Position numbers and translations under genes: made by a program
NCBI GenBank assembly: GCA_002995645.1
Contig: PUHO01000012.1
Location: forward strand, 87,653-151,652
Length of the DNA: 64,000 nucleotides
DNA from: SAR324 cluster bacterium
GTDB lineage: Bacteria > SAR324 > XYD2-FULL-50-16 > HCM1
Direction: 5' to 3'
The notes under the pieces: model-generated
Databases searched by the model: none
The model's input: only the letters and a program-made list of their open reading frames with translations
What the model was told of the DNA's origin: nothing
Shown: piece after piece, positions 1 to 64,000 of the stretch
How the letters are laid out: the number at the start of each line of letters is the position of its first letter
Numbering within the stretch: position 1 is the stretch's first letter

Positions 1-113
1 GGATCAGAGTGTGTAGTTGCAAAGGAATTAGGCATTGCGTATCTAGGTTTTGAGTTAAACCCGGAATATGTTGAATGTGCTAAAAAATGGTTAGAAATAT
101 GTACAGATTAATA
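1..113 (+). CDS. DNA methyltransferase, C-terminal fragment (gene starts left of the window)
   Basis: Frame 1 reads GSECVVAKELGIAYLGFELNPEYVECAKKWLEICTD*, which matches the conserved C-terminal end of N6-adenine/N4-cytosine DNA methylases (…A..LGR.FIGIE.n..Y…A..R). Confidence 0.55.
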
Positions 114-210
114 GGTGTCATGTTACAAAATCTAGAAAAAACGTGGCAGAATTTCACAAATTATTTCAAGGTGGAAGATGCCAAGCTTGGCAGCTAGAGG
201 AATTGATTAA

Positions 211-597
211 CAGCATAAAATACAAATTAAATCAGGAACGATAAAGAAAAATAATTTAATTCTTTCAGGGCATAGACTAGGGAGATTTAAAGGGAATCTT
301 GCAAACATAACGGATTTTCTTAATGCTAATAGATACACGATAATTTCTGCCCCTTATAATGCAATTGAAAGTACATGTGGAAAAACGCATACATATCAAA
401 TATACTATATTGATAGTAGTATATTAAAAATAGAAGATTTTCATAATTGGAAAGAAGCAGGAAAAACGTATAGTTATACAAATGCAGATAACGTTACGTT
501 TTCCTTAAGACCGTCTATGAGTTGGCAAATATGGTGGACTATAGATCTTTCTAATTTACGAGAAACAGATAAGACACGAGAAATTATTATTAATTAA
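211..597 (+). pseudogene. Start-less 129-codon open frame downstream of the methylase fragment; possible gene remnant (restriction-enzyme partner?)
   Basis: Frame is open from the stop at 208-210 to TAA at 595-597. There is no in-frame ATG/GTG/TTG until a Met near the end. The ORF track misses it because it has no start codon. Function unknown. Confidence 0.3.
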
Positions 598-674
598 ATT
601 GTTGCTATAAGTTAATTATTATATTTTTCAATTTTTTGACCATACAATAAACGATCTGGCATTTCTTTTGTATT

Positions 675-971
675 TTATGATTTTGTAGCGCAGTTGCGAT
701 TACGTCGCTTAGTGCCTCTTTTATTTGTATGTGGGTTTATATTTCCTTTTGTTGAATAATTATCACATGTTGTATGATTAGGTGCGGTTCTACAGTAACT
801 ATGCACGTGCGTTCCATTCTTTCTTGTATAGCCTCTAACGTAAACTTCGCCGGAATTACACTGGCTATTAGATTTTTGTACGTGGGTTTTGGCATACGCA
901 CTATTAGCTAATAAGAAACTAGAAATTGACAAGAAATATATAAGTAATAAAATTTTTTTCATAATAAACAC
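675..971 (-). CDS. Small secreted Cys-rich basic protein (signal peptide; YVRGYTRKNGTHVHSYCR motif)
   Basis: 98-aa ORF with an N-terminal hydrophobic signal (MKKILLLIYFLSISSFLLANSAYA), 5 Cys and a basic C-terminus. Function unknown. Confidence 0.45.
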   Translation of the reverse strand: MFIMKKILLLIYFLSISSFLLANSAYAKTHVQKSNSQCNSGEVYVRGYTRKNGTHVHSYCRTAPNHTTCDNYSTKGNINPHTNKRGTKRRNRNCATKS

Positions 972-1111
972 CTGTTAAAGTTAAATAAATACAGATAAAT
1001 ATTAATTAAATTAGTCTTATGTTAACAAGGAATAGTTAAAGTACAAATCAAGATAAGAACAAGACATTTTGCCGGTTTTATTATATAAGGAGATAATCCC
1101 TAAAATACTGC

Positions 1112-1140
1112 TTGACAAAAAACTAAGCATTTGCTAAAGT
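1112..1140 (+). promoter_or_regulatory. Sigma70-like promoter upstream of tRNA-Met (TTGACA-17-TAAAGT)
   Basis: TTGACA at 1112-1117, a 17-nt spacer, TAAAGT at 1135-1140, then 10 nt to the tRNA 5' end. Confidence 0.4.
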
Positions 1141-1150
1141 ATATAGATAT

Positions 1151-1227
<77 letters not shown>

Positions 1228-1242
1228 ATCTCTTTTGCACAC

Positions 1243-3660
1243 ATGCAAACTACTCAAGAAAACCAAGAAATTTGCTATCATTGCGGTGATAGATGTCGTG
1301 TAAAAGATACGATATTTTCTAACGGCAAAGCGTTTTGCTGTCTTGGTTGTTCTCATGTTTTTGAAATCCTCTCTTCTTGTAATCTTGCCACCTACTACGA
1401 TTTAGTAGAAAAAAACGCGGTCCCCGTAACTAGTGCATTTGATATGCAGATGTGGGAAGGTGTTAAAAATCCAACTGTAGCAAGGGAAGTCCTTAGTTTT
1501 TCAGACGGTACCGTTGCTAACGTTACCTTTCTTCTTCCACAAATACATTGCAGTGCTTGCGTCTGGCTTTTAGAAAATTTGCATTCTATTCATAGTGCTA
1601 TATATAAAACGCAAGTGCATTTTGATAAGCAAGAAGCGTATATTACGTTTAATGAAAAGCAATTGTCTTTATATGAACTAGTTGTTTTACTAGCGAAGTT
1701 GGGGTATCCACCACAAAAAAAGCAGGAACAAAATCAAGAAGATAACAAAGAGCATAAACAACGTTTATATATGCGTATTGGGATTGCCGCTTTTTGTGCA
1801 AGTAATATTATGTTGTTACAACTCCCAATTTACTTTGACATACAGTTTATTCCTCCTGTTCTATTGCGATTTTTTGCTATAGTACGGCTTGCTTTATCTG
1901 TTCTCTTACTATTAGGAAGTTTTCAAGAATACATAGAATCAGCTTGGCAAGGCTTCAAGCAAAAGAAGTTGTCTATTGACGTGCCGATTGTTATTGGTGT
2001 GGCTGCTCTTTTTTTGCAAAGTATATATGAAATCTTAGGTCATGTTGGGGAAGGGTATTTAGATTCTATGGCAGGACTAATTTTTTTACTTCTTATTGGT
2101 CGCTTGTTTCAAGAGAAGACGTACCGTCAATTTTCTTTTTCTAGAGAGTATGAATCGTTTTTCCCGTTAAGTGCATTACTGCAAAAACAAAACGGTTATG
2201 AAAACGTACCTCTTAAAGACGTTGCTGTTAATGATACGCTTTATTTACGTTTTGCTGATATATTAACTTGTGATAGCATTCTTTCTTCTAATAGTGCTTA
2301 TTTTGATTACTCTTTTGTTAGTGGTGAATCAAAAGCAATCCAATATAAAAAAGGGGATTATTTATATGCCGGTGGTAAGCTCCTTGATTCTAATGCGCTT
2401 GTTCAAGTCCGCAAGCCTTTTTCTGCCGGTTATTTAATTAATTTATGGCGTAATTATAAAGAAAAAGAATCAACTCAAACAAAACAATTTAGCCGTCTAG
2501 AAAGTTATATGAGTGCTATTTTTACGCCGCTTGTATTAATGTTAGCAAGTATAAACGGCGTTTATTGGCTTTGTCATGATCCGTCTAAAGCGTTATTTGC
2601 GTTTACTTCTATTTTAATTATAGCTTGTCCTTGTGCTTTTGCTTTATCTGTTCCTTTTACGACAGGAACGATTATGCGTATTTTAGCAAAGAATGATTTT
2701 TTTATTAAAAAAGCGGCGGTTTTAGAAAAATTAGCACAAGTAAATCATATTGTATGGGATAAAACCGGGACCTTAACCTATTTGAAAGCGTCGTATATTC
2801 CATTAACAAGAGAGCTAACTAGCCAAGAAAAAAGCATGATTAAATCAATGGCGTTATATTCTAATCATCCGGTATGTATTGCACTACGTTCACTGTGGGA
2901 AGATTCAAGCGCGCTTTTAGATCATATGGAAGAGGTAACAGGTAAAGGCGTAATTGGGTATTTAGGAAAAACGCAAATACAGCTAGGCGAAGCCAGTTGG
3001 GCGTCTCAATTTGTGAAAGTAAAACAAAAAGAAAACACACTAAATACACGAGCTATACTTGTTATAAACGAAGAACAAATTGGCAGTTTTATTTTAGAAG
3101 AAACATGGCGAGAACAAATAGACTCTACCTTGGAATCGCTTAAAGAAAAATACAGTATGTCTTTGCTTTCAGGTGATAAAAAGAGAGAAGAAATAACCAA
3201 GGTATTAGCACCTATTTTCCAAGAAGAAGCTACTTTATTTTCTCAAACGCCGGAAGACAAGCAAAAATATATTACTAAGCTAAATAAAACAAAGCAAACG
3301 CTTATGATTGGCGACGGCTTAAACGATACGTTTTCTTTACAATCAAGTTACGTTAGTATTGCCGTTTCTGATTCGCAAACACACTTTACGCCAACTAGTG
3401 ATATTATTGTACAATCACAGAATCTAAAAAAATTAAAATACGCTTTACAATTAGCAAAAGATAGCATTAAAATAATAAAAACTAGTTTTGTTTATGCTTT
3501 AATCTATAATGGAATAGGCATGTATTTGGCTTTTCAAGGTTGGGTTACGCCTTTAGCTGCCGCCTTGTTTATGCCTATAAGTTCTATTAGCATAGTGTTA
3601 TTTACTACAGGTAGTAGCTACCTATGTTCTTTTTTTTATAGAAAAAAATATAAATGCTAA
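1243..3660 (+). CDS. ccoI: Copper-translocating P-type ATPase of the cbb3 assembly type (CcoI/FixI)
   Basis: N-terminal Cys-rich metal-binding region. CPC motif (CPCAFALSVPF), DKTGTLT phosphorylation motif and GDGLND hinge. Sits in the cco cluster. Confidence 0.85.
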   Translation: MQTTQENQEICYHCGDRCRVKDTIFSNGKAFCCLGCSHVFEILSSCNLATYYDLVEKNAVPVTSAFDMQMWEGVKNPTVAREVLSFSDGTVANVTFLLPQIHCSACVWLLENLHSIHSAIYKTQVHFDKQEAYITFNEKQLSLYELVVLLAKLGYPPQKKQEQNQEDNKEHKQRLYMRIGIAAFCASNIMLLQLPIYFDIQFIPPVLLRFFAIVRLALSVLLLLGSFQEYIESAWQGFKQKKLSIDVPIVIGVAALFLQSIYEILGHVGEGYLDSMAGLIFLLLIGRLFQEKTYRQFSFSREYESFFPLSALLQKQNGYENVPLKDVAVNDTLYLRFADILTCDSILSSNSAYFDYSFVSGESKAIQYKKGDYLYAGGKLLDSNALVQVRKPFSAGYLINLWRNYKEKESTQTKQFSRLESYMSAIFTPLVLMLASINGVYWLCHDPSKALFAFTSILIIACPCAFALSVPFTTGTIMRILAKNDFFIKKAAVLEKLAQVNHIVWDKTGTLTYLKASYIPLTRELTSQEKSMIKSMALYSNHPVCIALRSLWEDSSALLDHMEEVTGKGVIGYLGKTQIQLGEASWASQFVKVKQKENTLNTRAILVINEEQIGSFILEETWREQIDSTLESLKEKYSMSLLSGDKKREEITKVLAPIFQEEATLFSQTPEDKQKYITKLNKTKQTLMIGDGLNDTFSLQSSYVSIAVSDSQTHFTPTSDIIVQSQNLKKLKYALQLAKDSIKIIKTSFVYALIYNGIGMYLAFQGWVTPLAAALFMPISSISIVLFTTGSSYLCSFFYRKKYKC

Positions 3661-3665
3661 TTATT

Positions 3666-3821
3666 ATGTTATTAGTTTGTGCAAGTGTGGTGCTTGCACT
3701 TTGTTTTTTATTTGCTTTTTTATGGTGCGTTCGTTCCGGACAGTTGGACGATATGCATACGCCTGCTATGCGTATTTTTTCAGATGGCACCATAGAAAAA
3801 AATACAAAGAATTCTCCTTAA
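3666..3821 (+). CDS. ccoS: cbb3 oxidase maturation protein CcoS/FixS (51 aa)
   Basis: The frame MLLVCASVVLALCFLFAFLWCVRSGQLDDMHTPAMRIFSDGTIEKNTKNSP carries the CcoS signature (W..RSGQ.DD…P..RI). The ORF-track call 3677..3865 is in another frame and shows no similarity. Confidence 0.7.
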   Translation: MLLVCASVVLALCFLFAFLWCVRSGQLDDMHTPAMRIFSDGTIEKNTKNSP

Positions 3822-3848
3822 TCGGAATTATATTTTACGGTCAACTTA

Positions 3849-5987
3849 ATGAATACACAAAATGAGTATATAGAAACGTTTGCGTACGATAATCGTATTG
3901 TTCGAAACTTTATGCTGGCAACTATTGTTTTTGCCATCGTCGGCATGTTAGCCGGACTTGTTATTGCTTTCCAGCTAGCTTACCCTCAATTAAATTTTGG
4001 TATCCCTTTTACTTCGTTCGGTCGTTTACGACCTGTCCACACAAATGCAATTATTTTTGCTTTTGTTGGGAACGGTATCTTTATGTCAATTTACTATTCT
4101 TTACCACGTTTATGTAAAACACCTATGTTTTCTCGACGTTTAGGAAGTATTCACTTTTGGGGATGGCAACTAATTATTTTACTTGCTGCCGTTACCTTGT
4201 TACTAGGATATACAACGGGAAAAGAATATGCTGAACTAGAATGGCCAATTGATATTTTAATTACGTTAGTTTGGGTTGTTTTTGGTCTTAATATGATCTT
4301 AACGATCATAAAAAGAAGAGAAAAGCACATGTACGTTGCTATTTGGTTCTATTTAGCTAGCTTTTTTGCCGTTGCTATTTTGCATATAGTGGAAAGTATA
4401 GAAATACCTGTTTCTTTAATGAAAAGTTATCCTGTATATGCCGGGGTGCAAGATGCGCTTGTGCAATGGTGGTACGGACATAATGCGGTTGCCTTTTTTC
4501 TTACAACGCCTTATCTTGGCGCTATGTATTATTTCTTGCCTAAAGCGGCGCAAAGACCGGTTTATTCTTATAGACTATCTATTATTCATTTTTGGGCTTT
4601 AATTTTCATTTATATTTGGGCTGGTCCGCATCATTTACTTAATACGGCGCTTCCTGATTGGTTACAATCGCTTGGCGTTGTTTTCTCTCTTATGCTTATA
4701 GCTCCTTCTTGGGGCGGTATGTTAAACGGTTTATTAACATTACGCGGCGCTTGGGACAAAGTACGAACCGATCCGGTTTTGAAATTCATGGTTGTTGCTG
4801 TTACCGCTTACGGTATGGCGACTTTTGAAGGTCCTATGATGTCAATTAAAAGTGTTAATGCTCTTTCTCATTACACTGATTGGACAATTGGACACGTTCA
4901 CATTGGCGGTATGGGTTGGAATGGCTTTTTAACTTTTGGTATACTTTACTGGCTTGCGCCTCGTTTATATCAAACTAAGCTATATTCTAAAAAATTAGCT
5001 AATATTCACTTTTGGACGGCTACGCTAGGCATTCTTGTATATGCTATTTCTATGTATAGTTCCGGTGTGATTCAAGGTTTAATGTGGAAAGCATTTAATG
5101 TAGACGGTACGTTAACTTATCCTAATTTTCTTGAAACAGTACAACAAATTCACCCTCTATTAGTTTTTAGAGCTGTTGGCGGAAGTTTATATCTATTAGG
5201 AAGCTTAATCGGTATATATAACTTATTTGCTACTATGAAAGTAGGAAAACTTGCTATTGTAACAGAAGCAAGCGCTCCTTCTCAATCTACGTGGAAAAAA
5301 CAAGCAACAGAGCAAGGTCACAGATTATTAGAAGGTCGTATTGGCGTGTTTAGCGTTTTAATTGTTGTTGCTTTAGTTATTGGCGGTGCTGTGGAAATTA
5401 TTCCTATGTTTAGCGTAGCTTCTAATACGCCAACGATTGCTGCTGTTAAACCTTATACGCCTCTAGAGCTAGAAGGTCGCGATATATATATTCGTGAAGG
5501 TTGCAGTGTTTGTCATTCTCAAATGATTCGCCCTTTTAGATCAGAAACAGAAAGATACGGCGAATATTCAAAACCGGGAGAATTTGTATACGATCATCCT
5601 TTTGTATTTGGATCTAAACGTATTGGTCCGGATTTACAACGTATTGGTGGAAAATATCCGGACGGCTGGCATTACCAACATTTAGTAGCGCCTAATAGTA
5701 CGTCGCCGGGATCTATTATGCCTCCTTACCCTTGGTTAGCATCGCATAAACTTGATAGTTCTTTAATTAAAGATAAACTCAAAATTATGCGAAACTTTGG
5801 CATTCCATATACAAATACGGATATAGATCAAGCTCCGCAAACATTACGCGAACAAGCGCAAGTGATTGCTGATTCTTTGCAAAAGGCGTCTATTACAAAC
5901 GCACAACCGGATACGGAAATAGTAGCGCTTATTGCCTACTTGCAAAGACTAGGAAAGGATATTAAAAATCAAAAACAAACAAGGTAA
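3849..5987 (+). CDS. ccoNO: cbb3-type cytochrome c oxidase, fused subunits I+II (CcoN-CcoO)
   Basis: Haem-copper oxidase core (HVHIGGMGWNGF…YWLAPR) followed in the same ORF by a monohaem CcoO domain (CSVCHSQMIRPF). 712 aa. Confidence 0.9.
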   Translation: MNTQNEYIETFAYDNRIVRNFMLATIVFAIVGMLAGLVIAFQLAYPQLNFGIPFTSFGRLRPVHTNAIIFAFVGNGIFMSIYYSLPRLCKTPMFSRRLGSIHFWGWQLIILLAAVTLLLGYTTGKEYAELEWPIDILITLVWVVFGLNMILTIIKRREKHMYVAIWFYLASFFAVAILHIVESIEIPVSLMKSYPVYAGVQDALVQWWYGHNAVAFFLTTPYLGAMYYFLPKAAQRPVYSYRLSIIHFWALIFIYIWAGPHHLLNTALPDWLQSLGVVFSLMLIAPSWGGMLNGLLTLRGAWDKVRTDPVLKFMVVAVTAYGMATFEGPMMSIKSVNALSHYTDWTIGHVHIGGMGWNGFLTFGILYWLAPRLYQTKLYSKKLANIHFWTATLGILVYAISMYSSGVIQGLMWKAFNVDGTLTYPNFLETVQQIHPLLVFRAVGGSLYLLGSLIGIYNLFATMKVGKLAIVTEASAPSQSTWKKQATEQGHRLLEGRIGVFSVLIVVALVIGGAVEIIPMFSVASNTPTIAAVKPYTPLELEGRDIYIREGCSVCHSQMIRPFRSETERYGEYSKPGEFVYDHPFVFGSKRIGPDLQRIGGKYPDGWHYQHLVAPNSTSPGSIMPPYPWLASHKLDSSLIKDKLKIMRNFGIPYTNTDIDQAPQTLREQAQVIADSLQKASITNAQPDTEIVALIAYLQRLGKDIKNQKQTR

Positions 5988-6026
5988 AAGTCTATTTAAT
6001 CTAATTGCCAATTTACAAAGGAATAT

Positions 6027-6608
6027 ATGAGTCAAGATACAGATAAATTATTACCACATGAATACGACGGGATTCAAGAATATGACAACAAGCTTCCAAA
6101 ATGGTGGCTGTTATTATTTTATCTTACTATTGTTATAGCGATTGTTTACCTTGCTTATTTTGAAGTTTTGAAAGTAGGTTTAAACAGCCAAGAAGCTTAT
6201 AATGTAGAAATGAAGCAAGCACAAACGCAAATAGCAAAGTATAAAGACAGTAAACACGTAACGACGTTAGCCAGCAAAAGCGAGCAAACAGACGTGCCGG
6301 TAGATAAAGAAGCAGCAGCGGCAAGAGGGGCAAAAACATTTCACTCTAATTGTTTTACATGCCATGCGGCTGATGGCGGCGGCGGTATTGGTCCTAATTT
6401 AACAGACAAATATTGGATTCATGGTGACGGTTCGTTTACCGCTATTCGAGATATTGTAGTTAAAGGTGTCATTGAAAAAGGAATGCCGCCTAAAGGTGGA
6501 CTTTCTTTAAGTGAAGCACAAGTAGACGATCTTATATATTTTGTAAAATCACTACAAAACACAACGCCAAAACAGCCTAAAGCTGCAGAAGGCAATATAG
6601 TAGAATAA
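6027..6608 (+). CDS. ccoP: cbb3 oxidase subunit CcoP-like, monohaem (N-terminal CcoP domain, TM helix and one CxxCH)
   Basis: N-terminal signature DGIQEYDNKLPKWW and a TM helix. Single haem site CFTCHAADGGGGIGPNLTDKYW. Confidence 0.7.
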   Translation: MSQDTDKLLPHEYDGIQEYDNKLPKWWLLLFYLTIVIAIVYLAYFEVLKVGLNSQEAYNVEMKQAQTQIAKYKDSKHVTTLASKSEQTDVPVDKEAAAARGAKTFHSNCFTCHAADGGGGIGPNLTDKYWIHGDGSFTAIRDIVVKGVIEKGMPPKGGLSLSEAQVDDLIYFVKSLQNTTPKQPKAAEGNIVE

Positions 6609-6612
6609 CGCA

Positions 6613-6798
6613 ATGTATACAGAAATACTATCTTCTATTCATAACATTACTATATACCCGATGATAGGGATATTTATATTTTTTATATTTTTTATATTCG
6701 TTGTTATTTGGGCGTATTTTAATCTCAGTAAAGACGAGGCGCAAAGAATCGCCTTGGCAGTCTGTGAAGAGGAACAGGAAGGCAAACGAGACGTATAA
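6613..6798 (+). CDS. ccoQ: Small membrane subunit CcoQ-like (cbb3 subunit IV)
   Basis: 61 aa with a single TM helix beginning IYPMIGIFIFF and an acidic tail. The position and the IYP.I motif are typical of CcoQ/FixQ. Confidence 0.5.
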   Translation: MYTEILSSIHNITIYPMIGIFIFFIFFIFVVIWAYFNLSKDEAQRIALAVCEEEQEGKRDV

Positions 6799-6871
6799 AC
6801 GAATCTTTGTTTTACTAACTTAACTTATATTGATCAGTAACGTTCAATAAATTTCAATAAAAAGGAAGCAA

Positions 6872-7324
6872 ATGATAATACAATCTAATCAAAAAAAAGC
6901 AATCATGGTTGCTATCGTTGCTAGTGTATTTATACTAGCTTTTGCCAACATGGGGATAGCTAAATCTAAGTTGACAAAAGGGACGTCTAAATCGGTTCCT
7001 AGTAAGACCGTAGCGAAAGCAACGCCAAAGTCTATTGCTAACGGTAAAAAAGTATATGGTAAAATTTGTATGACTTGCCATGCCATTGACGGTGGTGGAA
7101 CTATTGGTCCTAATTTAACAGATAAATATTGGATTCATGGTAATGGAGATTTCAATTCTATTATGAACGTTATATTACACGGGGTCCCGGCTAAAGGCAT
7201 GCTTCCTAAAGGTGGCTTACCTTTGAAACAACAAGATATTGTTGACCTTACACACTACGTACAGTCTTTACAAGGAACAAAGCCGGCAAAACCTAAAGCC
7301 GCAGAAGGTAAATTAATTAAATAA
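6872..7324 (+). CDS. Monohaem c-type cytochrome, paralogous to the haem domain of CcoP
   Basis: Signal/TM N-terminus. CMTCHAIDGGGTIGPNLTDKYWIHGNGDF is almost the same block as in the 6027..6608 product. Confidence 0.7.
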   Translation: MIIQSNQKKAIMVAIVASVFILAFANMGIAKSKLTKGTSKSVPSKTVAKATPKSIANGKKVYGKICMTCHAIDGGGTIGPNLTDKYWIHGNGDFNSIMNVILHGVPAKGMLPKGGLPLKQQDIVDLTHYVQSLQGTKPAKPKAAEGKLIK

Positions 7325-7396
7325 ATTTCCTTATTTGAGAAGTAACGAAGAAATGGCATAGACACGCTACTTCTTTGTTACTTCTTCTTTTATTTT

Positions 7397-8794
7397 GTGA
7401 CTATGACGACTAGTTTTAGAGATTCGTTAACTACAATGGATCAAACAGGTAAACGTGTTTGGCTTTACCCTAAAGCCGTGCGCGGTGCTATGATGCGAAA
7501 AAGAAAAGTTGTTGCTTTTCTTGCTCTTGCCTTTTTTGTTCTTGCGCCGTTTATTCGTATTCAAGGGCACCCTTTTTTCTTATTCCTTTTAGCTAAGCAA
7601 AGATTTTATATTTTTGGCAAAGTCTTTTGGCCGCACGATTTTTATATTCTCAGTATTTTACTGTTTTTTTGTATTGTTCTTGTTTTTGTGTTGACCGTTG
7701 CTTTTGGTCGTTTGTTTTGTGGTTGGATTTGTCCGCAAACTATTTTTTTAGAACATATCTTTCGCCCTATAGAACGCCTGATTGAAGGCACGCCAGCCCA
7801 GCAAAAGAAACTTAACGCTATGCCGTTTGGGTTTTATAAAGCAACAAAAAAAACGATTAAGTATATAGTATTTTTTCTTATTAGTTATGGTCTTGCTTTT
7901 TTATTATTACGCTTCTTTAATACGTGGGACACGCTTGTTGATGCCTTTTATAATTATACTGCGCATTTTGTCCTTTTAGGTTTTAATTTTGCTATTGCTC
8001 TTGTTTTATTTATTTTGTTTGTTCGCTTACGGGAGCAAGTTTGTACTTTAATTTGTCCTTATGGACGGATACAAGACGTATTGCTAGATGATAAATCATT
8101 GATTGTAAATTATGATTTTGTTCGTGGCGAACCACGAGGAAGGAAAAGCAAAAACGAAGAAGCAAAAGGAGATTGTGTTGATTGCCTTTCTTGCGTGCAA
8201 GTTTGCCCTACTGGTATAGATATTCGTAACGGAACGCAACTAGAGTGTATTAACTGCACTGCTTGCATTGATGCTTGTAATAAAATAATGTCTCGTTACG
8301 GTAAAGAGCCCGGTTTAATTCGACATGCCTCTAAAGAAGCGATTATTAACAAGACAAAAAGTTCTTTTATTACTGTTCGTAGCGTTGCTTATTTTACGGT
8401 AACTAGTCTTGTTTTAGTTGCTTTACTGTTCTTGTTACGTCAACAACCGGTGATTTCTTCTAGTATTGTGCGGACAAAAGGCAGTTTAGTATATGCACAG
8501 AAAAATGGAAATTATCGTAATATATATCAATACCATGTAATTAATAAAGCTAACCGTGTTATGTCCCTTACTTGGAAAGTGGAAAATATAAACGGGGCTA
8601 CAGTGAAGCTAATCGGAAAAGAAAATATATTGGCAAAAGCAGAAGGCTTAACAGACGGTATTTTATTTATCGAATTACCAAAAGAAGTAATACGTAAAAA
8701 ACAAGGCAATAATCATTATATTTCTGTATTAATCGGGATATATGAGCACAATACGAAATTGCAAACTTTAAAGACAACCTTTTTAGCACCTTAA
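7397..8794 (+). CDS. ccoG: cbb3 oxidase accessory 4Fe-4S ferredoxin CcoG/FixG
   Basis: Membrane N-terminus. Two ferredoxin-type cysteine clusters (CVDCLSCVQVCP and CINCTACIDAC). Sits in the cco cluster. Confidence 0.85.
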   Translation: MTMTTSFRDSLTTMDQTGKRVWLYPKAVRGAMMRKRKVVAFLALAFFVLAPFIRIQGHPFFLFLLAKQRFYIFGKVFWPHDFYILSILLFFCIVLVFVLTVAFGRLFCGWICPQTIFLEHIFRPIERLIEGTPAQQKKLNAMPFGFYKATKKTIKYIVFFLISYGLAFLLLRFFNTWDTLVDAFYNYTAHFVLLGFNFAIALVLFILFVRLREQVCTLICPYGRIQDVLLDDKSLIVNYDFVRGEPRGRKSKNEEAKGDCVDCLSCVQVCPTGIDIRNGTQLECINCTACIDACNKIMSRYGKEPGLIRHASKEAIINKTKSSFITVRSVAYFTVTSLVLVALLFLLRQQPVISSSIVRTKGSLVYAQKNGNYRNIYQYHVINKANRVMSLTWKVENINGATVKLIGKENILAKAEGLTDGILFIELPKEVIRKKQGNNHYISVLIGIYEHNTKLQTLKTTFLAP

Positions 8795-8797
8795 GTT

Positions 8798-9256
8798 ATG
8801 AATATAAAACAAGAAAAAAAATCTATACCTGTATGGGCATGGGGGATCGGTTTATTTTATACCTCGTTTGTTCTTGTTTTTGCAGGATTTGCTATATATA
8901 GTACTCATCTTGGATTTCAATTTGTTACGCCTGATTATTATAAAGATAGCGTGAACTATCAAAAGCATATTATGGCAAGACAGCGAGCGCAGAGCTTAGC
9001 AGAAAAACCGACTCTAATATATAATGCAAAAGAACAGAATATAACGTTAGAGATACCGGTTACTTTTACAAGTGGCAAATTGTTTTTTTATAGACCAAAC
9101 GATCACAAGCAAGATAGGAGTCAAGTACTTTCAAATCAAGCGACGCAAGTCTTTTCTGTACAAGACTATAGTAAAGGCAAGTGGAAAATGCAACTAACAT
9201 GGCAAACAAACGGGAAGTCGTATTACCAAGAAAAAGAATTGTATATTACAAACTAA
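8798..9256 (+). CDS. ccoH: FixH/CcoH family protein
   Basis: 152 aa with an N-terminal TM helix, immediately after ccoG. Size and architecture fit FixH. Confidence 0.55.
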   Translation: MNIKQEKKSIPVWAWGIGLFYTSFVLVFAGFAIYSTHLGFQFVTPDYYKDSVNYQKHIMARQRAQSLAEKPTLIYNAKEQNITLEIPVTFTSGKLFFYRPNDHKQDRSQVLSNQATQVFSVQDYSKGKWKMQLTWQTNGKSYYQEKELYITN

Positions 9257-9870
9257 AATTCATCACATTCTTTACAATGTATGAGTTTAGGGCACGCTGT
9301 TTTATGACATTGTGTTTGTATGTTTTGGCTAAGACGGAGTAGCCCTCTTTCCATATGTGCCGAACGCGATCCTTTAAATGCAAAAGCCGTATTTGCCGTG
9401 GCGAGTGCTGTTAGTTTTGTAAAGAGTGTTGCCAAGTCTTTAATATAGCTTACTTTTGTGTTAGTTAGCTTAGCTTGTAATATGGGATAAAGCCATTGCC
9501 CACTTTCCCCGGTTACAATTACTTCGTTTAACATGGCAAACGAACGGGAAGTCCTATTACCAAGAAAAAGAATTGTATATTACAAACTAAAATTCATCAC
9601 ATTCTTTACAATGTATGAGTTTAGGGCACGCTGTTTTATGGCATTGTGTTTGTATGTTTTGGCTAAGAAGGAGTAGCCCTCTTTCCATATGTGCCGAACG
9701 CGATCCTTTAAATGCAAAAGCCGTATTTGCTGTGGCGAGTGTTGTTAGTTTTGTAAAGAGTGTTGCTAAGTCTTTAATATAGCTTACTTTTGTGTTAGTT
9801 AGCTTAGCTTGTAATATGGGATAAAGCCATTGCCCACTTTCCCCGGTTACAATTACTTCGTCTATTCCTT
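9190..9870. repeat. Near-identical tandem direct duplication (2 x ~340 bp) spanning the fixH 3' end and the murF 3' end
   Basis: 9190-9534 matches 9531-9870 with only about 6 substitutions. Each copy carries the last ~20 codons of fixH (+ strand) and the last ~84 codons of murF (- strand). Confidence 0.85.
9253..9534 (-). pseudogene. Duplicated MurF C-terminal fragment (93-aa chimeric ORF)
   Basis: The protein is identical to MurF residues ~390-477 (VIVTGESGQWLYPILQAKLTNTK…CKECDEF) except 2 substitutions, with a new MLNE N-terminus. It lies inside duplication copy 1. Confidence 0.7.
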
Positions 9871-11020
9871 GTGTAAACGATTCGGCAATAAACGGCGCTG
9901 AGTTGGTTAACTTCTCTTCTAGTTCGGCTAAATTACCAATAACATATACTTTTTTTTCATAATCTAAGTTAGCAAGGTGTTGTGCTGTTGCTAAAACAGA
10001 TTCCGGATTGGCGTTGTAACATTCGTCTAGTAAAAACGTTTGGTTTATTCCTGTTAGGTAAGCACCGCGACCACGTAGTAAAGGCAAGGTTGTTAATCTT
10101 TGTTGCAATTTGTTTAGGTCTAATGATAATTGATCGCAGACACTTAAGCTTGCACAAATAAGAGAACCTATTACCGGGTTGAGTGAACGTATATTTGCTG
10201 TTAGTTTTGTTTTATTTGGAAAAGTAAAGCTTAACGTTTGCGTTTTATTTTGTTTATCTTGCTTTTCTATTTTCCATTGGTAGCCGCATTCGGTTGTATT
10301 GCCGAATTGTTGATATTTTGTATTACTTAATCGTTTTTGAATTTGCTCGTCATAAGGGACAAGTAAAGTGTCTGTTTCTTTAGCTTGTTCAAATAATTCT
10401 AGTTTAGCACTATAGGTATTTTCTAAAGAGCCAAATTTAGCAACATGAGCGTGTCCTACGTTCAAAACAATTCGTATTGATGCCGGAATCAATTTAGTTA
10501 GTAATGCCAGATCGCCTATGTGAGAAGCTCCCATTTCTAGCAGTGCCACTTCATGAGACGAGTCTAAGTTAAGCATAGTAACAGGGCAACCTATTTCATT
10601 ATTAAAGTTTCCTTTTGTTGCTAGGCAACGTTTTTGATCGCTAAGTAAATGAACTAGCGTTTCTTTTACTGTTGTTTTGCCATTAGATCCGGTAATAGCA
10701 ATAATAGGGATTGTTGTTTGCGTTGCTAAAAAGTGGCTGATTTGTTGCAGTGCGGCAAGCGCGTTTCCTACTTTCAAAATAGCTACGTTTTCCAAGTCGC
10801 CGTTAAAATCTTCGTCTATAACAAGTAATTTAACAGACGATCCGTTTAATTGAGAGAGAAAAGGCGTCACATTTTTAAAAGCAAAAAATATATCTTCCTT
10901 ATCTAGTTTGCGCGTGTCAAAAGCAGCGCCTTGCAATTTTTCTTGTAAATTAGACGGTGTTTTTAGCCATGTTCCTTTAGTGACTTCGGCAATGGTTTCA
11001 AAAGATAAAATTTTACTCAT
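9587..11020 (-). CDS. murF: UDP-MurNAc-tripeptide--D-Ala-D-Ala ligase (MurF) with a Cys-rich C-terminal tail
   Basis: P-loop IAITGSNGKTTVKE, Mur-ligase motifs (LDECYNANPES, KGSRS). The extra tail reads CHKTACPKLIHCKECDEF. Confidence 0.8.
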   Translation of the reverse strand: MSKILSFETIAEVTKGTWLKTPSNLQEKLQGAAFDTRKLDKEDIFFAFKNVTPFLSQLNGSSVKLLVIDEDFNGDLENVAILKVGNALAALQQISHFLATQTTIPIIAITGSNGKTTVKETLVHLLSDQKRCLATKGNFNNEIGCPVTMLNLDSSHEVALLEMGASHIGDLALLTKLIPASIRIVLNVGHAHVAKFGSLENTYSAKLELFEQAKETDTLLVPYDEQIQKRLSNTKYQQFGNTTECGYQWKIEKQDKQNKTQTLSFTFPNKTKLTANIRSLNPVIGSLICASLSVCDQLSLDLNKLQQRLTTLPLLRGRGAYLTGINQTFLLDECYNANPESVLATAQHLANLDYEKKVYVIGNLAELEEKLTNSAPFIAESFTQGIDEVIVTGESGQWLYPILQAKLTNTKVSYIKDLATLFTKLTTLATANTAFAFKGSRSAHMERGLLLLSQNIQTQCHKTACPKLIHCKECDEF

Positions 11021-11049
11021 AGTATGCTAAAAATAGAACTGTATTTATA

Positions 11050-12756
11050 TTATTTTGCAAAAACTGTATTTTCCCAATCATGAAATTGTTTGAATGCATA
11101 TAAGATCGTCTTTTTTTCTTGTGTTTGCGAAATTGTTTTATTACTCTTTAAAGTAATTGGATCCCACAATGCTAACGGCGTAATTTCAAGTTGATAACTT
11201 TTGTTAAACCAAAATAACGTTCTTTTTGTATAAGCAAAATTTGTATTTTTATGATCAAGCCACGAAATTTGCGCTGAAGGGATCTTAGGTCCGCCAACTA
11301 AAGTAAGAAAAGAAGGGAGAAATTGCCAGTGAGAAGTAATTCTTTTTGTTGCTAAATAGCCACTAATACAAAAAGAGCAACGAACAACAAACGGAACTTG
11401 TAAATCAGTTAACTTAGAAGGTGAGTTCGTTTGATTTCCTGCTGTTAATCCAATCAGACTATTATTAGCGTAGCCAAGCGTTTCCATTGAGATGATAATT
11501 TTCCCCCACGTTTTATCTAGACGTAAGTACTGTTGTTGTATATCTTTAGGTTGTTTTTTTTGATTGTAATAAGCTACTAAAAATAAAGATTTATTTTGTT
11601 TTTTGTGCTTTAAGATATGAATGATTTTTTCTGATAGTTGCTTATTTGCGCTCCAAGAGGATTGCGTGCTAGCAACTTGTATATATTTATTAATAGGTAA
11701 ATCTTTGTGCAAAGCTAGCGAGCTAAGAATGCGTACGTCATAATTATTTTGTATTAACCAATCGCGTATAGGAAGCGAGCTAGAAGGCGAAATAAACGGA
11801 ACGGAAAATAATAGGTCGTTAAGTGCCTGTTCGGAATCGTGGTTAGAAGTATAGTGATGTAAAAGGTGTTGCCAGTTGTTCGTTAGTTGTGTAACTAAAG
11901 GCATGTTTTGATTTGTAAGAGGGATAGACGCTTGATCGGCTATTAATAAAATAATATTCGGCGGATTTGTTGTTTTCATTACTGTGCCGGTTGAGCTTGT
12001 TAAAATGCGTTGCTCTGTATTAGGTAAGTAATTATATAACGCGTTTTGCTTAGCACAGGTATCGCTATTATTATGGCACGGAAAATGAAAAGGGCTTGTA
12101 ATTAAAAAAGGAAGCCGCATTTTAGCTTGTAAAATAGCGGGGTTTTGTTGCGAAATAAACCACTCAAATAAAGAAAGGTGGATAATAAAAATAAGCGTGC
12201 AAGAACTAACGTAAAAAAGAATAGAAGATAATAAAACGCGTTGTAAATTAAAAGGAAGATTTTTTTTATAAATACCGGTATAGGCTTTGATAATAGCAAG
12301 CACGCCCCAAATAAGAATAACTAAAACAACGTAAAGAACCCAAAAGCCGGTTGAGAGTTGTAAGCTAAGCAGGTCTCGCCAATTCCAAAGGAAGTGCAGA
12401 GCATATACGTGCATTTGTATATGAAACATGGTAAAAAGCCGATATGCAATCATACCCCATAAAACGCATATAAAAATACTTAGATAGTATAATATAGCAC
12501 TAAGCCACGACATGAGACTGTGATATATAATTAAAACAATAGCAAGCGCAAGAAAAAATAAAATAGCCGTATTCACAAGCGTAGTGAAAAGAATATAGAT
12601 AGCTTGCAGTATAGACGCGTCACCTATGCTTAAAAAGTAATAGTAAAGGTTATATATTAAAAACAAAGAAAATGCGAATACAAGCCGCATGAAGACAGAA
12701 TAAGAGTATTTTTTTTTAGCAATTGTATTTTTAGTGTTAAAAGTAACGGCAGACAT
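11050..12756 (-). CDS. Membrane-anchored alkaline-phosphatase-superfamily enzyme (sulfatase / LtaS / phosphoethanolamine-transferase-like)
   Basis: N-terminal half has multiple TM helices. The C-terminal domain begins with the sulfatase-type motif PPNIILLIADQAS. Confidence 0.5.
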   Translation of the reverse strand: MSAVTFNTKNTIAKKKYSYSVFMRLVFAFSLFLIYNLYYYFLSIGDASILQAIYILFTTLVNTAILFFLALAIVLIIYHSLMSWLSAILYYLSIFICVLWGMIAYRLFTMFHIQMHVYALHFLWNWRDLLSLQLSTGFWVLYVVLVILIWGVLAIIKAYTGIYKKNLPFNLQRVLLSSILFYVSSCTLIFIIHLSLFEWFISQQNPAILQAKMRLPFLITSPFHFPCHNNSDTCAKQNALYNYLPNTEQRILTSSTGTVMKTTNPPNIILLIADQASIPLTNQNMPLVTQLTNNWQHLLHHYTSNHDSEQALNDLLFSVPFISPSSSLPIRDWLIQNNYDVRILSSLALHKDLPINKYIQVASTQSSWSANKQLSEKIIHILKHKKQNKSLFLVAYYNQKKQPKDIQQQYLRLDKTWGKIIISMETLGYANNSLIGLTAGNQTNSPSKLTDLQVPFVVRCSFCISGYLATKRITSHWQFLPSFLTLVGGPKIPSAQISWLDHKNTNFAYTKRTLFWFNKSYQLEITPLALWDPITLKSNKTISQTQEKKTILYAFKQFHDWENTVFAK

Positions 12757-12776
12757 AAACTAGGCGGTGTATAGAG

Positions 12777-13931
12777 TTAGATTTTTTTAAGTTTAAATAA
12801 TTGTAACAGAGAAAGATTGCGTGTAATACATAAATAATTAATAACACTAAATCCTATGGACGGAATAAGTGATATAAAAAAGAGAAAACCATAATAGCTA
12901 GGTGGCTGTGTTTCATAAATACTATCACAATAAGAGCGAATCATAGTATAAATTAAGAAAAAGATCCATATAGAAGCAATAAGGAGTAATAACTTTTTGT
13001 TTTTGTTCTTTTCCATACGTGGATTTGTAATGCCAAGTAAAGAAGCGAAAATACCAAGAGATATTAACGCAAGAACAGTGGTAAGCCGCGCAAAAATAGT
13101 ATAGACGTAAAGAAAGCGATTTTGCGGTTCTTGATTATGAATAATATACCTTGCCAGATCGTTTAAAGAGCTATATCTAGCGTCTGTATTCTTACTTGTC
13201 GTGTCAATTTCTAATAAAGGGATTTGGTATAGAAGGGAATCAAAACTAACTAGGTTAAGCGTTTTGAAGCGATCTAGTAATTGATATAGCGATCCTTTTT
13301 CTAGTGTAATAGCAAAGAGACGTTCTTTTTTATTAACCATAAGCGATCCTTGCTTTGCTTCTATAATAGGATTAGATAAAGGGTCGATCCAGTTTGCAAT
13401 AATAAGATTTTGTAAAGAGTTGTCAGTTTTTCCTTTAACAAAAACCATATTTGTTTGAAAAACGTTATTAATTTTATTGTTTTCAAATTTAAGAGAAACT
13501 GAGCTAGTAATAAGCTTATTTTTTAATTGTGTTAATCCAACGTTAGCTTTAGGTGCAAGATAAAAATTTTGCAGGAATAAAAAAGTTCCGGTAACTAAAG
13601 AAAACAAGAAAGCCGCTTTAATAACAGTGATAATAGAAGCGCCGCTAGTTAACATAGAAATAATTTCACTATCGGAGGAAAGGCGACTTATGCCAAGATA
13701 TATAGCAAGAGGACTACATAATAAAGTAATAGATCGCCAAACAGGAGGCAACATATAGGCAGTTGCAGTAAAGAGAATCCGCCACGGTGAATCAATAGCT
13801 TTTAAATTAGGCAAAAAACGGTAAATTTGTGTTAACGCTAAAAGAAGCGTGATCACCATAAAAGCTAAGAGAAAAGGGAAAATAAATTCTTTAAAAATAT
13901 AGGCTATTAACATAGATTTTATATATAGCAA
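12777..13931 (-). CDS. LptF/LptG family LPS export permease (YjgP/YjgQ)
   Basis: 384 aa: an N-terminal TM bundle, a central periplasmic beta-rich domain and C-terminal TM helices, with the LptF/G-like start MLYIKSMLIAYIFKEF. Confidence 0.6.
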   Translation of the reverse strand: MLYIKSMLIAYIFKEFIFPFLLAFMVITLLLALTQIYRFLPNLKAIDSPWRILFTATAYMLPPVWRSITLLCSPLAIYLGISRLSSDSEIISMLTSGASIITVIKAAFLFSLVTGTFLFLQNFYLAPKANVGLTQLKNKLITSSVSLKFENNKINNVFQTNMVFVKGKTDNSLQNLIIANWIDPLSNPIIEAKQGSLMVNKKERLFAITLEKGSLYQLLDRFKTLNLVSFDSLLYQIPLLEIDTTSKNTDARYSSLNDLARYIIHNQEPQNRFLYVYTIFARLTTVLALISLGIFASLLGITNPRMEKNKNKKLLLLIASIWIFFLIYTMIRSYCDSIYETQPPSYYGFLFFISLIPSIGFSVINYLCITRNLSLLQLFKLKKI

Positions 13932-13961
13932 TAAATACGTAGTAAAAAATTTTTAATTATA

Positions 13962-14258
13962 TTAAGAGTTTAGTTTTCTTTTTCTTTCTAAACAAGCTTG
14001 TTGTTTTGCTTCTTTAAGGGTGTCGGCAAAAATAAAGCCTTGAAATTTGGAAGTTAAAATATAATATTCACGTAATCCTACTTTTTTAATAATCACTTCT
14101 TCAAATAAAGGTTTAAAACAAGTGGCGCGCCATATATTCGCTTTAATTTTACGCATAGGTTGATCGGCATATAGTGAAGAGCTATATACAAGAGCAAGGG
14201 ATATGATTCCAATATAAAAAACTAAGTATTTTGTGCTAGAGAAGAATGCCATGTACAA
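13962..14258 (-). CDS. Hypothetical small signal-peptide protein
   Basis: 98-aa ORF with an N-terminal hydrophobic segment. No recognisable motif. Confidence 0.3.
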   Translation of the reverse strand: MYMAFFSSTKYLVFYIGIISLALVYSSSLYADQPMRKIKANIWRATCFKPLFEEVIIKKVGLREYYILTSKFQGFIFADTLKEAKQQACLERKRKLNS

Positions 14259-15265
14259 ATAGATTGAAAAATAAAGTCCGGCGTAATGCGATTAAGGCAA
14301 GCATAGGTGTCTGGATCTTTTAATTTACAAGGTATTTTACCATGATGACTACAAGGTCGGCAAGGTAAATTGGTGGAGAAAATACGACTAGAAGGTAAAA
14401 AGGGGCTGAACCCCATGTTTTTAGTAGGTCCAAAGATAGTAAAGCAAGGAGTCCCCACTGCTTCGGAACAATGAGTTATTGCCGAATCATTGCAAACAGT
14501 GAGTAATGCATTTTGCAAAAAAGCCGCTGTTTGCATAATACTTAATTTACCGGCAAGGTTAGTAGAAATAGCTTTTGTTTTTTCATGTATACGAAAGGTT
14601 GGCACATCGCTTTGCCCACCAACAAGATACGGTTGGTATCCGGCTTTTGCAAGCATGTGGATTAAGCTAACAAAATAATCTTCATGCCAACACTTAGGCA
14701 TATGCGCTGCACCAGGCGCTAAAGCAATGATTGGTTTTGTTGTATTTACCATTAATTTATTAATTAAGTCTTGATCTTGCGAAGAAGGAAATAATTCAGT
14801 GTAGCTTGCTAAAAGTTTTTTTGATTTTAATAAAGCAAGGTAAGTTTCCCTTCTTGGCGGTATTTTGTTATCTGAAAACAGATGCCATTTAACTTGTGCC
14901 ATACGAAGTAAAGAAAAGCGGTTTAGTTTTCTGATTTGTGGCACTGTGTTAAAAAGAGGAGCAAGCTTCCATGTAATTAAGTTAGATCGTAGCGAGTTAT
15001 GTGCGTCTAGTACAAGGTCGTATTGATTCTTTTTTAATTGTTTAACAATTTGGGTAAAGCTAGTTTGACTTGCTTTTTCTAGTCTGTAAATGGTATTAAT
15101 ATAGGGACTATTTTCGTGTACTTGCCAGTGAGTGGATAAAGTAAGAAAATCAATTCTTGCTGAAGGATACATTCTTCTTGCTTCTCGAAATAAAGGAGAT
15201 AGCAAGATAATATCACCAAGAGCGGAAAAACGTATAATTAATATTGATTGTATAGATTTTAACAT
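14222..15265 (-). CDS. ADP-heptose:LPS heptosyltransferase (glycosyltransferase family 9)
   Basis: GT9 N-terminal signature ILIIRFSALGDIILLSPLFREA. The start is chosen at the internal Met (MLKSIQSILIIR); the longer ORF-track form overlaps the divergent gene. Confidence 0.75.
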   Translation of the reverse strand: MLKSIQSILIIRFSALGDIILLSPLFREARRMYPSARIDFLTLSTHWQVHENSPYINTIYRLEKASQTSFTQIVKQLKKNQYDLVLDAHNSLRSNLITWKLAPLFNTVPQIRKLNRFSLLRMAQVKWHLFSDNKIPPRRETYLALLKSKKLLASYTELFPSSQDQDLINKLMVNTTKPIIALAPGAAHMPKCWHEDYFVSLIHMLAKAGYQPYLVGGQSDVPTFRIHEKTKAISTNLAGKLSIMQTAAFLQNALLTVCNDSAITHCSEAVGTPCFTIFGPTKNMGFSPFLPSSRIFSTNLPCRPCSHHGKIPCKLKDPDTYACLNRITPDFIFQSICTWHSSLAQNT

Positions 15266-16319
15266 GGCTATTTTTTTACGTAAAATTAAAACGCCCCCTA
15301 ATAGAATTTTATTAGTACGCCCTGATGCGCTTGGCGACTTATTGCAAACTTTACCGGCAATAGAAGCGCTTAGCAAACAAATCCACGCCCATGTTGCGGT
15401 GTTAATTCATTCTAGGAACGTTTCCCTTTTAGAAGCAAATAGTGCCGTTAATCAAATTATTACTTGGGATTGCCCAGTTGCAAAAAACGAGATTATACAA
15501 GGTAAGTTTGACGTTGTATTAAGTTTTTACTCTTCTTTTCCTTTGCCGACAACTATTAAAAAAGCACTACGTACGATTCCAAAACGGATTGGCGCTATTA
15601 AAAACTTAGCTATGTTACGTCAGTGGAATTATCCGGTTTTACAAAGTCGTTCTATGAACTTAAAAAATGAAGCTTTGTATAATGCAGAATTACTTAATGC
15701 TTTTACCTTTATTTTTGATATTAGTATAAAGAAACCGCGTCTAATTTGGCAAGCAGGAGAACTTGAAAAACAAAAAGAAAAATTTCCTTTTTTAGAGAAA
15801 AAAGTATTTACAATTGTAATGCATTATAGATTTGCCGGATCTTCGCCAACATGGCTAAAACAACAATATGCCGATACAGTGTATAAACTTTTATTAGACG
15901 GGAATAGAGTTGTGCTTGTTGGTTTTTTAGAAGAAGAACAACAGTGGCATGCTGAACTTAAATTAAAATATGAAAAACATTTTCCTGAACAGATAGTAGA
16001 TTTAACAAGTAAATTAAAGTTAAGAGAGCTTGCTTCGTTAATGCACTTTAGTCAGCTGTATATTGGTTCGTCTACTGGACCAACACACCTTGCCGCTAGT
16101 GTGGGTACGCCAATTATAGGGATATATTCGCCTTTACATGTTACAACAGAAATAAGATGGGCGCCGTATTTATATGAAGGAACTATTTTTAGCCCTACCG
16201 TTCCTTGTAAACCAAAATATAAGTGCGCCGGTGAAGCTTGTCCGTATTATTATTGTATGAAGTTAATTACCGCAGAACAGGTTAGACAAGCTGTGCAAAA
16301 GAGAAAGAAGGTTGGCTAG
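15264..16319 (+). CDS. ADP-heptose:LPS heptosyltransferase (glycosyltransferase family 9)
   Basis: GT9 signature ILLVRPDALGDLLQTLPAIEAL. The start is chosen at Met45 of the ORF-track protein (MAIFLRKIK…). The ATG at 15264-15266 overlaps the divergent gene's start on a CATG. Confidence 0.75.
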   Translation: MAIFLRKIKTPPNRILLVRPDALGDLLQTLPAIEALSKQIHAHVAVLIHSRNVSLLEANSAVNQIITWDCPVAKNEIIQGKFDVVLSFYSSFPLPTTIKKALRTIPKRIGAIKNLAMLRQWNYPVLQSRSMNLKNEALYNAELLNAFTFIFDISIKKPRLIWQAGELEKQKEKFPFLEKKVFTIVMHYRFAGSSPTWLKQQYADTVYKLLLDGNRVVLVGFLEEEQQWHAELKLKYEKHFPEQIVDLTSKLKLRELASLMHFSQLYIGSSTGPTHLAASVGTPIIGIYSPLHVTTEIRWAPYLYEGTIFSPTVPCKPKYKCAGEACPYYYCMKLITAEQVRQAVQKRKKVG

Positions 16320-17547
16320 GTTATATTTTTTTAACTTTGATTGTGAAGCGGTTTTGCAAGGCAAGGCAGTTTTAACAAACAAAACGCCAAAAGATAGCTG
16401 GCACTTTTTAATTCATGCTTCTGTTTTGCTTTTACCTTTATGTACAAAAGAAGACTCGCTTATTGTTAAAACCAAGCCCGGCGCCTTTTGGTTAGATTAT
16501 TGGCAAGCATTGCTTGGCGAGCTCCCATATATATGGGATAGTGATTCGCAAGCGGTTTCCTATACGCCGTTAAGTATTCTACGTTGTCAAAAGCAAATAG
16601 AAACAAAAGAAAAGCAATATATTCCTTGTTTGTGGGGGTGGGTTCCTAGTTTAATAGAAGCGCTAAGATATACGAAAATGCTAATACAAAAGGAAAACCT
16701 GCAAGCTCTTTATTCTAAGCTATACAGCAATGAATTAAGAAATCATTTTTTCCCGCCAGCTTTTCGGATTCCATCTAGGACCTTAACGTCCGATTTAAAA
16801 ACAGAACAAATCCAAGCCGAAATAAAGCAGTTTGCCAAGGAACAACAAGGGTTTTTTGTTAAACATGCTTACGGTGTGTCAGGACGTTTTTTAGCAAAAG
16901 AAAAGGAGATTTTATTAAACCAGGACAAAATAGAGCGATATAGCACTTGGGCAAAGCAAAGTGGTATTTTGCTAGAAAAACAGCTACAAGGGAAGGATTG
17001 GAGCGTACAATTTACGATTACAGAAGAAGGGCAAATTATATACGAAGGATGTCTTGCAAATTATCTAGAGACAACCGCGTATAAAGGTTCTTTTATCGTG
17101 GAAAACATGCCTTCTTTTATAACAAAAATTGTCCCCTTTTTAAACAGGATACTAAAACGAATTAAAGAGCAAGGTTATATTGGCGCTATTGGGTTTGATT
17201 TATTGCTTACAGAGGAAAGAGCTTATTTAATTGAAATCAATCCACGTTACACAATGGGACGCCTAGCTTTAGCATGGCATGAGAAATTAAAAAAAACGAT
17301 TTGTTTAGATAAGCAACAAGAAACGCAATTATTTTTACTTCATACGTTTACTTGTTCGCAAGAAATTACAAATGTGCATTTAAAGAAAATTATAAATACA
17401 TTAGCAAGCAGAAATATTTTTCTTTTACATATGTTACAATATAAAAATAAATGCTTTTTAAGTATATGGATAGTTGGAAAAGAGCAAGAAGAAGTAGCAA
17501 ATTGTTTAAGTGAAATAGAAAAAATAGTACGTTCTATTATATTGTAA
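16312..17547 (+). CDS. ATP-grasp domain protein
   Basis: ATP-grasp core (GFFVKHAYGVSGR…, GAIGFDLLLTEERAYLIEINPRYTMG). Start overlaps the upstream GT9 stop. Confidence 0.55.
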   Translation: MARLYFFNFDCEAVLQGKAVLTNKTPKDSWHFLIHASVLLLPLCTKEDSLIVKTKPGAFWLDYWQALLGELPYIWDSDSQAVSYTPLSILRCQKQIETKEKQYIPCLWGWVPSLIEALRYTKMLIQKENLQALYSKLYSNELRNHFFPPAFRIPSRTLTSDLKTEQIQAEIKQFAKEQQGFFVKHAYGVSGRFLAKEKEILLNQDKIERYSTWAKQSGILLEKQLQGKDWSVQFTITEEGQIIYEGCLANYLETTAYKGSFIVENMPSFITKIVPFLNRILKRIKEQGYIGAIGFDLLLTEERAYLIEINPRYTMGRLALAWHEKLKKTICLDKQQETQLFLLHTFTCSQEITNVHLKKIINTLASRNIFLLHMLQYKNKCFLSIWIVGKEQEEVANCLSEIEKIVRSIIL

Positions 17548-17609
17548 TTATTGATAAATAAAAGTTGACACAAGGGGAAACCTTGTAAGTATACGAGTTT
17601 GCGGAACGT

Positions 17610-17638
17610 TTGACATGAATAAATAATTAACATATAGT
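17610..17638 (+). promoter_or_regulatory. Candidate sigma70-type promoter for nrdJ (TTGACA-17-TATAGT)
   Basis: TTGACA at 17610-17615, a 17-nt spacer, TATAGT at 17633-17638, about 75 nt upstream of the nrdJ ATG. Confidence 0.3.
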
Positions 17639-17714
17639 TTAAAAACGACTTTTATTCAAAATAGAATAAAAAGTATCTGAATTATCTTACTTACCAAATT
17701 ATTATATATTAAAA

Positions 17715-20573
17715 ATGGACTATAAAGCTTATTTTCACGTGGGTAATACTTCCGTATGGGATACCGTAGAATGGGAGATCCGAGACGCCACTATAAAAGA
17801 TCATACCGGACAAGTCTTTTTCTCTTTAGAAGAAGTAGAAGTCCCCAAAAATTTCTCTCAACTTGCCACTGAAATTATAGCTTCAAAATATTTTAGAAGA
17901 CGTGGCGTTCCCAATGATCGCGGTTGTGAATATAGTGCTAAACAAGTAATTTATCGTATAGCGCATACCCTTGCGAATGCCGGATATAAACAAGGGCACT
18001 TTACCACAATGGAATCAAAAGTAGCTTTTGAAAATGACTTAATATGGTTGCTTCTACATCAATACGGTGCTTTTAATAGTCCCGTATGGTTTAACGTTGG
18101 TTTATATGATGAATACAATGCTTATGGAACAGGTGCTAATTATGCCTATAATAAGCAATCTAACGATTATGAACTCGTTGGAAACCAATATGAAAGACCA
18201 CAATCTAGCGCGTGCTTTATTCAAAGTATAGACGATAGTTTGCAAGGTATTTTTAATTTGTTGAAAAAAGAAGCTTCTTTATTTAAATATGGGAGTGGTA
18301 CCGGTTCGAATATGAGTCGTTTACGTTCGGCGCAAGAAGAACTAACCGGCGGCGGTAAAAGCTCCGGCTTGCTAAGCTTTCTTAAAGTATTTGATAGTGC
18401 TGCCGGTGCTATTAAAAGTGGCGGGACAACAAGGCGCGCTGCTGTTATGCGTTGTTTGGATATAGATCATCCGGAAGTACTTGATTTTATTCAATGGAAA
18501 GAAAAGGAAGAAGAGAAAGTACGCGGGTTAATCTCTCTTGGTTATAGTAGCGATTTTGACGGCGAAGCATACGGAACAGTAAGCGGGCAAAATAGTAATA
18601 ATTCTATTCGCTTAACAGATGAGTTTATGCACGCTGTATTACGAGATGAAGATTGGCATACAACGGCAAGAACAACAGGCGAAATAATAGACACATATAA
18701 AGCAAGGGAATTATTCAATGAAATTTGCGAAGCCGCTTGGAAATGTGCGGATCCAGGCGTACAATTTGATACGACTATTAATAGGTGGCATACTTGCTTA
18801 AATACAGATAGAATTTACGCGTCTAATCCTTGTTCTGAATATATGTTTTTAGATGATACCGCTTGTAATTTAGCTAGTATTAATTTAGCTCCTTTTTATG
18901 AAAGCGGTTCGTTTAACGTAGAAGCTTTTGATCAAGCTTGCCGTACGTTTTATTTAGCTCTAGAAATTATTGTTGATTTTGCGAGTTATCCAAGTAAACA
19001 AATTGCTAAAAATACGCATACCTATCGTACTGTTGGTTTAGGTTATGCTAATTTAGGTAGTTTGTTAATGTATCTTGGCGTGGCTTACGATAGTGAAGAA
19101 GGCAGAGCTATTAGCGGATTAATTACAGCCGTAATGACAGGGGCAGCTTATGAAATGAGTAGCGACGTTGCCGCTGAACTAGGTGCCTTTGAAGGGTATG
19201 CTGAAAATAAAAATATAATGCAACGTGTGATTAAACAACATGCCGACTCGCTAAGCTTACCTAGCTATGCTTATAGTAATAACGTAACTGAAATACTACG
19301 CAAACAAGCTACGCAAGTTTGGGAGAACGTGCTTGCGAAAGGGGCAGAGCAAGGCTTTAGAAATGCGCAAACAACAGTCTTAGCACCAACTGGAACGATT
19401 GGTCTTTTAATGGATTGTGCCACAACCGGCGTAGAACCGCCTTTCTCTTTAGTAATGTGGAAAAAACTTGTTGGCGGCGGCGTTATTCCTATGGTTAACC
19501 AAGCAACAGAAGAAGCATTGAAAAACTTAGGTTATGAGAAATCCCAAATCCAAGAGATTGCCGACTATATTCAAGAGAACTTGACGATTGAAGGATCTAG
19601 CGTAAAAGAAGAGCATTTGCCTTTATTTGATTGTGCCGTTGCCGGTGGAAGTGGCGTTCGTTTTATTGATCCAATGGGACATGTGAAAATGATGGCGGCA
19701 GTACAACCTTTCATTACCGGTGCTATTAGTAAAACAGTAAACCTGCCGTCTTATGCAACTGTGCAAGATGTGAGTGACGTTTTTATGGAATCATGGAAGC
19801 AAGGGGTAAAAGCAATAACAATATACCGTGATAGTTCTAAAGCATCGCAACCGCTTAACACTACGTTAGACGAGGACGAAACAGGAACCATACAAGAATC
19901 GCAAGAGCTTATTAATAGGTTAAAAAAAGAAAATGAAGAGCTCAAAGCCAAGCTTGCCACTGTAAGCATTAATGAAGATACAACAGATATCACAAGTGGC
20001 TTACAATGGGGGCAAGCTATGCCTCTAGCTTCGGAAAGAAGGGGTATTACATGGGAGTTTTCTGTTGGTGGAACAAAAGTATTTTTACGTACTGGTGAAG
20101 ATAGTAACGGCAACTTACGTGAGATCTTTATTGATCTAGGTTACAAAGAAGGATCCACAACAAGAGCGTTAATGAATCAATTTGCTATTAGCGTTTCTTT
20201 TAGCTTACAACGTGGCGTTCCGTTAGCAACGTTAGTAGATAAATTTTCTTTTACTAAATTTGAACCGCATGGTATGGTTAGAGGACATGCTTACTTAAAA
20301 ATGGCAACGTCTTTAGTTGATGCTATTTTTAGAATACTAGGGCATGCCTATCTTGGTCGCGTTGATTTTTTGCAAGTCCTTCCGGAAGAGGCAAGTACAA
20401 AATCAAATACAGAAGGTCAATTTAGAATAGAAAGCGTGGATTCGCCAAAAAAAACGGCGCCACAAAATAATATTATACATGCGCCTTGCGGTGAATGTGG
20501 CGGAATTGATTTTATGCGTACAGGCACTTGTGCCGTATGTCTAACTTGTGGAACAAGTCAAGGTTGTTCCTAA
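17715..20573 (+). CDS. nrdJ: Class II (adenosylcobalamin-dependent) ribonucleotide reductase
   Basis: 952 aa. Class II RNR blocks (NPCSEYMFLDDTACNLASINL, TVGLGYANLGSLLMYLG). C-terminal Zn-ribbon CGECGG…CAVCLTCG. Confidence 0.85.
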   Translation: MDYKAYFHVGNTSVWDTVEWEIRDATIKDHTGQVFFSLEEVEVPKNFSQLATEIIASKYFRRRGVPNDRGCEYSAKQVIYRIAHTLANAGYKQGHFTTMESKVAFENDLIWLLLHQYGAFNSPVWFNVGLYDEYNAYGTGANYAYNKQSNDYELVGNQYERPQSSACFIQSIDDSLQGIFNLLKKEASLFKYGSGTGSNMSRLRSAQEELTGGGKSSGLLSFLKVFDSAAGAIKSGGTTRRAAVMRCLDIDHPEVLDFIQWKEKEEEKVRGLISLGYSSDFDGEAYGTVSGQNSNNSIRLTDEFMHAVLRDEDWHTTARTTGEIIDTYKARELFNEICEAAWKCADPGVQFDTTINRWHTCLNTDRIYASNPCSEYMFLDDTACNLASINLAPFYESGSFNVEAFDQACRTFYLALEIIVDFASYPSKQIAKNTHTYRTVGLGYANLGSLLMYLGVAYDSEEGRAISGLITAVMTGAAYEMSSDVAAELGAFEGYAENKNIMQRVIKQHADSLSLPSYAYSNNVTEILRKQATQVWENVLAKGAEQGFRNAQTTVLAPTGTIGLLMDCATTGVEPPFSLVMWKKLVGGGVIPMVNQATEEALKNLGYEKSQIQEIADYIQENLTIEGSSVKEEHLPLFDCAVAGGSGVRFIDPMGHVKMMAAVQPFITGAISKTVNLPSYATVQDVSDVFMESWKQGVKAITIYRDSSKASQPLNTTLDEDETGTIQESQELINRLKKENEELKAKLATVSINEDTTDITSGLQWGQAMPLASERRGITWEFSVGGTKVFLRTGEDSNGNLREIFIDLGYKEGSTTRALMNQFAISVSFSLQRGVPLATLVDKFSFTKFEPHGMVRGHAYLKMATSLVDAIFRILGHAYLGRVDFLQVLPEEASTKSNTEGQFRIESVDSPKKTAPQNNIIHAPCGECGGIDFMRTGTCAVCLTCGTSQGCS

Positions 20574-20606
20574 ATTATTTAATATATTTTAATAGGGAGC
20601 TTTTTT

Positions 20607-21473
20607 ATGTCCTCTTGGATTCAAAAAATACTTTCGACAGAAAAGAAAACAGCTGTGCCAGCTGGAGTTTGGGTTAAATGTACGTCTTGCGGAGAAACTT
20701 TATATAGCAAGGATTTAGAAACGAATAATAAGGTCTGCAATAATTGTGGGTATCATTTTCGTTTAAATACAAAAGAAAGAGTGCGTTTATTACTTGAAGA
20801 AGGATATAAAGAGTTATTTACTAATATAACAACTGCCGATCCGTTAAAGTTTCAAGATACAAAAAAATATAAAGATAGAATTAAGCAAACTGTCGCAAAA
20901 GCAGGTGTAAACGAATCAATTAGCGTGTTTAGCGGTCTTTTGCAACAGCATTTTGTTTGTCTTACTGTTTTTAATTTTAGCTTTATGGGCGGATCTATGG
21001 GCTCGGTTGCCGGTGAAAAAATTACACGTGCCATTGAATATTCTTTAGAACATAAATACCCGTTTATTCTTGTTAGTGCTTCCGGTGGGGCAAGAATGCA
21101 AGAAGGCACTTTGTCTTTAATGCAAATGGCGAAAACAAGCGCGGCATTAGCGAAATTAGCGAAAGCAAAACTTCCTTTTATTTCTGTTTTAACTGATCCG
21201 ACAACTGGCGGCGTTTCAGCTAGTGTGGCTATGTTAGGCGATTTAATTATTGCCGAACCAAAAGCTTTAATTGGCTTTGCCGGTCCTCGTGTTATTCAAC
21301 AGACTATAGGGCAAGCTTTACCGGAAGGGTTTCAGCGTTCTGAGTTCTTACAAGAAAAAGGAGCGATTGACGCAGTTATAGAGCGTAATCGTCTTAAATC
21401 CGAGATAGGTTTATATTTAGATTACCTTTTCCCAGCAACGCAAGTTAAGTTACCATTAAAGGCAAAAGCTTAG
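20607..21473 (+). CDS. accD: Acetyl-CoA carboxylase carboxyltransferase beta subunit
   Basis: N-terminal Zn finger CTSCGETLYSKDLETNNKVCNNCGYH. Carboxyltransferase domain (FSFMGGSMGSVAGEKITRA). Confidence 0.9.
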   Translation: MSSWIQKILSTEKKTAVPAGVWVKCTSCGETLYSKDLETNNKVCNNCGYHFRLNTKERVRLLLEEGYKELFTNITTADPLKFQDTKKYKDRIKQTVAKAGVNESISVFSGLLQQHFVCLTVFNFSFMGGSMGSVAGEKITRAIEYSLEHKYPFILVSASGGARMQEGTLSLMQMAKTSAALAKLAKAKLPFISVLTDPTTGGVSASVAMLGDLIIAEPKALIGFAGPRVIQQTIGQALPEGFQRSEFLQEKGAIDAVIERNRLKSEIGLYLDYLFPATQVKLPLKAKA

Positions 21474-21475
21474 TT

Positions 21476-22525
21476 TAAATAGTTATTTAAATCTAAGATC
21501 GTGCCAAAGTTAGCAGGCGGGTAATAAAAATTTGAATCTAAGATCGTGCCAGATTAGAAGGCAAACAAGAAAAAGATTGAATCTAATATCGTGCCAAGTT
21601 GGTTATGTAACTTTGAAAAAACTTGAATCTAATATCGTGCCAAAGCTGGCAGGTAAGTAAGAAAAAGATTGAATCTAAGATCGTGCCAAGTTAGGAGCAA
21701 ACAAGAAAAAAACTTGAAACTAATATCGTGCCAAAGTTAGTATATAACTTTAAAAAGATACTCATATTATGTACTCTTGCAAGAGCGAGAATATAAAGCC
21801 CTGTCTTAAAACAAAGTAATTATTTTATATAGATTGTCTTTTTCTTTTGCAAAATAAATCATTGAAAACAACAGGTTAATATAAATAGTTATTTGAATCT
21901 AAGATCGTGCCAAGTTTGCAAGAAGGTAATAAAAAAGATTGAATCTAAGATCGTGCCAAAGTGAGTAGCAAACAATAAAAAAGATTGAATCTAAGATCGT
22001 GCCAAGTTGGCAGGTAAGCAATAAAAATTTAAATCTAAGATTGTGCCAAATTGGTTATGTAACTTTGAAAAAGTGTTCATATTTTGTATTCTTTTAAGAA
22101 GATATATGCAAGAATACAAAGCCCTTCCCTTAAAACAAAGTAATTATTTTATATAGATTGTCTTTTTCTTTTGCAAAATAAGTTGTTAAAATCAAAAGCT
22201 TAATATAAATAGTTATTTGAATCTAAAATCGTGCCAAGTTAGTAGCTTACAATAAAAAAAATCTTGAATCTAATATTGTGCCAAGTTAGTAGCTTACAAT
22301 AAAAAAAATCTTGAATCTAATATTGTGCCAAGTTAGCAGATAAGCAATAAAAAAGATTGAATCTAAGATCGTGCCAAGTTAGTAGCCTACAATAAAAAAG
22401 ATTGAATCTAATACCGTGCCAAAGTTAGTATATAACTTTAAAAAGATACTCATATTATGTACTCTTGCAAGAGCAAGAATATAAAGTCCTGTCTTAAAGA
22501 AAAGTAATTACTTGATATAGATAGC
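21476..22525. repeat. Higher-order tandem satellite: 3 units (~407, ~325, ~318 bp) holding 6+4+5 copies of a ~45-bp unit
   Basis: The conserved 24-mer core TTGAATCTAAGATCGTGCCAAGTT recurs 15 times at about 45-bp spacing. Each block is followed by a ~150-bp tail with palindromes (CTCTTGCAAGAG, TTTTGCAAAA). The repeat starts 3 nt after the accD stop. Confidence 0.9.
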
Positions 22526-22580
22526 TTTCTCCTATCAAGCAAGTTATTGCTATTACAGGAAAAAGCTTGTTTTGTGAAGG

Positions 22581-24035
22581 TTATTTATTCCAAGATTGAG
22601 CAAATTGAGCAAGCATTTTTACGCCAACGCCAGTTGCTCCGTTACTTGGATATATATCTTTATCTGGCACTTCAGCAGATGTTCCGGCAATATCAAGGTG
22701 TACCCAAGGGGTATCTTTAACGAACGCTTCTAAAAAAGTAGCTCCGCAAATACTAGATCCTTCTGCTGGAGTTCCCATATTTTTCAGATCGCCAACAGTT
22801 CCTTTAACGGCATCTCTGTAGCGTTTAGATAAAGGTAATTGCCAAATCGGTTCTTCTAGATTAGTACCAATTTTTTCAAGCTGTTCGTATAAATGTTGAT
22901 CATTTGTCATAGCGCCGGTATGCTCTTTTCCAAGTGCAATAATACAAGCACCGGTTAAAGTTGCAATATCAATAATCGCGTCCGGTTGGAACGTAGCAAT
23001 ACCATAAGAAATACAATCTGCTAAAATTAAGCGCCCTTCTGCATCTGTGTTTAAAATTTCCACAGTTTTGCCGTCATAGGACGTAACAACGTCGCCAGGC
23101 TTGGTTGCACTTCCGCTAGGTAAATTCTCAGCTAATCCAATTAAAGCGATAATATTAATTTTAGGTTTTTTTTCGCTAATAATTTGCATAGCTCCTAATA
23201 CAGCGGCTGCCCCGCACATATCTGTTTTCATTTCATGCATTTTAGCTGCCGGCTTTAAAGAGATACCGCCAGAATCAAAAGTAACGCCTTTGCCAACAAG
23301 AAGCAACGTAGGCGCATCTTTTTTATAAGAATAGCGTAACCCAACAACAACAGGATCTTCTACTGAGCCTTTGCCTACGGCATGAAGTAAATTAAGTCCT
23401 TCTTTTTTAATTTGATCTAGTGATAAACTGAAAAAGTTTAGTTGCTGATTTTTAGCTATCTCTTTAGCTTGTTTGTGAAATAAAGAAGGAGTTAGCAAAT
23501 TAGCCGGCGTATTGCCAAGATTACGAGCAAGGTAAACGGCATTGGCATGAATTTGCGCTTGTTTAAGTGGCTCTGTGAAATGTTCCGTTGTAAGCTCACT
23601 ATAGAGAAATAACGATTCTATTTTTTTATATTTTGGCTTAGATTGGAATGTATCATAGTAGTAATTACCAAGTAGGATACCTTCTATAATCGCTTCTATA
23701 TTAACAACGATAACGTTATCTGTTGTTGCCGGGAGGCACAGCGATACGTCTGTGATGCTTTCTTTTAATAATAGTTTTCCAATACGACTTCCTAAAGCAA
23801 GAAAAGAAGGGCTTGTTTTAGTTAAACTAATAACGTATAAAGTTTGTCCTTCATTGCCATGAAAGGTATGAATCGTATCATCTGGTAAAGGCGTTAATTT
23901 AATATAGCTAGCGGCGCAAGTAAAAAGATAAGGATTATCTTCTTGCCATTTTTGCGAGACCAAAAGTTGCTTTTCTTCGTTTAAAAAAGCAATATGGTGC
24001 TTTACTTGGTTATTTGTATTGACTTGTATTTGCAT
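22581..24035 (-). CDS. pepA: Leucyl aminopeptidase (M17)
   Basis: M17 catalytic block NTDAEGRLILADCISYG and metal-binding region VGKGVTFDSGG. SD-like AGGAG upstream. Confidence 0.85.
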   Translation of the reverse strand: MQIQVNTNNQVKHHIAFLNEEKQLLVSQKWQEDNPYLFTCAASYIKLTPLPDDTIHTFHGNEGQTLYVISLTKTSPSFLALGSRIGKLLLKESITDVSLCLPATTDNVIVVNIEAIIEGILLGNYYYDTFQSKPKYKKIESLFLYSELTTEHFTEPLKQAQIHANAVYLARNLGNTPANLLTPSLFHKQAKEIAKNQQLNFFSLSLDQIKKEGLNLLHAVGKGSVEDPVVVGLRYSYKKDAPTLLLVGKGVTFDSGGISLKPAAKMHEMKTDMCGAAAVLGAMQIISEKKPKINIIALIGLAENLPSGSATKPGDVVTSYDGKTVEILNTDAEGRLILADCISYGIATFQPDAIIDIATLTGACIIALGKEHTGAMTNDQHLYEQLEKIGTNLEEPIWQLPLSKRYRDAVKGTVGDLKNMGTPAEGSSICGATFLEAFVKDTPWVHLDIAGTSAEVPDKDIYPSNGATGVGVKMLAQFAQSWNK

Positions 24036-24139
24036 AAAACTCCTAGAGCATATAGACGCAATAAGCGTATAAATAAATATTAGATTATTTTAATGCAAAT
24101 AGGAAAAATAGGCAAGCTTGTCTATACAAAACGCAAAAC

Positions 24140-24367
24140 TTATGCTGATACTTCTTTTTCTATATCCTTACTGTTTTTATTATCTGGCATAACGATAATT
24201 TGAGCGTTATCGTTTTCTAGCGAGATTTCGCGCATACAATTAACTAAAAGTAATTGTTTTGGGTCTTTAATATTACTTTCTAGTATGTCAAAAGCTTTAT
24301 TTAAAGGCATATTATGTTGAATTAATAAAATTAGCTCTTTAGTAAGATCATGTAAAATACGTTCCAT
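24140..24367 (-). CDS. Hypothetical 75-aa protein
   Basis: ORF only. No motif recognised. Confidence 0.25.
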   Translation of the reverse strand: MERILHDLTKELILLIQHNMPLNKAFDILESNIKDPKQLLLVNCMREISLENDNAQIIVMPDNKNSKDIEKEVSA

Positions 24368-24439
24368 AAGTATAATATCAAAAAGTAATTAATATATTTT
24401 AGATTACAACTTATATACAATTACCATGCCATACTTTAC

Positions 24440-25775
24440 GAACGAGAAGAAGTTAAGAAGGGTTAGACGAGGAATCTAGTTGCTTTTTATTTTGATTCCA
24501 TAAGTTTATCATATAGGTTTTATGAGGTCGTGATTGACGTCAATGGCATTTTCTATGTTTAGTACGAGCTAATATAGGGGCGGTGTTTTTTTATGAGGTG
24601 GTACATTTGTCATCATATATACAGCAAAAAATTTTGCATTGATTGCAAATTGTTTTCTTGCAACAGTTGCTATATAAACGAGAAGAAATTAAGAAAGGTT
24701 AGACGAGGAATCTAGTTGCTTTTTATTTTGATTCCATAGGTTTATCATATCGGTTTTATGAGGTCGTGATTGACTCCAACGGCCTTTTCTATGTTTAGTA
24801 CGAGCTAATATAGGAACGGTGTTTTTTTATGAGGTGGTACATTTGTCATGTCATATCGCGAATTTCCTATTGTGCTTTTTCACACATACGAACGGCAAGA
24901 AAATTTTGCATTGATTGCAAATTGTTTTCTTGAAACAGGTGTTATATAAACGAGAAGAAGTTAAGAAGGGTTAGGCAAGGAATCTAGTTGCTTTTTATTT
25001 TGATTCCATAAGTTTATCATATCGATTTTATGGGGGCGTGATTGACGCCAACTAGCTAATATAGGAACGGTGTTTTTTATGAGGTGGTACATTTGTCATG
25101 TCATATCGCGAATTTCCCATTGTGCTTTTTCACACATACGAACGGCAAGAAAATTTTGCATTGATTGCAAATTGTTTTCTTGAAACAGTTGCTATATAAA
25201 CGAGAAGAAATTAAGAAGGGTTAGGCAAGGAATCTGGGTGCTTTTTATTTTGATTCCATAAGTTTATCATATCGGTTTTATGAGGTCGTGATTGACTCCA
25301 ACGGCATTTTCTATGTTTAGTACTAGCTAATATAGGGTGGTGCCTTTGGTACATTTGTCATGTCATATCGCGAATTTCCTATTGTGCTCTTTCACACATA
25401 CGAACGGCAAGAAAATTTTGCATTGATTGCAAATTGTTTTCTTGCAACAGTTGCTATATAAACGAGAAGAAGTCAAGAAGGGTTAGACAAGGAATCGGGT
25501 TGCTTTTTATTTTGATTCCATAAGTTTATCATATCGGTTTTATGAGGTCGTGATTGACTCCAACGGCATTTTCTATAGGCTTGCAGGTCTTCATCACAAA
25601 ACGCATTTTGATTTTCCCAGCATTTAATACCTAGTTTAGTACGAGCTAATATAGGGTGGTGTTTTTTCATAAGGCGGTACATTTGCCATGCCATATCGCG
25701 AATTTCCCATTGTGCTCTTTCACACATACGAACGGCAAGAAAATTTTGCATTGATTGCAAATTCATAGCAAATTG
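24440..25775. repeat. Tandem array of 4 decaying ~235-270-bp copies of the thyX 3' end, plus the genuine copy
   Basis: Units begin at ~24443, 24678, 24949, 25200 and 25462 (ACGAGAAGAA…). Each carries thyX 3'-coding segments (…TTTGATTCCATAAGTTTATCATATCGGTTTTATGAGGTCGTGATTGAC… and …CATATCGCGAATTTCC.ATTGTGCT.TTTCACACATACGAACGGCAAGAAAATTTTGCATTGATTGCAAATT…). The distal copies are the most degraded. Confidence 0.85.
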
Positions 25776-26276
25776 TTCTCTTGAAACGGTCGCCATTGGC
25801 AAAGCAAAACGAGCGTCTTCTTGTTTAATACCGGCGTTAGTACATTTAGTATAAAAGTTAATACATGCTTGTTGTAGTTGCGTCCATTCTTCTAGAATAG
25901 CAGGATTTTCTTTAAACGATGGAGGCGTTACAAAAGCACCTATTCCTTTTGTAAAGTTAACATATCGTTGCGACATTTCTTCGCGTTCTACGCCGATATG
26001 GTGGCGATTAAATTGCGCTGTTGCCGCACGTGAAATCCCGTCTACAACAAAAATGAAATGGCTTTGCCGAAGTGGGCTACTATGTCCGGTTTGTAGCTTT
26101 TCCGCGATAAAGTCTTCCATTTGCTGTTCGCTAATATCTCCGTTATTAATTTGCTGCCAAAGTTCGCTTGCGCTGATTCGAGAGTAGCAAATACGAAAAG
26201 CGGAGTATATAATCGCAATAGGATTATTAGAAACGCCAAGTAATTCAACTTTTATATCTGTTTGTCCTGATTTCAT
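25473..26276 (-). CDS. thyX: Flavin-dependent thymidylate synthase ThyX (C-terminus runs into the repeat array)
   Basis: ThyX fold blocks (QFAMNLQSMQNFLAVRMCERAQWEIRDMA). The signature region reads FNRHHIGVEREEMSQRY, a divergent form of RHRx7S. The last ~35 codons are encoded by the first repeat unit. Confidence 0.75.
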   Translation of the reverse strand: MKSGQTDIKVELLGVSNNPIAIIYSAFRICYSRISASELWQQINNGDISEQQMEDFIAEKLQTGHSSPLRQSHFIFVVDGISRAATAQFNRHHIGVEREEMSQRYVNFTKGIGAFVTPPSFKENPAILEEWTQLQQACINFYTKCTNAGIKQEDARFALPMATVSREQFAMNLQSMQNFLAVRMCERAQWEIRDMAWQMYRLMKKHHPILARTKLGIKCWENQNAFCDEDLQAYRKCRWSQSRPHKTDMINLWNQNKKQPDSLSNPS

Positions 26277-26287
26277 TAGTCTTACGT

Positions 26288-27199
26288 TTACGACATCATT
26301 AAAAGAAATTGGGAATTTTGTTTTGCCGCATCGCTATGAATTATATCACTACTAAGGCTATGAAACGCCATGTTTAATATAGATTTAGCAGATAGCTCTG
26401 CCCACCATTTTTTGTGTTTTTGCGGTTCCCATAAAGTAACTTTTTCATTAGTTAAGTTAAGTTTATGTTTCATTGCTAAAACAACGCCGTGAAAATCTCT
26501 AATTTCATCAATTAAGCTGGCTTCTAAAGCTTGCCTTCCGGTGAAAATACGTCCGTCCGCTATTTTTCTTACTTGTTCTTTAGATAGCTTTTTTCTATTA
26601 TTTGCAATAGCCGTAATGAATTGATCATACATATCGCTTATAACGGATTGAAGCAACGCTTTTTCTTCTGCTGTCATATCACGTGTTGGCGAGCCGATAT
26701 CTTTCATAGCCCCTGATTTAATAACATTAGAGTCAATGCCTATTTTATCTAGTAATTTTTTATATTTGATTGTGTGCATAATCACGCCAATACTTCCGGT
26801 CACAGTGCTTTGATTGGCAAAAAGACGATCGCCTCCGACTGCACTATAATAGCCGCCGGACGCAGCAACACTTTCCATTGCTACGTATACCGGTTTTTTA
26901 GTTCGTTTAAGTGCGTTATATATTTTTTCTGATGCCGTTACGCCACCGCCTGGCGAGTTAATTCTAACAATAATGCCTTTTACATTATCTGCTTTATTAA
27001 ATTTATCTAGCGTGTTTAATATTTTGGGAGTGGTTACGTCTGAAATAACGCCGTTAATATATAATACGCCAATTTTAGGATTTGATTTATGTAAAAGTTT
27101 ACTAGAAGTTAAACTGCTAATCCATAGTAAAATCAAGAAAATGATAATAGCCGGTAAAACAGTATGTTTCTTTAAAAATGATTTTTTATTGTCTGTCAT
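26288..27199 (-). CDS. sppA: Signal peptide peptidase SppA (36K type)
   Basis: N-terminal TM helix. ClpP/crotonase-fold serine protease block GIIVRINSPGGGVTASEKI. Confidence 0.8.
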   Translation of the reverse strand: MTDNKKSFLKKHTVLPAIIIFLILLWISSLTSSKLLHKSNPKIGVLYINGVISDVTTPKILNTLDKFNKADNVKGIIVRINSPGGGVTASEKIYNALKRTKKPVYVAMESVAASGGYYSAVGGDRLFANQSTVTGSIGVIMHTIKYKKLLDKIGIDSNVIKSGAMKDIGSPTRDMTAEEKALLQSVISDMYDQFITAIANNRKKLSKEQVRKIADGRIFTGRQALEASLIDEIRDFHGVVLAMKHKLNLTNEKVTLWEPQKHKKWWAELSAKSILNMAFHSLSSDIIHSDAAKQNSQFLLMMS

Positions 27200-27219
27200 A
27201 ATTAATGATTGTTGTTAGT

Positions 27220-28188
27220 TTATATAAAAGAATAACTCCAATATAGTATTCCAATGGATAGTAAAACAAAGCCTTTGATGCGCGTAAGTTTCCAATGTAT
27301 ACGCATAAAAATAAGCGTAACTGTAGTTACTCCCCACAAAAGCCATAATGTTGGTAGTAATGCCGGCGTTAATCCGGTTTTCATTTGAAACGTTGAAATA
27401 AAGCCAAATACGGCAAGCAAATTAAAAAGATTACTTCCTAATATCATGCCAAAAGCCATTTCATTTTGCTTTTTAAGGCTACAGACTAACATAGAAAATA
27501 ATTCTGGAGCCGATGTGCCAAATGCGGTTATAGTTAAGCCAATAATCCAGTTTGATATACCGAAAGTATACGCTATATTTTTTACGCTGTAAATAAGCAA
27601 ATAGGAACTTCCGATTAAACAAGAAAGCCCTAGTGTAAAATAAAAGACGTAGACAAATAAGCTTTTTGTTGGTTTTGTTTGCCATTCTTCCGGATCTAGG
27701 CTATTCAATATAGTTTGTTTACTTGTCTTAATAAGATAGTAAAGATAAATGATAAGAGAAGCAAGAAAGAACACGCCTTCAAAAAAGAAAGTATAAGTTG
27801 CTTCTTTTGTTGCAAAAGCAAAGGCAAGTAAAGTGGCAATGCCGGTCATGCTCCAAAGAAAAAGACCGTCGCGATATACGTATTCTTTTTTAACGCTAAT
27901 AGGCAAGATTAAAGCGGCAATACCAAGTAAAAAAGAAGTATTAAAAATATTCGAGCCAAGGGAGTTGCTAAAAGCAAGATTGTGATGATGTTGCAAAGAA
28001 GCAAGCACACTTACAATGAATTCCGGCGTAGAAGTGCCAATAGCAACAAAAGTTAACCCAATTGTAATTTCAGGTAAATGAAAATATTGTGCCATTTTAG
28101 CAGCTCCATGAATGAACAAGGTAGAGCTATAGTAAAGAAGGATAATAGATAGCGCAAAAAGAAAAAATAAGAAAATAGAAAATAACAT
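27220..28188 (-). CDS. Na+/Ca2+ exchanger family membrane protein (CaCA/YrbG-like)
   Basis: Two alpha-repeats (GTSTPEFIVSVLA and GTSAPELFSML). About 10 TM helices. Confidence 0.75.
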   Translation of the reverse strand: MLFSIFLFFLFALSIILLYYSSTLFIHGAAKMAQYFHLPEITIGLTFVAIGTSTPEFIVSVLASLQHHHNLAFSNSLGSNIFNTSFLLGIAALILPISVKKEYVYRDGLFLWSMTGIATLLAFAFATKEATYTFFFEGVFFLASLIIYLYYLIKTSKQTILNSLDPEEWQTKPTKSLFVYVFYFTLGLSCLIGSSYLLIYSVKNIAYTFGISNWIIGLTITAFGTSAPELFSMLVCSLKKQNEMAFGMILGSNLFNLLAVFGFISTFQMKTGLTPALLPTLWLLWGVTTVTLIFMRIHWKLTRIKGFVLLSIGILYWSYSFI

Positions 28189-28194
28189 ATAAAA

Positions 28195-28992
28195 CTAGAA
28201 TAGTTTAGTATTTTTTATAGTCTCAAAATCACGTAAAAGACTATTTGGCGGATATATTCCTTTAAGCACGCACATACAAGGAAATACTATAGAGCTGTGT
28301 CCAATTAAAGCAACAGGCGAAAGCACGCTATTACAACCGGATTCAAAACCTTCGCCAAGAATAGCTCCGACTTTATTAGGTAGTTTTATTTTAGACGTAG
28401 ACGTAGATAAAAATAAAGGTGGGAATGCTTGTTTTTGTTTTTCTTCTAAACTACGAAAAGCAAGATTAGAAAGCTTTGTTCCGGCACCTAGGTTAGTATA
28501 GCTTCCAAGAATGCTATCGCCAATATAAGCAAAGTGCCCGGCTTCTGAGTGGGGAAAGAAAAAACTATGTTTCACTTCTGTTGTGTGTCCAACAGTACAA
28601 TGCGAGCTAATCCAGCAATCTTCTCTAAGATACGCTCCTTGCCGAATTTGGCAACGTTCTTGGATTACAACGTTACTTTTAATGGTGGCGCCTGCTTCAA
28701 CAAGGGTATGTGCGTCAATGAAAATAGCTAGTTCTTTGTCTATAAAAGGTTTTGTAAAGAAAACGTCTTTTGTAAAAAAATAACTACTATTAGTTAAATC
28801 AGCAGTTTTAATGTGATTACGTTGCATTCCTTCTTGCAATGCTGTTGATGCCGTTTCGTTTTGATTTATAAACGAAGTAATTGCCGGGATAATCTTAGAA
28901 AGCATATCCCAAGGATAAGTAACGCCTTGTAGTAAAAAATGATTTGTTTGCGAGGCAAGCGGAAAGTAAAAAGGTAACGTAAAATAATCCAT
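28195..28992 (-). CDS. Hexapeptide-repeat (left-handed beta-helix) transferase-like protein
   Basis: Imperfect hexapeptide repeats in the central region (…YLREDCWISSHCTVGHTTEVKHSFFFPHSEAGHFAYIGDSILGSYTNLGAGTKLSN…). The exact family is unclear. Confidence 0.35.
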   Translation of the reverse strand: MDYFTLPFYFPLASQTNHFLLQGVTYPWDMLSKIIPAITSFINQNETASTALQEGMQRNHIKTADLTNSSYFFTKDVFFTKPFIDKELAIFIDAHTLVEAGATIKSNVVIQERCQIRQGAYLREDCWISSHCTVGHTTEVKHSFFFPHSEAGHFAYIGDSILGSYTNLGAGTKLSNLAFRSLEEKQKQAFPPLFLSTSTSKIKLPNKVGAILGEGFESGCNSVLSPVALIGHSSIVFPCMCVLKGIYPPNSLLRDFETIKNTKLF

Positions 28993-29015
28993 AATTATAT
29001 TTTAGAAAAAGTTTT

Positions 29016-30296
29016 TTATCTAAACAAACTGTGTATATCGTTAAAAATAACGTACATAATAATAATTAATAGTAGGGACATACCTAGATATTGAATTTTT
29101 GTTTTCCATTGTATAGGAATATCACGGCGAATTACGAACTCAATTAGTAAAATGAAAAGATGCCCGCCATCTAGTGCAGGAATAGGAAGTAAATTAAAAA
29201 TAGCTAGTTGCAAGCTAATTAATGCTAATGTAAAAAGCCAAACGCTAACGCCTTGCTTTGCCGCATGCCCCACAGTAACGGCAATGCGAATAGGTCCTGC
29301 TAATTCATCTTGTTTAACGCCGTGCGTTAAGGCATGTTGTATAAAGTGGATAACAAATTGTACAGTTAAAAGGGTGTTAGTAAAACCTTTTTTAATTGCT
29401 TTGCCAATAGGTTCCTTTACTTGTATCGTAGGTAAGATAATACCTATGATTTTACGTTTATTTTGTATTTCCGGGGTTATCTTAACTTGTATAGTTTTAT
29501 TATTACGTATTATTGTTAACGTTACGTCTTCATTGGTATTCGCTTGGATTAGGTTTGTCATGCTATTCCAATAGGTAATAGTAACGCCGTCAATTTGTGT
29601 GATCTTGTCGTTCTTTTGCAAGCCTGCTTTACTTGCCGGCGAATCAGGGAGTACTTCGCCAATAATAGGCGGTATCGCCGGTTGTATATCAAGAAATTGA
29701 TCCTTTTTTAAATTAGGAACTAAAATAGTTTTTTGCTCTGTTTTTCTTTGTACTGTAATGGTATAAGGTTTGTTTTTTATTTTTAAATTAGCCAAGAGCG
29801 GGAACGCTTCTTCCCAAGTGGCTACTTTCTTTTTGTTTATACTAAGAATCGTATCTGCTTCTTGCAACCCAAGTTTACCGGCAAGGGTAGTAGCTTGGAT
29901 TGCACCAAGTACGGGCTTGCTAAATAAATATGCCGGTTGTTTACTTCCTATTTGATAGGCAATAGAGAAAGCAATAAACGCAAATAATAAATTAAACAAA
30001 GGTCCGGCAATAATAATCCAAGCTTGTTGTAATTTTGTTTTAGAAGCATAGTTTTGCGGATCTGTTTTGTCTGCTGTGGCTTCCGATTGCCCTAGTATTT
30101 CAACGTAGCCACCAAGAGGAAGCAAAGAAAGGCAATATTCTGTTGAGTTAATTACTTTTGTAAAAATCTTAGGAGGTAAGCCAATAGAAAAAGTTAAGAC
30201 TTTAACGCCAACTGAACGTGCCGCTAGAAAATGCCCCAGTTCGTGTATGAAAATTAAAATAGTTAATGTAGCGAGAAAAGAAAGAACGGCAATCAT
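29016..30296 (-). CDS. rseP: Site-2 protease RseP (zinc metalloprotease with PDZ domains)
   Basis: HELGHFLAARSVGVKV zinc motif, PDZ-like central region, C-terminal LDGGHL motif. Confidence 0.85.
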   Translation of the reverse strand: MIAVLSFLATLTILIFIHELGHFLAARSVGVKVLTFSIGLPPKIFTKVINSTEYCLSLLPLGGYVEILGQSEATADKTDPQNYASKTKLQQAWIIIAGPLFNLLFAFIAFSIAYQIGSKQPAYLFSKPVLGAIQATTLAGKLGLQEADTILSINKKKVATWEEAFPLLANLKIKNKPYTITVQRKTEQKTILVPNLKKDQFLDIQPAIPPIIGEVLPDSPASKAGLQKNDKITQIDGVTITYWNSMTNLIQANTNEDVTLTIIRNNKTIQVKITPEIQNKRKIIGIILPTIQVKEPIGKAIKKGFTNTLLTVQFVIHFIQHALTHGVKQDELAGPIRIAVTVGHAAKQGVSVWLFTLALISLQLAIFNLLPIPALDGGHLFILLIEFVIRRDIPIQWKTKIQYLGMSLLLIIIMYVIFNDIHSLFR

Positions 30297-30308
30297 TATT
30301 ATATTAAA

Positions 30309-31490
30309 CTAATTATTTTGCAAGATAGAGCGTATATACTCACTTCCCCAGTGATTTGCTTGTAACGCGTCTTCTATAGTCTCTAATTTTTGCAGGTAAG
30401 GCAATATTTTTTGTTGTTCTTCAATATGTTGAATCGCTTTTGCTAATAAAGAAAAAATAGTAATAAAAGAAATTTGCTTATTAAGAAAAGCTTCTGTAAT
30501 CGCTTCGTTAGCTCCGTTAAAAGCAGCGCAACAACCGCCGCCTAGTTCTAGCATGCGGTATGCCATGTTTAAAGTTGGGAATTTGCTATGATCAACAGAA
30601 TGAAAGCTTAGGTTTTCTAGTTGGTCTAGTTTCAAAGGTTCACAACCGGAACGAATACGTTTAGGGTAGCCTAGACAATAGGATATAGGTATACGCATAT
30701 CAGCTTGCCCAAGTTGCGCTAGTGTCGATCCGTCTTGAAACGAGACAAAAGAATGTATTACTGCTTGCGGGTGAATCGTTACTTGCACTTGATTTGCTTG
30801 TATATTAAAAAGCCATTTTGCTTCAATAACTTCTAGCGCTTTATTCATTAACGTTGCCGAATCAATAGTAATTTTTTTCCCCATATTCCACTTAGGGTGT
30901 TTTAATGCCTGTTCTAGTGTAATAGAAGGAAAATCGGCAAGGTCTGTTCTATAAAAAGGACCTCCTGACGCGGTTAAAGTAAGGCTTTCTATTTTGTTAT
31001 CTGTTTGTAAACATTGGAAAATAGCATTGTGTTCACTGTCAACAGGAAGTAAAGTAGCACCTGTATTGTGACAAGTTGTTGTTAGTAATTCCCCGGCAAG
31101 GACAATCGCTTCTTTTGTGGCTAAAGCAATGGTTTTGCCTGCTTTTGCCGCTGCCATAATAGGAAGAACGCCAATACTGCCAACAATAGCGGCAACAACA
31201 AGATCTATTTCCTTGTGTTCGCTAATATAAACGAGCCCCTCTTTTTCGTCATGTATTTCTAAAGGCAAGGTATATTTACCAAGATACGTTAAAAATGCCT
31301 CTTTATTTTCTTGTGGCAAGACAACGTGTTGCGGCATAAATATACGCGTTTGCTCCGCAAGCTTAGCAAGGTTGCTATGTCCGCTTAATGCCCAGACTTT
31401 AAATTTATCTTGGTTTTGTTGAATAACGCTAAGTGTACTTTGTCCAATTGAGCCGGTACTACCTAAAATGGAAACAGTTTTTTTTTTCAT
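30309..31490 (-). CDS. dxr: 1-deoxy-D-xylulose 5-phosphate reductoisomerase
   Basis: Rossmann start MKKKTVSILGSTGSIGQST at an internal Met; the 28-aa upstream extension would overlap the cdsA end. Dxr blocks LPVDSEHNAIFQCL and GGPF. Confidence 0.9.
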   Translation of the reverse strand: MKKKTVSILGSTGSIGQSTLSVIQQNQDKFKVWALSGHSNLAKLAEQTRIFMPQHVVLPQENKEAFLTYLGKYTLPLEIHDEKEGLVYISEHKEIDLVVAAIVGSIGVLPIMAAAKAGKTIALATKEAIVLAGELLTTTCHNTGATLLPVDSEHNAIFQCLQTDNKIESLTLTASGGPFYRTDLADFPSITLEQALKHPKWNMGKKITIDSATLMNKALEVIEAKWLFNIQANQVQVTIHPQAVIHSFVSFQDGSTLAQLGQADMRIPISYCLGYPKRIRSGCEPLKLDQLENLSFHSVDHSKFPTLNMAYRMLELGGGCCAAFNGANEAITEAFLNKQISFITIFSLLAKAIQHIEEQQKILPYLQKLETIEDALQANHWGSEYIRSILQNN

Positions 31491-31503
31491 GTATACGTAA
31501 AAA

Positions 31504-32322
31504 CTAGTGTAACGGAAGTCGGAAAAAATATAAAAGAAGCATAAATACAGGAACTGCAAAAAGGTAAGCGTCAATACGATCTAGCATACCGCCATGTTCC
31601 GGAAGGAATTTGCCAGAATCTTTTACGCTATAAATACGTTTCCATTTTGATTCAAATAAATCGCCCATTTGCCCCACAAGAGTCGTTATAATTACAATGA
31701 TAATAAAAGGAGCAAGGGCAATGAACGAAAGCGCAGGAGAAAGAAAAAAGCGAATAAGTAAAGTAACAACAAGAGCGCTACTTAAGCCGATTAAGCTTCC
31801 TTCTATTGTTTTATTAGGGCTAATGGACGGCGCTAGTTTGTGTTTGCCGAAAAAAGTTCCGCCAAGGTAAGCCGCTGAATCGCTTGTTATAATCATCGCA
31901 AGGATAAGAATAGTATAATATAATTGTAAGTGACTATCTGTTGCTCTTTGTAATAACATGCCCCAAGGTAAAGCAAGCCATAATAAGATAGTTAGTAAAT
32001 GCTTATAGGTTATAGTATTATTCTGTAATAAAAGAAAAAGCCCAACACAAAGCGTAAAGAGCATTATGCCAAGTCCATAAGTCCAACTAGTAAAGAATAA
32101 ATCAAAACTAATAAGAGCGGATAGAGAAAAAAGATATAATAAAGGTAACGTTAGCTTAGTCACGTTTGTATATTCATAAACACATACAAGAAAAAGCAAA
32201 TAGCTAATTACTTTGAAAAGCCACAGTGGAACAAAAAATAAATAGCAAATAGCAAAAATAGCTAGGACAATGCTTACAAGAGTACGAATTAATAAAATAC
32301 GAGACGTGCTAGAAGTTTTCAT
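31504..32322 (-). CDS. cdsA: Phosphatidate cytidylyltransferase
   Basis: Polytopic membrane protein. C-terminal CTP-transferase signature GK…SVKDSG…PEHGGMLDRIDAYLFAVP. Confidence 0.85.
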   Translation of the reverse strand: MKTSSTSRILLIRTLVSIVLAIFAICYLFFVPLWLFKVISYLLFLVCVYEYTNVTKLTLPLLYLFSLSALISFDLFFTSWTYGLGIMLFTLCVGLFLLLQNNTITYKHLLTILLWLALPWGMLLQRATDSHLQLYYTILILAMIITSDSAAYLGGTFFGKHKLAPSISPNKTIEGSLIGLSSALVVTLLIRFFLSPALSFIALAPFIIIVIITTLVGQMGDLFESKWKRIYSVKDSGKFLPEHGGMLDRIDAYLFAVPVFMLLLYFFRLPLH

Positions 32323-33017
32323 GCTTTTCCTTGTCGTTGTTCTGTTGTGTCGTAAAAAAGCAAAGCCTTTTCAAAATCAGCTTGCTTAAAATCAGGCCAT
32401 AAAGTAGGAGAAAAAAAGATTTCAGCATACGCAGATTGCCATAATAAAAAATTAGAAAGCCGTTGCTCGCCGGACGTTCGTATGAGCAAATCAACGTTAG
32501 CCGCCGCTGGATTGTCTAAATAGCGATTAAACACGTCTTCAGTCAATTCTTCTTGCGGGATATTTGCTTGCATGATTTTTTGGCAAGTACGGATAATTTC
32601 ACTTTTCCCGCCATAGTCTACTGCAAGATTAAGTTGCAAAGTCCGGTTGTTTTTTGTTTCTTCAATACGTTCTTGTAAAAGCGAAATAAGTTTAGGTGAA
32701 AGTTTATCTTTTTTACCTATATGTTTAAGGCAAATATCTTGTTCTATAAAAAAAGATTGATTTTCTATGAGGTATTTATAAAACAAATCAAAAAGAAGTG
32801 AAATTTCTTTTTGTGAACGTTTCCAATTTTCTGTGGAAAAAGCAAACAGCGTTACTATTTTAATATTATAAGTTAAGCAGGCTTGTAAAGTCTCTTTAAT
32901 AGCTGTTATAGCATTAGTATGTCCAAATGTGCGTTCTTTTTTATGTCCCTTCGCCCAACGGCCGTTCCCGTCCATAATAACACCAACATGACGTGGAATA
33001 TTCTTTAATGTAAGCAC
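32319..33017 (-). CDS. uppS: Undecaprenyl diphosphate synthase
   Basis: HVGVIMDGNGRWAK and the cis-prenyltransferase fold. 4-nt overlap with cdsA. Confidence 0.9.
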   Translation of the reverse strand: MLTLKNIPRHVGVIMDGNGRWAKGHKKERTFGHTNAITAIKETLQACLTYNIKIVTLFAFSTENWKRSQKEISLLFDLFYKYLIENQSFFIEQDICLKHIGKKDKLSPKLISLLQERIEETKNNRTLQLNLAVDYGGKSEIIRTCQKIMQANIPQEELTEDVFNRYLDNPAAANVDLLIRTSGEQRLSNFLLWQSAYAEIFFSPTLWPDFKQADFEKALLFYDTTEQRQGKA

Positions 33018-33040
33018 AAGTTTTTTATTGAAAATTGGAT

Positions 33041-33751
33041 TTAAATAGCCCCAAGGTAAGCTTTTCTTACTTCATCGCTCTTAGCTAGTTCTTTTGCGTC
33101 GCCTTGCATGACAATTTCCCCGTTTTCTAATACGTATGCTCGCGTTGCTTTTTGTAAAGCTAAGTTGGCATTTTGTTCGATTAGAAAAATACTCATATTA
33201 TATTCTACGCGAATTTGCTCAAATAGGTTAAAGATTTGTTGTATAATAATAGGAGCAAGCCCAAGAGAAGGTTCGTCTAGTAGTAAAAGCTTTGGTTTTG
33301 CCATTAAAGCGCGCCCAATAGCTAGCATTTGTTGCTCGCCGCCGCTTAAGGTGCCGGCTTTTTGTTTGCTTCTATCTTGTAGAATAGGAAAGAAAGAATA
33401 AATATGATCTAATTCTTTTGAAAAATTATGTTTGTCTTTACGTAAGTACGTGCCAATTAATAAGTTTTCCAATACTGTGAAATTAGGGAAAATATGGCGC
33501 CCTTCCGGAACGTGTACGATTCCTTTTTGTACTATATTATGCGGTGAAAGGTTGGTAATATCTTCATCTTGGAATGTAATTTTCCCTTCTGTACAAGGTA
33601 AAATGCCGGAAATAACCATGAGAGTTGTTGTTTTTCCACTTCCATTGTTACCAATTAAGGTGATAATTTCACTTTCGTTTATTTCTATGCTAATACCGTG
33701 CAAAGCCCGGATTGGACCGTACGACGCTTTTATATTGTCTATTTTAAGCAT
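33041..33751 (-). CDS. livF: Branched-chain amino acid ABC transporter ATP-binding protein (LivF-type)
   Basis: Walker A GNNGSGKTT, ABC signature LSGGEQQMLAIGRAL, Walker B LLLLDEPS. Confidence 0.8.
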   Translation of the reverse strand: MLKIDNIKASYGPIRALHGISIEINESEIITLIGNNGSGKTTTLMVISGILPCTEGKITFQDEDITNLSPHNIVQKGIVHVPEGRHIFPNFTVLENLLIGTYLRKDKHNFSKELDHIYSFFPILQDRSKQKAGTLSGGEQQMLAIGRALMAKPKLLLLDEPSLGLAPIIIQQIFNLFEQIRVEYNMSIFLIEQNANLALQKATRAYVLENGEIVMQGDAKELAKSDEVRKAYLGAI

Positions 33752-33754
33752 AAT

Positions 33755-34531
33755 TTAGGTTCCTAGATAAGCTGAAATCACAAGCTCGTTGTTTTGGATT
33801 TCATGCGGTGTTCCTGTGGCAATAAGCGCGCCTTGATTCATTACAATAATAGATTCTGAAATTTGCATTACTAATTTCATATCATGTTCAATTAATAGAA
33901 TCGTAATAGGAAATTGCTCTTGTATAGCAAGGATAAGTTCGTTTAATCCTAAAGTTTCTTGATCGTTCATGCCGGCGGCAGGTTCGTCTAGTAAGAGTAA
34001 AGACGGATTAATGGCTAAAGCTCTTGCAATTTCTAATTTTCTTTGGAAAGCATAAGGTAAGCTTCCGGCAAGGGCATTGCCTTGTTCTTCTAATCCTATT
34101 AATTTAAGTAAACGATATGATTTTTCTAAAATCGCTTTTTCTTCTCTTTTAAAAGATCTTGTATTAAAAATAGCAGAAACAAAATTGCAAGACGAACGAA
34201 TATGACAGCCTACCATAATATTTTCTAAAGCACTCATACCGGAGAATAACCTTATGTTTTGGAAGGTTCGCCCAATACCTTGCTCGGCGACTTGATTCGG
34301 TTTTTTACCTTGTATTTCAACGTTTTTGCCGTTTTCTTGATGAAATATAATCTTGCCGTTTGTTGGTTTATAAATACCGGTTAGACAGTTGAATAAGGTT
34401 GTTTTTCCCGCGCCGTTTGGTCCAATTAATGCCGTTATCTGTTTTCTTGGCAAGGTAATATTAATATCTTTAAGCGCTTTAATGCCTCCAAAAGATTTAT
34501 TCACTTTTTCAGTGGTAACAATAAAAGACAT
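33755..34531 (-). CDS. livG: Branched-chain amino acid ABC transporter ATP-binding protein (LivG-type)
   Basis: Walker A GPNGAGKTT. LivG-type insert. LLLLDEPAAGMN. Confidence 0.8.
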   Translation of the reverse strand: MSFIVTTEKVNKSFGGIKALKDINITLPRKQITALIGPNGAGKTTLFNCLTGIYKPTNGKIIFHQENGKNVEIQGKKPNQVAEQGIGRTFQNIRLFSGMSALENIMVGCHIRSSCNFVSAIFNTRSFKREEKAILEKSYRLLKLIGLEEQGNALAGSLPYAFQRKLEIARALAINPSLLLLDEPAAGMNDQETLGLNELILAIQEQFPITILLIEHDMKLVMQISESIIVMNQGALIATGTPHEIQNNELVISAYLGT

Positions 34532-34537
34532 ATACCT

Positions 34538-35722
34538 CTATTCTAAAGTAGCGTTATTAAGTTTATCAAGGTCAAATTGTTTTCTTTTTATTTGTAAAAG
34601 ACCGTTAGGCTTAAAAAGCATAATGCCAATCATACACATTGCAAAAATTAACATACGATAGTCATTTAAAAAGCGAAAATATTCAGGAAGTAAAATTAAT
34701 AAAGCCGAGGCGATAATAACACCAAGAGGCGAGCCCATTCCGCCCAGAATTACAATAGTAAGGATAACGCTAGATTCATAAAAAGTAAAACTAGCCGGAT
34801 TAATATATCCTGTATGGCTAGCAAAAATAATCCCGGCAAAACCAGCCCAACTTGCGCCAATACCAAAGGCGGCTAATTTTGTTTTTGTGCGGTGAATTCC
34901 CATAGAAATACAAGCAATTTCATCTTCTCTAAAAGCTTCCCAAGCGCGCCCAACACGAGAGTTGCGTAGGCGGTGAAAACAAAGTAAAGCAATAATAATT
35001 AAAGCGAGTAATATATAGTATAAAAAAACGTTGCTTCCTCCCTCAGTTAAATGTATACCCGGCAGATTCGGTTTAGGAATAGAGCCAATACCTTGTATGC
35101 CTTTTGTTAAATCTGTCCAGTTATACAAGATAAGCCGTATAATTTCCCCAAAACCTAGCGTTACAATAGCAAGGTAATCGCCTTTAAGACGTAAAACAGG
35201 AAACCCAAGAAGCACGCCAAGACAAAAGGCAAGTAACCCGGCAATAGGGAAAATTTGCCAAAAAGTAAGGTGGAAGTATAAATTTAATAAAGCATAGCTA
35301 TAAGCCCCCACAGCGTAAAACGCAACGTATCCAAGATCTAATAGCCCGGCAAGTCCAACGACTATGTTTAACCCTAGCCCCAACACAATATAGACGAAAG
35401 TAGAAGTAAAGATAGATACGTTGTAATCGCTAGTTATTAAAGGAAAAATAATAGCAATTAGCAAATAAACAGGAAAGAGTTTTTTATTTTGTAAATACAA
35501 TAATTTTTTATTAATAAAATCAGTATGCCCTTTTTTTGCTTTTTGCCTATATTTAAACAGTATTTCCCACAAGAAAGAAGCGACAAACGCAATAACCGCA
35601 ACAAGAGGCAGGTTAAACCAGCGATAGGTTACGACTTCCGTTGCATGTAAAGGTAACTTTAACACAACAAAAGGAAAGAGAAGAAGGCAAAACCAGACGG
35701 TAATAATAAGATGTTTTTTCAT
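34538..35722 (-). CDS. livM: Branched-chain amino acid ABC transporter permease (LivM-type)
   Basis: Polytopic permease with the BPD-transport (LivH/LivM family) pattern. Operon context. Confidence 0.75.
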   Translation of the reverse strand: MKKHLIITVWFCLLLFPFVVLKLPLHATEVVTYRWFNLPLVAVIAFVASFLWEILFKYRQKAKKGHTDFINKKLLYLQNKKLFPVYLLIAIIFPLITSDYNVSIFTSTFVYIVLGLGLNIVVGLAGLLDLGYVAFYAVGAYSYALLNLYFHLTFWQIFPIAGLLAFCLGVLLGFPVLRLKGDYLAIVTLGFGEIIRLILYNWTDLTKGIQGIGSIPKPNLPGIHLTEGGSNVFLYYILLALIIIALLCFHRLRNSRVGRAWEAFREDEIACISMGIHRTKTKLAAFGIGASWAGFAGIIFASHTGYINPASFTFYESSVILTIVILGGMGSPLGVIIASALLILLPEYFRFLNDYRMLIFAMCMIGIMLFKPNGLLQIKRKQFDLDKLNNATLE

Positions 35723-35741
35723 ACGATATAAAATACGTTAA

Positions 35742-36650
35742 TTATACTTTTTCTATTTCTTTTTTACCAAGTAAACCAGACGGTTTAAAAAGTAAAATAA
35801 GAATTAAAATGGTAAAGGCAACTATATCTTCATAATCACTAGAAATATATCCTGTTGCAAAGCTTTCAGACAAACCAAGTACAATGCCACCAAGCATAGC
35901 GCCACTAACAGAGCCAATCCCACCAAGTACGGCGGCAGTAAAGGCTTTAATACCAATAATAAACCCCATATTATAGTTAGCTTGTCCAATATAAGACGAG
36001 ATTAATACGGCGGCAACAGCAGCAAGCGCGGATCCAATAATGAAAGTTAATGAAATAGTAGAATTAATATTTATTCCAAGAAGACGCGTCATTACTTGGT
36101 CTTCCGCAATAGCGCGCATGGCAATGCCGGATCGGGTATATTTTAAAAATAAAATTAAAGCAACCATGCAAGTGAACGCCGATGCAATAATAATGAATTG
36201 AGACGGCAATAAATAGTCAGACATAAAATCTAGCCACGATACTTCCGGAAGAAGTTCGGGGAAGTTAATGAAATTAGAGGTCTGAAAAAGAAGAACGTAT
36301 TCGCGTAGTAGTAAAGACATACCAATCGCACTAATAAGCGGTGCTAGGCGAGAGCTGTTCCTTAGTTTTTCATAAGCTATTTTTTCTACTGTAAAAGCGT
36401 AGCATGCTGTAAAAACAATACTAATTGAAATCGCAATTAAAAGCAGAATAGGAACGCTAATATGTAAAGGCGCTAGTATGCTACACATACTGATAGCGAT
36501 AAAAGCGCCTATCATATAGATTTCACCATGCGCAAAATTGATTAATCCAATAATACCGTAAACCATAGTGTACCCCAATGCAACAAGCGCATAAATGCTT
36601 CCTTTTGTGATGCCACTAAAGAATAGGTCTGTAAAAAAATCAAAATTCAT
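35742..36650 (-). CDS. livH: Branched-chain amino acid ABC transporter permease (LivH-type)
   Basis: Polytopic permease, LivH family (…GLINFAHGEIYMIGAF…). Operon context. Confidence 0.75.
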   Translation of the reverse strand: MNFDFFTDLFFSGITKGSIYALVALGYTMVYGIIGLINFAHGEIYMIGAFIAISMCSILAPLHISVPILLLIAISISIVFTACYAFTVEKIAYEKLRNSSRLAPLISAIGMSLLLREYVLLFQTSNFINFPELLPEVSWLDFMSDYLLPSQFIIIASAFTCMVALILFLKYTRSGIAMRAIAEDQVMTRLLGININSTISLTFIIGSALAAVAAVLISSYIGQANYNMGFIIGIKAFTAAVLGGIGSVSGAMLGGIVLGLSESFATGYISSDYEDIVAFTILILILLFKPSGLLGKKEIEKV

Positions 36651-36674
36651 AGTTACGCCAAATGAAATAGGTTG

Positions 36675-37805
36675 TTATTTTGCTGGTACGAAAGTAGTTC
36701 CACCGGCTTTATACATAACATAGTTCTTTTTAAGAATATCGCCTTTAGGAGAGAATTGTACTTCGCCAATAATAGTTTTGAATTTACCTTTATCTAGTGC
36801 TGTATGTATATTTTTATAGTTTATAGTTTTTGTTTGTTCTAAAACTTGCGCTATAATTTGAGTAATACTATAGGCATAAATACCGAAAGCAGTAGTACGT
36901 TGTTTTCTTTGTGTTAAGATTTTTGAAATAGGTTGCACTGTTTTTAGTGAACTTGGATCAAGCGGGCTACTTACATACGTATTAGCACGGTATTTTGCTT
37001 TTAAGTTAAAGAGAACGTCTGACTTGTGGCTTTCCGGAACAATAACAGGCATTTTTAATCGTTTTTTGTAAAATTGAGTTAACAATTTAGTTCCTTCCGG
37101 CATATATCCTTCAAAAGCAACGGCATCTGGTTTTAAACGACGAAGTTTAGAAGCAACGGCAGAATAATCTACGGCGCCAACAGTGATTCCTTCAAAAGCT
37201 ACTACTTTGATTTTGCCTTTAGCTTGATCTCTTAAGATAGTGGCAATTCCTTTTCCATAAGCATCTTTATCATGTAAAATAGCAATCGTTTTAGCTTTAA
37301 GGTTATTGATTAAGAAATCAGCTTGGAACTCACCTTGGAAGTTATCCGGTGGAATTAAGCGGAAAAAATTAGGATTAGATCCGTCTGTTAAGTTAGTTGC
37401 TGTTGCAGAAGGTGATATAACAACAATATGCGCTTTATTGAAAACAGGTAAAGCCGCTTGTGTTGAGCCGCTACATACGCCGCCAATGACAATAGAAAGG
37501 TGCATGTCTGCGAATTTGTGTGCAATGTTAATTGCTAATTCCGGTTTACATTGGGAATCTTCGGCAGCTAAAACAAGTTTATGACCGTTAACGCCGCCGG
37601 CTTTGTTAATTTTTTCTACAGCTATAGTAGCACTGTTTTTAACAGGAAGACCATAGTTTGCAAAATCTCCTGTTAAAGGAGCTAATATCCCAATAACAAT
37701 AGGGCTAGTTTTTTTTGCCGCAAAAGCAGTACTTCCTAAGAAGAATATACAGCTTAAGGACAAAATGAATTTAATATAAGAAGAAAGTTTCATATTGTAT
37801 CTCAA
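36675..37805 (-). CDS. livK: ABC transporter periplasmic substrate-binding protein (LivK/LivJ family)
   Basis: Signal peptide. Type I periplasmic binding fold (IGILAPLTGDFANYG…). First gene of the liv-type operon. Substrate is not provable (Leu/Ile/Val or urea-type). Confidence 0.7.
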   Translation of the reverse strand: MRYNMKLSSYIKFILSLSCIFFLGSTAFAAKKTSPIVIGILAPLTGDFANYGLPVKNSATIAVEKINKAGGVNGHKLVLAAEDSQCKPELAINIAHKFADMHLSIVIGGVCSGSTQAALPVFNKAHIVVISPSATATNLTDGSNPNFFRLIPPDNFQGEFQADFLINNLKAKTIAILHDKDAYGKGIATILRDQAKGKIKVVAFEGITVGAVDYSAVASKLRRLKPDAVAFEGYMPEGTKLLTQFYKKRLKMPVIVPESHKSDVLFNLKAKYRANTYVSSPLDPSSLKTVQPISKILTQRKQRTTAFGIYAYSITQIIAQVLEQTKTINYKNIHTALDKGKFKTIIGEVQFSPKGDILKKNYVMYKAGGTTFVPAK

Positions 37806-37845
37806 TTAATGAAGTTAAAAAAAAATATAAGTTATCCTAACAAAG

Positions 37846-37960
37846 TAAAGTCCTTTTGGCAAGACAATAAATAAGAAGTTACAATGTGCTCTTAATTTTA
37901 ACAAAGTAAAATTTTTTTTACAAGAAAATAAATAAAAAAAATTATAACATGTTCTTCTGA
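37846..37960. repeat. Imperfect ~60-bp tandem duplication that includes the last 15 nt of the downstream GT9 gene
   Basis: Unit 1 is TAACAAAGTAAAGTCCTTTTGGCAAGACAATAAATAAGAAGTTACAATGTGCTCTTAATT. Unit 2 is TAACAAAGTAAAATTTTTTTACAAGAAAATAAATAAAAAAAATTATAACATGTTCTTCTGATT and contains the GT9 stop region. Confidence 0.5.
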
Positions 37961-38949
37961 TTTAAAATTTGCATTGCCGAAGTGAATACTTCGTCAACAG
38001 AAATTTGCGTAAGACAATGGTAGTGCCCTAAAGGACAGGTTCTTTGAAAACAAGGGCTGCAAGAAATAGGCTGTTGTATGATCGTTGCTTGTTTGTTAAG
38101 TGGAGGCGTCCAGGTCCTTGAAGTAGATCCGTAAATAGCTATTTGTGGAATACCTAGCGCACTTGCTACGTGCATGGCGCCGGAGTCGTTCGTAATGGCA
38201 AGCTTCCCTCTTTGAAATAAAGCAATGAGTTGTATGATATTAGTTTCCCCACAAAGATTATAAACTTTACTTGGTAAAGATAGGGTATCGTTTCGCATGC
38301 CAACAAAAACAACCTTTTCTCCTTGTTGGGTTAATTTTTTTGCTAAAGCAATAAAACGATGAGGAAACCATTCTTTAGCTCTTCCATAGGCGGTAAACGG
38401 TGCTATAAAAATAGCGTTGGCATATTCTTCTTGCCAGCGTTGCGGTAAAACACGATCTATTTCTTCTGTTGTTAAACGAATGTTTGGTTGATATTGTTCG
38501 TGTTCCTTGTCTTTGCCAATAAGATGTAGATGCTCAATATAGGCCGGTATTTTTTGTTTGTTTTGGTATTTACATGCCGGATTAAGCAAGAAAGATCGCC
38601 CGTCGTTAGCGTAGCCAATACGATACGGTATTTTTGAACTATATGCCATTAAAGCCGAAGAAAAACTAGGCGGTAAAATAAAAAAGTGAGTATAGCCTTG
38701 ATCTCGCAAAGTTTTGCCAAAATTGTACGGCGATGTTTTTGTTTTGTCAAAAAGAAGAGTTTTGCCGTTATGCGCTAGTGGGATAGATTGTAAAGCCGGT
38801 ATGGTTAGCAAGTCTAATTGTCCCTTACATTTTTGTAAGCTTTCAAGTAAAGCTAGACAAAATCCGCTGGCAATAAGGACGTCGCCAAGCCAATTTGGTA
38901 AACGTACGAGTACTTTCGAATCTGAGTTAAATTGTAAATGATTATCCAT
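37942..38949 (-). CDS. ADP-heptose:LPS heptosyltransferase (GT9; WaaF-like)
   Basis: LVRLPNWLGDVLIASGF…; C-terminal NDSGAMHVASALGIPQIAIYG. Confidence 0.75.
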   Translation of the reverse strand: MDNHLQFNSDSKVLVRLPNWLGDVLIASGFCLALLESLQKCKGQLDLLTIPALQSIPLAHNGKTLLFDKTKTSPYNFGKTLRDQGYTHFFILPPSFSSALMAYSSKIPYRIGYANDGRSFLLNPACKYQNKQKIPAYIEHLHLIGKDKEHEQYQPNIRLTTEEIDRVLPQRWQEEYANAIFIAPFTAYGRAKEWFPHRFIALAKKLTQQGEKVVFVGMRNDTLSLPSKVYNLCGETNIIQLIALFQRGKLAITNDSGAMHVASALGIPQIAIYGSTSRTWTPPLNKQATIIQQPISCSPCFQRTCPLGHYHCLTQISVDEVFTSAMQILNQKNML

Positions 38950-39124
38950 AGGCTCCCGGTGTATTTGTAAAAAAATTATTAGTTAATATTAATTTGGCTT
39001 CTTTCTTGCTTAATCTTCTAGAATGCAAGGATGCATTAGTTTTTATTGAAGGATTAAAGTTTAATATAACAACTTATGAATAAGTTTAGTATAAGCTTAT
39101 TAACATTTGTTTATAAAGGTCAAC

Positions 39125-40093
39125 ATGAAAAAAACGATGATACATCCAATGAAAAACGTTATTTTATTTGGCGTTAGCTATGCTTTTTTACTTTCTACGG
39201 CGTCGGCGAATATTTTTGGCAGTAGTACGCCGGGAATATACAAACCGTCCGGAACGTATAACACAGAAGCGGCAACGTCACAAAAAGAGGAGCTTCCTAA
39301 TGATATGGCAACAACTGATAGCAGTGTTGTTGATCCTGTTGCTTCCCAATCAGACGATTGGCGTCCGGATTTAACGCCTCTTTTAACGCAAAACGATGCT
39401 ATGCCGATAGAAGAAACGCAAACGGCAAAAGAAGATATAGTTAAACCGGCGCAAACTAATGAAAATATAATTCCGGTTAGTGCAGAGATCCCAGCTGATA
39501 CAGTAGCGCCAATGCCGGTTTCTGCGTCGCGTATGGCAACAAAATTTGAAGGAATTGCTTCTTGGTATGGTCCGGGTTTTGACAATAGAAAAACGGCTAA
39601 CGGTGAAATATATAATCAAGACGCTATGACGGCAGCGCACAAAATATTTCCTATGAATACAATAGTGTCTGTTACGAATACGGAAAATAACAAAACGGTC
39701 AAACTTCGTATTAACGATAGAGGTCCTTATAAAAAAGGAAGGATTATTGACTTAAGCTATGCGGCGGCTAAAGAGCTTGGTTTTATTGATAAAGGCGTTG
39801 CGCACGTTGTTGTTAAAGTAATACAATTTCCTGATAGCTATTCTCATGCTGAAGGACTAGACGCCTATAAAAAGAAAGTTGTTCAAGTAGGGGTGCTACA
39901 AAATAGAGATAATGCGGAAAAGATTAAATCGCAAGCTATGGCTTTAACAGCGGAGAACTTTTATATTAGAGAAAAACAAAACTTGTTTTACGTTCAATCT
40001 AGTGCTTTTGCTACGACTGAAGATGCGTCGCAACTTAGTCAATCTTTAAGCGATCAAGGAATGAATAATATTGTTGTTAGCTATAAAAAATAA
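39125..40093 (+). CDS. rlpA: Septal ring lytic transglycosylase RlpA family protein with a C-terminal SPOR domain
   Basis: Signal peptide start at the internal Met (MKKTMIHPMKNVILFGVSYAFLLS). DPBB domain GIASWYGPGFDNRKTANGEIYN…LRINDRGPY. C-terminal SPOR-like ~80 aa. Confidence 0.8.
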   Translation: MKKTMIHPMKNVILFGVSYAFLLSTASANIFGSSTPGIYKPSGTYNTEAATSQKEELPNDMATTDSSVVDPVASQSDDWRPDLTPLLTQNDAMPIEETQTAKEDIVKPAQTNENIIPVSAEIPADTVAPMPVSASRMATKFEGIASWYGPGFDNRKTANGEIYNQDAMTAAHKIFPMNTIVSVTNTENNKTVKLRINDRGPYKKGRIIDLSYAAAKELGFIDKGVAHVVVKVIQFPDSYSHAEGLDAYKKKVVQVGVLQNRDNAEKIKSQAMALTAENFYIREKQNLFYVQSSAFATTEDASQLSQSLSDQGMNNIVVSYKK

Positions 40094-40115
40094 AGTATAG
40101 TCTATACTTATATAA

Positions 40116-40155
40116 AAGAGTAAGGACGTAAACAAAGCTTGCTCTTTTATATTTT
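40116..40155 (+). terminator. Rho-independent terminator after rlpA
   Basis: Stem AAGAGTAAG / CTTGCTCTT with one G-U pair, a 13-nt loop, then TTATATTTT. Confidence 0.5.
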
Positions 40156-40183
40156 ATTACACTTTGTATTTTAATATAAGAAA

Positions 40184-41011
40184 ATGAATAAACATAAAAC
40201 AAAGAAGATCGTTTTTTTGGCTGTTTGGATTATAGTATATTTTCTTATGATCTCACCTTTGTTTGCTATAGATCGCAATTTAAAGTTAGCACCTGTTACA
40301 AGTGAACCGCCGGAATCTTGGGTTGCGCCTATTGATTCGGGGAATCTTTGGCAATTAAGCCGTGTTGATATGATTCTGCGGAATAATCCAAAAGTTATTT
40401 CCGCTTTGTTTTATTCTTTAGTAACGATTAAAGGGAACGTTAAAAACGCAGTTAAAAAAATAGACAGTGAAATAATTAACTGTGATGCCAATCAAACGGA
40501 ACAACATTCTTGTTACCTTGATAGGCTGAAGCAAAAGAAAAGAAATCAAACGATTTCACACGTTTTTATATCGCCTTTACACGTTCTTTCTTTTTACCGT
40601 TTGTTTCATGTTAAAGGTATGGATATAGTACGCGTTAATTGGTCGTCTACGTATAATGAACCGGCTTATTGGAAAATAGACGATTTTTTTCATGATATGC
40701 AAATTCAAAAAGAAACGAAATATTATAAACTAAGAAAAAATATTCATTTAATCCAAATCGTCCCGGACTATACGCCTTACGTTTTTATTGCAATCCCGTC
40801 AAAAATGCGGATTAATTTGCAAAAAGTGTATAAAAAATTAAATTTTAATCCAGACGATCGTATATATCTTTCTATTGAACAGGCACGTAAAAAAAGAATA
40901 TCCGACGTGCTTGTTGTTAAGTTACGAATGCAAGCGAGAAAAGTTAAGATTAACAATATAGAAATGAACACACTCACAAGGGCGGAAGTAAACGCCTATA
41001 GCAAAATGTGA
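40184..41011 (+). CDS. Hypothetical secreted protein
   Basis: 275 aa with an N-terminal signal/TM segment (IVFLAVWIIVYFLMISPLFA). No recognisable domain. Confidence 0.35.
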   Translation: MNKHKTKKIVFLAVWIIVYFLMISPLFAIDRNLKLAPVTSEPPESWVAPIDSGNLWQLSRVDMILRNNPKVISALFYSLVTIKGNVKNAVKKIDSEIINCDANQTEQHSCYLDRLKQKKRNQTISHVFISPLHVLSFYRLFHVKGMDIVRVNWSSTYNEPAYWKIDDFFHDMQIQKETKYYKLRKNIHLIQIVPDYTPYVFIAIPSKMRINLQKVYKKLNFNPDDRIYLSIEQARKKRISDVLVVKLRMQARKVKINNIEMNTLTRAEVNAYSKM

Positions 41012-41151
41012 TAAAATGCTTTTATCCTTGTATTATCTCTTTTTAATTGGTTTAATACTTGCTTTTTTTATTAAATTTTATCATAATATATTCAGTTTGA
41101 TTGTAGGCATGCCTTACATCACATAATAATTTCTTTGTTACTGTTGGTACA

Positions 41152-43014
41152 ATGAGTAAAATAGTTTTAGTTTCAGATACAAATAACCTGATTTACGATT
41201 CCTTTAAAGAAGCGCTTGTTTCTTATATAGGTTCCCAAAATTTAATATATCTAAAAGATACAAGTATGCTTGTGCCAACTTTAAAAGAGGCGGCAGTTGA
41301 TATTGTATTTTTAGAATATACTGATTCGGTTAAAGAACTGATTTCTATTATTCGCGATGATGCGTTACTTTCTCATTTAATTATTATTTTAACCTATGGC
41401 GGAAGGAAGCAACTTTCACTTTCTGTTGCAAAAGACCTAGGGGCGGACGATATCCTTGAAAAACCGTTTGAAGTTATAGAAGTTAGGCAAAAAATAGATC
41501 TTTTTCATGCCAATACAACCTATTCGCAAGATCTTACGCATATTAATATTGTTGATCCCGTTATGGCAGAACTATTAGCTTCGGCAAGTAACGCGATACA
41601 ACAAACAAAGCAAAATCAAGAAGATAGTATTGAAGAAAGAGAACAACAATCGCCTATTCATATTAATAACCCTCTTGATACAGAACAAGACGACGATATA
41701 GCAAACGAGTTTAACCTATCTGATTTAGATGACGAAGAGAGCTCTATTACAGCAGCTAGCAGTATAAACAAAGAAGAACGTACTTTGCTTTTAGACGAGG
41801 AAGATAACGAAAAACTAACTTCGCCTATTAACATTCATGTACCTGATACGCAAGAATCAAATGACTTTCAAAATAAACCGGCAACACCGGATCAATACGG
41901 CATTTTAGCAATCCCTGTTGTTAGTGATACGCCGGATAGTAGCTTAAATCTATATGAAGAAGAGGATTCGCAAGATGATAGAGATTTATTTGCTGCTGAA
42001 GAAGAAGAAGCGGAAGCAGTTTCTCTTTTTGGAGAATATAATGATGACCTGCTACCATTAGAGTCGAACTTTATTTTTGAAGACGATACGAGCGAAGTTG
42101 AAACCGATTTTACTAGTGACAACGATACAAGCGAAGAAGAGCCCGGTTTTATCTTTGTAGAAGATGATAGCGAAGAAATAAAGTTAGATCCAGATTTTAC
42201 CTTTGAAGAAGATAGCGCAGAAATAGATCTAGATCCAGATTTTACCTTTGAAGAAAATACGAGCGAAGACGAATCAGACTTTTTATTTGAAGAAAATACG
42301 AGCGACAACGAAGAGGAATCGGACTTTTTATTTGAAGAAGTTACAAGCGAAGACGAAGACGAATCAGACTTTTTATTTGAAGAAGATACGAGCGAAAACG
42401 AAGAGGAATCAGACTTTTTGTTTCAAGACAGCAGTAATGAAGAACTAGTGCCAGAGCCTAACTTTACTATTGAAGAAGATAGCGAAGAACTACAATTAGA
42501 ACCTAATTTTATTGTTGAAGAAGACAGCAACGAAGAAATACAATTAGACCCGGATTTTTCCTTTGAAGAAGATACCACGGAAAGCGATATATTTGTAGAT
42601 TCAAACGAAGAAGAACTAGCGGCATTAGACAATATAAATACTTTGCAACAACCTTCTTTTATTGACACAGAAGACCAAGTTGAGCAAGAAGAAGATAATT
42701 TTATTTTTTCTTTAGAGAATTATAAAAGTAATGAAAGTGATACGTTTTCTCAAAAATTGAAAGAAGCCGGTTTGCATTTAGAAACAAAAAGACATACTGA
42801 TATGTCTAGTATTTCTATTCCTAGTGACGATATACACGCACACATAGCTAAAGACGTATTTGCGTTAAATGACCTTACAATGAGTGATATTATCCCAGAT
42901 GAAGACAAGGCAGACGCAAAAGAAAACAGGCAACCGTCTTTAGACAAACAAGCTTTAATTAAAGATATTCTTGAACGTGCAACAGAAGATATTACGAAAA
43001 TTATTCAAAAGTAA
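41152..43014 (+). CDS. Atypical (pseudo-)receiver domain protein with a long acidic repeat-rich tail
   Basis: The N-terminal ~115 aa have the CheY-like beta1-beta5 pattern (IVLVSDT…, VDIVFLEYTD, IIILTYGG, ILEKPF), with Glu where the phospho-acceptor Asp is expected and Ser-Asp for the acidic pair. Residues ~150-520 are D/E-rich with repeated DPDFTFEEDS / ESDFLFEENTS units, encoded by 60-66-bp DNA repeats around 42140-42440. Confidence 0.5.
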   Translation: MSKIVLVSDTNNLIYDSFKEALVSYIGSQNLIYLKDTSMLVPTLKEAAVDIVFLEYTDSVKELISIIRDDALLSHLIIILTYGGRKQLSLSVAKDLGADDILEKPFEVIEVRQKIDLFHANTTYSQDLTHINIVDPVMAELLASASNAIQQTKQNQEDSIEEREQQSPIHINNPLDTEQDDDIANEFNLSDLDDEESSITAASSINKEERTLLLDEEDNEKLTSPINIHVPDTQESNDFQNKPATPDQYGILAIPVVSDTPDSSLNLYEEEDSQDDRDLFAAEEEEAEAVSLFGEYNDDLLPLESNFIFEDDTSEVETDFTSDNDTSEEEPGFIFVEDDSEEIKLDPDFTFEEDSAEIDLDPDFTFEENTSEDESDFLFEENTSDNEEESDFLFEEVTSEDEDESDFLFEEDTSENEEESDFLFQDSSNEELVPEPNFTIEEDSEELQLEPNFIVEEDSNEEIQLDPDFSFEEDTTESDIFVDSNEEELAALDNINTLQQPSFIDTEDQVEQEEDNFIFSLENYKSNESDTFSQKLKEAGLHLETKRHTDMSSISIPSDDIHAHIAKDVFALNDLTMSDIIPDEDKADAKENRQPSLDKQALIKDILERATEDITKIIQK

Positions 43015-43027
43015 ATAATCGTTTTAT

Positions 43028-44137
43028 ATGACAGCCTATAAAAAAAAACCGACGCCGTATCTCCTCCTATTTTCCATTATTTGTTTACTTGGCATTGGTA
43101 TTTTAATGGTCTATTCTTCTAGTGCCATTTATGCTAATACCTATAATCGAAGTAATTTTTATTTCTTTAATAGACAACTTGGCTTTGTTGGGCTTGGTAT
43201 CCTTCTTTTTTTTGTCGTTATAAAATATCCCTATCAAAAATATAGATCTTGGATTCCTGTTTTACTAGGCATCTGTTTTGTTGCGCTTATTCTTGTTTTA
43301 ATTCCACGTATTGGACATGAAGTCGGGCATGCAAAACGTTGGTTTCGTATTGCTCATTTTAGTTTGCAACCTAGTGAACTGCTCAAAATTGCTATTTTAC
43401 TTTGGGGCGCTGATTTCTTAGATCGTAAACATGCTTATCTTGCCCAATTTTCACGTAGCTTGTTTCCGGCTTCTATTATCCTAGGTGTTTATTGCGTTCT
43501 TTTATTGGCGCAACCTGATTTTGGAACTGCCGTTTTGCTGGTTACTACGTTTATGATAATGTTCTTTGTTGCTGGCGGAAGAAAAACGCATATCTTTTTT
43601 AGTGGGCTTGTTATTAGTGCGATTGGCTCGGCGTTAGTGATTTTTAGCCCGTATCGTTTTCGTCGTATTGAATCGTTTTTAACCCCATGGAATGATCCAA
43701 CAGGAAGCGGTTATCAATTAATTCAATCGCTCATTGCCGTTGCAACCGGTGGTATTTTTGGAAAAAATTTAGGAAACTCAACGCAAAAACTATTTTTCTT
43801 GCCTGAAGCTCATACTGATTTTATTTTTGCTATTCTTGCAGAAGAGCTAGGCTTTATTGGTGTTTGTATTGTTGTTTTTCTTGTGTTGCTTTTTTTGCAA
43901 CAATCTTTAAAAATTGCTCGTCATTGTAAAGATAGATTTGGTAGAAACTTAGCTTGCGGTATTGCCGCGCTAGTCACTTTCCAAGCTATTATTAATATGA
44001 GCGTTGTTCTTGGTATTTTCCCAACAAAAGGGATCCCGTTTCCTTTTGTTAGTTACGGAGGGAGTTCTTTGATTACTATGATGATATTATCCGGCATATT
44101 ATTCAATATCGCTGTTAGCAATGAAACGCAAAAATAA
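43028..44137 (+). CDS. ftsW: Peptidoglycan glycosyltransferase, SEDS family (FtsW/RodA); FtsW by context
   Basis: 10-TM SEDS protein (…PEAHTDFIFAILAEELGFIG…). Immediately upstream of, and overlapping, murG. Confidence 0.8.
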   Translation: MTAYKKKPTPYLLLFSIICLLGIGILMVYSSSAIYANTYNRSNFYFFNRQLGFVGLGILLFFVVIKYPYQKYRSWIPVLLGICFVALILVLIPRIGHEVGHAKRWFRIAHFSLQPSELLKIAILLWGADFLDRKHAYLAQFSRSLFPASIILGVYCVLLLAQPDFGTAVLLVTTFMIMFFVAGGRKTHIFFSGLVISAIGSALVIFSPYRFRRIESFLTPWNDPTGSGYQLIQSLIAVATGGIFGKNLGNSTQKLFFLPEAHTDFIFAILAEELGFIGVCIVVFLVLLFLQQSLKIARHCKDRFGRNLACGIAALVTFQAIINMSVVLGIFPTKGIPFPFVSYGGSSLITMMILSGILFNIAVSNETQK

Positions 44138-45212
44138 ACCTACTAGCATTATAATTGCCGGCGGTGGTAGTGGCGGACATTTATTCCCGGGCATTGCTAT
44201 TGCGCAAGAACTGGAAGCCCAGTTGGATTCAAGTATAATCTATTTTATTGGCTCACGTTACGGCATTGAGTCGCGCGTTTTTCCTACTTTAAAATACCGC
44301 TGTTTCTTATTACCTATATCAGGATTATACAAAGTTGGTGCTATACGTAAGCTGCTTGGTTTACTGCGCTTTGCTTATTCTGTTGTATATACCTTTTTTT
44401 TGACGTTATATATACGCCCTCACGTCGTGATTGGCGTTGGCGGTTATGCGTCCGGTGCGGCTATGTTGTGCGGTTTATTACTACGTAGAAATTTAGTTAT
44501 TCAAGAACAAAACGCATCACCGGGCATGACAAATCGCTTTCTAGGTAAGTATGCCAAACTAGCTTTTGTGCCGTTTTCCGGTATGGAAAAGTTTTTTCCT
44601 AATCCTGTTGTTGTTGGCAATCCTATTCGTAAAGAAATATTGCAAGTTAAAGCATATACGCCACAAGACAAGGTCAATTTGTTGATTGTTGGCGGGAGTC
44701 AAGGTTGCCATGCTATTAACATGGCTTGCATAGAAGCCTTGCCTATTCTTGCCGATTTAGCTGATCAGATTCGTATTATACACCAAAGCGGCTACCGAGA
44801 TTATGAGATTTTGCAAGACGCTTATGCAAAATATCCAAAGCTAGAAGCGCAAGTTTTCCCTTTTGCTGAGAACATGGCAGAATTATATAGTCAAAGTCAT
44901 TTGCTATTGTGCCGTTCCGGTTCTATTATTCATGAAATTATTGTAGCCGGTAGGGGTATGTTGTTAGTGCCGTTTCCTAATGCGAGCGGGAATCATCAGT
45001 TGCGAAACGCTGAGTATATTGTAGAAAAGCAAGCAGGTATTTTGTTAGAACAAGACGAGCAATTAGGCGAAAAGCTGATACAAGTTTTACAGAGATTGTT
45101 GCAGAATACGAATGAAATAGAAGAGATGGCAAAGCAAGCGAAGAGCTTAGCAAAGACAGATGCGACAAAAGAAATCAGTGAAACAATTCTTTCTTTTTAT
45201 AAGCTGAAGTAA
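44121..45212 (+). CDS. murG: UDP-GlcNAc:undecaprenyl-PP-MurNAc-pentapeptide GlcNAc transferase
   Basis: N-terminal G-loop IIAGGGSGGHLFPGIAIAQEL. C-terminal GT28 domain. 17-nt overlap with ftsW. Confidence 0.85.
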   Translation: MKRKNKPTSIIIAGGGSGGHLFPGIAIAQELEAQLDSSIIYFIGSRYGIESRVFPTLKYRCFLLPISGLYKVGAIRKLLGLLRFAYSVVYTFFLTLYIRPHVVIGVGGYASGAAMLCGLLLRRNLVIQEQNASPGMTNRFLGKYAKLAFVPFSGMEKFFPNPVVVGNPIRKEILQVKAYTPQDKVNLLIVGGSQGCHAINMACIEALPILADLADQIRIIHQSGYRDYEILQDAYAKYPKLEAQVFPFAENMAELYSQSHLLLCRSGSIIHEIIVAGRGMLLVPFPNASGNHQLRNAEYIVEKQAGILLEQDEQLGEKLIQVLQRLLQNTNEIEEMAKQAKSLAKTDATKEISETILSFYKLK

Positions 45213-47560
45213 ACAATTTCATGCTATAAATATAACTTGTGTAGAAATGTTGTGAATTTTCGCCAGAGGTTGCCAATTTTTTCTAAGAACATAGCAGAGC
45301 TATATAGCCCCTGTGATATTGTTCTTATTCTACCTATTATTCATGAAATGCATGTAGCCAGTAATAGTATGTTATTATTGCCTTTTTCTTTCGCTAGTAA
45401 GAATCATTAATTACAGAATGTAGAAGAGATGGCAAAGCAAGCGAAGAGCTTAGCTATGTTTAAAAAATTTAACAACAACCGGCATGTTATGGTTCCGATT
45501 TTGTCATAGCCATCAAGGGTATATTGTTAGTATCGTTTCCTTGTGCTAGCAGATAGAAGAGATCCAAGCAAAGGCAGGTCGATAAAAGAAATTAGTGAAA
45601 CAATTATTTCTTTTTATAAGCTAAGGTAAACAAGTTCAAATTTAAAACTTTATGTGACGTACTCAAAGCTAGAAGCGTAAGTTTTTCTTGTTGTGGTTCC
45701 AGTTTTGTCATAGCCAGCAAGAGTATATCGTTAGTATTGTTTTCTTGTGCTAGCAGATAGAAGAGATCCAAGCAAAGGCAGGGCAAGAAACAATCCTTTC
45801 TTTTTATAAGCTGAAGTAAACAATTTCATGCTGTAAATATAACTTGTGTAGTAGTGTTGTGAAGTTTCGCTAAAGCTTGCCAAGTTTTCCCTAAAAACAT
45901 AGCAGAGCTATACAGCAAAGCCGTTTATTATGATATTGTTCTTATCCTGCCTATTCTCCATGAAATGCTTGTAATCGTTAAGATTATGTTATTGTTGCTT
46001 TTTTGTGCTAGTAAGAATCATTAATTACAGAATATAGAAGAGATGGCAAAGACAGGGCGACAAAAGAAATTAGTGAAACAATCCTTTCTTTTCATAAGTC
46101 TGCATACATAATTCAATTTAAAACTTTATGTGACGTACTCAAAGCTAGAAGCGTAAGTTTTTCTTGTTGTGGTTCCAGTTTTGTCATAGCCAGCAAGAGT
46201 ATATCGTTAGTATTGTTTCCTTGTGCTAGCAGATAGAAGAGATCCAAGCAAAGGCAGAGCAAGAAACAATCCTTTCTTTTTATAAGCTAAAGTAAACAAT
46301 TTCATGCTATAAATATAACTTGTGTAGAAATATTGCCAAGTTTTGCCAGAGATTGCCAATTCCCCCTAAAAACATAGCAGCGCTGTATAGCCCCGTTTGT
46401 TATGATGATGTTGTTCTTATCCTGCCTATTATTCATGAAATGTTTGTAGCCGGTAAGAGTATGTTGTTATTGCCTTTTTATTGTGCTAGTGAGAATCATT
46501 AATTACAGAATATAGAAGAGCTTAGCAAAGACAGGGCGACAAAAGAAATTAGTGAAACAATCCTTGCTTTTTATAAACTGAAGTAAATAATTTCATGCTG
46601 TAAATATAACTTGTGTAGTAGTGTTGTGAAGTTTCGCCAGAGGTTGCAATTTTTCCCAAGAACATAGCAGAACTATATAGCCCCTTTTGTTATGTTGTTA
46701 CTGCCGTCCAACCACCCCTTATCCGGCGCAGGATTAAAGCCACCTATGTTGTTACTGCCGTCCAGCCAGCCAGCCAACCAAGCAAAGACAGGGCGACAAA
46801 AGAAATTAGTGAAACAATCCTTTCTTTTTATAAGCTAAAGTAAACAATTTCATGCTATAAATATAACTTGTGTAGAAATATTGCCAAGTTTTGCCAGAGA
46901 TTGCCAATTCCCCCTAAAAACATAGCAGCGCTGTATAGCCCCGTTTGTTATGATGTTGTTGTTCTTATCCTGCCTATTATTCATGAAATGCTTGTAGCCG
47001 GTAATAGTATATTATTATTGCCTTTTTCTTGCACCAGTAAGAATCATTAATTACAGAATATAGAAGAGATGGCAAAGCAAGCGAAGAGCTTAGCCAAGAC
47101 AGATGCGACAAAAGAAATCAGTGAAACAATCCTTTCTTTTTATAAACTGAAGTAAATAATTTCATGCTGTAAATATAACTTGTGTAGAAATATTGCCAAG
47201 TTTCGCCAGAGGTTGCAAGTTTTCCCAAGAACATAACAGAGCTATATAGCCCCGTTTGTTATGATATTGTTCTTATCCTGCCTATTATTCATGAAATTAT
47301 TGTAGCCAGTAATAGTATATTATTATTGCCTTTTTGTGCTAGTAAGAATCATTAATTACAGAATATAGAAGGCAATCAAGCAAAGGCAGGGCAAGAAACA
47401 ATCCTTTCTTGTTATAAGTTGAAGTAGAGATTTCAATTTAAAACTTTATGTGGCGTACTCAAAGCTAAAAGCGTAAGTTTTTCTTGTTGTTCCAGATTTG
47501 TTATAGCCAGCAAGGTATATTGTTAGTATCGTTTTCTTGTAAAGGGAAATGCGATAAAAC
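45213..47560. pseudogene. About 2.3-kb array of decayed tandem copies of the murG 3' end (about 5-6 units, two alternating sub-unit types)
   Basis: Recognisable, repeated murG 3'-coding strings: …AGATGGCAAAGCAAGCGAAGAGCTTAGC…, …AAAGAAAT(C/T)AGTGAAACAAT.CTTTCTTTTTATAAGCTGAAGTAAACAATTTCATGCT…, …CAAAGCTAGAAGCG(C/T)AAGTTTT…. ORF-track fragments 45604..45786, 46320..46502 and 46868..47050 translate to MurG-like pieces (…LPIIHEMFVAGKSMLLLPF…). An odd GC-rich insert lies at ~46690-46790. Confidence 0.85.
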
Positions 47561-47585
47561 AGAGTGAAGAAATAAAGGGAAGCAA

Positions 47586-47624
47586 ATAAAAAACCTCTTT
47601 TACATAAGTGAAAGAGGTTTTTAA
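47586..47624. terminator. Bidirectional rho-independent terminator between the murG-fragment array and secG
   Basis: Perfect 10-bp stem AAACCTCTTT / AAAGAGGTTT with a 10-nt loop, flanked by an A-run on the left and a T-run on the right. Confidence 0.6.
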
Positions 47625-47643
47625 GTAGGTGGCTATTTTAGAA

Positions 47644-48081
47644 CTATTTCTTTTTAGGTTTTGTTTCTTTAGTAGCCTTAGCTTTTGTATCAACAGTAGC
47701 CGGTTTAGCTTTAGCTTTTGTGTCAACAGTAGCTGCTTTTGCTTTAGTAGCTTTAGCTTTTGTGTCGGTAGCTTTCGTAGCCGTATTTTTATCTTTTGTT
47801 GTCTCTACCGTTTTTACTTGTTTTTCTGAAACAGCATTAAGTACCGAATTATTAGCTTGTCTAGCTGTCATTACACTTAAGGTAATAGAAGTCAACATGA
47901 AAATAGTAGCAAGCCAAGTTGTTAATTTTGTTAAAAAGTTACCAACTGTTCTTGGGCTATTAGCTTGTCCGGCACTTCCAAAAGCTGCCCCAAGTTCGGC
48001 ACCGCGCCCCACTTGGCTTAAAACAATAAAAATAATAAGAATAGACACACTAAGGTGTAAGGTAAGTAAAAGACCGTTCAT
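47644..48081 (-). CDS. secG: Preprotein translocase subunit SecG with a K/A/T-rich C-terminal extension
   Basis: SecG core (LSQVGRGAELGAAFGSAGQANS…), then a ~45-aa tail TKATDTKAKATKAKAATVDTKAKAKPATVDTKAKATKETKPKKK encoded by a ~30-bp DNA tandem repeat. Confidence 0.75.
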   Translation of the reverse strand: MNGLLLTLHLSVSILIIFIVLSQVGRGAELGAAFGSAGQANSPRTVGNFLTKLTTWLATIFMLTSITLSVMTARQANNSVLNAVSEKQVKTVETTKDKNTATKATDTKAKATKAKAATVDTKAKAKPATVDTKAKATKETKPKKK

Positions 48082-48086
48082 AGGTT

Positions 48087-48851
48087 TTAAGATGGAAAAG
48101 CGTTACAAATAGTTAAAAATGATTCGGCAGATAAGCTAGCGCCGCCAACTAAGAAACCGTCAATATCCGGTTGTTTAGCTAAGCTTGCGACATTATCCGG
48201 TTTAGCACTACCGCCATATAAAATAGAAATAGTATTCGCTAATGTGGGAGATGATACTTCCGCAATCGTTTTACGAATGAAAGTATGCATTTCATTAGCT
48301 TGTTCGGCAGTTGCAACGTTTCCCGTTCCAATTGCCCAAATTGGTTCATAAGCAAGAACAATTTTAGATTGATGCGTTAAAGCCGCGTTCTGCCAGATAG
48401 ATTGCACTTGTGTTTTTACTTTTTCAAAGTGCAAATTATCTTTTCGTTCTTGGTCTGTTTCACCAATACAAATAATAGGTTGTATGTCTAGCCCAAGTAA
48501 AAGATTAGCTTTTTGAGAAACTAATTCATTACTTTCATTGTGGTATTCTCGTCTTTCAGAATGCCCAACAATAGTATAGCGACAACCTAAACTTTTTAAT
48601 AATTGAGGTGAAATTTCACCGGTATAAGCCCCGCTTATATGAGCAGAGCAATCTTGCGCACCTATAGAAATCGTTCCGCCACCTTGTAGGTAGTGCATAC
48701 AAGTTTCAATTAAAGGTGCTTGCGGCATAATCGCATATGAAATATTCAATTGCGGTTGCAAATTGGCTTGTAATGTATCAATTAAAGTTTCCGCTTCTAG
48801 CGGTAAAAGATTCATTTTCCAATTGCCGGCAATGATTTTTTTTCTGTTCAT
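48087..48851 (-). CDS. tpiA: Triosephosphate isomerase
   Basis: KIIAGNWKMN start. Catalytic region …IVGHSERR… and GGASL near the C-terminus. Confidence 0.9.
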   Translation of the reverse strand: MNRKKIIAGNWKMNLLPLEAETLIDTLQANLQPQLNISYAIMPQAPLIETCMHYLQGGGTISIGAQDCSAHISGAYTGEISPQLLKSLGCRYTIVGHSERREYHNESNELVSQKANLLLGLDIQPIICIGETDQERKDNLHFEKVKTQVQSIWQNAALTHQSKIVLAYEPIWAIGTGNVATAEQANEMHTFIRKTIAEVSSPTLANTISILYGGSAKPDNVASLAKQPDIDGFLVGGASLSAESFLTICNAFPS

Positions 48852-48852
48852 T

Positions 48853-50040
48853 TTATACCTCTGTCAAGGCTTCAATGCCCGGTAATTTATTACCTTGTAA
48901 TAATTCTAGAGAAGCACCGCCGCCAGTTGATATATGTGAAATTTTATCACCTAAACCGGCCTGGTTAATTGCATTCACTGAATCCCCGCCGCCAACTACT
49001 GTTTTTGCGTTGCTTTGAGCTAATGTTTCGCCAATGGAGAACGTACCTTTTTGAAAGTTACTCATTTCAAATACGCCCATAGGACCGTTCCAGAAAACAG
49101 TTTTAACATTTGCTAGCGCTTGTTGATATAAAGCAATAGTCTTAGGTCCAATATCCATGCCAAGCGAACCGTCCGGAATATCGCCTTCCACGATTTGTGT
49201 AGGAACGTCATTACTGAAACTAGTAGCAACCACATGATCTATTGGCAAATAGATTTTTTTATTTTGACTTTTTGCTTTAGCGAATAATTCTTCACATAAA
49301 TGTAAATTATCTGCGTCTAGAATAGAATTACCAATTTTATATCCTTGTACGTGTAGGAAAGAATAAGCCATGCCGCCGCCAATGAGTAAAGCGTTAGCAA
49401 CGTCTAGTAGTTTAGAAAGTAATTGAATTTTATCTTTTACTTTAGCACCGCCAACAATGGCAACAAAAGGAGGTTCCGGACTTGTTGCTAAAGGCAAGAG
49501 GTATTCTAGTTCTTTTTTCATTAAGAAACCGCAAGCTGATTTTGTGAAATAGTGCGTTACTCCTTCAGTAGAAGCGTGCGCTCTGTGTGCTGTTCCAAAA
49601 GCATCGTTCACATAGTAATCGGCTAAAGCTGCTAATTCTTTTGCAAATTGTTGTTCATTATCTGTTTCTTGCGGGTAAAACCGAACGTTTTCCATAAGAA
49701 TACAACCGCCGGGTTTTAAGTTGGCAATAGCTACTTCCGCAACAGAGCCAAGTAAAGTAGGAGAAAAAGAAACTTCTTGACCGAGTAATTCTTCTAATAC
49801 AGAAACAACCGGTTTTAATGAATATTTATCATTAGGTTGTCCTTTAGGTCGTCCAAAATGAGATAGTAAGATAACTTTAGCTTTTCTTTTTAGCAGATAC
49901 CGAATAGTTGGCAACGCTGCTTTTAATCGCGTAGTATCAGTAACTTGTTTTTGGTCATTAATAGGGACATTAAAATCAACACGAAGAAGTATTTTTTTGT
50001 TTTCTATGTCCGTTAATTGTTCAATTGTTAATTTGCTCAT
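48853..50040 (-). CDS. pgk: Phosphoglycerate kinase
   Basis: RVDFNVP near the N-terminus. GGGDS/GGGA hinge motifs. 395 aa. 1-nt gap to tpiA. Confidence 0.9.
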   Translation of the reverse strand: MSKLTIEQLTDIENKKILLRVDFNVPINDQKQVTDTTRLKAALPTIRYLLKRKAKVILLSHFGRPKGQPNDKYSLKPVVSVLEELLGQEVSFSPTLLGSVAEVAIANLKPGGCILMENVRFYPQETDNEQQFAKELAALADYYVNDAFGTAHRAHASTEGVTHYFTKSACGFLMKKELEYLLPLATSPEPPFVAIVGGAKVKDKIQLLSKLLDVANALLIGGGMAYSFLHVQGYKIGNSILDADNLHLCEELFAKAKSQNKKIYLPIDHVVATSFSNDVPTQIVEGDIPDGSLGMDIGPKTIALYQQALANVKTVFWNGPMGVFEMSNFQKGTFSIGETLAQSNAKTVVGGGDSVNAINQAGLGDKISHISTGGGASLELLQGNKLPGIEALTEV

Positions 50041-50141
50041 AGGACTAATATAGATAGGGGTTTTAAAGTAAATAAGTTTATTTTATACATATGAAAGACT
50101 ATTTGTCAAATAACCTAGTTAAGCTCAAGAAATAAATTACT

Positions 50142-51131
50142 TTATTTTGATTGAAAAACAGAGTGTAATCGAGTAAGTAATATATGTCTTTGTGCTAGCT
50201 CTGGCAAATGTTTTTTAAGAAAATCATAGGTCTTAGAATGGGGATGTGCAATAATAATGCAATAACTTTTTTGTTTTACACAAGTAAATATTTTCCCCCA
50301 TTGTTTTGCCATAGGAACTGATTGGGTTGCGTCTAAAAATAATTTTCTAGAGGCAAAAGAGACGTTATGCTTTTTTGCGGTTTTAGAAAATAAACTGTGC
50401 GCAATCGTACGACTATCAACAAAATAAAGGGCGCGTTTGTTAAGAAGTTGCATTAATTTGTTTACAGCCGGTTCGTTTAGTGAAAAAGCCGATCCCATAT
50501 GATTATTAATACCAACGGCATTAGGAACAAAAGAAAGATTTATTATTAATTTGCTTTCCATAGTTTGCAAAGAATCGTTAACGAGTATAGCGCCTTCACC
50601 GGGATTATGTTTCGCCATATGTAACGGTTCAAGCGGCAAGTGTAGTAACGTTTCTTTATGTTTTTTTTGTAAAAGAGAAGCTATTTTTTTTGCAAAAGGC
50701 GTATGTGGCAAAACAGAATAGTTTAACGTTGCCGGTAGATTAATGAATTGCCTTGCTATAGATAAGTTATAGCCTAAATCGTCAATAATAATGGCAAGTT
50801 TGCTTTTGTATGTTACAGTTGGTTTGACTGTAGTTACTTTATTTTCTTTTAGTGGCTCTTTTGTTGCCGTTACTTCAGGTACTTTGTTTTCTGTTGGTAA
50901 AGCTTGCGTTTCTTTTTGTTCCGCCTTGTTTTCTTGGAAAGGCGAAGGTAGTTTCGAATCGTCCGGCGTATAGAGTTTGTTAGTTTCTTTTGTTAATTGA
51001 TTTGTTCGCGAGACTTCCATTGTGTTCCCGGGTTTTAAAAGAAAATAACCAATTATTACTAAAGCGAATATAGCAAATATAATTCCAAGAATAATATATA
51101 AAAGCTTTGCTTGAGGTAGGAAGTTTTTCAT
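50142..51131 (-). CDS. Divergent polysaccharide deacetylase family protein (YibQ-like)
   Basis: N-terminal TM helix. YibQ-type block LAIIIDDLGYNLS…GINNHMGSAFS. Confidence 0.6.
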   Translation of the reverse strand: MKNFLPQAKLLYIILGIIFAIFALVIIGYFLLKPGNTMEVSRTNQLTKETNKLYTPDDSKLPSPFQENKAEQKETQALPTENKVPEVTATKEPLKENKVTTVKPTVTYKSKLAIIIDDLGYNLSIARQFINLPATLNYSVLPHTPFAKKIASLLQKKHKETLLHLPLEPLHMAKHNPGEGAILVNDSLQTMESKLIINLSFVPNAVGINNHMGSAFSLNEPAVNKLMQLLNKRALYFVDSRTIAHSLFSKTAKKHNVSFASRKLFLDATQSVPMAKQWGKIFTCVKQKSYCIIIAHPHSKTYDFLKKHLPELAQRHILLTRLHSVFQSK

Positions 51132-51376
51132 TTTTTTAGTGGCGATATAATATAATCTTTTACTAAAATAAAATTGATTAAAATAGGTTTTTACAAGACT
51201 ATAGCAAGGAGTAAAGTAATAAGTAAAGAAAAAATAATTTGTTAATTGTTTATTTTTTGCATATTTTATATATAGTAAAGTTAATCATTAAGTTTGTTAT
51301 ATAAAATAAAAAAGCGACGTTCGCTAGCATATGGTTTACATATAGATTCAAGTATATTGTTTTAAGAAAAAAAGTT

Positions 51377-54253
51377 ATGTTTACATTTATAAATAGAAAT
51401 AAATTTTTTGTTCTATCCCTGTTTTTGGTGTTGGTTTCTTCCTGCGTATATGCACAAACAACAACGATAACGCCGGAAGAAAAGTTTATTAAAAAATATA
51501 ATAAATTTTATTGGCAACAAATATACTATGGCAAAATAGACGGATCTAAAAAGTTAATGTTTTCTCATTCTATGGCGTCTGCTAAGCTGTCGTTTGCCGA
51601 TTTGGACTCAGACGGTGATAAAGACGCTATAATGGGCTTTCGTAACGGAAGACTAGGCTACTGGGAAAACAAAGGAACAAACAAAGTCCCTAATTTTGAA
51701 TTAATAACCGATTCCTTTAAAGGCTATTTTTTTGAACGAGGGAAAGATAGTAAACAACGTAGGATTAAAAAAATTATTCAATTGCCGTTAAATGCCGTGC
51801 CTGCGTTTATGGATATAGACGGCGATCAAGATTTAGATTTGTTAGTTGGTAATCATGACGGTACTATATGGCTGTTTGAAAATAGAGGGAATAACTTAAT
51901 CCCTTTATATTATCTTGTTACTAAAAAGCTTATGGATATAGACGTAAAGCAAAATAGCGCGCCTATTGTGCGAGATATGGATATAGACGGCAAAGCGGAT
52001 TTAATTATAGGTGATGCAAAAGGGGAAATTTGGTTTTACAAAAATCAAGGGACTGTTGTTTTTCCAAGATTTGATCAAAAAACAAGAAAACTAGTCGGCG
52101 TTGTTCCGTTAAATACAAATGCAGTGCCGCAAGCTTTAGATTGGAATAAAGACGGTTTTGTTGATTTAATTGTAGGAACGCAAGATGGAACCTTAGTATA
52201 CTATGAAAATAAAGCGAATATAGACGAATTAGATTGGAAGACCCCGAAAGTGAATTTTAACTTTCTTGACGTTGGCGGGAATGCCGGTCCGGTTTTTAGT
52301 GATTTAGACGCAAGTAAAACGCCTGATTTAATTGTTACTAGTACGCAACCGATTGTGCAATACTATCAAATGCGACAAGATGAAAATGACACGATGTTTT
52401 GGAGTATTAGCGATAATTTCTTTTCTTATTACAAGTTAATCTTAAGAGGCAACAAAGCGATGCCCGCTTTTGGGGACGTTGACGGCGACGGCGATACAGA
52501 TGCCATTATTGGCGAAGAAGACGGCAATTTAAATTATTATATTAATAAAGCAAAAACAAAAGGCGAATTAAATTGGCACTTAGAAACGGAAAACTTGCTG
52601 AATATTAAACATTCTTATAATAGCGCCCCGGCGCTGGGCGATCTAGACGGTGACGGCGATCTTGATTTGCTTATTGGGCAAGCAGACGGATCTATTTATT
52701 ATGCAAAAAATATTGGCACGCCAAAAAAACCGCATTGGGAATTACAAGATACAACCTTTTTTCAAATTGACGTTGGGAATAATGCCGTGCCTCGTTTAGT
52801 TGATATAGACGGCGACGGCGATCTTGATTTGCTTGTTGGTTCTTTAATGGGTAGCGTTGTGTTATATGAAAACACAGGAAGCAAAACAAAACCTTTTTTT
52901 GTGTTAACTAACCCTAAGTTTGCTAAACTGACCGGCGTGTCTGATGTTGTTCCTTCGTTTTTTGATTGGAATAACGACGGAAAAAAAGATATGATCCTTG
53001 GTAATAGTAAAGGTAGTTTACAGATTTTATTCGGTGCGTCAAAGTATAACTCTATGTCTAATTGGGATCCTAATTCGTTTTTTACTATTTACCTTGATCC
53101 AGGCACGTATAGTGCGCCTTTGTTTTACGATCTAGATCAAGACGGCTTGCAAGATTTAATTATTGGTAACGGTGACGGCGATATTTTGTTTTTTAAAAAC
53201 CTAGGAACAACAAGCGCCGATCAAAATCGTTATTTAATTGATAACTCTATTGATGTGGAAGACGGGTCTTTAGTTGTATATCAAAAAGATCATATTTTAA
53301 AAATAAGTCGCCCAGTTGGGGATAAAGAAAAAAAAGTAATTAAAGGCAGCGAGGTCAGTCAAGTCAAACCGCATTACCACTTAGATTATACAGAAGAAAA
53401 GAAAGCCCCTGTGTATGAGAGTAAAGGTAAGCAATTAGTCTATAATAAAAATCTTTTGAATGCGGCGCCCACGCTTGCCGATATAGACGGTGATAAAGAT
53501 CTAGATATGCTTGTTGGCACAAGAGACGGCAAATTGTTTTTCTTTAGTAATGAAGGTGATGATAAAAACCCTAAGTTTCGCAGTTCTACTTTTATTAACA
53601 TAAAATTAAAAGATAAAGAAAACGTAACGCCTATTTTTGCCGATATAGACAAAGACGGCGATTATGATTTGATTTTAGGAAGTAAGCAAGGCGCGATTAC
53701 AGTGTATCGCAATGACGGCACAAGAGAAAAACCGTTGTTTGTGGAACAAAAAAAATGGACAAAAGATATTTGGTTATATAAAAATACGCACCCCGCTGTT
53801 TGGGATTTTAATAAAGACGGTTATCCCGATTTGCTTGTTGGTTCTGTTTGGGGAAGAATGTCTTTATTATTAAATAGAGTAAATCATTTTAAGTTAATAC
53901 AAAAAGATTTCCAAGCTATAGACGTAGGGCATAATGCTTCGCCTTTTATTGGGATACCTGATAATGGAGGTAAACCGTATTTACTTATTGGAACAGATAA
54001 AGGCAAAGTTTTATTTTATCAAAACACAGGGGAAGATTTGTTAAAAGGAAAATGGAAACTCTCTAGTTTAGGATCTAATATTCAATTACAAAAATCAGTT
54101 AAACCGGTGTTAGCGGATATTGATAAAGACGGCGATCAAGATTTGATTATAGGAACGGAAAGAGAAGGCGTTTTACTCTTTAAAAACCAAGCGCAAAAAC
54201 CTAAAACAGACAAAGAAATACAAGATTATATACAAAAAGAGGCGGTAGAATAA
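51377..54253 (+). CDS. Large secreted FG-GAP/VCBS repeat protein (beta-propeller repeats)
   Basis: Signal peptide. At least 12 repeats of the form D.D.DGD.DL..G…G…Y.N (e.g. DIDGDGDLDLLVGSLMGSVVLYEN). 958 aa. Confidence 0.7.
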   Translation: MFTFINRNKFFVLSLFLVLVSSCVYAQTTTITPEEKFIKKYNKFYWQQIYYGKIDGSKKLMFSHSMASAKLSFADLDSDGDKDAIMGFRNGRLGYWENKGTNKVPNFELITDSFKGYFFERGKDSKQRRIKKIIQLPLNAVPAFMDIDGDQDLDLLVGNHDGTIWLFENRGNNLIPLYYLVTKKLMDIDVKQNSAPIVRDMDIDGKADLIIGDAKGEIWFYKNQGTVVFPRFDQKTRKLVGVVPLNTNAVPQALDWNKDGFVDLIVGTQDGTLVYYENKANIDELDWKTPKVNFNFLDVGGNAGPVFSDLDASKTPDLIVTSTQPIVQYYQMRQDENDTMFWSISDNFFSYYKLILRGNKAMPAFGDVDGDGDTDAIIGEEDGNLNYYINKAKTKGELNWHLETENLLNIKHSYNSAPALGDLDGDGDLDLLIGQADGSIYYAKNIGTPKKPHWELQDTTFFQIDVGNNAVPRLVDIDGDGDLDLLVGSLMGSVVLYENTGSKTKPFFVLTNPKFAKLTGVSDVVPSFFDWNNDGKKDMILGNSKGSLQILFGASKYNSMSNWDPNSFFTIYLDPGTYSAPLFYDLDQDGLQDLIIGNGDGDILFFKNLGTTSADQNRYLIDNSIDVEDGSLVVYQKDHILKISRPVGDKEKKVIKGSEVSQVKPHYHLDYTEEKKAPVYESKGKQLVYNKNLLNAAPTLADIDGDKDLDMLVGTRDGKLFFFSNEGDDKNPKFRSSTFINIKLKDKENVTPIFADIDKDGDYDLILGSKQGAITVYRNDGTREKPLFVEQKKWTKDIWLYKNTHPAVWDFNKDGYPDLLVGSVWGRMSLLLNRVNHFKLIQKDFQAIDVGHNASPFIGIPDNGGKPYLLIGTDKGKVLFYQNTGEDLLKGKWKLSSLGSNIQLQKSVKPVLADIDKDGDQDLIIGTEREGVLLFKNQAQKPKTDKEIQDYIQKEAVE

Positions 54254-55737
54254 TGAATAAAAAAATAAGATTATTACTTGCTATTTTAGTATGTTTATAC
54301 ACGGGGATACAAGTTTGTAATGCCGAGCAACCGGTTGTTGTTTCTCAAATTATTGTTGGTTACGACGTGGTACGACGTGGGGAAACGCAATTAATTCAAG
54401 TTATGTTAAAAAACGTATCTAATTATTCTATTCCTGTGAACGTCCACATTATGGCAACCTTGCCTTCACGTAATATTGTCTTAGTCGCTAAAAAAAGAGC
54501 TCTTGCCGAAGATCGTAGTTTTACACGCGTATTGCTAGAGTATCCTTTGAAAGGCGTTTCTTTAGGACGCTACACGTTAAGAGTACGTGTGTTTGATGCA
54601 AAGAATAAGTTAATTGCAAAAACTTTAAACAGTCAGTTTGCTCAATTTTACGTATATAAAACAAAACCGCCTTTAAATTGGCTTAGGTATGCTAACGGTA
54701 AAAAAGATAGTGACACAAATAGTAAAGGATCGATCGGAGGTTCTTCGCAGTGGCAAGGCAAAGCAAGCGGGCTTGTTTCGCCGTCTGTGTTATTTCCTGA
54801 AGAAGGAAACGGCAAAGGTAAGAAAGGAGCGACTAATAACGGTAAAAAGCAAAGTTCTTTGTTAAAAGGCACTGCTTTTGGAGATAATAAAAAACCGACT
54901 ACCATAGACGGGAATCAAGACAAGAAAGCCAGTTTAGATCTAGGGTTTAAGAAAGCGGACGTTTTTTGGTATCGTTTATCTGTTCGTGATGCGTCTGTTT
55001 TACGTGGAGAAATAGCGTACATTAATGTTTGGATACAAAATAAAGGCGGCGATAACGCGCAAAAAATAGATTATACTTTGTATTGGTATTTCTCAAAATA
55101 TCCAAGTCGTAAGATTAAGTTTTATAGTGCTACTATTCCCATTCTAGCGCCGGGCGAGGTGAAACGGACTATTATTCCCGTGTTGATTCCTAAAACGGAA
55201 ATAGTGGGGCAATATAAAATATACGGCGTGTTAGATCCGGAAAATAAAATAAAAGAAATAGATAAAGATAATAATAGAGCGGATTCGACTGATTCTTTTA
55301 TTTTTGACGATATATCTCTTGTGACGCCCGAACCGGACGAAGAAGGGCGAATTACGTTAGCTGATATTGGGCAAACTAAGTTTGCTTGGCGGAGTAATAA
55401 ATTTAATCAATTTAAATTACAGATTTCACCGACTATAACATTTGCTGATACTAAGTTAATATTAAACATTCCAAAAGGGGATCGTTGGACTTCACTTAAA
55501 GAGGTGCATCCGTTTTCCGGTGAGTTGTTGCGGCTGGCTAAGACATTAATGGAAACGCAGAAAGTTGACTTTTTATATTGGCGAGTTATGGGGAGGACAG
55601 TCGTAGGAAACGTTTTTTATTCTCAAGTATATCATTTGTATTTTTCTAAAACAAAAACGCCGGAAAATGAAAAAGCGACAGACAAGAAAGACAAAACAGG
55701 TACAGAAGAGCTAGCGATTCCTATGGAAGCAGAATAA
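54253..55737 (+). CDS. Secreted protein with CARDB-like domains, translationally coupled (TAATG) to the FG-GAP gene
   Basis: Signal peptide. Two segments fit the CARDB pattern (…V.N.G…yt.Y.y…iplL.PGE…DP.N.I.E.d..NN), e.g. INVWIQNKGGDNAQKIDYTLYWYF…ILAPGEVKRT…DPENKIKEIDKDNN. Confidence 0.45.
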   Translation: MNKKIRLLLAILVCLYTGIQVCNAEQPVVVSQIIVGYDVVRRGETQLIQVMLKNVSNYSIPVNVHIMATLPSRNIVLVAKKRALAEDRSFTRVLLEYPLKGVSLGRYTLRVRVFDAKNKLIAKTLNSQFAQFYVYKTKPPLNWLRYANGKKDSDTNSKGSIGGSSQWQGKASGLVSPSVLFPEEGNGKGKKGATNNGKKQSSLLKGTAFGDNKKPTTIDGNQDKKASLDLGFKKADVFWYRLSVRDASVLRGEIAYINVWIQNKGGDNAQKIDYTLYWYFSKYPSRKIKFYSATIPILAPGEVKRTIIPVLIPKTEIVGQYKIYGVLDPENKIKEIDKDNNRADSTDSFIFDDISLVTPEPDEEGRITLADIGQTKFAWRSNKFNQFKLQISPTITFADTKLILNIPKGDRWTSLKEVHPFSGELLRLAKTLMETQKVDFLYWRVMGRTVVGNVFYSQVYHLYFSKTKTPENEKATDKKDKTGTEELAIPMEAE

Positions 55738-55759
55738 GTCGTATTAGGGGGGAATAGAA

Positions 55760-56100
55760 GGCGTTTTATTGGAAGGGCGTTGTTTTTATTTTGGTTGGCA
55801 AGGTTAGTATGGCAAAGGTGGTGAATTAGGATTGCTTTTGTGAGGGCTAAAGAAAATTGCTTTTTCTGGTGGTAAATCTTGATAAACTGGTTTTATATTT
55901 TGAAGGCTAAAGAAAAATTGCTTTTGCTAGTGGTGAATTTTATTTGAAGAGGCGTTGCTTTTACTTTAGGTTAGCAAGGTTAGTGCGGCAAAGGTGATAA
56001 ACTAGTTTTGCTTTTTTATATAGCAGGTTTTCCCTTTTTGCAAAGTCAAGATTGCAAACGTGATAAATTGATTTTACTTTTTTGCACTTTAAAGAAATAA
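55760..56100. repeat. Degenerate direct repeats (~190-bp units with internal ~60-bp sub-repeats) in an 830-bp non-coding region
   Basis: GCAAGGTTAGT(A/G)(T/C)GGCAAAGGTG… at 55798 and 55973. GGCTAAAGAAAA(A)TTGCTTTT.CT.GTGGT.AAT at 55843 and 55904. About five copies of GTGATAAAYTNG.TTTKCTTTT. Confidence 0.5.
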
Positions 56101-56571
56101 AAAAGAAAGAAGTTGTTTTTTAAAGTATAAGCGTGCTATTTATACAATTCTAAAGAAAAATTGCCTTTTTAAAAGGAAAATATAAACATAAATAAAAGAA
56201 AAGTACGACAAAAACGTCTTGTTTAAAAATAAAATATTTACAAAAACACTTGTAAAAACAAACGGATAACACGGTTACGGACTTTTGTCTTTAAAACAGG
56301 ACGTTTTAACGGCAAAATGGTTTGCCCTTTTATGTCTATATAGGTCGCTTTTCTTTAATAAATACAAGGGGAAAACGGATTGTCTTCTTTTTTTTAAGAT
56401 GACAAAAACTGTCATGGTTTTTTATAAAAAATAAATTGTATCTTCCTGTTGTTGCAAGATAATTATGCTAAATTCGCTTGGGTTTTAGTGTGAAAAAGTA
56501 CTGTTTTTAAAAGAGTACAAAAGTTGTCTTGTTTTTCGTACTAAGATAAAAGTAGTACATAAATTACGTAT

Positions 56572-57813
56572 ATGAAAAGGAGAAAAACTATGATGTACCG
56601 AAGATTTGGCAGGACCAATGCAGATATATCTGTGTTAACTTGCGGGACGATGCGGCTTCAATATCAATGGCAAGATATGAAGCTAAGTGACGTTCCAAGA
56701 GATTGCCAAAAAAACGTTGAGAATATCATAGAATTGGCTATTGACAAGGGAATTAACCATATTGAAACTGCAAGAGGCTACGGTAGTTCTGAGGTGCAAC
56801 TTGGCGGGGTTTTCAAGAATCTAGACAGAAAAACAAGAAGTAAATTATACATACAAACCAAGGTGATAGCTGCTCCATTAGCCGACGTAGAACAGAAATT
56901 AGAAACGTCATGGGATAACTTACAGCTTGATTATATTGACTTTTTGAGTATTCATTGTCTCAATAATGAAAGAACTAGTGATAATGAATTAGACACAGAA
57001 TCCATGCTAGCTCCAAACGGAATCTTAGCAAAAGCAAGGCAGTGGCAAAAAGAAGGCAGAGTAAGGCATATTGGCTTTTCTACCCATGCTGGACCTAATA
57101 TTGTTATTCCCTTATTAAAAACCGGTTGGTTCTCTTATGTTAACTTATTATGGTCCTATATTTACCAATATAACACGCCAAGTATTGTAGAAGCTAAGAA
57201 ACAAGATATGGGCGTTTTTATTATTAGCCCTATTGCAAGATCCGGCTTATTAAACCGCCCGCCAAGGATTTGGCAAGAGCTTTGTAAACCTTATACAGCT
57301 ATGCAATTTAACGTGCTTTTTTCTTTGCTCTGCGAAAACGTAGATACTTTAAGCATAGGACCGGCGGTGCCTTCTGAGCTGGAATACCACGTTAATACGC
57401 TCTCTTTATGGGATAAAGCAAAAGATATTGTAAATACAATTCATGAAGCTTTATATAGTGAAATTTGCTCCCGTCTTGGTAAAGAGTGGGTAGATCATTG
57501 GCAAGAAGGGCTCCCCTCTGTAGCAACTACGCCAAAACGTATTAATATCCATGAAATATTACGTCTCTGGACATTATGTAAAGGCTGGGATTTTGAGGAA
57601 TTTACAAAAGAAAGATATAGCTTTCTTACTAATTCGCAACACTTTTTCCCTGGTAATGCATTGACTAGTGAAGAAGAAGCCGACTTGATTCAAACTTTAA
57701 AAGGAAGTCGTTTTGCTGATACCATACCGACAATTCTCAAGGAAGCGCATAGTATGCTATTTGATGCTAATCTCAATTCCGGTCCGCTTTCTCTTAAATC
57801 AGAAAAGGATTAA
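56572..57813 (+). CDS. Aldo/keto reductase family oxidoreductase
   Basis: AKR pattern (YRRFGRTNADISVLTCGTMR…, ARGYGSSE, HIGFST). The true start is probably the internal MMYRR, at about 56590. Confidence 0.7.
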   Translation: MKRRKTMMYRRFGRTNADISVLTCGTMRLQYQWQDMKLSDVPRDCQKNVENIIELAIDKGINHIETARGYGSSEVQLGGVFKNLDRKTRSKLYIQTKVIAAPLADVEQKLETSWDNLQLDYIDFLSIHCLNNERTSDNELDTESMLAPNGILAKARQWQKEGRVRHIGFSTHAGPNIVIPLLKTGWFSYVNLLWSYIYQYNTPSIVEAKKQDMGVFIISPIARSGLLNRPPRIWQELCKPYTAMQFNVLFSLLCENVDTLSIGPAVPSELEYHVNTLSLWDKAKDIVNTIHEALYSEICSRLGKEWVDHWQEGLPSVATTPKRINIHEILRLWTLCKGWDFEEFTKERYSFLTNSQHFFPGNALTSEEEADLIQTLKGSRFADTIPTILKEAHSMLFDANLNSGPLSLKSEKD

Positions 57814-58006
57814 CGTCCATGTTATAAGTTAACTGTAAGAAATTTATATTAATTTCGTTAATTAACACAGGCAAAAAGGCTTTGCCGTATATCTGGCGTC
57901 TTTTATTATTTTGTATTATAGCCTATGGTTTAGTTGACTTTTTATTTTAATTCTATTATCCTAATACTATATTTTTAAATTTAATTACTATACTCTAGGA
58001 ACGTTT

Positions 58007-58192
58007 ATGTCTAAAGTTTGTCAAAATTGTGGTAAAGGTCCACAAGTTGGGAATAATGTCAGCCATGCTCATAATAAAACAAAAAAACGATTTATGCCGA
58101 ATTTGCAAAAAATTCGAGTTGTCTTGAAAAATGGCAATACAAAACGCGTACGAATTTGCGCTGCTTGCATTCGTAGTGGTCACACGCTTTAA
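58007..58192 (+). CDS. rpmB: 50S ribosomal protein L28
   Basis: [38 protein letters not shown] is a classic L28. Confidence 0.85.
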
Positions 58193-58214
58193 TTAATCTC
58201 ATATTTGGGGATAT

Positions 58215-58808
58215 ATGAAATTTGTGAATTTAAATGAATTTGATGCTACTAAATATGAAATAACAGCAGAAGAGTTTCTTACTAAAAGAAAAGAATCTAA
58301 TGTTATGGTTATTGATATTCGCATTGTAGAGGCATATGAAGCTAATCATTTAGCCGGTGCTTACTCTTTACCTCTTTTGTTTTTAGAAGAGCATTTAATG
58401 CAAATTCCACCTTTTGCCGATATTATTTTTTATGGCGATAGTGATGAAGAAAGTATCCAAGCGATTTTGCTTTTAATAGAAAATGGTTTTGATACGGTTT
58501 CTTTTGTTAGTGGCGGCTATAGTGGTATCCAAGAAGAACTTCTTAAATCTGGTGAAGTTGTTTTATCTAATGAAGATCCGGCAAAATGGGAAGCTATGAT
58601 TGAAGAAATTCTTGATTCTAAAGTAAGACCTGCTTTAGCTTCTGATGGCGGCGGTATGGAAGTGTTAAAAATCCAAGGTGACAAACTATACGTTAGTTAT
58701 CAAGGAGCTTGTAACGGTTGTCCAAGCGCAAGTGCGGGAACTTTACGATTTATAGAAAACACATTGCGTACTAGTTTAAATCACGATATTGAAGTTATAG
58801 TAAGCTAA
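58215..58808 (+). CDS. Rhodanese-homology domain fused to an Nfu/NifU C-terminal Fe-S scaffold domain
   Basis: N-terminal rhodanese-like fold with Asp at the active-site position (IIFYGDSDEES). C-terminal Nfu block GGGMEVLKIQGDKLYVSYQGACNGCPSASAGTLRFIE with CxxC. Confidence 0.6.
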   Translation: MKFVNLNEFDATKYEITAEEFLTKRKESNVMVIDIRIVEAYEANHLAGAYSLPLLFLEEHLMQIPPFADIIFYGDSDEESIQAILLLIENGFDTVSFVSGGYSGIQEELLKSGEVVLSNEDPAKWEAMIEEILDSKVRPALASDGGGMEVLKIQGDKLYVSYQGACNGCPSASAGTLRFIENTLRTSLNHDIEVIVS

Positions 58809-58824
58809 CGTCGTCATACATCAA

Positions 58825-59535
58825 ATGGATTTTTTCCAACCTAAAGCCTTTGTTATTTCAGCACCTAGCGGTACGGGAAAAACAACGATTATTAAAGAAG
58901 CAAAACGATTAGTGCCTTCGCTTACATGGAGCATTTCTTGTACGACTCGGCAAGCAAGAGAGCAAGAGAAAAACGGTATTGATTATTGGTTTATTTCTGT
59001 TGCTGCTTTTGAACGGCAAATTAAAGAAAAGGCTTTTATTGAGTGGGCAAAGGTACATTCTAATTATTACGGTACTTCTTGGCAAGAATTGCAAAAAGCG
59101 AAAGAAGAAAAAAACACGCTTATTCTTGATATAGACGTACAAGGGGCTTTGCAATTACAAGATAAAAAAATAGACGACGTATTTTTTATCTTTATCACGC
59201 CGCCAAGTCTAGCAACCTTAGAGCATAGACTTGTAGCGCGTAATACAGAAACAAAAGAAAGTCTTGCTATACGCTTAAAAGCGGCGGAAGAAGAAATGAA
59301 CCACCGTTTTTTATATGACGTAAGCATTGTTAATGATTCATTAGATAACGCTGTTATTGACTTTCTTAGCTATATTTTACAACAATCTATTGTTTGGCCG
59401 CAAGCTGGTCAATTTGACGTAAAAGAAATAGCAAAGCTTTTATATACGTATAAACGAACAGCAGATAGTATTCCTGCCGACTTGATAAAGCTAGAAGCTA
59501 TTATTACCGATATATATAACACAAAGAAGAGATAA
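58825..59535 (+). CDS. gmk: Guanylate kinase
   Basis: P-loop SAPSGTGKTT. Substrate-binding block SCTTRQAREQEKNGIDYWFIS…YYGTS. Confidence 0.8.
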   Translation: MDFFQPKAFVISAPSGTGKTTIIKEAKRLVPSLTWSISCTTRQAREQEKNGIDYWFISVAAFERQIKEKAFIEWAKVHSNYYGTSWQELQKAKEEKNTLILDIDVQGALQLQDKKIDDVFFIFITPPSLATLEHRLVARNTETKESLAIRLKAAEEEMNHRFLYDVSIVNDSLDNAVIDFLSYILQQSIVWPQAGQFDVKEIAKLLYTYKRTADSIPADLIKLEAIITDIYNTKKR

Positions 59536-59558
59536 TCTCCTTTTTCCTTTAGGAATCT

Positions 59559-61745
59559 ATGCTCTTTTTATCTAGCCTAGAAAATTTAATTCATCAAGAA
59601 GATTCATCTTCTGTCAAAGAATTGCTTCAAACTACGTTGCAATGGTTTTCCAAGAACCAAGTAGCATTGCAAGCAAATAAACAAATCTTTACCTTTTTAG
59701 AAAGATACGTAGATCGCAGCGCGTGGGGGCGTCTTGATTCGCTTAGTTTAGTTGTTGGCATGTTAGCCGAATGCTGGCAAATAAGCGAAGAGCTGCAAGA
59801 AAGTATACAAAAAACGTTTCCTGTTGAAGTGTTACGACTATTAGAATTAGTTGTTTCTTTATGTGAAATACGTCCTTTAGAAAGCTACAATGAAACGCAA
59901 GTAGTGAATCATTTAGCAGAGCATATTAGAAAATTAGTATATGTTCTAGCTACTGATTTTCGATCTTTATTTATTGTGCTGGTTATTCGTGTTGTACGAT
60001 TGCCTTTAAATAAAGAAATTTTAGATAAAAATCGTCTTAAAGTAGAAGCAAGAGAATGTATTGAAATTTATGCTTCTTTAGCTGAACGCTTTGGTCTTGC
60101 TAATGTTAAGACTTATTTAGAAGACAAATCGTTTGGGATTTTATATCCGGAAGAATATAATGATATTGCAAAATATAAACGTCTTTTTGCAAAAGAGCAT
60201 ACTAGTTTCCTAGATGAGATCAAGCAAGAAGTAACGCAATTAATTAGCAATGCCGGTATTCAAGATTTTGAGGTAAAAGCACGTATTAAACATAATTATT
60301 CGATATATTTAAAATCGATACGTTATCAAGTTTCATATGAAAAACTATATGATATTCTGGGAATGCGTTGTATTTTAGAAAAGGAAGACGATATTTATGT
60401 TGTACTTGGTTTATTACATCATAAATATAGATTTGTAGAAGATCGGTTTAAAGATTATATTACCTACCCTAAAGCAAACGGATATCGTTCTTTACATAGT
60501 TTTTTGTATGCACAAAGTGGAATGGGCTTTGAAATACAAATTAGAACAAAAGAAATGGATTATGAATCCGAATATGGCACGGCATCGCATTGGTCATATA
60601 AAACGGTGAATAATTCATCTTTTACTAGTGTAGAAAGTCCTTTCTGGGTGCAAGAATTAACAGAGAACCTAGTTGCCGCCAAAGACGCGACAGAGATTTT
60701 TACATTATTTAAAAAAGAAATATTTTCTGAATTTGTTTATGCGTTTACGCCAAAAGGAAAGTTAATTAAATTAGCATTAGGTAGCACAGTATTAGACTTT
60801 TCATATGCTATTCATAGCGATATAGGAAAGTGTACAACAGGTGCTATGATTAACGGGCAATATAAAAGTATTCGTACTGTTTTACAAAATGGCGATCAAA
60901 TAGAAGTACTTGTTTCAAAGCAACAAAAACCAAACGCTAACTGGCTTTTATTTGTAAAAACGTCACGTGCTAAATCAAAAATAAAGGCTTTCTTACGATC
61001 TGAAAATAGGGATATAGCTATCAGGGAAGGGCGAGCTATTTTTCAAAAGATTCTTATAGAGTTACAAATAGCATTGCATACGGCAGAAAGTTCGCAACAG
61101 ATGGTTCGTTTACTAGATGATGTTCATTGTGCAGATAAGGAAATACTATACCAACAAATAGCTTACGGACGTATTTCTAATAAAACGATACTTCGTTATT
61201 TTGATGAAACTTATGCCGCTTTTCCATCACCTAAAAAGCTTTTTAAGTTTAAACGACCAAATCAAGAGCAAGAAAGCTTAATTCATAATGTAAAACCTTT
61301 ATCAGTTAATGATATCCTAGAGCTAGACAATATGCCCGTTCGTTTTGCTCAGTGTTGTAAGCCAAATAAAAACGATACTATTATGGGGATTATAGGGCAA
61401 AGTCGTGATATTGTTATACATGTAACTAATTGTGCTCATGTGAGTGAACTTCAGTCAAATAAAACAATGATACCTTTAACATGGAATGATGAAAGTACTA
61501 ATTTTAGTCTTCGTGTGAATTTAGAAGTAGTTTCTTTAAAATCGGCAAGTAATATATTAAAGTTACTGGAAATACGAGGAATTACTTTGAAAAAAGCAGT
61601 ATTAGTACAAGAAAAAAAGATCATTAAACAAGAAATATATCTTTTAATTATAGATAGTAAAGTATGGCATTCTATTGTGGAGAAGCTAAATAAAATGAAA
61701 GCGGTAATAGATATATCTATTACAGAAGATATAATGGATTCCTAA
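59559..61745 (+). CDS. relA: Long RelA/SpoT-homologue (p)ppGpp synthetase, RelA-type (hydrolase motifs degenerate)
   Basis: Synthetase domain (FKDYITYPKANGYRSLHSFL…EIQIRTKEMDYESEYGTASHWSYK). TGS and ACT-like C-terminal regions. The HD hydrolase motif positions read …GMLAECWQISEE… (no His-Asp). Confidence 0.8.
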   Translation: MLFLSSLENLIHQEDSSSVKELLQTTLQWFSKNQVALQANKQIFTFLERYVDRSAWGRLDSLSLVVGMLAECWQISEELQESIQKTFPVEVLRLLELVVSLCEIRPLESYNETQVVNHLAEHIRKLVYVLATDFRSLFIVLVIRVVRLPLNKEILDKNRLKVEARECIEIYASLAERFGLANVKTYLEDKSFGILYPEEYNDIAKYKRLFAKEHTSFLDEIKQEVTQLISNAGIQDFEVKARIKHNYSIYLKSIRYQVSYEKLYDILGMRCILEKEDDIYVVLGLLHHKYRFVEDRFKDYITYPKANGYRSLHSFLYAQSGMGFEIQIRTKEMDYESEYGTASHWSYKTVNNSSFTSVESPFWVQELTENLVAAKDATEIFTLFKKEIFSEFVYAFTPKGKLIKLALGSTVLDFSYAIHSDIGKCTTGAMINGQYKSIRTVLQNGDQIEVLVSKQQKPNANWLLFVKTSRAKSKIKAFLRSENRDIAIREGRAIFQKILIELQIALHTAESSQQMVRLLDDVHCADKEILYQQIAYGRISNKTILRYFDETYAAFPSPKKLFKFKRPNQEQESLIHNVKPLSVNDILELDNMPVRFAQCCKPNKNDTIMGIIGQSRDIVIHVTNCAHVSELQSNKTMIPLTWNDESTNFSLRVNLEVVSLKSASNILKLLEIRGITLKKAVLVQEKKIIKQEIYLLIIDSKVWHSIVEKLNKMKAVIDISITEDIMDS

Positions 61746-61747
61746 TT

Positions 61748-63133
61748 TTATAAATCAGTAATAATACATTCTCCTGTTACCACTTGATTGTTAAAAGTGG
61801 CTTGGTGTGGGATCATCATATGTTTACCTTGTTGAGGTAGGATAATCACATTGCCTTGCAAGCAAGCTTCGCCTTGAAAAGAAATATCTCCAATCATAGT
61901 TAAAGAAAGCAAAGAAAGTAAATTTGGAATAATAGGAATACGTCTTTGGTAATCGTCAAAAGAATGAAAATGTTTACCTAGATGTACTAAAGGAAGATCA
62001 GGAAACATACGTTCCGGATTTATTTTTAATAAACCTTGTTCTAGCGTAAATAAATTAGATTGTATTAACAATAGGTCTGATGTGTTTTTAACAGGAAGAA
62101 AGCGCGTTCTTGGCACGTCTAGGATAACGCTATTGTCAAAACAAGTAACAGCTGATCCGATTGCCGTTTCTAGTTGGATTATAGACTGTTGCGCAATTGT
62201 TTTTGTATTAGTAATTAAAGGCAGATTAATTTGATTAGCTAAAAAGCGTTCTTTTAAAGAAGGTAAATGTAGCCAAATATTATTTGTGTTAAAGTGTTTA
62301 AATACTTGTATATTTTTGAATTCTTCTTGCCTATGTTTTGGAATTTGTCCTGTTTCTATTAAAATAGGTCGCCCGTCTTTTGTTGACGCAAGACTCCCGC
62401 CTTTCAGATCATTTTTTGTTTTTCGAGTTGCTTCCATTAAGAAAGGAACTTTATTTTCTACAATATAGCTTAAAATAGACAAATCAAGTGGCGCGGCAAG
62501 ATTATCTATATTTGAAATAAAAAGATATTCTTTGCCTTGTTCTAGTAATGCATCTAGTTCCCCAGAATAGTATAGGTACATGTAAAGACTACCGTGCCCG
62601 GGCGGGTATAAAAGCTGTTGTTTTGGAAAAATTTCTGTTGCTTGTAGAGGCAAGAACGTATTGCTTTGTAAACGAGGAAACGAATTTTGAGAAAATAAAC
62701 GTATTTGTTTAAGTTTATAGTGATTTAAAATAGCTTGCGTTTCTTTTTCTGTATGTGGTGAAGTCAATAATAACAAAGGAATTGTAACGTTATATTGTTC
62801 TTGTATGACTTGCAATTGCGTTAGCGAGATATCTAAAAAAGATTGATTATTACGCACAGGAATCACTGCTTTAGGAATATGTAATCCCATAGAGGTTCCT
62901 AATCCGCCATTTAAATGACAAATGGCGACTTTAGATAGAATAGATTTGGCTTCTTCTTGTGTTGGACTAGGTAAATCGCTATAATTGATAACTTGATTGT
63001 CTTGTAATCTTTGTATATCTTCAAAAATAGTTTTTTTTTGTATTAATTGCTCATATAGCTTAGTAAAATAATCTTTCTCATAGTCTGTGTAGTTTGTATA
63101 TTGATTTAAATCAAAGGGAAGGTAATTTGCCAT
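61748..63133 (-). CDS. UDP-sugar pyrophosphorylase of the UDPGP family (eukaryotic-type UGPase/UAP-like)
   Basis: Hallmark KLNGGLGTSMG motif and the extended UDPGP fold. Start chosen at the internal Met (MANYLPFDL), which avoids overlap with the TPR gene. Confidence 0.65.
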   Translation of the reverse strand: MANYLPFDLNQYTNYTDYEKDYFTKLYEQLIQKKTIFEDIQRLQDNQVINYSDLPSPTQEEAKSILSKVAICHLNGGLGTSMGLHIPKAVIPVRNNQSFLDISLTQLQVIQEQYNVTIPLLLLTSPHTEKETQAILNHYKLKQIRLFSQNSFPRLQSNTFLPLQATEIFPKQQLLYPPGHGSLYMYLYYSGELDALLEQGKEYLFISNIDNLAAPLDLSILSYIVENKVPFLMEATRKTKNDLKGGSLASTKDGRPILIETGQIPKHRQEEFKNIQVFKHFNTNNIWLHLPSLKERFLANQINLPLITNTKTIAQQSIIQLETAIGSAVTCFDNSVILDVPRTRFLPVKNTSDLLLIQSNLFTLEQGLLKINPERMFPDLPLVHLGKHFHSFDDYQRRIPIIPNLLSLLSLTMIGDISFQGEACLQGNVIILPQQGKHMMIPHQATFNNQVVTGECIITDL

Positions 63134-63140
63134 GAGTATA

Positions 63141-64000
63141 TTATTTATTCGGTAATGTTTGCGCATAAGCATACAAGGCTGCCGCTTTTTCTACTTTTTC
63201 TTGCTTATAATAGAGTTGCCCAAGTTGATGTACTGTTTTTTGTAATTCTTGTGTGTTCCCTGTGCTTTTAAAGAAAGTATATAACCATTCAGTATAAACG
63301 GTTGCTTGCTCTAGGTTGTTTTGAGCCATACACTCTTGAATTAAATCTTTATAGATTTTTTCAGCTTCTTCCGGTTGATTGGCAATTTTGAAGCTCTTTG
63401 CTAAATTCTTTTTATAATTAGAAAAGGCTTGTGAAAATTTTGTTTTTAAAGGGGAGTTCTTTATTTGTTCATATGCCGCTATTTGTAAAGATAAAGGTAT
63501 ATCTTTTACATATTTATTAGCTGATTTTAAGAAAGCTTTTGTTGATGCATCTAGCTGATTTTGTTGTTTTAAAATAAATCCGTCAATAAAATACAATTTG
63601 CTAATATTTTCTTGTGATAGTCGTTGCATGTTAAAGTTAGCGTCTTTTACTATAGACAAGGCTTCGTCAAAATCTTCTAATTCTAGTAATAATAAAGCAA
63701 TAGAAATAAGCGTATCATAGTAAATTGTATGTTGTTGTAAGTCCTGGTTAAGTTTCATTGTAGCATTAAGCGTAGTTAAAGCTTGCTCTCCTTTTCCAAG
63801 ACTGCGGTAAATAGAGGCGCCAATAAGATGCACTTCGGCAAGTAGTTGCCATTGTTTTTTTTCTGTTAGTTGTTTACTAAGCCATTGATATAGAATTAAA
63901 TTATCAGCTTGATAAGATTTAATAGTAAATAAAAAGCGAAGTATATGCGTTACAAGATCAAAAATAGCTTCTGTTGTGTTATAGGAAAATATATTACGAA
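63141..64000 (-). CDS. TPR-repeat protein, partial (N-terminus beyond the window edge)
   Basis: Repeated helical TPR-like units (…ALSIVKDANFNMQRL…). The frame stays open upstream of the ORF-track GTG start all the way to position 64000. Confidence 0.55.
   Translation of the reverse strand, partial: RNIFSYNTTEAIFDLVTHILRFLFTIKSYQADNLILYQWLSKQLTEKKQWQLLAEVHLIGASIYRSLGKGEQALTTLNATMKLNQDLQQHTIYYDTLISIALLLLELEDFDEALSIVKDANFNMQRLSQENISKLYFIDGFILKQQNQLDASTKAFLKSANKYVKDIPLSLQIAAYEQIKNSPLKTKFSQAFSNYKKNLAKSFKIANQPEEAEKIYKDLIQECMAQNNLEQATVYTEWLYTFFKSTGNTQELQKTVHQLGQLYYKQEKVEKAAALYAYAQTLPNK

Follow-up and report, generated by a model that had tools for sequence, protein, structure and literature searches.

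The window, by which we mean the whole 64-kb stretch of DNA analyzed, holds decaying tandem copies of the last 50 to 470 bases of genes, lying just past the gene ends at four spots: the fixH/murF junction, the accD/pepA junction, and downstream of thyX and of murG (Table 1). All four arrays are intergenic, with periods of 334, 46/324, 250 to 262, and 476 bp, respectively, and they take up 7.5% of the window. A preliminary description of this DNA had reported five such loci at gene 3' ends, three of them where convergent genes meet. Four of the five proved genuine: they exceed chance by a wide margin and stem from gene 3' ends. The siting of three arrays at convergent junctions (three of the four in the window) was confirmed. 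The fifth, a two-copy duplication of the end of the GT9 gene, was not established: the only supported match is 38 nt long at 79% identity and stops 4 nt short of the stop codon, a score at least this high was reached by 2 of 82 control block pairs, and the match is absent from the TRF output.

Table 1. Positions in the window of the arrays, their source segments, and neighboring elements
Feature	Position	Strand	Description
fixH/murF unit 1	9195-9528		Genuine fixH tail, 9195-9256 (+); promoterless murF-tail pseudo-copy, 9253-9528 (-)
fixH/murF unit 2	9529-9862		fixH-tail pseudo-copy, 9529-9590; genuine murF tail, 9587-9862 (-)
accD source segment	21391-21486	+	Last ~80 nt of accD (20607-21473), stop codon, and ~13 nt downstream
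accD/pepA array	21474-22580		Three ~324-bp blocks, each of 4-6 46-bp units plus a ~135-bp tail
Decayed accD 3' ends	21803-21892, 22148-22216, 22515-22572		Last 60-95 nt of block tails
pepA source segment	22581-22626	-	Last ~46 nt of pepA (22581-24035); parent of the 46-mer
Putative sigma-54-like -24/-12 motif TGGCATGGTAATTGT	24417-24431	-	50 nt upstream of conserved small ORF 24140-24367; read from sequence
thyX array	24441-25472	-	Copies at ~25178-25435, 24925-25173, 24652-24923, and 24441-24651
thyX source segment	25436-25795	-	Inside and just after thyX (25473-26276); encoded C terminus conserved in relatives
Weak ~61-bp intergenic duplication	37840-37938		Adjoins GT9 gene (37942-38949, -); 37840-37877 versus 37901-37938
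murG source segment	44822-45212	+	Last ~390 nt of murG (44121-45212)
murG array	45213-47560	+	~9 incomplete copies of parent 44822-45290, with internal deletions
Bidirectional intrinsic terminator hairpin	47589-47622		Between murG array and secG stop (47644); single copy

The fixH/murF array is a direct tandem pair of 334-bp units that are identical at 326 of 334 positions (97.6%). Each unit joins the last 58 to 62 nt of fixH (plus strand) to the last 274 to 276 nt of murF (minus strand); if single copy, the converging 3' ends of fixH and murF would share 4 nt. As read from the letters themselves, this youngest junction shares at most 3 nt of homology (CTA). An ATG created at the new junction of unit 1 gives a 93-amino-acid ORF (9253-9534, minus strand). 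Contrary to the earlier proposal that the repeat had reshaped the C terminus of murF, the end residues of the pseudo-copy are those of the gene. In principle, an assembly artifact, with repeats made or miscounted during assembly, could mimic this array: a pair of strain variants of one segment, joined in tandem, might look like exactly two copies at this level of identity. As an account of the arrays, however, an artifact is highly improbable. Assemblers do not invent copies differing by 5 to 40%, private indels, shared deletions, or nested structure, an argument that covers three of the four arrays, and the arrays are contig internal with intact genes on both flanks.

At the accD/pepA junction, fifteen 46-bp units are arranged over ~1.1 kb in three blocks with a higher-order period of ~324 bp. 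The 46-mer aligns to the last ~35 nt of pepA, and the accD-tail copies at the block ends score 32 to 47 versus a null of ~18.5 ± 2.6. These decayed accD tails alternate with the pepA-tail 46-mers, and one abuts the genuine pepA stop codon; alignment of the junction at 21455-21520 with 22552-22615 scored 36, a value reached by none of 1,000 shuffles (15.9 ± 2.5). Since tails of both genes are present at the fixH/murF and accD/pepA convergent junctions, these arrays carry the footprint of a tandem duplication that spanned the tail-to-tail junction.

Within the 46-mers, a 21-nt core is six times as well conserved as the remaining positions (15 mismatches in 315 positions versus 106 in 365), which pure neutral decay does not predict. 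The "spacers" between cores are 24 to 26 nt long, mutually homologous, and grouped in subfamilies. A CRISPR array was rejected: the spacers are homologous rather than unique, Pfam scans found no cas genes, and the 46-mers had no Rfam match (the Rfam search of the window matched only a tRNA). A metagenome scan returned no match to the core. The better conservation of the core favors a rival reading in which some arrays have been co-opted for function, with the 46-mers as a candidate tandem protein-binding array whose core, TTGGCACGATCTTAGA on the minus strand, resembles a sigma-54 -24/-12 element. Fourteen of the 19 window matches to TGGCAC-N5-TTG(A/C), one mismatch allowed, are 46-mer cores (5.4 expected by chance); the canonical -12 GC, however, is absent from the cores. 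We consider co-option quite improbable overall. The array units are not enriched in promoter-like or terminator-like sites, promoter-like counts being at or below shuffle expectation, and they form no stable RNA structure (folding z-scores of ~0). The target genes encode cytoplasmic housekeeping enzymes, variation of which would bring no obvious gain.

Downstream of thyX, the four copies beyond the gene that had been described are indeed present. They span codons ~162 to 267, the stop codon, and ~12 to 37 nt of downstream sequence. The three proximal copies are 93 to 95% identical to the gene and the distal one much less so. Stop codons are present in all copies; all lack 57 nt (19 codons) of the gene, and a further 12 nt are missing from the three proximal copies examined. 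The C terminus of thyX had also been taken as repeat derived. Across 12 relatives, however, the last 50 residues of ThyX, including those encoded by the 19 codons absent from the copies, are 46 to 66% identical, and L215, G216, K218, C219, W220, N222, C227, D228, E229, C237, W239, S240, R243, P244, and H245 are invariant. The gene end is thus ancestral and gave rise to the array, and a gene tail that is conserved rather than variable also argues against co-option.

The relatives are MAGs labeled SAR324 or Lambdaproteobacteria, with GC contents of 44 to 57% versus 35% here; synteny is kept, and the nearest homologues are 45 to 69% identical. In five relatives, the order sppA-thyX-small ORF is retained with a spacer of 200 to 360 bp and the thyX array is absent; these spacers contain neither a thyX-tail fragment (z ≤ 1.7) nor long-period repeats. 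That the only array open to such comparison is missing from relatives weighs further against a function. In favor of co-option, TTGGCACGGTACTTGAA and TTGGCACGGGTCTTGAA precede the small ORF after thyX in relatives. In the window, the putative sigma-54-like promoter motif lies 9 nt beyond the thyX array on its distal side and would mark the edge of the tolerated space.

The murG array (2.3 kb) is likewise real, although it comprises about nine partial copies rather than the five to six first counted. Two unit types alternate, partly as a 476-bp higher-order repeat, and the first 78 nt of the array may be ancestral 3' flank. The preliminary description had proposed that copies decay with distance from the gene. 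This holds for thyX, where the distal copy is the older, but not for murG, where erosion is greatest in the copy nearest the gene (63% identity) and a copy far from the gene (47060-47232) is the most gene-like (92.5%). The murG copies are mosaics in which identity to the gene is 84 to 93% over its last ~100 nt and 65 to 73% in the middle part, a pattern that needs gene conversion or some constraint on top of decay. One copy, otherwise 63% identical to the gene, contains a 34-nt stretch at 100% identity; together with the uneven identity, this patch suggests some conversion between gene and copies. It also counts in favor of co-option, under which the copies could donate sequence to the gene tail by conversion or the units could yield antisense transcripts. 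A promoter-like TTCACA/TTGGCA-16-TATATT on the minus strand is retained in six murG units. The terminator hairpin beyond the array (z = -4.5 on the plus strand and -3.75 on the minus strand) is unduplicated, so the array sits downstream of the murG stop codon but ahead of the terminator. Separately, a ~100-nt GC-rich insert at 46680-46780 within the array is unrelated to the units.

The copies are pseudogene fragments with stop codons, in-frame deletions, and loss of G/C relative to the gene. Mismatches hit all four bases, mostly as transitions, and fall mainly at G positions of the gene, which fits decay toward AT. Divergence spans 2.4% to more than 35%, indicating that the duplication events differ in age, and the nested periods (46 within 324 bp; two unit types within 476 bp) indicate repeated events at a single locus. 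No repeat family is common to two or more loci, each array stemming from its own neighboring gene, and no inverted repeats flank the arrays; on these grounds, dispersed repeats of the MITE or REP type were rejected. In coding DNA, the only tandem repeats in the window recur every 45 and 33 nt, lengths that preserve the reading frame, consistent with the same duplication input being filtered there.

We asked what such a filter would leave behind. On a map with the arrays collapsed, the window is ~92% coding, and most gaps at the remaining 44 junctions are 40 nt or shorter, with many overlaps. With packing this tight, nearly every duplication breaks a gene or yields a promoter-bearing 5' fragment. 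When random tandem duplications of 40 to 500 bp were simulated, 70% disrupted a gene, 20% produced a 5' fragment, 6.3% produced 3' fragments only, and 2.4% were purely intergenic. The probability that all four arrays would be of the 3'-only type without a filter is ~1.6 × 10^-5. Selection against gene disruption is thus sufficient for anchoring at 3' ends, and no special mechanism is needed.

These data lead us to favor, with a probability of roughly 0.7, the reading that the arrays are nonfunctional leftovers of short segmental tandem duplications, kept only where no gene breaks. Replication slippage or template switching, with little or no homology, would give rise to tandem duplications of 46 to 476 bp in a lineage that presumably generates or retains them at an unusually high rate. 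Survivors would be of two types: duplications across a tail-to-tail junction, which leave both genes intact with two promoterless 3' fragments between them, and duplications that start in the 3' part of a gene and stop within the short free stretch that precedes the next functional element. Unequal recombination between units would then bring expansion, contraction, internal deletion, and patch conversion, while AT-biased mutation would erode the copies, which are probably neutral. The filter, rather than a mechanism specific to 3' ends, would anchor the arrays at gene ends; the murG array ends short of a terminator and the thyX array short of the putative promoter. Against the leftover reading, a compact genome is expected to delete junk, yet these arrays persist over a sizable share of the window.

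Alternatively, gene 3' ends could be true mutational hot spots, above all at convergent junctions, making the anchoring mechanistic rather than a matter of survivorship alone; template switching could be provoked by stalled forks or R-loops at sites of transcription termination. Arrays occupy 3 of 4 convergent junctions but only 1 or 2 of 43 others (Fisher P = 0.001 to 0.002), several events with different periods occurred at each locus, and in both the thyX array and one murG unit type, the distal breakpoint falls just ~12 nt after the stop codon. However, 34% of the simulated 3'-only events also fell at the four convergent junctions, so that the observed three of four is compatible with the filter and no significant excess (P of ~0.12, binomial estimate). 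Once an array is seeded, moreover, unequal recombination predicts further events at that place. Nor are the arrays at the terminator itself; they fall between it and the stop codon. GC skew is positive over the whole window, arrays are found on both sides of their genes, and array orientation tracks the gene, not the direction of replication. We consider a hot spot unlikely, although with four loci in one 64-kb window of one assembly the filter model and a mild 3'-end hot spot are indistinguishable. It is rather improbable that this lineage has a hot spot for template switching, linked to replication or transcription, at gene ends and above all at convergent junctions, or that one or more of the arrays have been domesticated (through the 46-mers or gene-copy conversion).

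Several known systems share features with these arrays. Diversity-generating retroelements also place a copy of a gene 3' end close downstream of the gene; this candidate was rejected, as the Pfam-annotated ORFs of the window include no reverse transcriptase and mismatches are not adenine specific. The targets here are housekeeping enzymes, with many decaying copies in place of a single template repeat. In antigenic variation by gene conversion, as with Anaplasma msp2 pseudogenes and Borrelia vls, silent cassettes likewise adjoin an expressed gene as promoterless partial copies. A silent-cassette system was rejected because the parents are cytoplasmic or membrane housekeeping enzymes (MurG, MurF, ThyX, AccD, PepA), not surface antigens, and the thyX tail is conserved in relatives; the copies here, unlike cassettes, bear stops and frame-breaking deletions. 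In the tandem duplication/random loss of animal mitochondria, a boundary-spanning segment is duplicated, one functional copy of each gene is kept, and the rest decays into spacer. The likeness would lie in a compact genome and, at the convergent junctions here, in both genes remaining intact; mitochondrial events, however, duplicate whole genes and change their order, whereas here only 3' fragments are copied, gene order is preserved, and further amplification has built arrays from the copies. Wolbachia VNTR-105 and VNTR-141 are intergenic, with periods of 100 to 150 bp and internal deletions, and are proposed to evolve by slippage and concerted evolution (PMC3287509). Intergenic tandem arrays with internal deletions within periods are found here too; the Wolbachia periods, however, are 98 to 99% identical and have 23-bp hairpins thought to trigger slippage, whereas our units come from gene tails, have diverged strongly, and lack significant structure.

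The arrays had been thought to belong to no described repeat class, but Ehrlichia ruminantium, with noncoding tandem repeats that expand and contract, offers a described analogue. Most E. ruminantium pseudogenes are reportedly repeat-associated truncated gene fragments from ongoing duplication. The sources for this closest analogue are Collins et al. (2005, PNAS) and Frutos et al. (2006, J Bacteriol). Its tandem repeats actively expand and contract in noncoding regions, and its intergenic regions are long, with ~64% coding overall (PMC10710844); the repeats have been ascribed to slipped-strand mispairing (PMC3287509). Copy-number variability is the hallmark of that system, whereas the arrays here are known from one assembly. 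E. ruminantium belongs to the Rickettsiales, unlike the MAGs carrying the nearest homologues here; our organism has retained genes for peptidoglycan, LPS, and cbb3 oxidase, and its arrays are nearly the sole long spacers in a densely coding background. Judged from this single window, the arrays nevertheless resemble E. ruminantium-type tandem duplication arrays. Both have long-period (~50 to 500 bp) tandem repeats in noncoding DNA within a small genome, and truncated gene fragments, here the tails of fixH, murF, accD, pepA, thyX, and murG. Tandem repeats make up 6.3% of the E. ruminantium genome with a mean period of 139 bp, compared with 0.38% in E. coli and 1.6% in wMel (PMC3287509, Table 4); under the same TRF settings, the density here, for the one 64-kb window, is 5.98% with a mean period of 130 bp.

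Four large intergenic arrays of tandemly repeated, decaying gene tails were recovered independently by TRF and by a repeat finder, at the fixH-murF and accD-pepA junctions and downstream of thyX and murG. The preliminary description had read these loci as products of duplication and decay, which was right, and had counted five of them; four are real, but the fifth, at a GT9 gene, is not counted here. There, the sole supported similarity is a 38-nt match at 79% identity that TRF misses and that 2 of 82 control block pairs equal, and it stops short of the stop codon at 37942, contrary to the proposed duplication of a gene end with its stop. The four arrays sum to 4,821 bp (7.5% of the window), and all sequence in them that could be assigned derives from the 3′ end of the adjoining gene itself. 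Arrays occupy three of the four convergent junctions, at which two genes meet tail to tail, compared with 1 of the 43 other junctions (2 of 43 with the GT9 locus; Fisher P, 0.001 to 0.002), which bears out the association with convergent gene pairs noted earlier. Other long spacers, including CARDB-AKR (834 bp), AKR-NifU (401 bp), and ccoP-cytc (263 bp), were screened for copies of neighboring gene tails, and none was found.

Coordinates of the arrays, their parts, and other features of the window
Feature	Coordinates	Strand
Fused ccoNO ORF	3849-5987	+
fixH-murF unit 1	9195-9528	
fixH-murF unit 2	9529-9862	
MurF-fragment ORF	9253-9534	-
Divergent GT9 ORF, first	14222-15376	-
Divergent GT9 ORF, second	15132-16319	+
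accD-pepA array	21474-22580	
Cores of the 46-bp units	21487-22422	-
12-nt palindrome, two occurrences	21775-21786, 22463-22474	
Final accD fragment	22515-22572	
75-aa ORF downstream of thyX	24140-24367	-
Sigma-54-like motif at thyX array	24417-24431	-
Four thyX copies	24441-25472	
thyX	25473-26276	-
GT9 locus, matching segments	37840-37877, 37901-37938	
ORF of acidic 620-aa protein	41152-43014	+
Repeats in acidic protein	42061-42615	
murG	44121-45212	+
Parent of murG copies	44822-45290	
murG array	45213-~47560	
Gene-identical segment in murG copy	45421-45454	
GC-rich insert in murG copy	46680-46780	
Intrinsic terminator hairpin	47589-47622	
secG	47644-48081	-
Repeats in secG tail	47673-47747	

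Tandem repeat density was calculated with TRF set as in a published survey, Table 4 of which supplied the values for comparison (PMC3287509). Tandem repeats make up 5.98% of the window, with a mean period of 130 bp, resembling the 6.3% and 139 bp of Ehrlichia ruminantium, although the window covers only 64 kb; the corresponding values are 1.6% and 81 bp in Wolbachia wMel and 0.38% and 70 bp in E. coli. The content of E. ruminantium was the highest reported for bacteria as of that survey (PMC3287509), and active expansion and contraction target tandem repeats in the noncoding regions of this species (PMC10710844). The arrays, first taken for an undescribed class of repeat, therefore have a described analogue. 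The density of repeats with a period of ≥40 nt and a TRF score of ≥150 is about one per 13 to 16 kb here; the same threshold gives about one per 190 kb across unrelated bacterial loci totaling 1.2 Mb.

Mobile elements and DGRs were both excluded because the repeat finder detected no repeat family common to the loci, no terminal inverted repeats were present at the arrays, Pfam identified no transposase, integrase, or reverse transcriptase gene in the window, and the differences between genes and copies were not adenine specific. CRISPR was likewise rejected for the 46-bp repeat units of the accD-pepA array, whose "spacers" are homologous to one another. Folding of the array units was not unusual (z = +0.5, -0.9, +0.4, and -0.2), promoter-like and terminator-like sites were not enriched in them, and an Rfam search over the window returned only tRNA-Met. 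Of 37 mismatches in the middle of the murG unit, 21 to 25 fall at a G or C of the gene, and mismatches in the thyX copies lie mostly at G positions of the gene; this pattern fits a drift of released sequence toward the AT-rich composition of the genome.

The two fixH-murF units are identical at 326 of 334 positions, each comprising ∼60 nt from the end of fixH (plus strand) and ∼275 nt from that of murF (minus strand). The genuine fixH end lies in unit 1 and the genuine murF end in unit 2, and in a single-unit version of the locus, the 3′ ends of the two genes would overlap by 4 nt. An ATG from the 334-bp duplication junction opens a new 93-aa ORF corresponding to a C-terminal fragment of MurF; this ORF is likely an annotation trap or else a possible new small protein.

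At the accD-pepA junction, fifteen 46-bp units are arranged in three blocks with a higher-order period of ∼324 bp. This array had been linked to accD only, and the accD tail is indeed present, but the array is compound, with 46-mers evidently drawn from the pepA tail. Every block tail finishes with 60 to 95 nt of decayed accD 3′ end (scores of 32, 45, and 47 against a null of 18.5 ± 2.6, reached by 1, 0, and 0 of 1,000 shuffles), and the final accD fragment abuts the genuine pepA stop. Because the accD stop with the first 46-mer (21455-21520) aligns with decayed accD plus the genuine pepA tail (22552-22615; score of 36 versus 15.9 ± 2.5, 0 of 1,000), the 46-mer is identified as an amplified copy of the last ∼35 to 46 nt of pepA. 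No origin for the first ∼65 nt of the block tails was found in pepA or accD; a perfect 12-nt palindrome, CTCTTGCAAGAG, repeats within this unassigned part. The best-conserved stretch of the 46-mers, a 21-nt core (TTGAATCTAAGATCGTGCCAA), differs from the consensus at 15 of 315 positions, compared with 106 of 365 elsewhere in the unit. This sixfold better conservation is unexpected because all positions of the unit have one history. Read from the minus strand, the core is TTGGCACGATCTTAGA (TTGGCACGATCTTAGATTCAA), which differs by one mismatch from TGGCAC-N5-TTG[AC], and the cores account for 14 of the 19 matches to this pattern in the window (chance expectation, 5.4). The apparent closeness to a sigma-54 -24/-12 element is a tentative lead, since the canonical -12 GC is absent from the cores.

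The thyX-derived parts of the three proximal thyX copies are 93 to 95% identical to the gene, with the distal copy much more eroded. When translated, the copies contain stop codons. A 57-nt deletion is common to all of them, and a further 12-nt deletion is common to the three proximal copies checked. Given these common deletions, the copies descend from one first copy. ThyX relatives share 64 to 69% identity with the protein, the named ones being MAGs labeled Candidatus Lambdaproteobacteria, SAR324 cluster, Deltaproteobacteria, or Proteobacteria. In an alignment of the ThyX tail with 12 relatives, 15 positions from L215 to H245 are invariant, and the conserved stretch (...LGIKCWENQNAFCDEDLQAYRKCRWSQSRPHK...) includes 19 codons absent from every copy. 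The tail is thus ancestral and the copies derive from the gene end; since, in addition, the murF pseudo-copy has the same end residues as the gene (...HCKECDEF), the earlier proposal that duplication has reshaped the C termini of ThyX and MurF is unsupported. Five relatives keep the gene order sppA-thyX-small ORF, and their post-thyX spacers of 200 to 360 bp contain neither long-period repeats nor sequence similar to the thyX tail (z ≤ 1.7). Here, 9 nt separate the end of the thyX array from TGGCATGGTAATTGT, a sigma-54-like motif 50 nt upstream of a 75-aa ORF; similar motifs occur upstream in two relatives. This ORF shows weak homology (E about 1e-7) to the small ORF that follows thyX in relatives.

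By alignment, the murG array consists of about nine partial copies of its parent rather than the five to six originally counted, with two alternating unit types that form a 476-bp higher-order repeat; internal deletions are numerous. Identity between murG and the copies is 84 to 93% over the last ∼100 nt of the gene and 65 to 73% over the middle part; in addition, one copy with 63% identity elsewhere contains a 34-nt segment that matches the gene exactly. The simplest reading of this mosaic is gene conversion between the murG tail and its copies. No secG-derived sequence was found in the array. Alignment did not support positions 45225 to 45277 as a decayed copy of murG 44800 to 44860; only 45278 to 45295 match 44861 to 44878. 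One copy carries a ∼100-nt GC-rich insert with an internal ∼20-nt duplication and a (CCAG)4.8 microsatellite. The array ends before a strong bidirectional intrinsic terminator (z = -4.5 and -3.75), a hairpin (AAAAACCTCTTT...AAAGAGGTTTTT) between the array and secG. Because this hairpin is single copy, the 2.3-kb array would form the murG 3′ UTR if no earlier termination occurs.

A tandem duplication reaching from one gene into a convergent neighbor would leave the first gene whole in unit 1 and the second whole in unit 2, with only two promoterless 3′ fragments between them, and the same event at a co-oriented or divergent junction would generate 5′ fragments with promoters and start codons. 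The structures at fixH-murF and accD-pepA exactly match the prediction for convergent genes. Collapsing the arrays gave a map that probably represents the ancestral state (92% coding), on which we simulated 400,000 tandem duplications of 40 to 500 bp placed at random. Of these, 70% fell within one gene, disrupting it, and 20% made a 5′ fragment; 3′ fragments only were produced in 6.3%, 2.4% were purely intergenic, and 0.55% contained a whole gene. The four convergent junctions, representing 8% of all junctions, received 34% of the 3′-only events. Three of four arrays at such junctions is compatible with this fraction (P about 0.12 by our own binomial estimate), and the probability that all four arrays would be 3′-only without a filter is about 1.6e-5. 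Selection against gene disruption is therefore sufficient, and a mutational mechanism specific to gene 3′ ends is not required to account for this placement, though with only four loci such a mechanism stands as an alternative of lower probability. The thyX and murG arrays, which do not span junctions, fit the same logic because they end before the sigma-54-like motif and the single-copy terminator, respectively. The only tandem repeats within coding sequence in the window keep the reading frame: an acidic 620-aa protein has a period of 45 nt, and the tail of secG has one of 33 nt. Repeats of this kind are what would remain inside genes under equal mutational input. The best explanation of the 3′ anchoring is that selection has filtered an abundant supply of short tandem duplications. 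Retention of so much array sequence is not what would be expected of a compact genome, which should delete such material.

If the rest of the genome resembles the window, this would be a second bacterium with repeats at the level of E. ruminantium, phylogenetically unrelated to it. Against so gene-dense a background, the selective filter on structural mutations stands out unusually clearly, and the convergent junctions with the tails of both genes show, in textbook fashion, how a tandem duplication can be neutral. A genome of this kind would be suited to measuring rates of duplication, deletion, and gene conversion in a bacterium and could bear on why some AT-rich lineages gather repeats yet stay compact. 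The arrays are also likely trouble spots in assembly and annotation, where spurious ORFs such as the MurF fragment arise, and are candidate VNTR markers.

The window has a GC content of 35% and very densely packed genes, with gaps of ≤40 nt at most junctions and several overlaps. Pfam annotation identified a cbb3 oxidase cluster (fused ccoNO, ccoP, fixG, and fixH), murF, LptF/G, three GT9 heptosyltransferases, a class II RNR, accD, pepA, thyX, sppA, dxr, cdsA, uppS, a liv ABC transporter, rlpA, ftsW, and murG; secG, tpiA, pgk, an FG-GAP protein, and relA were annotated among others. MurG and ThyX of the window each have a single 100% match; the next best MurG is 45 to 48% identical. A search for a sister genome with PepA among genome contigs yielded none (best match, 46% identical), and a scan of metagenomes with the 21-nt core gave 0 matches. 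Because the syntenic loci of the nearest relatives, including the five compared at thyX, have a GC content of 44 to 57% versus 35% here, the lineage is strongly shifted toward AT.

The ORF of the acidic protein has no Pfam match and contains about ten in-frame repeats of 39 to 48 nt with the motif E-x-DF-x-FEED-TSE, consistent with frequent tandem duplication under a filter that preserves the reading frame. SecG is 145 aa long, with its SecG domain limited to residues 4 to 71; the 33-nt in-frame repeats (ATVDTKAKAK...) lie in the K/A/T-rich C-terminal tail and constitute a coding tandem repeat at a gene 3′ end that truly lengthens a protein. The fused ccoN and ccoO form a single 712-aa ORF with COX1 and FixO domains. 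As listed, a pair of divergent GT9 ORFs shares a 245-nt overlap, and one of their starts was probably called too far upstream.

Follow-up and report, generated by a model that had tools for sequence, protein, structure and literature searches.

Duplicated gene fragments are said to accompany the repeats of Ehrlichia ruminantium, an observation attributed to Collins et al. in 2005. This species carries many long-period tandem arrays in its non-coding DNA, which are produced by slipped-strand mispairing and expand and contract (PMC10710844; PMC3287509 citing Frutos et al. 2006). In Wolbachia wMel, VNTR-141 and VNTR-105 are intergenic, have periods of 105-141 bp built on 23-bp hairpins, and contain internal short direct repeats as well as copies with internal deletions; slippage together with concerted evolution between periods has been proposed for them (PMC3287509).

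The array studied here lies between accD and pepA and, judged by its sequence, shares the testable features of this type of intergenic tandem duplication: copies run head to tail on the same strand, the units come from the ends of the flanking genes, and several arrays occur within the window (the whole 64-kb stretch of DNA that was analysed). As in E. ruminantium, many long-period arrays are found in the non-coding DNA of one genome, the four arrays described below together making up ~7.6% of the window; unlike that Rickettsiales pathogen, the source is an uncultivated lineage, and the arrays are concentrated at convergent 3'-3' junctions. With the Wolbachia VNTRs the array has in common its internal short direct repeats and copies with internal deletions, whereas it has no conserved hairpin, nests a ~45-bp repeat within one of ~320 bp, and draws both parts from flanking 3' ends.

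Two further systems offer a looser comparison. Iteron and centromere arrays, such as F-plasmid sopC with its 12 x 43 bp or the iterons of plasmid origins, come with a cognate rep or par gene. Compared by description, they too have ~20-bp repeats in a single orientation at intervals of ~45 bp, in which the core is conserved and the spacer varies more freely; here, by contrast, a rep or par neighbour, a dyad, DnaA boxes and a plasmid or phage context are all absent, and the core derives from the 3' end of a housekeeping gene. The likeness to eukaryotic higher-order satellites is a structural analogy only, in that a short monomer sits within a longer tandem unit and the end copies are the more diverged, whereas satellites extend over megabases and have a centromere role and the present array is 1 kb of bacterial intergenic DNA. 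The array lacks the defining features that were tested for iterons and partition sites, CRISPR, REP elements, sigma-54 promoters and known RNA families.

Layout of the array between accD and pepA

accD (plus strand) and pepA (minus strand) are convergent, and the array lies between their two 3' ends. The accD product has the Pfam domains Carboxyl_trans and Zn_ribbon_ACC, and the best NCBIfam matches of pepA are leucyl aminopeptidase models (E = 2.8e-127, slightly below the curated cut-offs). The genes at the locus are those for class II ribonucleotide reductase (nrdJ), accD, pepA and thyX, and the remaining window genes that were scanned are housekeeping genes, for cbb3 oxidase, LPS and murein synthesis, glycolysis and relA/spoT. 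The window has 35% G+C and shows no skew reversal. The closest relatives of accD and pepA are 62-65% and 43% identical, respectively, and come from MAGs labelled SAR324, Lambdaproteobacteria or Deltaproteobacteria; the collections searched yielded neither a second strain nor a close relative.

Scanning the whole window returned 15 copies of the core TTGAATCTAAGATCGTGCCAAGTT, all on the plus strand and all within 21487-22425, confirming the repeat array that a first-pass annotation had placed between the two genes. Its division into three units of ~407, ~325 and ~318 bp, with 6, 4 and 5 sub-repeats, was likewise correct in both sizes and counts. Twelve copies have three or fewer mismatches to the core, against 0 expected from 100 shuffles, and outside the array no copy was seen anywhere in the 64 kb, minus strand included, even at 6 mismatches. 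The features of the locus are as follows, with origins argued for in the next section.

20607-21473, plus strand: accD (acetyl-CoA carboxylase carboxyltransferase beta), intact, left flank and donor (TIGR00515, E = 1.5e-115)
21340-21473, plus strand: accD donor segment, last ~134 nt, source of the three tails (alignments, nhmmer)
21474-21486, plus strand: head copy 1, TTTAAATAGTTAT, the original ~10-nt spacer plus a pepA pseudo-stop (TTA), collinear with 22570-22583
21487-21622, plus strand: sub-array A1, cores c1-c3 and spacers (TRF period 136 x 2)
21623-21737, plus strand: sub-array A2, cores c4-c6 (core positions, alignment)
21738-21768, plus strand: start of tail A, ~31 nt, without significant similarity to accD or pepA
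21769-21879, plus strand: tail A, decayed accD 3' end, ending in a pseudo-stop and holding CTCTTGCAAGAG and TTTTGCAAAA
21880-21892, plus strand: head copy 2, TATAAATAGTTAT (junction alignment)
21893-22052, plus strand: sub-array B, cores c7-c10 (core positions, alignment)
22053-22083, plus strand: start of tail B, ~31 nt, without significant similarity to accD or pepA
22084-22203, plus strand: tail B, decayed accD 3' end, in which 8 nt are inserted and an 11-bp inverted repeat spans 22083-22120
22204-22216, plus strand: head copy 3 (junction alignment)
22217-22425, plus strand: sub-array C, cores c11-c15, holding a 47-bp duplication (core positions)
22426-22456, plus strand: start of tail C, ~31 nt, without significant similarity to accD or pepA
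22457-22569, plus strand: tail C, the best-preserved accD 3'-end pseudo-copy (z = 11.5; 80% identity), abutting the real pepA junction
22570-22580, unstranded: residual original intergenic spacer, from pseudo-accD stop to pepA stop (collinear alignment)
22581-24035, minus strand: pepA (M17 leucyl aminopeptidase), intact, right flank (Pfam Peptidase_M17, E = 5.5e-117)
22581-22615, minus strand: pepA stop and last ~10 codons (AQFAQSWNK*), donor of the 24-mer core together with ~8 nt at the start of the spacer

The cores recur with a period of 44-47 bp, nested in three units of ~320-400 bp, and start at 21487, 21532, 21577, 21623, 21669 and 21714 in unit A (c1-c6), at 21893, 21939, 21985 and 22029 in unit B (c7-c10), and at 22217, 22264, 22311, 22357 and 22402 in unit C (c11-c15). 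The periods reported by TRF were 46-47 bp inside 324 bp and, additionally, 136 bp in unit A. In a multiple alignment of the 15 copies, the nearly invariant block is a 19-nt sequence, TTGAATCTAAnATCGTGCC, followed on its 3' side by As in varying number, GTT, ~12 variable nt and a further A-run, giving the core the form TTGAATCTAAnATCGTGCC(A)AAGTT. The conservation described earlier as extending over 24 nt is thus strict for these 19 nt only. Within the core, position 11 is the least conserved column (G in 8 copies, T in 6, A in 1). The spacers between cores are 20-23 nt long and resemble one another, falling into types s1-s4.

Two irregularities are visible in the layout. Sub-array C contains a perfect 47-bp duplication, phased as spacer plus core, in which 22241-22287 equals 22288-22334; and core c3 is followed by a spacer of the terminal type with no tail, either through deletion of the tail or through a duplication that took in sub-repeats only. 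Both the 47-bp duplication and the tail-less, terminal-type c3 are very recent events.

Similarity of the repeats to the flanking gene ends

A resemblance to the coding end of accD was first spotted just before each head, in an alignment of the unit junctions. When the last ~220 nt of accD were aligned locally with tails A, B and C, the scores exceeded those of shuffled sequences with z = 4.9, 10.0 and 11.5, respectively, and a profile of the three tails, run with nhmmer against the window with the array masked, gave as its top match accD 21340-21471, aligned to tail positions 32-143 of 155. Global identity between the tails and this donor segment is 75-80%. Relative to the donor (37% G+C), the tails have fallen to 23-32%, with 39 changes from GC to AT against 19 from AT to GC. 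Taken together, these comparisons show that the tails are decayed copies of the accD 3' end, the accD-derived part being the last ~110-120 nt of each tail and its counterpart the last ~130 nt of the gene. The first-pass annotation had described perfect palindromes in every tail. In fact CTCTTGCAAGAG is missing from tail B and TTTTGCAAAA from tail C, so that tail A alone has the pair; both fall in the pseudo-sequence that derives from accD, where CTCTTGCAAGAG corresponds to accD TTCTTACAAGAA, the codons for a conserved FLQE.

The core shows a corresponding resemblance to the other flanking gene. The end of accD, its stop codon, the head TTTAAATAGTTAT, core 1 and the following AGCAGGC form one continuous alignment with the pepA side, the collinear counterpart on the right running through tail C and 11 nt of spacer into the stop and final ~10 codons of pepA. 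At this predetermined position, the match of the core to the pepA end has z = 5.3, and none of 2000 dinucleotide shuffles scored as high. When 8 nt are added to the consensus core, 23 of its 32 positions agree with the pepA end, a score equalled by 6 of 5000 shuffles. The consensus core has 44% G+C against 34% in the pepA source, with 5 changes from AT to GC and 2 from GC to AT. These alignments show that the 24-mer core is a decayed pseudo-copy of pepA's last ~10 codons. Since the C-termini of both the accD and the pepA proteins align with homologues, the two genes must be the donors and the repeats the copies. The alignment also places the ancestral accD and pepA stops ~10 nt apart (about 9-11).

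The ~70-nt stretch that follows each terminal core, comprising the terminal-type spacer, the ~31-nt start of the tail and the beginning of the accD-derived part, gave no significant similarity when aligned locally with 374 nt of accD and 320 nt of pepA, each taken from the end of the gene (z between -0.5 and 1.3); the later profile search assigned all tail sequence from position 32 onwards to accD. Two candidate sources for the A-rich half of the spacer were considered and set aside as unconvincing. One was accD itself, through an 11-nt exact match of ACAAGAAAAAG to 21349-21359 (z = 3.3; 12 of 1000 shuffles), and the other was the accD stop plus head, for which there is a loose likeness only.

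Since the core is a pseudo-copy of the pepA end and the tail one of the accD end, the array is duplication debris by origin. Its unit consists of a decayed copy of the last ~130 nt of accD, the tiny original spacer (the head) and one to several ~45-bp copies of the pepA end. The intact accD end is the leftmost copy and the intact pepA end the rightmost, and intact genes at the outer edges only are the classic signature of tandem duplication across a junction. We conclude that the array probably arose by repeated, nested tandem duplication across the convergent accD/pepA junction, whose stops would once have lain ~10 nt apart. The array had been described as starting 3 nt after the accD stop; the homology runs instead from ~21340, inside accD, to ~22615, inside pepA.

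At least four large intergenic arrays were detected in the window by TRF, that between accD and pepA included, and blastn showed that all three of the sister arrays carry 3'-end copies of a flanking gene:

9195-9864: 334 bp x 2, 97% identity, with fixH represented by its final 62 nt and a Mur ligase gene by its final 278 nt
24455-25576: 3' end of thyX, present four times (92-97%)
45213-47560: 3' end of murG, present nine times in copies of 32-96 nt

At 9195-9864, the stop codons overlapped in the ancestral arrangement. Of the window's four convergent junctions, three hold an array, and for at least 3 of 4 arrays to fall on the 4 convergent junctions among ~47 in total, P is ~0.001. At the fourth convergent junction, between relA-spoT and a UDP-glucose pyrophosphorylase gene, the stops are still 2 nt apart and there is no array. 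The three sister arrays are unrelated in sequence, and none of them contains a motif comparable to the 24-mer core. A short motif common to the other arrays, TGCCAAGT, was dismissed as too short and too rare. Across the four arrays, identity forms a series from 97% down to about 75%, with the accD/pepA array as its oldest and most reworked member.

Divergence of the core and tests for function

The first-pass annotation had read the array as a conserved 24-nt core with a drifting remainder. For the internal copies this holds. With pairs matched by spacer type and compared by edit distance, differences amounted to 3.7% in the 19-nt core, 24% in what remains of the sub-repeat and 13.8% in the tails, so that internal cores are ~4x less diverged than tails and ~6x less than their own spacers, figures that come from non-independent pairs and whose p-values are inflated because the pairs reuse copies. 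An identical 19-mer is common to six internal cores. For the terminal copies it does not hold: cores c6, c10 and c15, which are the only unambiguous positional orthologues because they are tied to their tails, differ pairwise by 8.3%, 20.8% and 20.8%, while the tails differ by 7.9%, 14.1% and 19.2%. Pooled, terminal cores have 12 differences in 72 positions against 32 in 232 for the tails (p = 0.57). More generally, the copies at the ends of sub-arrays, and the terminal ones above all, lie farthest from the consensus.

The uniformity of the internal cores could be explained by concerted evolution or by selection, and an edge effect in which the end copies are diverged is typical of the former. 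The favoured explanation is conversion or slippage confined to the only segment still similar enough to pair, with the diverged, indel-rich spacers acting as barriers. It is preferred to selection because it explains the edge effect, because the sister arrays have no comparable motif and because the tests for function described below gave no independent sign of one.

Two points count against this explanation. Ordinary unequal crossing-over should even out the spacers too, and conversion limited to 19-24 bp is an assumption. In addition, five of the eight G/C positions in the core are the same in every copy and its G+C content is above that of its pepA source, while the surrounding pseudo-sequence decays toward A+T.

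Signs of function were sought in several ways. No terminator-like site was present at the accD end or within the array, so that the first copy does not overlap an accD terminator as had been suggested. Promoter-like sites in the array numbered 4 against 5.6 expected, without enrichment. Searches of Rfam 15 at the gathering threshold returned a single tRNA and nothing else in the whole window, and no match within 21300-22700 at E <= 1. The folding of the RNA was indistinguishable from shuffles on the plus strand (z = 0.0) and differed little on the minus strand (z = -1.6). The core is non-palindromic and contains neither dyad symmetry nor an inverted repeat; no hairpin is conserved across the copies, and a GCC...GGC hairpin formed by the core end with the spacer was rejected as unconserved among copies. 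DnaA boxes had no match within 21400-22650, and no rep, par, cas or DNA-binding gene adjoins the array, the window ORFs scanned being housekeeping genes.

GATC, earlier thought to be present in most copies, occurs in 7 of 15, at the most variable column of the core, and the window as a whole contains 156 such sites against ~206 expected; the idea of a Dam-related role was dropped. A sigma-54 promoter has a -24 GG and a -12 GC element at canonical spacing. On the minus strand, the core can be read as such a promoter (TTGGCACG-N4-TAGA), with a -24 half that fits; the -12 half reads TAGA, not TTGC, in every copy, and the reading is weakened further in that the block TTGGCACG derives from pepA codons.

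Beyond the window, arrays of the 24-mer were absent from the GTDB species genomes (49 single chance matches, in unrelated taxa), from JGI metagenomes (3 single matches) and from IMG/VR (7 single matches). No tandem repeats were seen at the corresponding loci of two relatives (L060 and L063); of the relatives, L060 is the only one with nrdJ...accD synteny, and it has a 180-bp spacer after accD with an ordinary hairpin. The absence of the 24-mer from the rest of the window and from public collections is part of what the first-pass annotation had itself named as counting against its proposal of selection on an iteron, a processing signal or an sRNA module. Set beside the origin of the repeats in gene ends, terminal cores that evolve at the tail rate and the negative tests for function, that proposal is unsupported.

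A different role for selection deserves to be weighed nonetheless, namely that the array arose by duplication and that its internal cores have since been co-opted as tandem binding sites kept uniform by purifying selection, for example as a roadblock or insulator between the convergent transcription units or as an iteron-like titration array. The low divergence of internal cores relative to spacers and tails fits this idea, as do the single orientation and regular 44-47 bp spacing, the gain of G+C by the core over its pepA source where the tails lost G+C, and the five positions (C7, G15, G17, C18 and C19, of the eight G/C positions in the core) that are invariant in 15 of 15 copies. There is, however, no obvious reason for selection to spare the end copies, which evolve at the rate of the tails. 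Dyad symmetry is lacking in the core; nrdJ, accD, pepA and thyX surround the array, none of them a rep, par or DNA-binding gene; neither the rest of the window nor any collection searched contains the motif as an array; and the sister arrays are unrelated in sequence. Since 9 of 32 positions differ between the core and the genuine end of pepA, a binding site could only have evolved afresh. We consider such co-option, in which the pseudo-copy of a gene end would have become a new cis-element, unlikely. Similarly doubtful is the broader notion that a directed process or selection in this lineage builds buffers specifically at convergent junctions, three of the four in the window having one.

An RNA-level role seems more improbable still. 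Here the array would be part of the 3' UTR of accD (plus strand) or pepA (minus strand), or would be transcribed from a promoter-like site in a tail, and the 45-nt unit would act in RNA as a sponge for a protein or sRNA, guide processing or influence stability. Its A-rich spacers would suit such a module, read-through from either gene is plausible given the lack of an intervening terminator-like site, and the minus strand of tails A and B has the arrangement TTGCAA-17 nt-TATAAA (e.g. 21852 to 21824). This candidate promoter is missing from tail C, however, and lies within decayed accD codons, and the empty Rfam search, the folding scores, the lack of a conserved hairpin and the number of promoter-like sites given above all speak against the module.

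It is very improbable that the array and its sisters were made or inflated by mis-assembly of the MAG. The sequence comes from one metagenome-derived NCBI contig (179 kb) with no close relative on record, which leaves room for such an error; against it, the copies differ by 4-25%, with indels, deletions and ages graded along the series from 97% to about 75%, and assemblers do not invent variation of this kind and normally merge repeats instead of multiplying them. Both flanks, moreover, are intact genes in frame. Finally, a known class of repeat scarcely merits consideration: a 24-nt repeat alternating with ~21-nt spacers between convergent genes has a superficial likeness to CRISPR, REP/BIME or an integrated plasmid or phage origin or centromere, but the spacers are 20-23 nt long and mutually similar and no cas domain was found among the ORFs scanned, the repeat is neither palindromic nor dispersed, rep and par genes are absent among the neighbours, and the repeat traces to local gene ends.

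Proposed origin and significance

Nested duplication across the accD/pepA junction, the reading we prefer, may be pictured as follows. An illegitimate duplication, through slippage or microhomology, would have begun the process by spanning a junction almost without spacer. Later growth and shrinkage would have come from slipped-strand mispairing and unequal exchange between the copies, as exemplified by c3 with its missing tail and by the exact 47-bp duplication seen at 22241-22334, and the copies would then have decayed toward A+T. Arrays may persist at 3'-3' junctions because a duplication there spares both genes and their promoters. Sequence-specific function would not be required for the array, and the uniformity of the internal cores would be explained most simply by concerted evolution inside the stretch still competent for pairing, from which end copies escape. 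As a side effect, two genes that once abutted would now be separated by a 1.1-kb buffer.

A conserved 24-mer under selection, if true, would have implied a new DNA- or RNA-binding system. The evidence places it instead among ordinary intergenic tandem duplications, sparing experiments aimed at a binding protein. The locus also provides a worked example of how duplication debris, possibly together with concerted evolution, can mimic a conserved motif with drifting spacers. The four arrays form a clean, datable series in which abutting convergent genes have become separated by kilobase-scale non-coding DNA in a compact genome. The sole mildly unusual aspect is a possible preference for convergent junctions in this uncultivated lineage which, if true genome-wide, would bear on the origin of bacterial non-coding DNA.

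Junctions between convergent genes

A tandem duplication at 9195-9864 (334 bp x 2, 97% identity) spans the junction of the convergent fixH and Mur-ligase genes. The duplication is young, and the ancestral stop codons of the two genes overlapped by ~4 nt. Within it lie two pseudo-copies of the flanking gene ends:

9253-9530, from the Mur-ligase gene, its final 278 nt
9529-9590, from fixH, its final 62 nt

Three of the four convergent junctions in the window carry an array. At the fourth, the stop codons (61745-61748) are separated by 2 nt, a spacing that resembles the arrangement inferred at the other three before they were duplicated. The genes that meet there are:

59559-61745, + strand, relA/spoT-like gene
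61748-63172, - strand, gene for a UDPGP-family (PF01704) UTP-glucose-1-phosphate uridylyltransferase

The longest non-coding stretch in the window, a complex array of 2.3 kb (45213-47560), is found between the convergent murG and secG genes; it is built of modules of ~476 bp, in which the murG 3' end recurs in nine or more copies of 32-96 nt. A short in-frame tandem repeat (47673-47747, 33 bp x 2.3) lies inside secG itself, in its 3' part. Also in this region is:

41152-43014, 620-aa ORF, upstream of ftsW/murG

A Pfam search of this ORF at 1e-8 returned no match. It contains in-frame 45-bp tandem repeats (42160-42548) in which GAA/GAC codons are abundant in the DNA, corresponding to an acidic repeat region.

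The thyX array and the array between accD and pepA

Downstream of thyX, an array at 24400-25580 with a unit length of ~250-262 bp carries four additional copies of the last ~102 nt of thyX (92-97% identity), and sub-repeats inside its units read TTTTATGAGGT... By its position, this array sits upstream of a small ORF, which was without Pfam or NCBIfam match:

24140-24367, - strand, 75-aa ORF

A short in-frame tandem repeat of 9 bp x 2, ATTGAGCAA (22595-22612), lies among the last codons of pepA. Since the 24-nt core of the array between accD and pepA has a similar two-part structure, comparison of the two suggests that the pepA repeat predates that array. On the minus strand, tails A and B, two of the decayed accD 3'-end copies in this array, each contain a promoter-like TTGCAA-17 nt-TATAAA (21824-21852 and 22148-22176), which lies within decayed accD codons and is missing from tail C. 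The scan passes over this site, as the final base of its -10 hexamer is an A.

An apparent fusion, an FG-GAP repeat protein and a UDPGP-family gene

One single ORF is an apparent fusion of cbb3 oxidase subunits I and II:

3849-5987, 712-aa ORF, COX1 domain (CcoN-like) at residues 16-446 and FixO (CcoO) at residues 491-705

An FG-GAP repeat protein is encoded at 51377-54253, to which eukaryotic BBS2/BBS7 beta-propeller models match weakly. The UDPGP family is mainly eukaryotic. Both the FG-GAP repeat protein and the UDPGP-family gene possibly hint at how this uncultivated lineage lives or at its history of gene transfer.

Follow-up and report, generated by a model that had tools for sequence, protein, structure and literature searches.

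The gene at 41152..43014 in a 64,000-nucleotide stretch of a SAR324 cluster bacterium contig (hereafter the window) encodes a cytoplasmic aspartate-less receiver (REC) followed by a long, strongly acidic, predicted-disordered and repeat-bearing tail. Since counterparts directly precede ftsW in every SAR324-like relative examined, we propose the product as a candidate for a partner of the division machinery that is specific to this lineage. The best joint explanation, to which we give roughly one chance in two, is that the window gene is a diverged ortholog of the relatives' gene, co-produced with FtsW, and that its product serves as a phosphorylation-independent cytoplasmic scaffold or regulator on or beside FtsW.

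The Gene and its Locus

The ORF starts with ATG and represents a real gene of 620 aa according to the ORF listing. A sequence-only reading of this DNA had delimited it in the same way, and the string that it quoted, VDIVFLEYTD (with Glu55), is present, as is IVLVSDTNN with the Ser8-Asp9 pair. The features of the protein and of its surroundings are listed below.

39107-40093: RlpA/SPOR gene (domain match)
40184-41011: 275-aa ORF without family match, between rlpA and the REC gene
41012..41151, + strand: AT-rich intergenic region of 140 nt, a possible promoter region of the gene-ftsW-murG unit judging from gap sizes
41152..43014, + strand: whole gene; the 620-aa product is soluble and combines a pseudo-receiver with an acidic disordered tail
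41152..41526, + strand: aspartate-less REC, aa 1-125 (exhaustive phmmer, AF2, Foldseek, family profile against PDB)
41314..41316, + strand: Glu55 codon, phospho-acceptor position (alignments; Ser in relatives)
41527..41583, + strand: post-REC motif SQDLTHINIVDPVMAELLA, aa 126-144, through which the 9-member family profile extends
41584..42051, + strand: non-repetitive acidic low-complexity region, aa 145-300 (composition, AF2)
42052..42582, + strand: array of 11 repeats of 15 aa, aa 301-477 (TRF, unit table, AF2)
42583..43011, + strand: C-terminal region, aa 478-620, of lower charge (composition), with a terminal helix in AF2
42946-43008, + strand: predicted terminal amphipathic helix, aa 599-619 (AF2 low confidence; hydrophobic moment 1.5)
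43028..44137, + strand: ftsW, SEDS peptidoglycan polymerase (TIGR02614, 410.7 bits, above cutoff; PF01098)
44121..45212, + strand: murG, the first 17 nt of which overlap ftsW (TIGR01133, 259.2 bits, above cutoff)
47644..50040, - strand: secG-tpiA-pgk (Pfam SecG, TIM, PGK), synteny markers common to the relatives' loci

Both downstream neighbors named by the earlier reading, ftsW and murG, are confirmed by models scoring above their cutoffs, and the RodA model matches the window FtsW under its own cutoff. The tight packing of the unit, illustrated by the overlap of ftsW and murG, also stands, but the spacer between the REC gene and ftsW is 13 nt instead of the 14 nt given previously. Likewise, the RlpA/SPOR gene does lie upstream, but the 275-aa ORF intervenes, and the RlpA/SPOR neighborhood is not conserved in the relatives. 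Promoter and terminator scans returned counts no higher than the shuffled expectation. No histidine kinase gene was seen adjoining the REC gene in the window, and no mglA, romX, flagellar or pilus genes were seen nearby. A degenerate array of murG 3' fragments lies just downstream, and the locus has therefore been unstable. Two minus-strand ORFs within the repeats (41892-42308 and 42423-42668) were rejected as genes, as they consist of GAA/GAT-rich codons read backwards.

No signal peptide was found in the 620-aa protein. A single 19-residue stretch comes near the usual TM hydropathy cutoff, and because it sits inside the REC fold, with none in the tail, no TM segment was inferred. The sequence is a singleton in a collection of 15 billion proteins; the full-length homology search returned only the self match, other matches being probably swamped by the acidic tail, and a word-indexed search with the N-terminal 140 aa gave no match. 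No output domain, either DNA-binding or enzymatic, was found in the 620 aa with Pfam and NCBIfam, whose response-regulator matches (NCBIfam) cover the REC part only and all fall far under their cutoffs. The earlier statement that no characterized family matches was thus borne out for the whole protein by Pfam, NCBIfam and further comparisons, the complete architecture being matched by no curated family and described in no paper that we found. The pI returned by Biopython (4.05) is the floor of the routine, and so is not a measured value.

An Aspartate-less Receiver

The N-terminus matches Pfam Response_reg (PF00072) at 13.8 bits, below the gathering cutoff of 30.2, and further tests were therefore needed for the REC assignment. 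An exhaustive phmmer search of 1.84e9 representatives, counting matches at E ≤ 0.001, retrieved nine non-self matches (E 4e-7 to 1e-3), all of which are Pfam-confirmed REC proteins. The AF2 model of the domain, which was built on an alignment of REC domains and is thus not independent of the homology claim, has a pLDDT of 87 and the (beta-alpha)5 order (E-H x5), and superposes on CheY with a TM of 0.72-0.80. Foldseek against the PDB retrieved CheY, MicA, DivK and other RECs (TM 0.65-0.85; E ~1e-6; TMq 0.65-0.76), and the profile of the relatives' family matches PDB REC domains at 4e-16. A receiver fold, the lack of which would have counted against the sequence-only reading, is thus predicted for the N-terminus, and its identification as a pseudo-receiver, a receiver fold deprived of the phospho-acceptor Asp, holds by phmmer, AF2, Foldseek and the family profile.

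When aligned with CheY and with nine genuine REC domains, the window protein has Glu55 in the column of the CheY phospho-acceptor Asp57, Ser8-Asp9 in those of Asp12-Asp13, Thr81 in that of Thr87, and Lys104-Pro105 in those of Lys109-Pro110; its beta3-alpha3 loop is shorter by 2-3 residues. ALRs are defined as recognizable receivers without the phospho-acceptor Asp, and pseudo-receivers as those without any one of DD, D, T and K (PMC12632262, PMC4395418). With Glu55 at D and Ser8 at DD1, and with Asp9, Thr81 and Lys104 kept, the window domain fits both definitions. Because Glu55 replaces the Asp, while Ser8-Asp9, Thr81 and Lys104 occupy the other active-site positions, we regard it as an aspartate-less pseudo-receiver that, judging from these residues, cannot join His-Asp phosphotransfer. 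The site is occupied by Ser in all nine full-length relatives. Consequently, the phosphomimicry attributed earlier to the Glu is not the conserved property; loss of the Asp is. Despite this loss, the Thr and the Lys-Pro-Phe are retained in the window protein and in its relatives.

Retention of Thr and Lys is common in ALRs, in which Glu (26%) is the most frequent replacement of the Asp and Ser (15%) the third (PMC4395418, PMC12632262). The window protein and its relatives resemble, in fold, in the replacement of the Asp and in the retained positions, known pseudo-receivers such as ChxR (Glu), FrzS (Ala) and the plant PRRs (Glu). However, the outputs of the bacterial members known so far are mostly DNA-binding, coiled-coil or enzymatic, and none has been described with a polyanionic repeat tail of 500-1600 aa or a fixed slot upstream of ftsW.

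An Acidic Repeat-bearing Tail

D+E account for 28% of the whole protein, whereas the median across the 44 ORFs of the window is 9% and the ORF that ranks second reaches 17%. This composition is far from chance and substantiates the extreme D/E-rich tail described from the sequence. The protein has a net charge of about -141. The tail as a whole contains 32% D+E, 4% K+R and 3.7% Pro, with 27% D+E and 4% K+R over aa 126-290, and 40% D+E and 0.5% K+R over aa 291-500. The repeats span only ~177 aa of the 495-aa tail, much less than the ~370 aa previously assigned to them. TRF detects in-frame tandem repeats of 45 bp (15 aa) at 42160-42548 with 77-93% matches, and the 11 units of aa 301-477 follow the consensus xxx[ED][SP][DN]F[ILT]FEED[TS]SE, in which the Phe is invariant and the aromatic-acidic core conserved (unit table). 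A twelfth, degenerate unit occupies aa 511-525. AF2 modeling of the tail from single-sequence input gave nothing confident over aa 145-300, with one low-confidence helix at 136-164, and no secondary structure in the repeat array (pLDDT ~30-38).

Counterparts Upstream of ftsW in Relatives

We compared the window with its 12 nearest FtsW relatives with readable upstream DNA, all SAR324 or "Deltaproteobacteria" MAGs whose FtsW shares 48-55% identity. In 12/12, a gene of 1096-1705 aa lies on the same strand 1-52 nt upstream of ftsW, and in each case its product is giant and acidic and has a weak REC (loci L081, L084/L085, L086, L087, L088, L090, L093, L097, L098, L099 and L100). Linkage to ftsW in close relatives, the absence of which would have spoken against the sequence-only reading, is thus general. 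The products share a plan in which an Asp-less REC, with Ser in place of the phospho-acceptor, is followed by an acidic repeat region of giant size and by a C-terminal helix that is conserved. Upstream neighbors of the REC gene vary among these loci, and L100 lacks murG and keeps the REC gene-ftsW pair. In L087, L088, L090 and L097-L100, secG-tpiA-pgk follows ftsW(-murG), the same extended order as in the window.

No counterpart was found at any of 81 outside-clade loci (0/81, versus 12/12 in the clade), which have the classical murD-ftsW arrangement; they include an outgroup set from an FtsW contig scan in which, among the matches listed, FtsW identity is 44% or less. In the outgroup L089, whose FtsW is 47% identical, murD-ftsW lies within a classical dcw cluster. 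Across L001-L080, a single ORF, a generic REC encoded on the opposite strand in L009, matched the N-terminal family profile (relN), and none matched the C-terminal one (relC). In the clade, the basic N-terminal tail of FtsW is extended by ~7 aa (net +2 to +5) and four substitutions are fixed; these features were considered as marks of a binding site and dropped as too weak.

The relatives' REC is under purifying selection (omega 0.12-0.38), as are the post-REC motif, internal islands and the C-terminal helix. Their tails contain 26-41% D+E, 1-8% K+R and 3-7% Pro, and the window tail lies within the family range (D+E >25%, K+R < ~8%, repeats). The repeats themselves differ: periods of 15, 18, 20, 21, 28 and 47 aa occur across the family, and copy number varies even between the near-identical strains L084 (1249 aa) and L085 (1361 aa). 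According to the profile test, the DPDFTFEEDS/ESDFLFEENTS-type sequence, put forward earlier as what the tail is built from, is lineage-specific and not a family feature. A shared repeat motif resembling the FtsZ C-terminal peptide, [DE]-P-x-hydrophobic-x-x-E-[DE]-[DE], was rejected by the same kind of test. The motif AGFDPxLM is restricted to L081, L084/85 and L093, and its profile gave no score above shuffles against the window repeats (DPDFTFEED).

A Proposed Scaffold or Regulator Tied to FtsW

In our preferred reading, the product is made together with FtsW and would act from the cytoplasmic side on this peptidoglycan polymerase or beside it. The pseudo-receiver and the post-REC motif would constitute a constitutive protein-docking module, and the C-terminal helix of the relatives a second docking site. 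The polyanionic tail, in which sparse aromatic or hydrophobic "stickers" are set among acidic "spacers", would contribute a bulk property and not a specific sequence: it could associate with itself or condense, attract basic partners electrostatically, or keep out the nucleoid and ribosomes. Such a property would account for the conservation of composition and length in a tail whose repeats change freely in sequence, period and copy number. Non-enzymatic control or organization of the SEDS polymerase recalls the known cytoplasmic or membrane modulators of FtsW or FtsWI (the FtsA-FtsN pathway, FtsQLB, SidA/DidA and YneA), but no homology or common architecture exists with any of them, and we infer the FtsW-tied role of the present protein from gene order only. 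Adjacency to ftsW can also reflect common expression timing instead of physical partnership.

A bolder version makes the family an essential, lineage-specific part of the SAR324-type divisome. FtsW or its activators would be bound by the pseudo-receiver or, in the relatives, by the C-terminal helix, and the tail would form a condensate or brush organizing the supply of lipid II by MurG and polymerization by FtsW, thereby replacing the recruitment or activation for which model bacteria use FtsA/FtsN-type proteins. We consider this unlikely. If true, it would mean that a dead two-component module has given rise to a kind of SEDS regulator not known before.

The alternative that survives best, although we judge it improbable, is a general cell-pole or polarity hub akin to RomR, HubP/FimV or PopZ, without a direct role in peptidoglycan synthesis, whose slot before ftsW would ensure expression matched to the cell cycle. 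RomR of Myxococcus xanthus comprises an N-terminal receiver docking module, a long disordered middle part and a partner-binding C-terminal helical region (PMC12719032), a layout that the ftsW-linked family has in common with it. However, RomR is a 420-aa protein with a proline-rich linker and a Glu-rich end that works with MglA/MglB/MglC/RomX in motility polarity and has not been reported to adjoin ftsW, whereas the tail of the ftsW-linked proteins is acidic with only 3-7% Pro. Among PDB structures, no likeness to RomR in particular, or to anything else beyond generic RECs, was seen; the distinction from RomR was drawn by description. HubP/FimV proteins possess a very large unstructured acidic cytoplasmic region with imperfect repeats that vary in sequence, length and number between close species (PMC12918733). 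The same variability, a hallmark of HubP, is observed between L084 and L085 and across the ftsW-linked family, in which the tail sequence is unconserved. Yet HubP/FimV reside in the membrane, with LysM in the periplasm and a FimV/TPR domain at the C-terminus, whereas the window protein has no LysM or FimV Pfam match and no TM segment, and the domain that folds in it is a receiver. The Caulobacter protein PopZ is small (~180 aa), acidic and for the most part disordered, and acts as a cytoplasmic hub that binds and self-assembles through its terminal helices. Unlike the window protein, it has neither receiver domain nor tandem repeats and is not known to be linked to ftsW; no similarity to PopZ was detected, Pfam giving no match outside the REC. 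Against a polarity hub also weighs the adjacency to ftsW in 12/12 relatives, with FtsW divergence down to ~50% identity and spacers of 1-52 nt. This adjacency survives the loss of murG and changes of upstream neighbors, and is stronger than what co-timing alone usually gives. Finally, mglA, romX and flagellar or pilus genes are missing from the vicinity.

Is the Window Gene an Ortholog of the Relatives' Giant Gene?

The scaffold reading treats the window gene as a shortened and strongly diverged ortholog, which we infer mainly from position and architecture since, beyond the REC, only the post-REC motif is shared (p≈0.01). In the family, this motif reads L..(L/I)xV(V/I)DDEL(I/L/M)xLL and follows the Asp-less REC; the window protein has its equivalent, and SQDLTHINIVDPVMAELLA is the sole family-specific block detectable in it. 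The family profile alignment runs through LTHINIVDPVMAELL, with a score of 35.8 bits versus 30.8±1.65 for decoys in which the post-REC stretch was shuffled, a value reached by 23/2000 of them, which is a weak but positive signal. The window REC block itself scores 25.5 bits against the family profile (0/2000 decoys).

Against orthology, the window protein scores 27.6 bits with the family N-terminal profile whereas generic REC proteins score ~60 bits, and its REC resembles generic RECs more closely than it does the family REC. Of the blocks conserved in the family, five or six, among them the C-terminal helix, are undetectable in the window protein above composition-matched shuffles (blocks B3-B7 are absent); neither the islands EELDPT, EIEFE and IQEMIxFRQVxKAKY nor the helix LSxMIExVxxETxxxxLxxxLPxM rise above this background. 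Equating the predicted terminal helix of the window protein with the C-terminal helix of the family is likewise unsupported, as it does not match the helix profile of the relatives. With 620 aa versus 1096-1705 aa, the protein has half as many residues as the shortest relative, and its site residue is Glu and not Ser. The gene could hence be an independent Asp-less receiver with a low-complexity tail that settled upstream of ftsW, or a decaying remnant in a low-GC (35%) and possibly reduced genome, and the unstable locus with its murG 3' fragments would suit such an origin. We find either origin rather doubtful. The strand, the slot and the extended synteny ftsW-murG-secG-tpiA-pgk are the same as in the relatives, the architecture and the loss of the Asp are held in common, and the post-REC motif occurs at the same offset. 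Moreover, divergence of the REC proceeds at 2-3 times the pace of FtsW, and at the distance of the window this faster clock predicts ~20-30% REC identity, for an observed 23%. Decay is further at odds with an intact ORF, with repeats that are all in frame and conserve their core, and with a REC that models confidently.

Charge or Phosphotransfer as an Improbable Main Function

Slightly less probable again is a function carried by bulk charge alone, in which the protein would buffer or store basic proteins, polyamines or Mg2+, or would mimic DNA as a decoy that holds off the nucleoid or nucleoid-binding proteins, with the receiver as an anchor or a remnant. The large negative charge of the window protein and a tail conserved in composition alone are what such a polyanion would display. 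It leaves unexplained, however, the purifying selection acting on the REC, post-REC motif, islands and C-terminal helix of the relatives as well as the fixed slot before ftsW, and the conserved aromatic and hydrophobic residues of the repeats, such as the invariant Phe, suggest contacts beyond charge.

A response regulator of the conventional kind, which a histidine kinase would phosphorylate and which would switch the activity or expression of ftsW-murG, is very improbable: Thr81, Lys104 and one acidic residue of the metal-binding pair, Asp9, are still there, but the phospho-acceptor Asp is missing (Glu in the window, Ser in 9/9 relatives), which already refutes His-Asp phosphotransfer, the beta3-alpha3 loop is shortened, and with no DNA-binding or enzymatic output domain and no adjacent histidine kinase gene the protein does not qualify as a canonical two-component response regulator.

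Concluding Remarks

The mechanisms of pseudo-receivers are largely a mystery according to a 2025 review (PMC12632262), and the architecture described here does not figure among the characterized pseudo-receivers of the reviews cited here (PMC12632262, PMC4395418). It joins two recurring themes, the dead receiver that serves as a docking module and the giant hub that is acidic and disordered, in a gene that escapes standard annotation because its Pfam score is sub-threshold. In bacterial cell division, the means by which SEDS polymerases, FtsW among them, are recruited and activated remain a central question, answered so far in only a few model organisms. A gene kept beside ftsW throughout an abundant uncultured lineage provides a concrete and testable candidate for a lineage-specific partner of FtsW. 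Should its product prove to be merely a co-expressed hub, it would still represent a clean case of selection acting on composition, and not on sequence, in a bacterial disordered protein.

A pseudo-receiver gene in front of ftsW

The gene for the acidic pseudo-receiver protein lies directly upstream of ftsW and murG, as the sequence-only reading had stated, with a spacer of 13 nt and not the 14 nt given there. That reading also placed it after an RlpA/SPOR gene, which does lie upstream, with a 275-aa ORF intervening.

39107-40093, +, rlpA, with a SPOR domain, upstream of the pseudo-receiver gene
40184-41011, +, 275-aa ORF whose N-terminus is hydrophobic, separating rlpA from the pseudo-receiver gene
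41152..43014, +, pseudo-receiver gene, 620 aa, ATG start (ORF listing)
43028-44137, +, ftsW (TIGR02614, 410.7 bits, above cutoff)
44121-45212, +, murG, overlapping ftsW by 17 nt
47644-48081, -, secG, downstream of murG
48087-48851, -, tpiA, downstream of murG
48853-50040, -, pgk, downstream of murG

The RodA model scores the window FtsW below its own cutoff. Neither Pfam nor NCBIfam matches the 275-aa ORF; it is a singleton among the collected proteins, and relatives lack a counterpart at this position.

Several other features were observed at the locus. Between murG and secG, a gene-poor stretch of 2.4 kb (45213-47640) consists of a tandem array of murG 3' ends, with about 5-6 degenerate copies of 60-96% identity spaced about 257-617 nt apart; their content includes the stretch encoding 'IIHEIIVAGRGMLLVPFPNASGNHQ', in each copy now followed by a stop. 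Two ORFs, 46320-46502 and 46868-47050, are translated pieces of this array, which is absent from relatives. The window SecG matches Pfam over residues 4-71 and is extended at its C-terminus by about 70 aa rich in Lys/Ala/Thr, with repeats such as 'ATVDTKAKAK'; this strongly basic tail is encoded within a few kb of the highly acidic pseudo-receiver protein. SecG of relatives measures 101 to 163 aa. Further on (51377-55737, +), FG-GAP repeats fill a 958-aa protein that precedes a 494-aa CARDB-domain protein, a probable cell-surface pair. Eukaryotic BBS2/BBS7 beta-propeller models give the former above-cutoff whole-protein scores, with no single stretch significant.

A receiver domain without its aspartate

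The proposal that the N-terminus adopts a receiver (REC) fold with Glu at the phospho-acceptor position was borne out, by a route other than the domain models. Response_reg of Pfam reaches 13.8 bits, short of its cutoff of 30.2, and NCBIfam response-regulator models match weakly; on Pfam by itself the receiver call would not stand. Residues 1-140 were compared exhaustively by phmmer with 1.84 billion representative proteins, which gave nine non-self matches (E 4e-7 to 1e-3), all of them strong Pfam REC proteins and mostly tandem-REC. The AF2 model (pLDDT 87), whose input alignment was made up of these REC domains, has the (beta-alpha)5 order, and Foldseek matches it to receivers including CheY at TM 0.65-0.85. 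Given that input, the model is no independent evidence for the homology claim.

HMMER and MAFFT alignments place Glu55 in the column of CheY Asp57, Ser8-Asp9 in those of Asp12-Asp13, Thr81 in that of Thr87 and Lys104-Pro105 in those of Lys109-Pro110, and the beta3-alpha3 loop is shorter by 2-3 residues. Under published definitions (PMC12632262, PMC4395418) the domain is an aspartate-less (ALR) pseudo-receiver, a known class in which Glu is the commonest replacement of Asp (26%) and Ser the third (15%). It cannot take a phosphoryl group from a histidine kinase. The protein has no output domain and is not a canonical response regulator.

An acidic tail with in-frame repeats

The window protein is by far the most acidic of 44 ORFs, with 28% D+E where the median is 9% and the runner-up has 17%; residues 291-500 reach 40% D+E with 0.5% K+R. 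Tandem Repeats Finder (TRF) detects in-frame 45-bp repeats in the gene. Anchored on their core, eleven units occupy aa 301-477 and a twelfth, degenerate, lies at 511-525, with the consensus xxx[ED][SP][DN]F[ILT]FEED[TS]SE and an invariant Phe. Of the 495-aa tail, the repeats thus take up about 177 aa, and the earlier figure of about 370 aa for a repeat tail does not hold. The tail matches no Pfam or NCBIfam family. In single-sequence AF2 of the whole protein, residues 165-514 are without secondary structure (pLDDT about 30-38) and a terminal helix (599-619) is predicted at low confidence. The sole 19-residue stretch near the usual hydropathy cutoff for a transmembrane (TM) segment sits within the REC fold, so none is assigned; with no signal peptide found either, the protein should be cytoplasmic.

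Two antisense Ser/Leu-rich ORFs within the repeat region, of 138 aa (41892-42308, -) and 81 aa (42423-42668, -), mirror the GAA/GAT-rich sense codons and are not to be annotated as genes.

A giant acidic gene precedes ftsW in relatives

The window protein is a singleton in a collection of 15 billion proteins, and sequence searches with it returned no protein of matching architecture; relatives were therefore sought through the neighbouring FtsW. About 25 relatives of FtsW form a tier of their own at 48-55% identity; those that carry a name are 'SAR324 cluster bacterium', 'Deltaproteobacteria bacterium' or 'bacterium'. At all 12 of these loci with readable upstream DNA, a very large gene precedes ftsW in the same orientation with a spacer of 1-52 nt, bearing out the expectation of an ftsW-linked counterpart in related genomes. 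The spacer is 4-8 nt in most loci, 13 nt in L098 and L099, and 37-52 nt in L087, L090 and L097. The products contain 32-39% D+E and 2-5% K+R, and precomputed Pfam annotation gives them mostly 'weak' Response_reg or nothing.

Giant genes upstream of ftsW (L numbers, ftsW loci of other genomes) and repeat arrays where listed
L081: 1380 aa; repeat 47 aa x6.6
L084: 1249 aa; repeat 21 aa
L085: 1361 aa
L086: 1705 aa; repeats 20 and about 30-105 aa
L087: 1096 aa; no repeats by TRF
L088: partial
L090: partial
L093: 1491 aa; repeat 18 aa x12.6
L097: 1124 aa
L098: 1307 aa
L099: 1249 aa
L100: 1193 aa

Loci of the L087 type read ftsW-murG-secG-tpiA-pgk, an order identical to that of the window. At L100 (7001-8602), ftsW is followed by secG on the opposite strand, without murG, which must be elsewhere in that genome, and the giant gene still abuts ftsW; neighbours upstream of the giant gene vary among sub-clades. 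Since the pair survives both changes, the conserved unit is the giant gene with ftsW, and the gene is locked to ftsW. In the next FtsW tier (L089, 47% identity), ftsW comes straight after murD in a classical dcw cluster. Across the 80 more distant loci L001-L080, a single match to the family N-terminal profile turned up, a generic REC ORF of L009 encoded on the opposite strand; the C-terminal profile matched nothing. A metagenome scan with the family C-terminal motif yielded only six loci, all from the same handful of lineages. The family is rare and restricted to the nearest-FtsW clade. The taxon of the window is taken from the similarity of its FtsW and from synteny.

In this clade (P0002 and P0013-P0036, compared with P0038-P0061), the cytoplasmic tail at the N-terminus of FtsW is basic (net +2 to +5; '...R(P/S)(T/S)PYLLL') and exceeds that of the others by about 7 aa, and four substitutions are clade-fixed (W126, F257, S320 and I336, window numbering).

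Conserved ends and a changing middle

In nine full-length relatives, the REC acidic pair is Glu/Asp, then Asn/Glu, the phospho-site is Ser ('LLSN'), and 'LLLT(S/F)A' and 'RKPF' are kept. Because relatives have Ser and not Glu, phosphomimicry by Glu, which the sequence-only reading had favoured, is not the conserved principle. There follow, in all nine, a post-REC motif, L..(L/I)xV(V/I)DDEL(I/L/M)xLL, an 'EELDPT' block, internal islands ('EIEFE' and 'IQEMIxFRQVMKAKY') and a strongly conserved C-terminal helix, 'LSxMIExVxxETxxxxLxxxLPxMxxKxxxEE'. The N-terminal profile matches solved REC domains (up to 4e-16); the helix has no relative among solved structures.

A REC dN/dS of 0.12-0.38 indicates purifying selection on the giant gene. 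The protein sequence evolves 2-3 times faster than that of FtsW, with 58-71% identity in the REC between relatives whose FtsW proteins agree at 78-88%. Most relatives have a repeat array towards the C-terminal end, with unit and period differing between members. The folded ends are conserved, whereas the tail keeps only its composition. The near-identical strains L084 (3243-6992) and L085 (2907-6992) encode an identical FtsW (P0018) and giant proteins of 1249 and 1361 aa; the 112-aa gap equals four 28-aa units ('STDPFDVLSAQAAADDEVEEPVLEDAPV'), reflecting either strain copy-number polymorphism or assembly collapse. The giant gene is broken up on L082, a scaffold of the population to which L081 also belongs.

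Does the window protein belong to the family?

Orthology of the window gene with the giant gene is likely (probability about 0.8), not proven. Slot, strand, extended synteny, architecture and loss of the Asp are all shared. The window REC is 23% identical to the family REC, about what the family's faster clock would predict at 50-55% FtsW identity. The nine-member profile aligns through the window post-REC motif ('LTHINIVDPVMAELL'), a stretch that adds about 5 bits over decoys in which it was shuffled, with 23 of 2000 decoys reaching the score. Against membership, the family N-terminal profile gives generic RECs about 60 bits and the window protein 27.6, family proteins are missing from the best phmmer matches of the window REC, and no other family block, C-terminal helix included, rises above composition-matched shuffles. 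The window site also holds Glu where relatives have Ser, and the protein has only 620 aa.

Proposed mode of action

All functional statements here are based on gene order and architecture in uncultured organisms. The protein would be produced together with FtsW and could scaffold or regulate the FtsW machinery from its cytoplasmic side, constitutively and independently of phosphorylation. Docking modules may be provided by the pseudo-receiver and post-REC motif, joined in relatives by the C-terminal helix, while the polyanionic tail would supply a bulk property. A short binding motif shared by the repeats was proposed and failed its test, which moves weight from a multivalent array for one conserved partner to a sticker-and-spacer polyanion. 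The latter description has been applied to HubP, whose acidic repeats likewise vary between close species (PMC12918733). The window protein falls outside HubP/FimV, because it has no LysM, TM segment or FimV domain. In RomR, REC, disordered region and C-terminal helix form a two-ended adaptor (PMC12719032), a precedent for the layout and not a demonstrated relative.

Pfam and NCBIfam contain no model for the family, and a full-text literature search returned nothing relevant on pseudo-receivers linked to FtsW or to SAR324 division. What is new here is an acidic hub anchored by a pseudo-receiver, whose link to a SEDS polymerase is conserved.

Follow-up and report, generated by a model that had tools for sequence, protein, structure and literature searches.

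Ten decaying copies of the murG 3′ end between convergent operons of a SAR324 cluster bacterium: a probable neutral by-product of tandem duplication

How did an intact murG gene in a SAR324 cluster bacterium come to be followed by ~2.4 kb of broken copies of its own 3′ end, and does this DNA do anything for its host? In many bacteria murC and ftsQAZ follow murG, and an earlier note on this locus placed the array where murC-ftsQ-ftsA-ftsZ would be expected. We analyzed the array within a 64-kb window, meaning the whole stretch of DNA under study, whose coordinates are used throughout, and compared it with the corresponding loci of related genomes. We conclude that the array is very probably a neutral by-product of recurrent tandem duplication, which is tolerated at gene 3′ ends, and that no function is needed to account for it.

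Anatomy and descent of the array

From 45213 to 47589 the window is filled, head to tail on the plus strand and without gaps, by ten degenerate copies of the murG 3′ end, all derived from its last ~515 bp (44697 to 45212; Table 1). The first base of the array is the one directly after the murG TAA stop codon, and at the far end (~47589) the last, eroded unit abuts a terminator. BLASTN comparison of 45213 to 47640 with murG returned 20 matches, all on the plus strand and all to 44836 to 45260, at 68 to 100% identity and with E-values as low as 2e-60. They include a segment of the first unit that is 100% identical to murG (45421 to 45454 versus 45118 to 45151) and a stretch running from the 3′ part of unit L5 onward that is 93.8% identical (47060 to 47203 versus 45117 to 45260). 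Based on tblastn and alignment, the 48 bases after the stop codon duplicate the part of murG that codes for residues 197 to 211 (HAINMACIEAL). TRF and a repeat search both recovered the murG-tail array, with a period of 476 bp.

The earlier note had described, immediately after the stop codon, eroded murG 3′-end copies of two subtypes, and BLASTN, TRF, and alignment all confirm this. The array itself is real, but its dimensions needed revision: there are ten units rather than 5 or 6, the source segment is ~515 rather than ~400 bp, and the end lies at ~47589 rather than 47560. The two subtypes correspond to a long (L) lineage with six units and a short (S) lineage with four, but they do not strictly alternate as proposed, the order being L S S L S L L L L S. 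Annotators should not treat the small murG-like open reading frames (ORFs) within the array as genes.

Table 1. Features of the murG-secG interval, in window coordinates
Feature	Position	Strand	Description	Evidence
murG	44121..45212	+	Intact parent gene	TIGR01133, 259 bits versus cut-off 250; profile positions 3-353 of 353
Unit L1	45213..45454	+	Long; starts right after murG stop, tail truncated	Alignment
Unit S1	45455..45629	+	Short	BLASTN, alignment
Unit S2	45630..45819	+	Short; 98% identical to S3	Alignment
Unit L2	45820..46107	+	Long	Alignment
Unit S3	46108..46295	+	Short	TRF period 476; repeat family 93% identical
Unit L3	46296..46586	+	Long; 95% identical to L5	Repeat family 96% identical at 548-bp spacing
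Unit L4	46587..46843	+	Long; middle replaced by C-rich insert	Alignment
Insert core (in L4)	46710..46779	+	35 nt non-murG, second 20-nt direct-repeat copy, (CCAG)n-like run	Alignment, TRF period 4
Unit L5	46844..47155	+	Long	Alignment, BLASTN
Unit L6	47156..47427	+	Long	Alignment
Unit S4	47428..47589	+	Short; last and most eroded, tail runs into terminator	Alignment
Terminator	47589..47622	.	Bidirectional, intrinsic, common to murG side and secG; outside repeat unit	15-nt arms, 93% complementary
secG	47644..48081	-	Convergent with murG; followed by tpiA, pgk	TIGR00810; 45% identical to SecG of relative L011

Relative to murG, one and the same ~108-bp gap (44999 to 45106) is present in all ten units, which therefore descend from one founder copy. 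The L and S units each retain parent segments that are missing from the other type, so both derive from a founder that was fuller than either. Duplication of whole blocks, 476 and ~548 bp in size, later enlarged the array. The blocks S2-L2 and S3-L3 form a 476-bp higher-order repeat, and across the nested duplications of the two sizes S2 and S3 are 98% identical, L3 and L5 are 95% identical, and the blocks are 93 to 96% identical. The 98% identity between S2 and S3 suggests that the array has been active recently.

Assemblers can miscount near-identical blocks of this kind, and likewise the 97.6% murF duplication described below. A single public assembly contains the sequence, the count of its most closely matching units (95 to 98%) is provisional, and the nearest relatives are metagenome-derived genomes (nearest Pgk 65% and nearest MurG 48% identical). 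Even so, we consider it highly improbable that one murG terminus, or a set of strain variants, was wrongly strung together into an array. The units diverge by 23 to 38% from their murG parent and by 2 to 49% from one another, they carry unit-specific insertions and deletions, and they share the 108-bp deletion that is absent from murG; such sequences must exist in the reads. Stop codons and frameshifts, which the units also contain, would not be carried by strain variants of an essential gene. Misassembly of a single murG terminus, which the earlier note had named as part of what would overturn its reading, is contradicted by the same divergence and unit-specific indels.

Gene neighborhood and array boundary

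The genes leading up to the array are rlpA, two unknown genes, ftsW, and murG, an order that is not that of the division and cell wall (dcw) cluster. As in the canonical dcw cluster, ftsW and murG are adjacent and overlapping, but no other gene of the cluster adjoins them: murF stands alone, 35 kb from murG, and mraY, murD, murE, and ftsI do not adjoin ftsW. The conserved unit in this lineage instead has ftsW and murG following a receiver-like repeat protein, and murG ends this module in all four relatives compared (MurG 42 to 48% identical). What comes after murG in these relatives is arsC (L010; L013 and L014), vanY (L012), or a convergent secG-tpiA-pgk (L011). The last of these shares the gene order found here but has no array, its murG and secG being 48 bp apart. 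We found no intergenic arrays in the sampled relatives and no match to the conserved unit tail in a metagenome scan, and a scan of genome contigs with MurG recovered only relatives at 30 to 33% identity. A mobile element (MITE or insertion sequence) was considered as the source of the units and rejected, as terminal inverted repeats are absent and no copies exist elsewhere in the window or in the loci of the relatives.

The gene order bears directly on the proposal that the array marks the site of a lost murC-ftsQ-ftsA-ftsZ block, with the gap filled by murG-tail copies. Among the 52 ORFs of at least 100 amino acids in the window there is no murC and no fts gene besides ftsW, which speaks for a loss. 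However, murG is already terminal in the module of the four relatives, L011 has the identical murG/secG convergence across its 48-bp spacer, and the dcw genes are already dispersed in the genome studied here. The murG-derived units moreover fill the interval apart from ~50 nt, and they therefore leave no room for remnants of other genes. We regard the loss of a division gene block from this site as improbable in the extreme, and the placement of the array where murC and ftsQAZ would follow does not stand, given that four relatives end the module at murG and that secG lies only 48 bp away in one of them. Judged from gene order, the array is an expansion of a short spacer (~50 bases in the relative) and did not take the place of lost genes. 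That the dcw genes are dispersed is a trait of the lineage, and the array is not a scar left by lost division genes.

At its downstream end the array meets the terminator shared with secG. Folding of this element gave z-scores of -5.1 on the plus strand and -4.3 on the minus strand, with U runs on both sides, and together with the TIGR00810 match this agrees with the strong bidirectional terminator followed by secG that had been described at the array end. Between the murG stop codon and 47589 we detected no intrinsic terminator, the unit tails folding like shuffled sequence (z about 0), and read-through into the array is therefore expected. The minus strand contains six matches to TTGGCA/TTCACA-16-TATATT (10 of 12 positions), one per long-unit head, the first of which lies right after the murG stop codon. 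The presence of a promoter-like minus-strand site in each long unit is an observation that sits less easily with neutrality. Counted together, promoter-like sites total 14 versus 10.7 ± 3.0 expected, which is within chance. No Rfam family was found in the array with an E-value below 0.1.

Decay, probable exchange with murG, and the C-rich insert

The units look like dead, nonfunctional DNA that is decaying neutrally. Every unit contains stop codons and frameshifts, 36 codons are missing from all of them, and the variable columns are spread evenly across codon positions (p = 0.45 to 0.89). All 12 substitution types are present among the units, and per-site substitutions are more frequent for G>A (0.30) and C>T (0.27) than for A>G (0.13) and T>C (0.11). 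The GC content of the units is 32 to 35% (42% in L4, with its insert) versus 38.5% in the parent segment.

Similarity to the live gene is mosaic within individual units. The 3′ part of L5 is 96% identical to murG versus 70% for its 5′ part (Fisher exact p = 1.3e-7), and the corresponding values for L3 are 92% versus 73% (p = 7e-4). The best-conserved segment of the units is their last ~50 nt, at 85 to 96% identity to the parent. The closer resemblance of the 3′ ends than of the 5′ parts to murG points to continuing recombination with the live gene. The high conservation of the last ~50 nt would also fit selection on that segment. Ten broken copies still exchanging sequence with an essential cell wall gene would represent a standing mutational hazard, comparable to the inactivation of ntrX in Ehrlichia ruminantium (PMC9937504).

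Promoter-less partial 3′ copies beside an expressed gene, combined with a signature of exchange with that gene, recall systems of programmed variation. The array could in principle be a set of silent donor cassettes, as in Neisseria pilE/pilS and Borrelia vlsE, in which tandem, promoter-less, 5′-truncated copies likewise lie beside the expressed gene, or a set of template repeats of a diversity-generating retroelement aimed at the 3′ end of the gene. The cassettes of those systems, however, are in-frame variants of a surface protein, whereas the units here are broken fragments of a cytoplasmic enzyme. MurG is a housekeeping enzyme of the cytoplasmic face, and ThyX and MurF, which are also such enzymes, show the same pattern. 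Every one of the would-be cassettes has stop codons, frameshifts, and the 36-codon deletion, which would inactivate murG. The substitutions are not adenine-specific, being dominated by G>A and C>T; scanned ORFs of at least 100 amino acids in the window gave no match to a reverse transcriptase family, and the neighbors are ftsW, murG, secG, tpiA, and pgk. Programmed variation is thus hardly credible as an explanation for this array.

Unit L4 contains the sequence that had been singled out as an odd GC-rich insert at ~46690 to 46790. A non-murG part does exist, but it amounts to only ~50 bases, and the rest is derived from murG. This part consists of ~35 nt (46710 to 46744) and a (CCAG)n-like run of 16 nt (46764 to 46779) and is bracketed by a 20-nt direct repeat (46691 to 46710 and 46745 to 46764). 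The insert lies in the most C-over-G-skewed 78-nt plus-strand stretch of the 64-kb window (C 40% versus G 18%). The C-rich patch is confined to this one unit, and the window holds no second copy of the insert. The suggestion that it might be a foreign fragment was followed up by searching metagenome, viral, plasmid, and phage collections (the metagenome and viral collections by exact match), and no match beyond chance was found. The sole plasmid match, 27 nt within the (CCAG)n run (E = 0.02), is at chance level, and these searches speak neither for nor against a foreign origin. We dropped the idea that the insert arose from the replaced segment through AT-to-GC hypermutation, as the two are only ~30% identical base by base.

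These features could be taken to mean that the array is kept for a role at the RNA level. The ftsW-murG transcript might carry a long untranslated 3′ extension terminated by Rho, with the C-rich insert as the Rho loading site, or antisense promoters, one per long unit, might yield transcripts that pair with the murG tail or insulate the convergent operons. The expected read-through as far as 47589, the six promoter-like sites at the heads of the long units, the position of the insert within the most C-skewed stretch of the window, and the conservation of the unit tails would all be compatible with such a role. We nevertheless consider it unlikely. Promoter-like sites are in total no more numerous than chance allows, and the six represent copies of a single sequence that emerged when a coding segment turned A/T-rich. 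The conservation of the tails is high identity to the live murG and is explained by recombination, the C-rich patch occurs in only one unit, and a spacer of 48 bp suffices in L011, whose gene order is the same. In addition, the thyX and murF arrays of the window share no sequence with the murG array, so they have no element in common.

Duplication at gene 3′ ends

Other intergenic intervals of the window have grown in a similar manner. Downstream of thyX lie four repeats of its last ~290 bp (74 to 97% identity), and the murF tail has undergone a 334-bp tandem duplication (97.6% identity) whose borders share at most 2 nt and which leaves a spare murF tail. Two further intergenic arrays occur in the same 64 kb. 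Intergenic tandem repeat accounts for ~7.8% of the window, and arrays are present at three of its four convergent junctions. We found no sequence common to the murG array and the thyX and murF arrays. The array between accD and pepA was examined as another possible gene tail and is derived from neither flanking gene, so not every array is a gene tail. Read as a clear stepwise record of intergenic growth, the window contains a young murF tail (97.6%), a middle-aged, four-copy thyX array, and an old, ten-copy, two-lineage murG array. The three arrays derived from genes all consist of 3′ tails, and most arrays lie at convergent junctions, which fits selection, rather than the mutational process, deciding where duplications survive.

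From the anatomy of the array, its single founder, the block duplications, the decay and mosaic parent similarity of the units, the ancestral synteny, and these other arrays, we infer a molecular mechanism and an order of events that involve no function. In the ancestor, murG would have ended a few bases before the bidirectional terminator common to the convergent secG, as in L011. One illegitimate tandem duplication of the last ~515 bp of murG, through replication slippage or unequal exchange with little or no homology, would have placed a duplicate after the stop codon and before the terminator. Of the two copies, the first would have stayed joined to the gene, leaving murG intact, and the second would have been free to decay because it had no start codon and no ribosome-binding site. 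This founder copy probably lost ~108 bp and split into a long and a short lineage, each with its own deletions. Unequal recombination between homologous units would then have multiplied blocks, 476 and ~548 bp in size, until the present ten units were reached, and sequence from the live murG, delivered by these exchanges or by gene conversion, would keep refreshing the 3′ ends of the units.

Only duplications that span a gene 3′ end or fall in promoter-free spacers would be expected to escape purifying selection, and the genome seems not to delete such duplications quickly. Tolerance at 3′ ends together with slow deletion would explain why the gene-derived arrays are all 3′ tails and lie mostly at convergent junctions. 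A more elaborate scheme, in which an active and perhaps enzyme-driven process duplicates 3′ ends at "safe," mostly convergent junctions and the arrays are perhaps retained for an RNA role (Rho-ended 3′ extensions with a C-rich loading site, or antisense promoters tuning ftsW-murG versus secG-tpiA-pgk), appears quite unlikely to us.

Neutral tandem duplication of this kind has a counterpart among known systems. By analogy, the murG array is most likely an instance of tandem duplication of the E. ruminantium type, yielding pseudogenes that are 3′ gene fragments, with contiguous same-strand copies, neutral decay, and several affected loci. Tandem repeats reportedly make up ~8.5% of the E. ruminantium chromosome, and most of its pseudogenes are said to be truncated gene fragments tied to repeats. 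The resemblance lies in long intergenic regions that arise from tandem duplications of approximately one hundred to several hundred base pairs, in partial copies next to their parents, and in the involvement of several loci per genome. Active expansion and contraction at tandem repeats lying within noncoding DNA has been described for E. ruminantium genomes (PMC10710844). The key evidence there is copy-number variation between strains, whereas here it comes from one assembly. The hosts also differ, in that the bacterium studied here is not a reduced obligate intracellular alphaproteobacterium but belongs to a deep-branching, deltaproteobacteria-like lineage with lipopolysaccharide, peptidoglycan, a cbb3 oxidase, and amino acid transporters.

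A second parallel from E. ruminantium is ntrX, which undergoes gene conversion with a nearby partial duplicate; that duplicate is single, inverted, and derived from near the 5′ end of the gene, and transfer from copy to parent is documented (PMC9937504). In both cases nonexpressed partial copies appear to exchange segments with their parent, as the 3′ ends (92 to 96%) versus 5′ parts (~70%) of the units here suggest. In contrast to ntrX, the murG copies are ten in number, direct, and taken from the 3′ end, and harmful copy-to-parent transfer is not seen, murG being intact. Bacteria usually delete junk DNA fast; 2.4 kb with up to ~40 to 50% divergence among units is unusual and could hint that the array is retained for a reason.

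Layout and growth of the murG-tail array

Intact murG is followed by ten decaying head-to-tail copies of its own 3' end. Selectively neutral tandem duplication, repeated over time and accompanied by concerted evolution, very probably produced this array. BLASTN returned 20 murG matches in the downstream 2.4 kb, all on the plus strand and to murG 44836-45260 (E-values down to 2e-60), and Tandem Repeats Finder and a second repeat search independently reported the repeats, with a higher-order period of 476 bp. The ten-base anchor GTGAAACAAT, from the MurG C-terminal codons, occurs ten times with ≤2 mismatches allowed, once inside murG and nine times downstream. We set unit borders at the stop-codon equivalents and aligned the cut pieces to murG, which yielded long (L) and short (S) units (see the table). 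A protein-level search shows that the first ∼48 bases past the murG stop codon are no original spacer but a degraded version of the stretch encoding MurG residues 197-211 (HAINMACIEAL); this copy implies a source segment of ∼515 bp (44697-45212) and a duplication junction within a few bases of the stop codon. The murG-tail graveyard proposed in an earlier note is therefore real, and its description is sharpened to ten units and a ∼515-bp source.

Features of the murG region, the thyX array parent and the relatives' loci (window coordinates, except for the relatives)
Feature	Coordinates	Strand	Remark
murG	44121-45212	+	intact; full length of TIGR01133 profile matched, above curated cutoff
L1	45213-45454	+	begins directly after murG stop codon
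S1	45455-45629	+	alignment to parent
S2	45630-45819	+	alignment to parent
L2	45820-46107	+	alignment to parent
S3	46108-46295	+	alignment to parent
L3	46296-46586	+	alignment to parent
L4	46587-46843	+	bears C-rich insert
L5	46844-47155	+	alignment to parent
L6	47156-47427	+	alignment to parent
S4	47428-47589	+	most eroded unit; adjoins terminator
L4, 20-nt direct repeat	46691-46710, 46745-46764	+	second copy belongs to replacement
L4, non-murG part	46710-46744	+	35 nt, no murG homology
L4, (CCAG)n-like run	46764-46779	+	repeat finding and alignment
Promoter-like sites	45229-45256, 45836-45863, 46312-46339, 46603-46630, 46860-46887, 47172-47199	-	long-unit heads
thyX	25473-26276	-	parent of second 3'-tail array
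L010, receiver-like gene	3756-8873		then ftsW-murG-arsC
L013/L014, receiver-like gene	3117-6866/2781-6866		then ftsW-murG-arsC
L012, receiver-like gene	4146-6682		then ftsW-murG-vanY
L011, receiver-like gene	3371-6817		then ftsW-murG, 48 bp, convergent secG-tpiA-pgk

A single ∼108-bp stretch (murG 44999-45106, 36 codons), present in live murG, is missing from every one of the ten units, so they all descend from a single founder copy with this deletion already in place. Long units also lack murG 44754-44838, part of which is kept in the short units, and the latter lack 44697-44802 and about 44866-44905; because each type retains something lost by the other, both derive from a fuller common ancestor. 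Identity is 98% for S2 versus S3, 95% for L3 versus L5, 89% for L1 versus L6, 74 to 86% for the remaining long pairs, and 51 to 72% between types, compared with 62 to 77% between copies and murG. S2 plus the head of L2 matches S3 plus the head of L3 (93%), and the tail of S3 plus L3 matches the tail of L4 plus L5 (96%), indicating growth by duplication of multi-unit blocks, as would be expected of unequal exchange between already homologous units. Misassembly of a single murG terminus, listed in the earlier note under what would refute its reading, is contradicted by many substitutions and unit-specific indels, both against murG and among units, and by the common deletion missing from murG itself; only the exact count of the most similar units is open to assembly error. 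A mobile element was likewise ruled out, as there are no terminal inverted repeats in the array and no further copies in the rest of the window or at the loci of the relatives.

Decay, probable exchange with murG, and transcription

Compared with MurG, each unit is interrupted by stop codons and shifts of frame, and the three codon positions of the parental frame have similar numbers of variable columns in both long (34/37/44, p = 0.45) and short (21/24/21, p = 0.89) units. Scored against the parent, G>A (0.30 per G) and C>T (0.27 per C) are far more frequent than A>G (0.13) and T>C (0.11), and GC content is 32 to 35% in the units versus 38.5% in the parent segment. Such a bias is what mutation normally leaves in DNA free of constraint when the genome is A/T rich; it is not the adenine-specific signature of a diversity-generating retroelement, a reading that we rejected.

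The last ∼100 bp of the units are much nearer murG than their 5' parts: 96% versus 70% identity in L5 (p = 1.3e-7) and 92% versus 73% in L3 (p = 7e-4), with significant differences also in S2, S3, L2, and L4. L1 even contains a stretch (45421-45454) identical to murG 45118-45151. Uniform neutral decay cannot yield such unevenness, but recombination of the units with the live murG tail, by gene conversion or by unequal crossing-over, could. The copies thus appear to be nonfunctional DNA that continues to exchange sequence with murG, for which ntrX of Ehrlichia ruminantium, with documented exchange between the gene and its own partial duplicate, offers a precedent (PMC9937504).

The sole strong intrinsic terminator is a bidirectional hairpin at the array end (47589-47622; z = -5.1 and -4.3), as the earlier note described, and it lies outside the repeat unit. 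Termination inside the array, which that note had also raised, finds no support in the unit tails, where we detected no intrinsic terminators (folding z-scores, ∼0), suggesting that murG transcripts probably read through into the array. No Rfam family matched the array at E < 0.1. The head of each long unit has a minus-strand promoter-like site (TTGGCA or TTCACA, 16 nt, TATATT; 10 of 12 positions matched), antisense toward the preceding murG tail, that arose from a coding segment turned A/T-rich.

In the alignment, the central segment of L4 is replaced; the change is recent, because L6, which arose as its partner in one block duplication, retains the normal sequence there. The direct repeat resembles murG 44957-44973 (16 of 17 bases). 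The insert is single copy within the window, and searches of metagenome, viral, plasmid, and phage collections for the foreign source that the earlier note had asked about gave no credible match; filler DNA left by repair or by template switching is the simplest reading. The insert falls in the 78-nt plus-strand stretch with the strongest C-over-G skew of the window (C 40%, G 18%), opposite to the G excess that otherwise prevails on the plus strand, a composition resembling a Rho loading site, which we offer only as a lead.

Gene order around murG

The window order is rlpA, two unknown genes, ftsW, murG, and the array, followed by secG-tpiA-pgk on the opposite strand. The nearest MurG sequences among 5.8 billion proteins searched are only 42 to 48% identical, and the nearest Pgk is 65% identical. 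Named relatives derive from metagenomes and are labeled "Deltaproteobacteria bacterium," "bacterium," "Proteobacteria bacterium," and "SAR324 cluster." Gene orders at the four relatives' loci that were fetched place murG at the operon end in this lineage, and together with the 48-bp murG-secG spacer of L011, whose receiver-like protein and SecG are homologs of the window's own, they indicate that the array expanded a short spacer; a connection with absent division genes (murC-ftsQAZ), as the earlier note framed it, is not supported. The murG/secG convergence is ancestral or, at a minimum, shared. Among the 52 window ORFs of ≥100 aa, there is no murC, ftsQ, ftsA, or ftsZ, and mraY, murD, murE, and ftsI are not present in the 64 kb. 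Cell wall genes are dispersed, with murF alone at 9587-11020, between an unknown 568-aa gene and a 334-bp duplication, and ftsW-murG as a separate pair (43028-45212).

Directly upstream of ftsW-murG, in the window (41152-43014) and in 4 of 4 relatives, lies the second unknown gene, encoding a protein with a receiver-like N terminus (620 aa in the window; 620 to 1,705 aa overall; split into 231-aa receiver and 614-aa proteins in L012) and acidic in-frame tandem repeats (45-bp units at 42160-42548). Conserved and unstudied, this FtsW-MurG partner may outrank the array in interest. In secG (47644-48081, minus strand), the part encoding the C-terminal extension includes 2.3 in-frame tandem copies of a 33-bp unit (47673-47747); SecG is 145 aa here versus 121 aa in L011.

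Other repeats in the window

Intergenic tandem repeats total ∼5.0 kb (7.8% of the window), with arrays at three of four convergent junctions; in 17- to 21-kb samples of the five closest loci, the giant receiver-like gene is the only place with tandem repeats. Each of the three gene-derived arrays is made of 3' tails. A duplication spanning the 3' end would leave the gene whole and add an untranslated fragment, whereas an internal one would break the gene and be removed by selection, which may explain this restriction. The closest known parallel to the murG array is the tandem-repeat-driven intergenic expansion of E. ruminantium (PMC10710844); the lineage here is unrelated to that species and poorly sampled.

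Immediately downstream of thyX (24455-25472, minus strand) lies a younger case of the same phenomenon. Four tandem copies of its last ∼290 bp (24455-25435) are 74 to 97% identical, each with a TAA stop codon (TGA in the gene) and about 12 to 18 poststop bases; an internal ∼57 bp is missing from most of them. A tandem duplication of exactly 334 bp (9195-9862; 8 mismatches, 97.6%; border homology, ≤2 nt) straddles the convergent tails of an ORF (8798-9256, plus strand) and murF (minus strand), so that both genes remain whole and a spare tail of each lies between them; at this identity, it may conceivably be a strain-variant assembly artifact. The accD-pepA convergent spacer (21487-22531) holds a 1-kb array of three ∼324-bp superunits, in each of which a 46-bp unit (TTGAATCTAAGATCGTGCCAAGTTAG... 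and a following A-rich stretch) recurs three to five times ahead of a ∼140-bp segment. It derives from neither flanking gene and could be a protein-binding-site array or another kind of junk.

A noncoding 830-bp region (55738-56571) has imperfect ∼175-bp repeats (55764-55839 versus 55938-56015, 83%) and contains the most G-over-C-skewed 78-nt stretch of the window, which starts at 55746. Finally, ccoNO, a fused cbb3 oxidase subunit I/II gene (3849-5987; 1,218 bits to PRK14485), precedes a pair of paralogous CcoP-like cytochrome c genes (6027-7324) sharing 68% DNA identity over 260 bp (6350-6608 versus 7066-7324).
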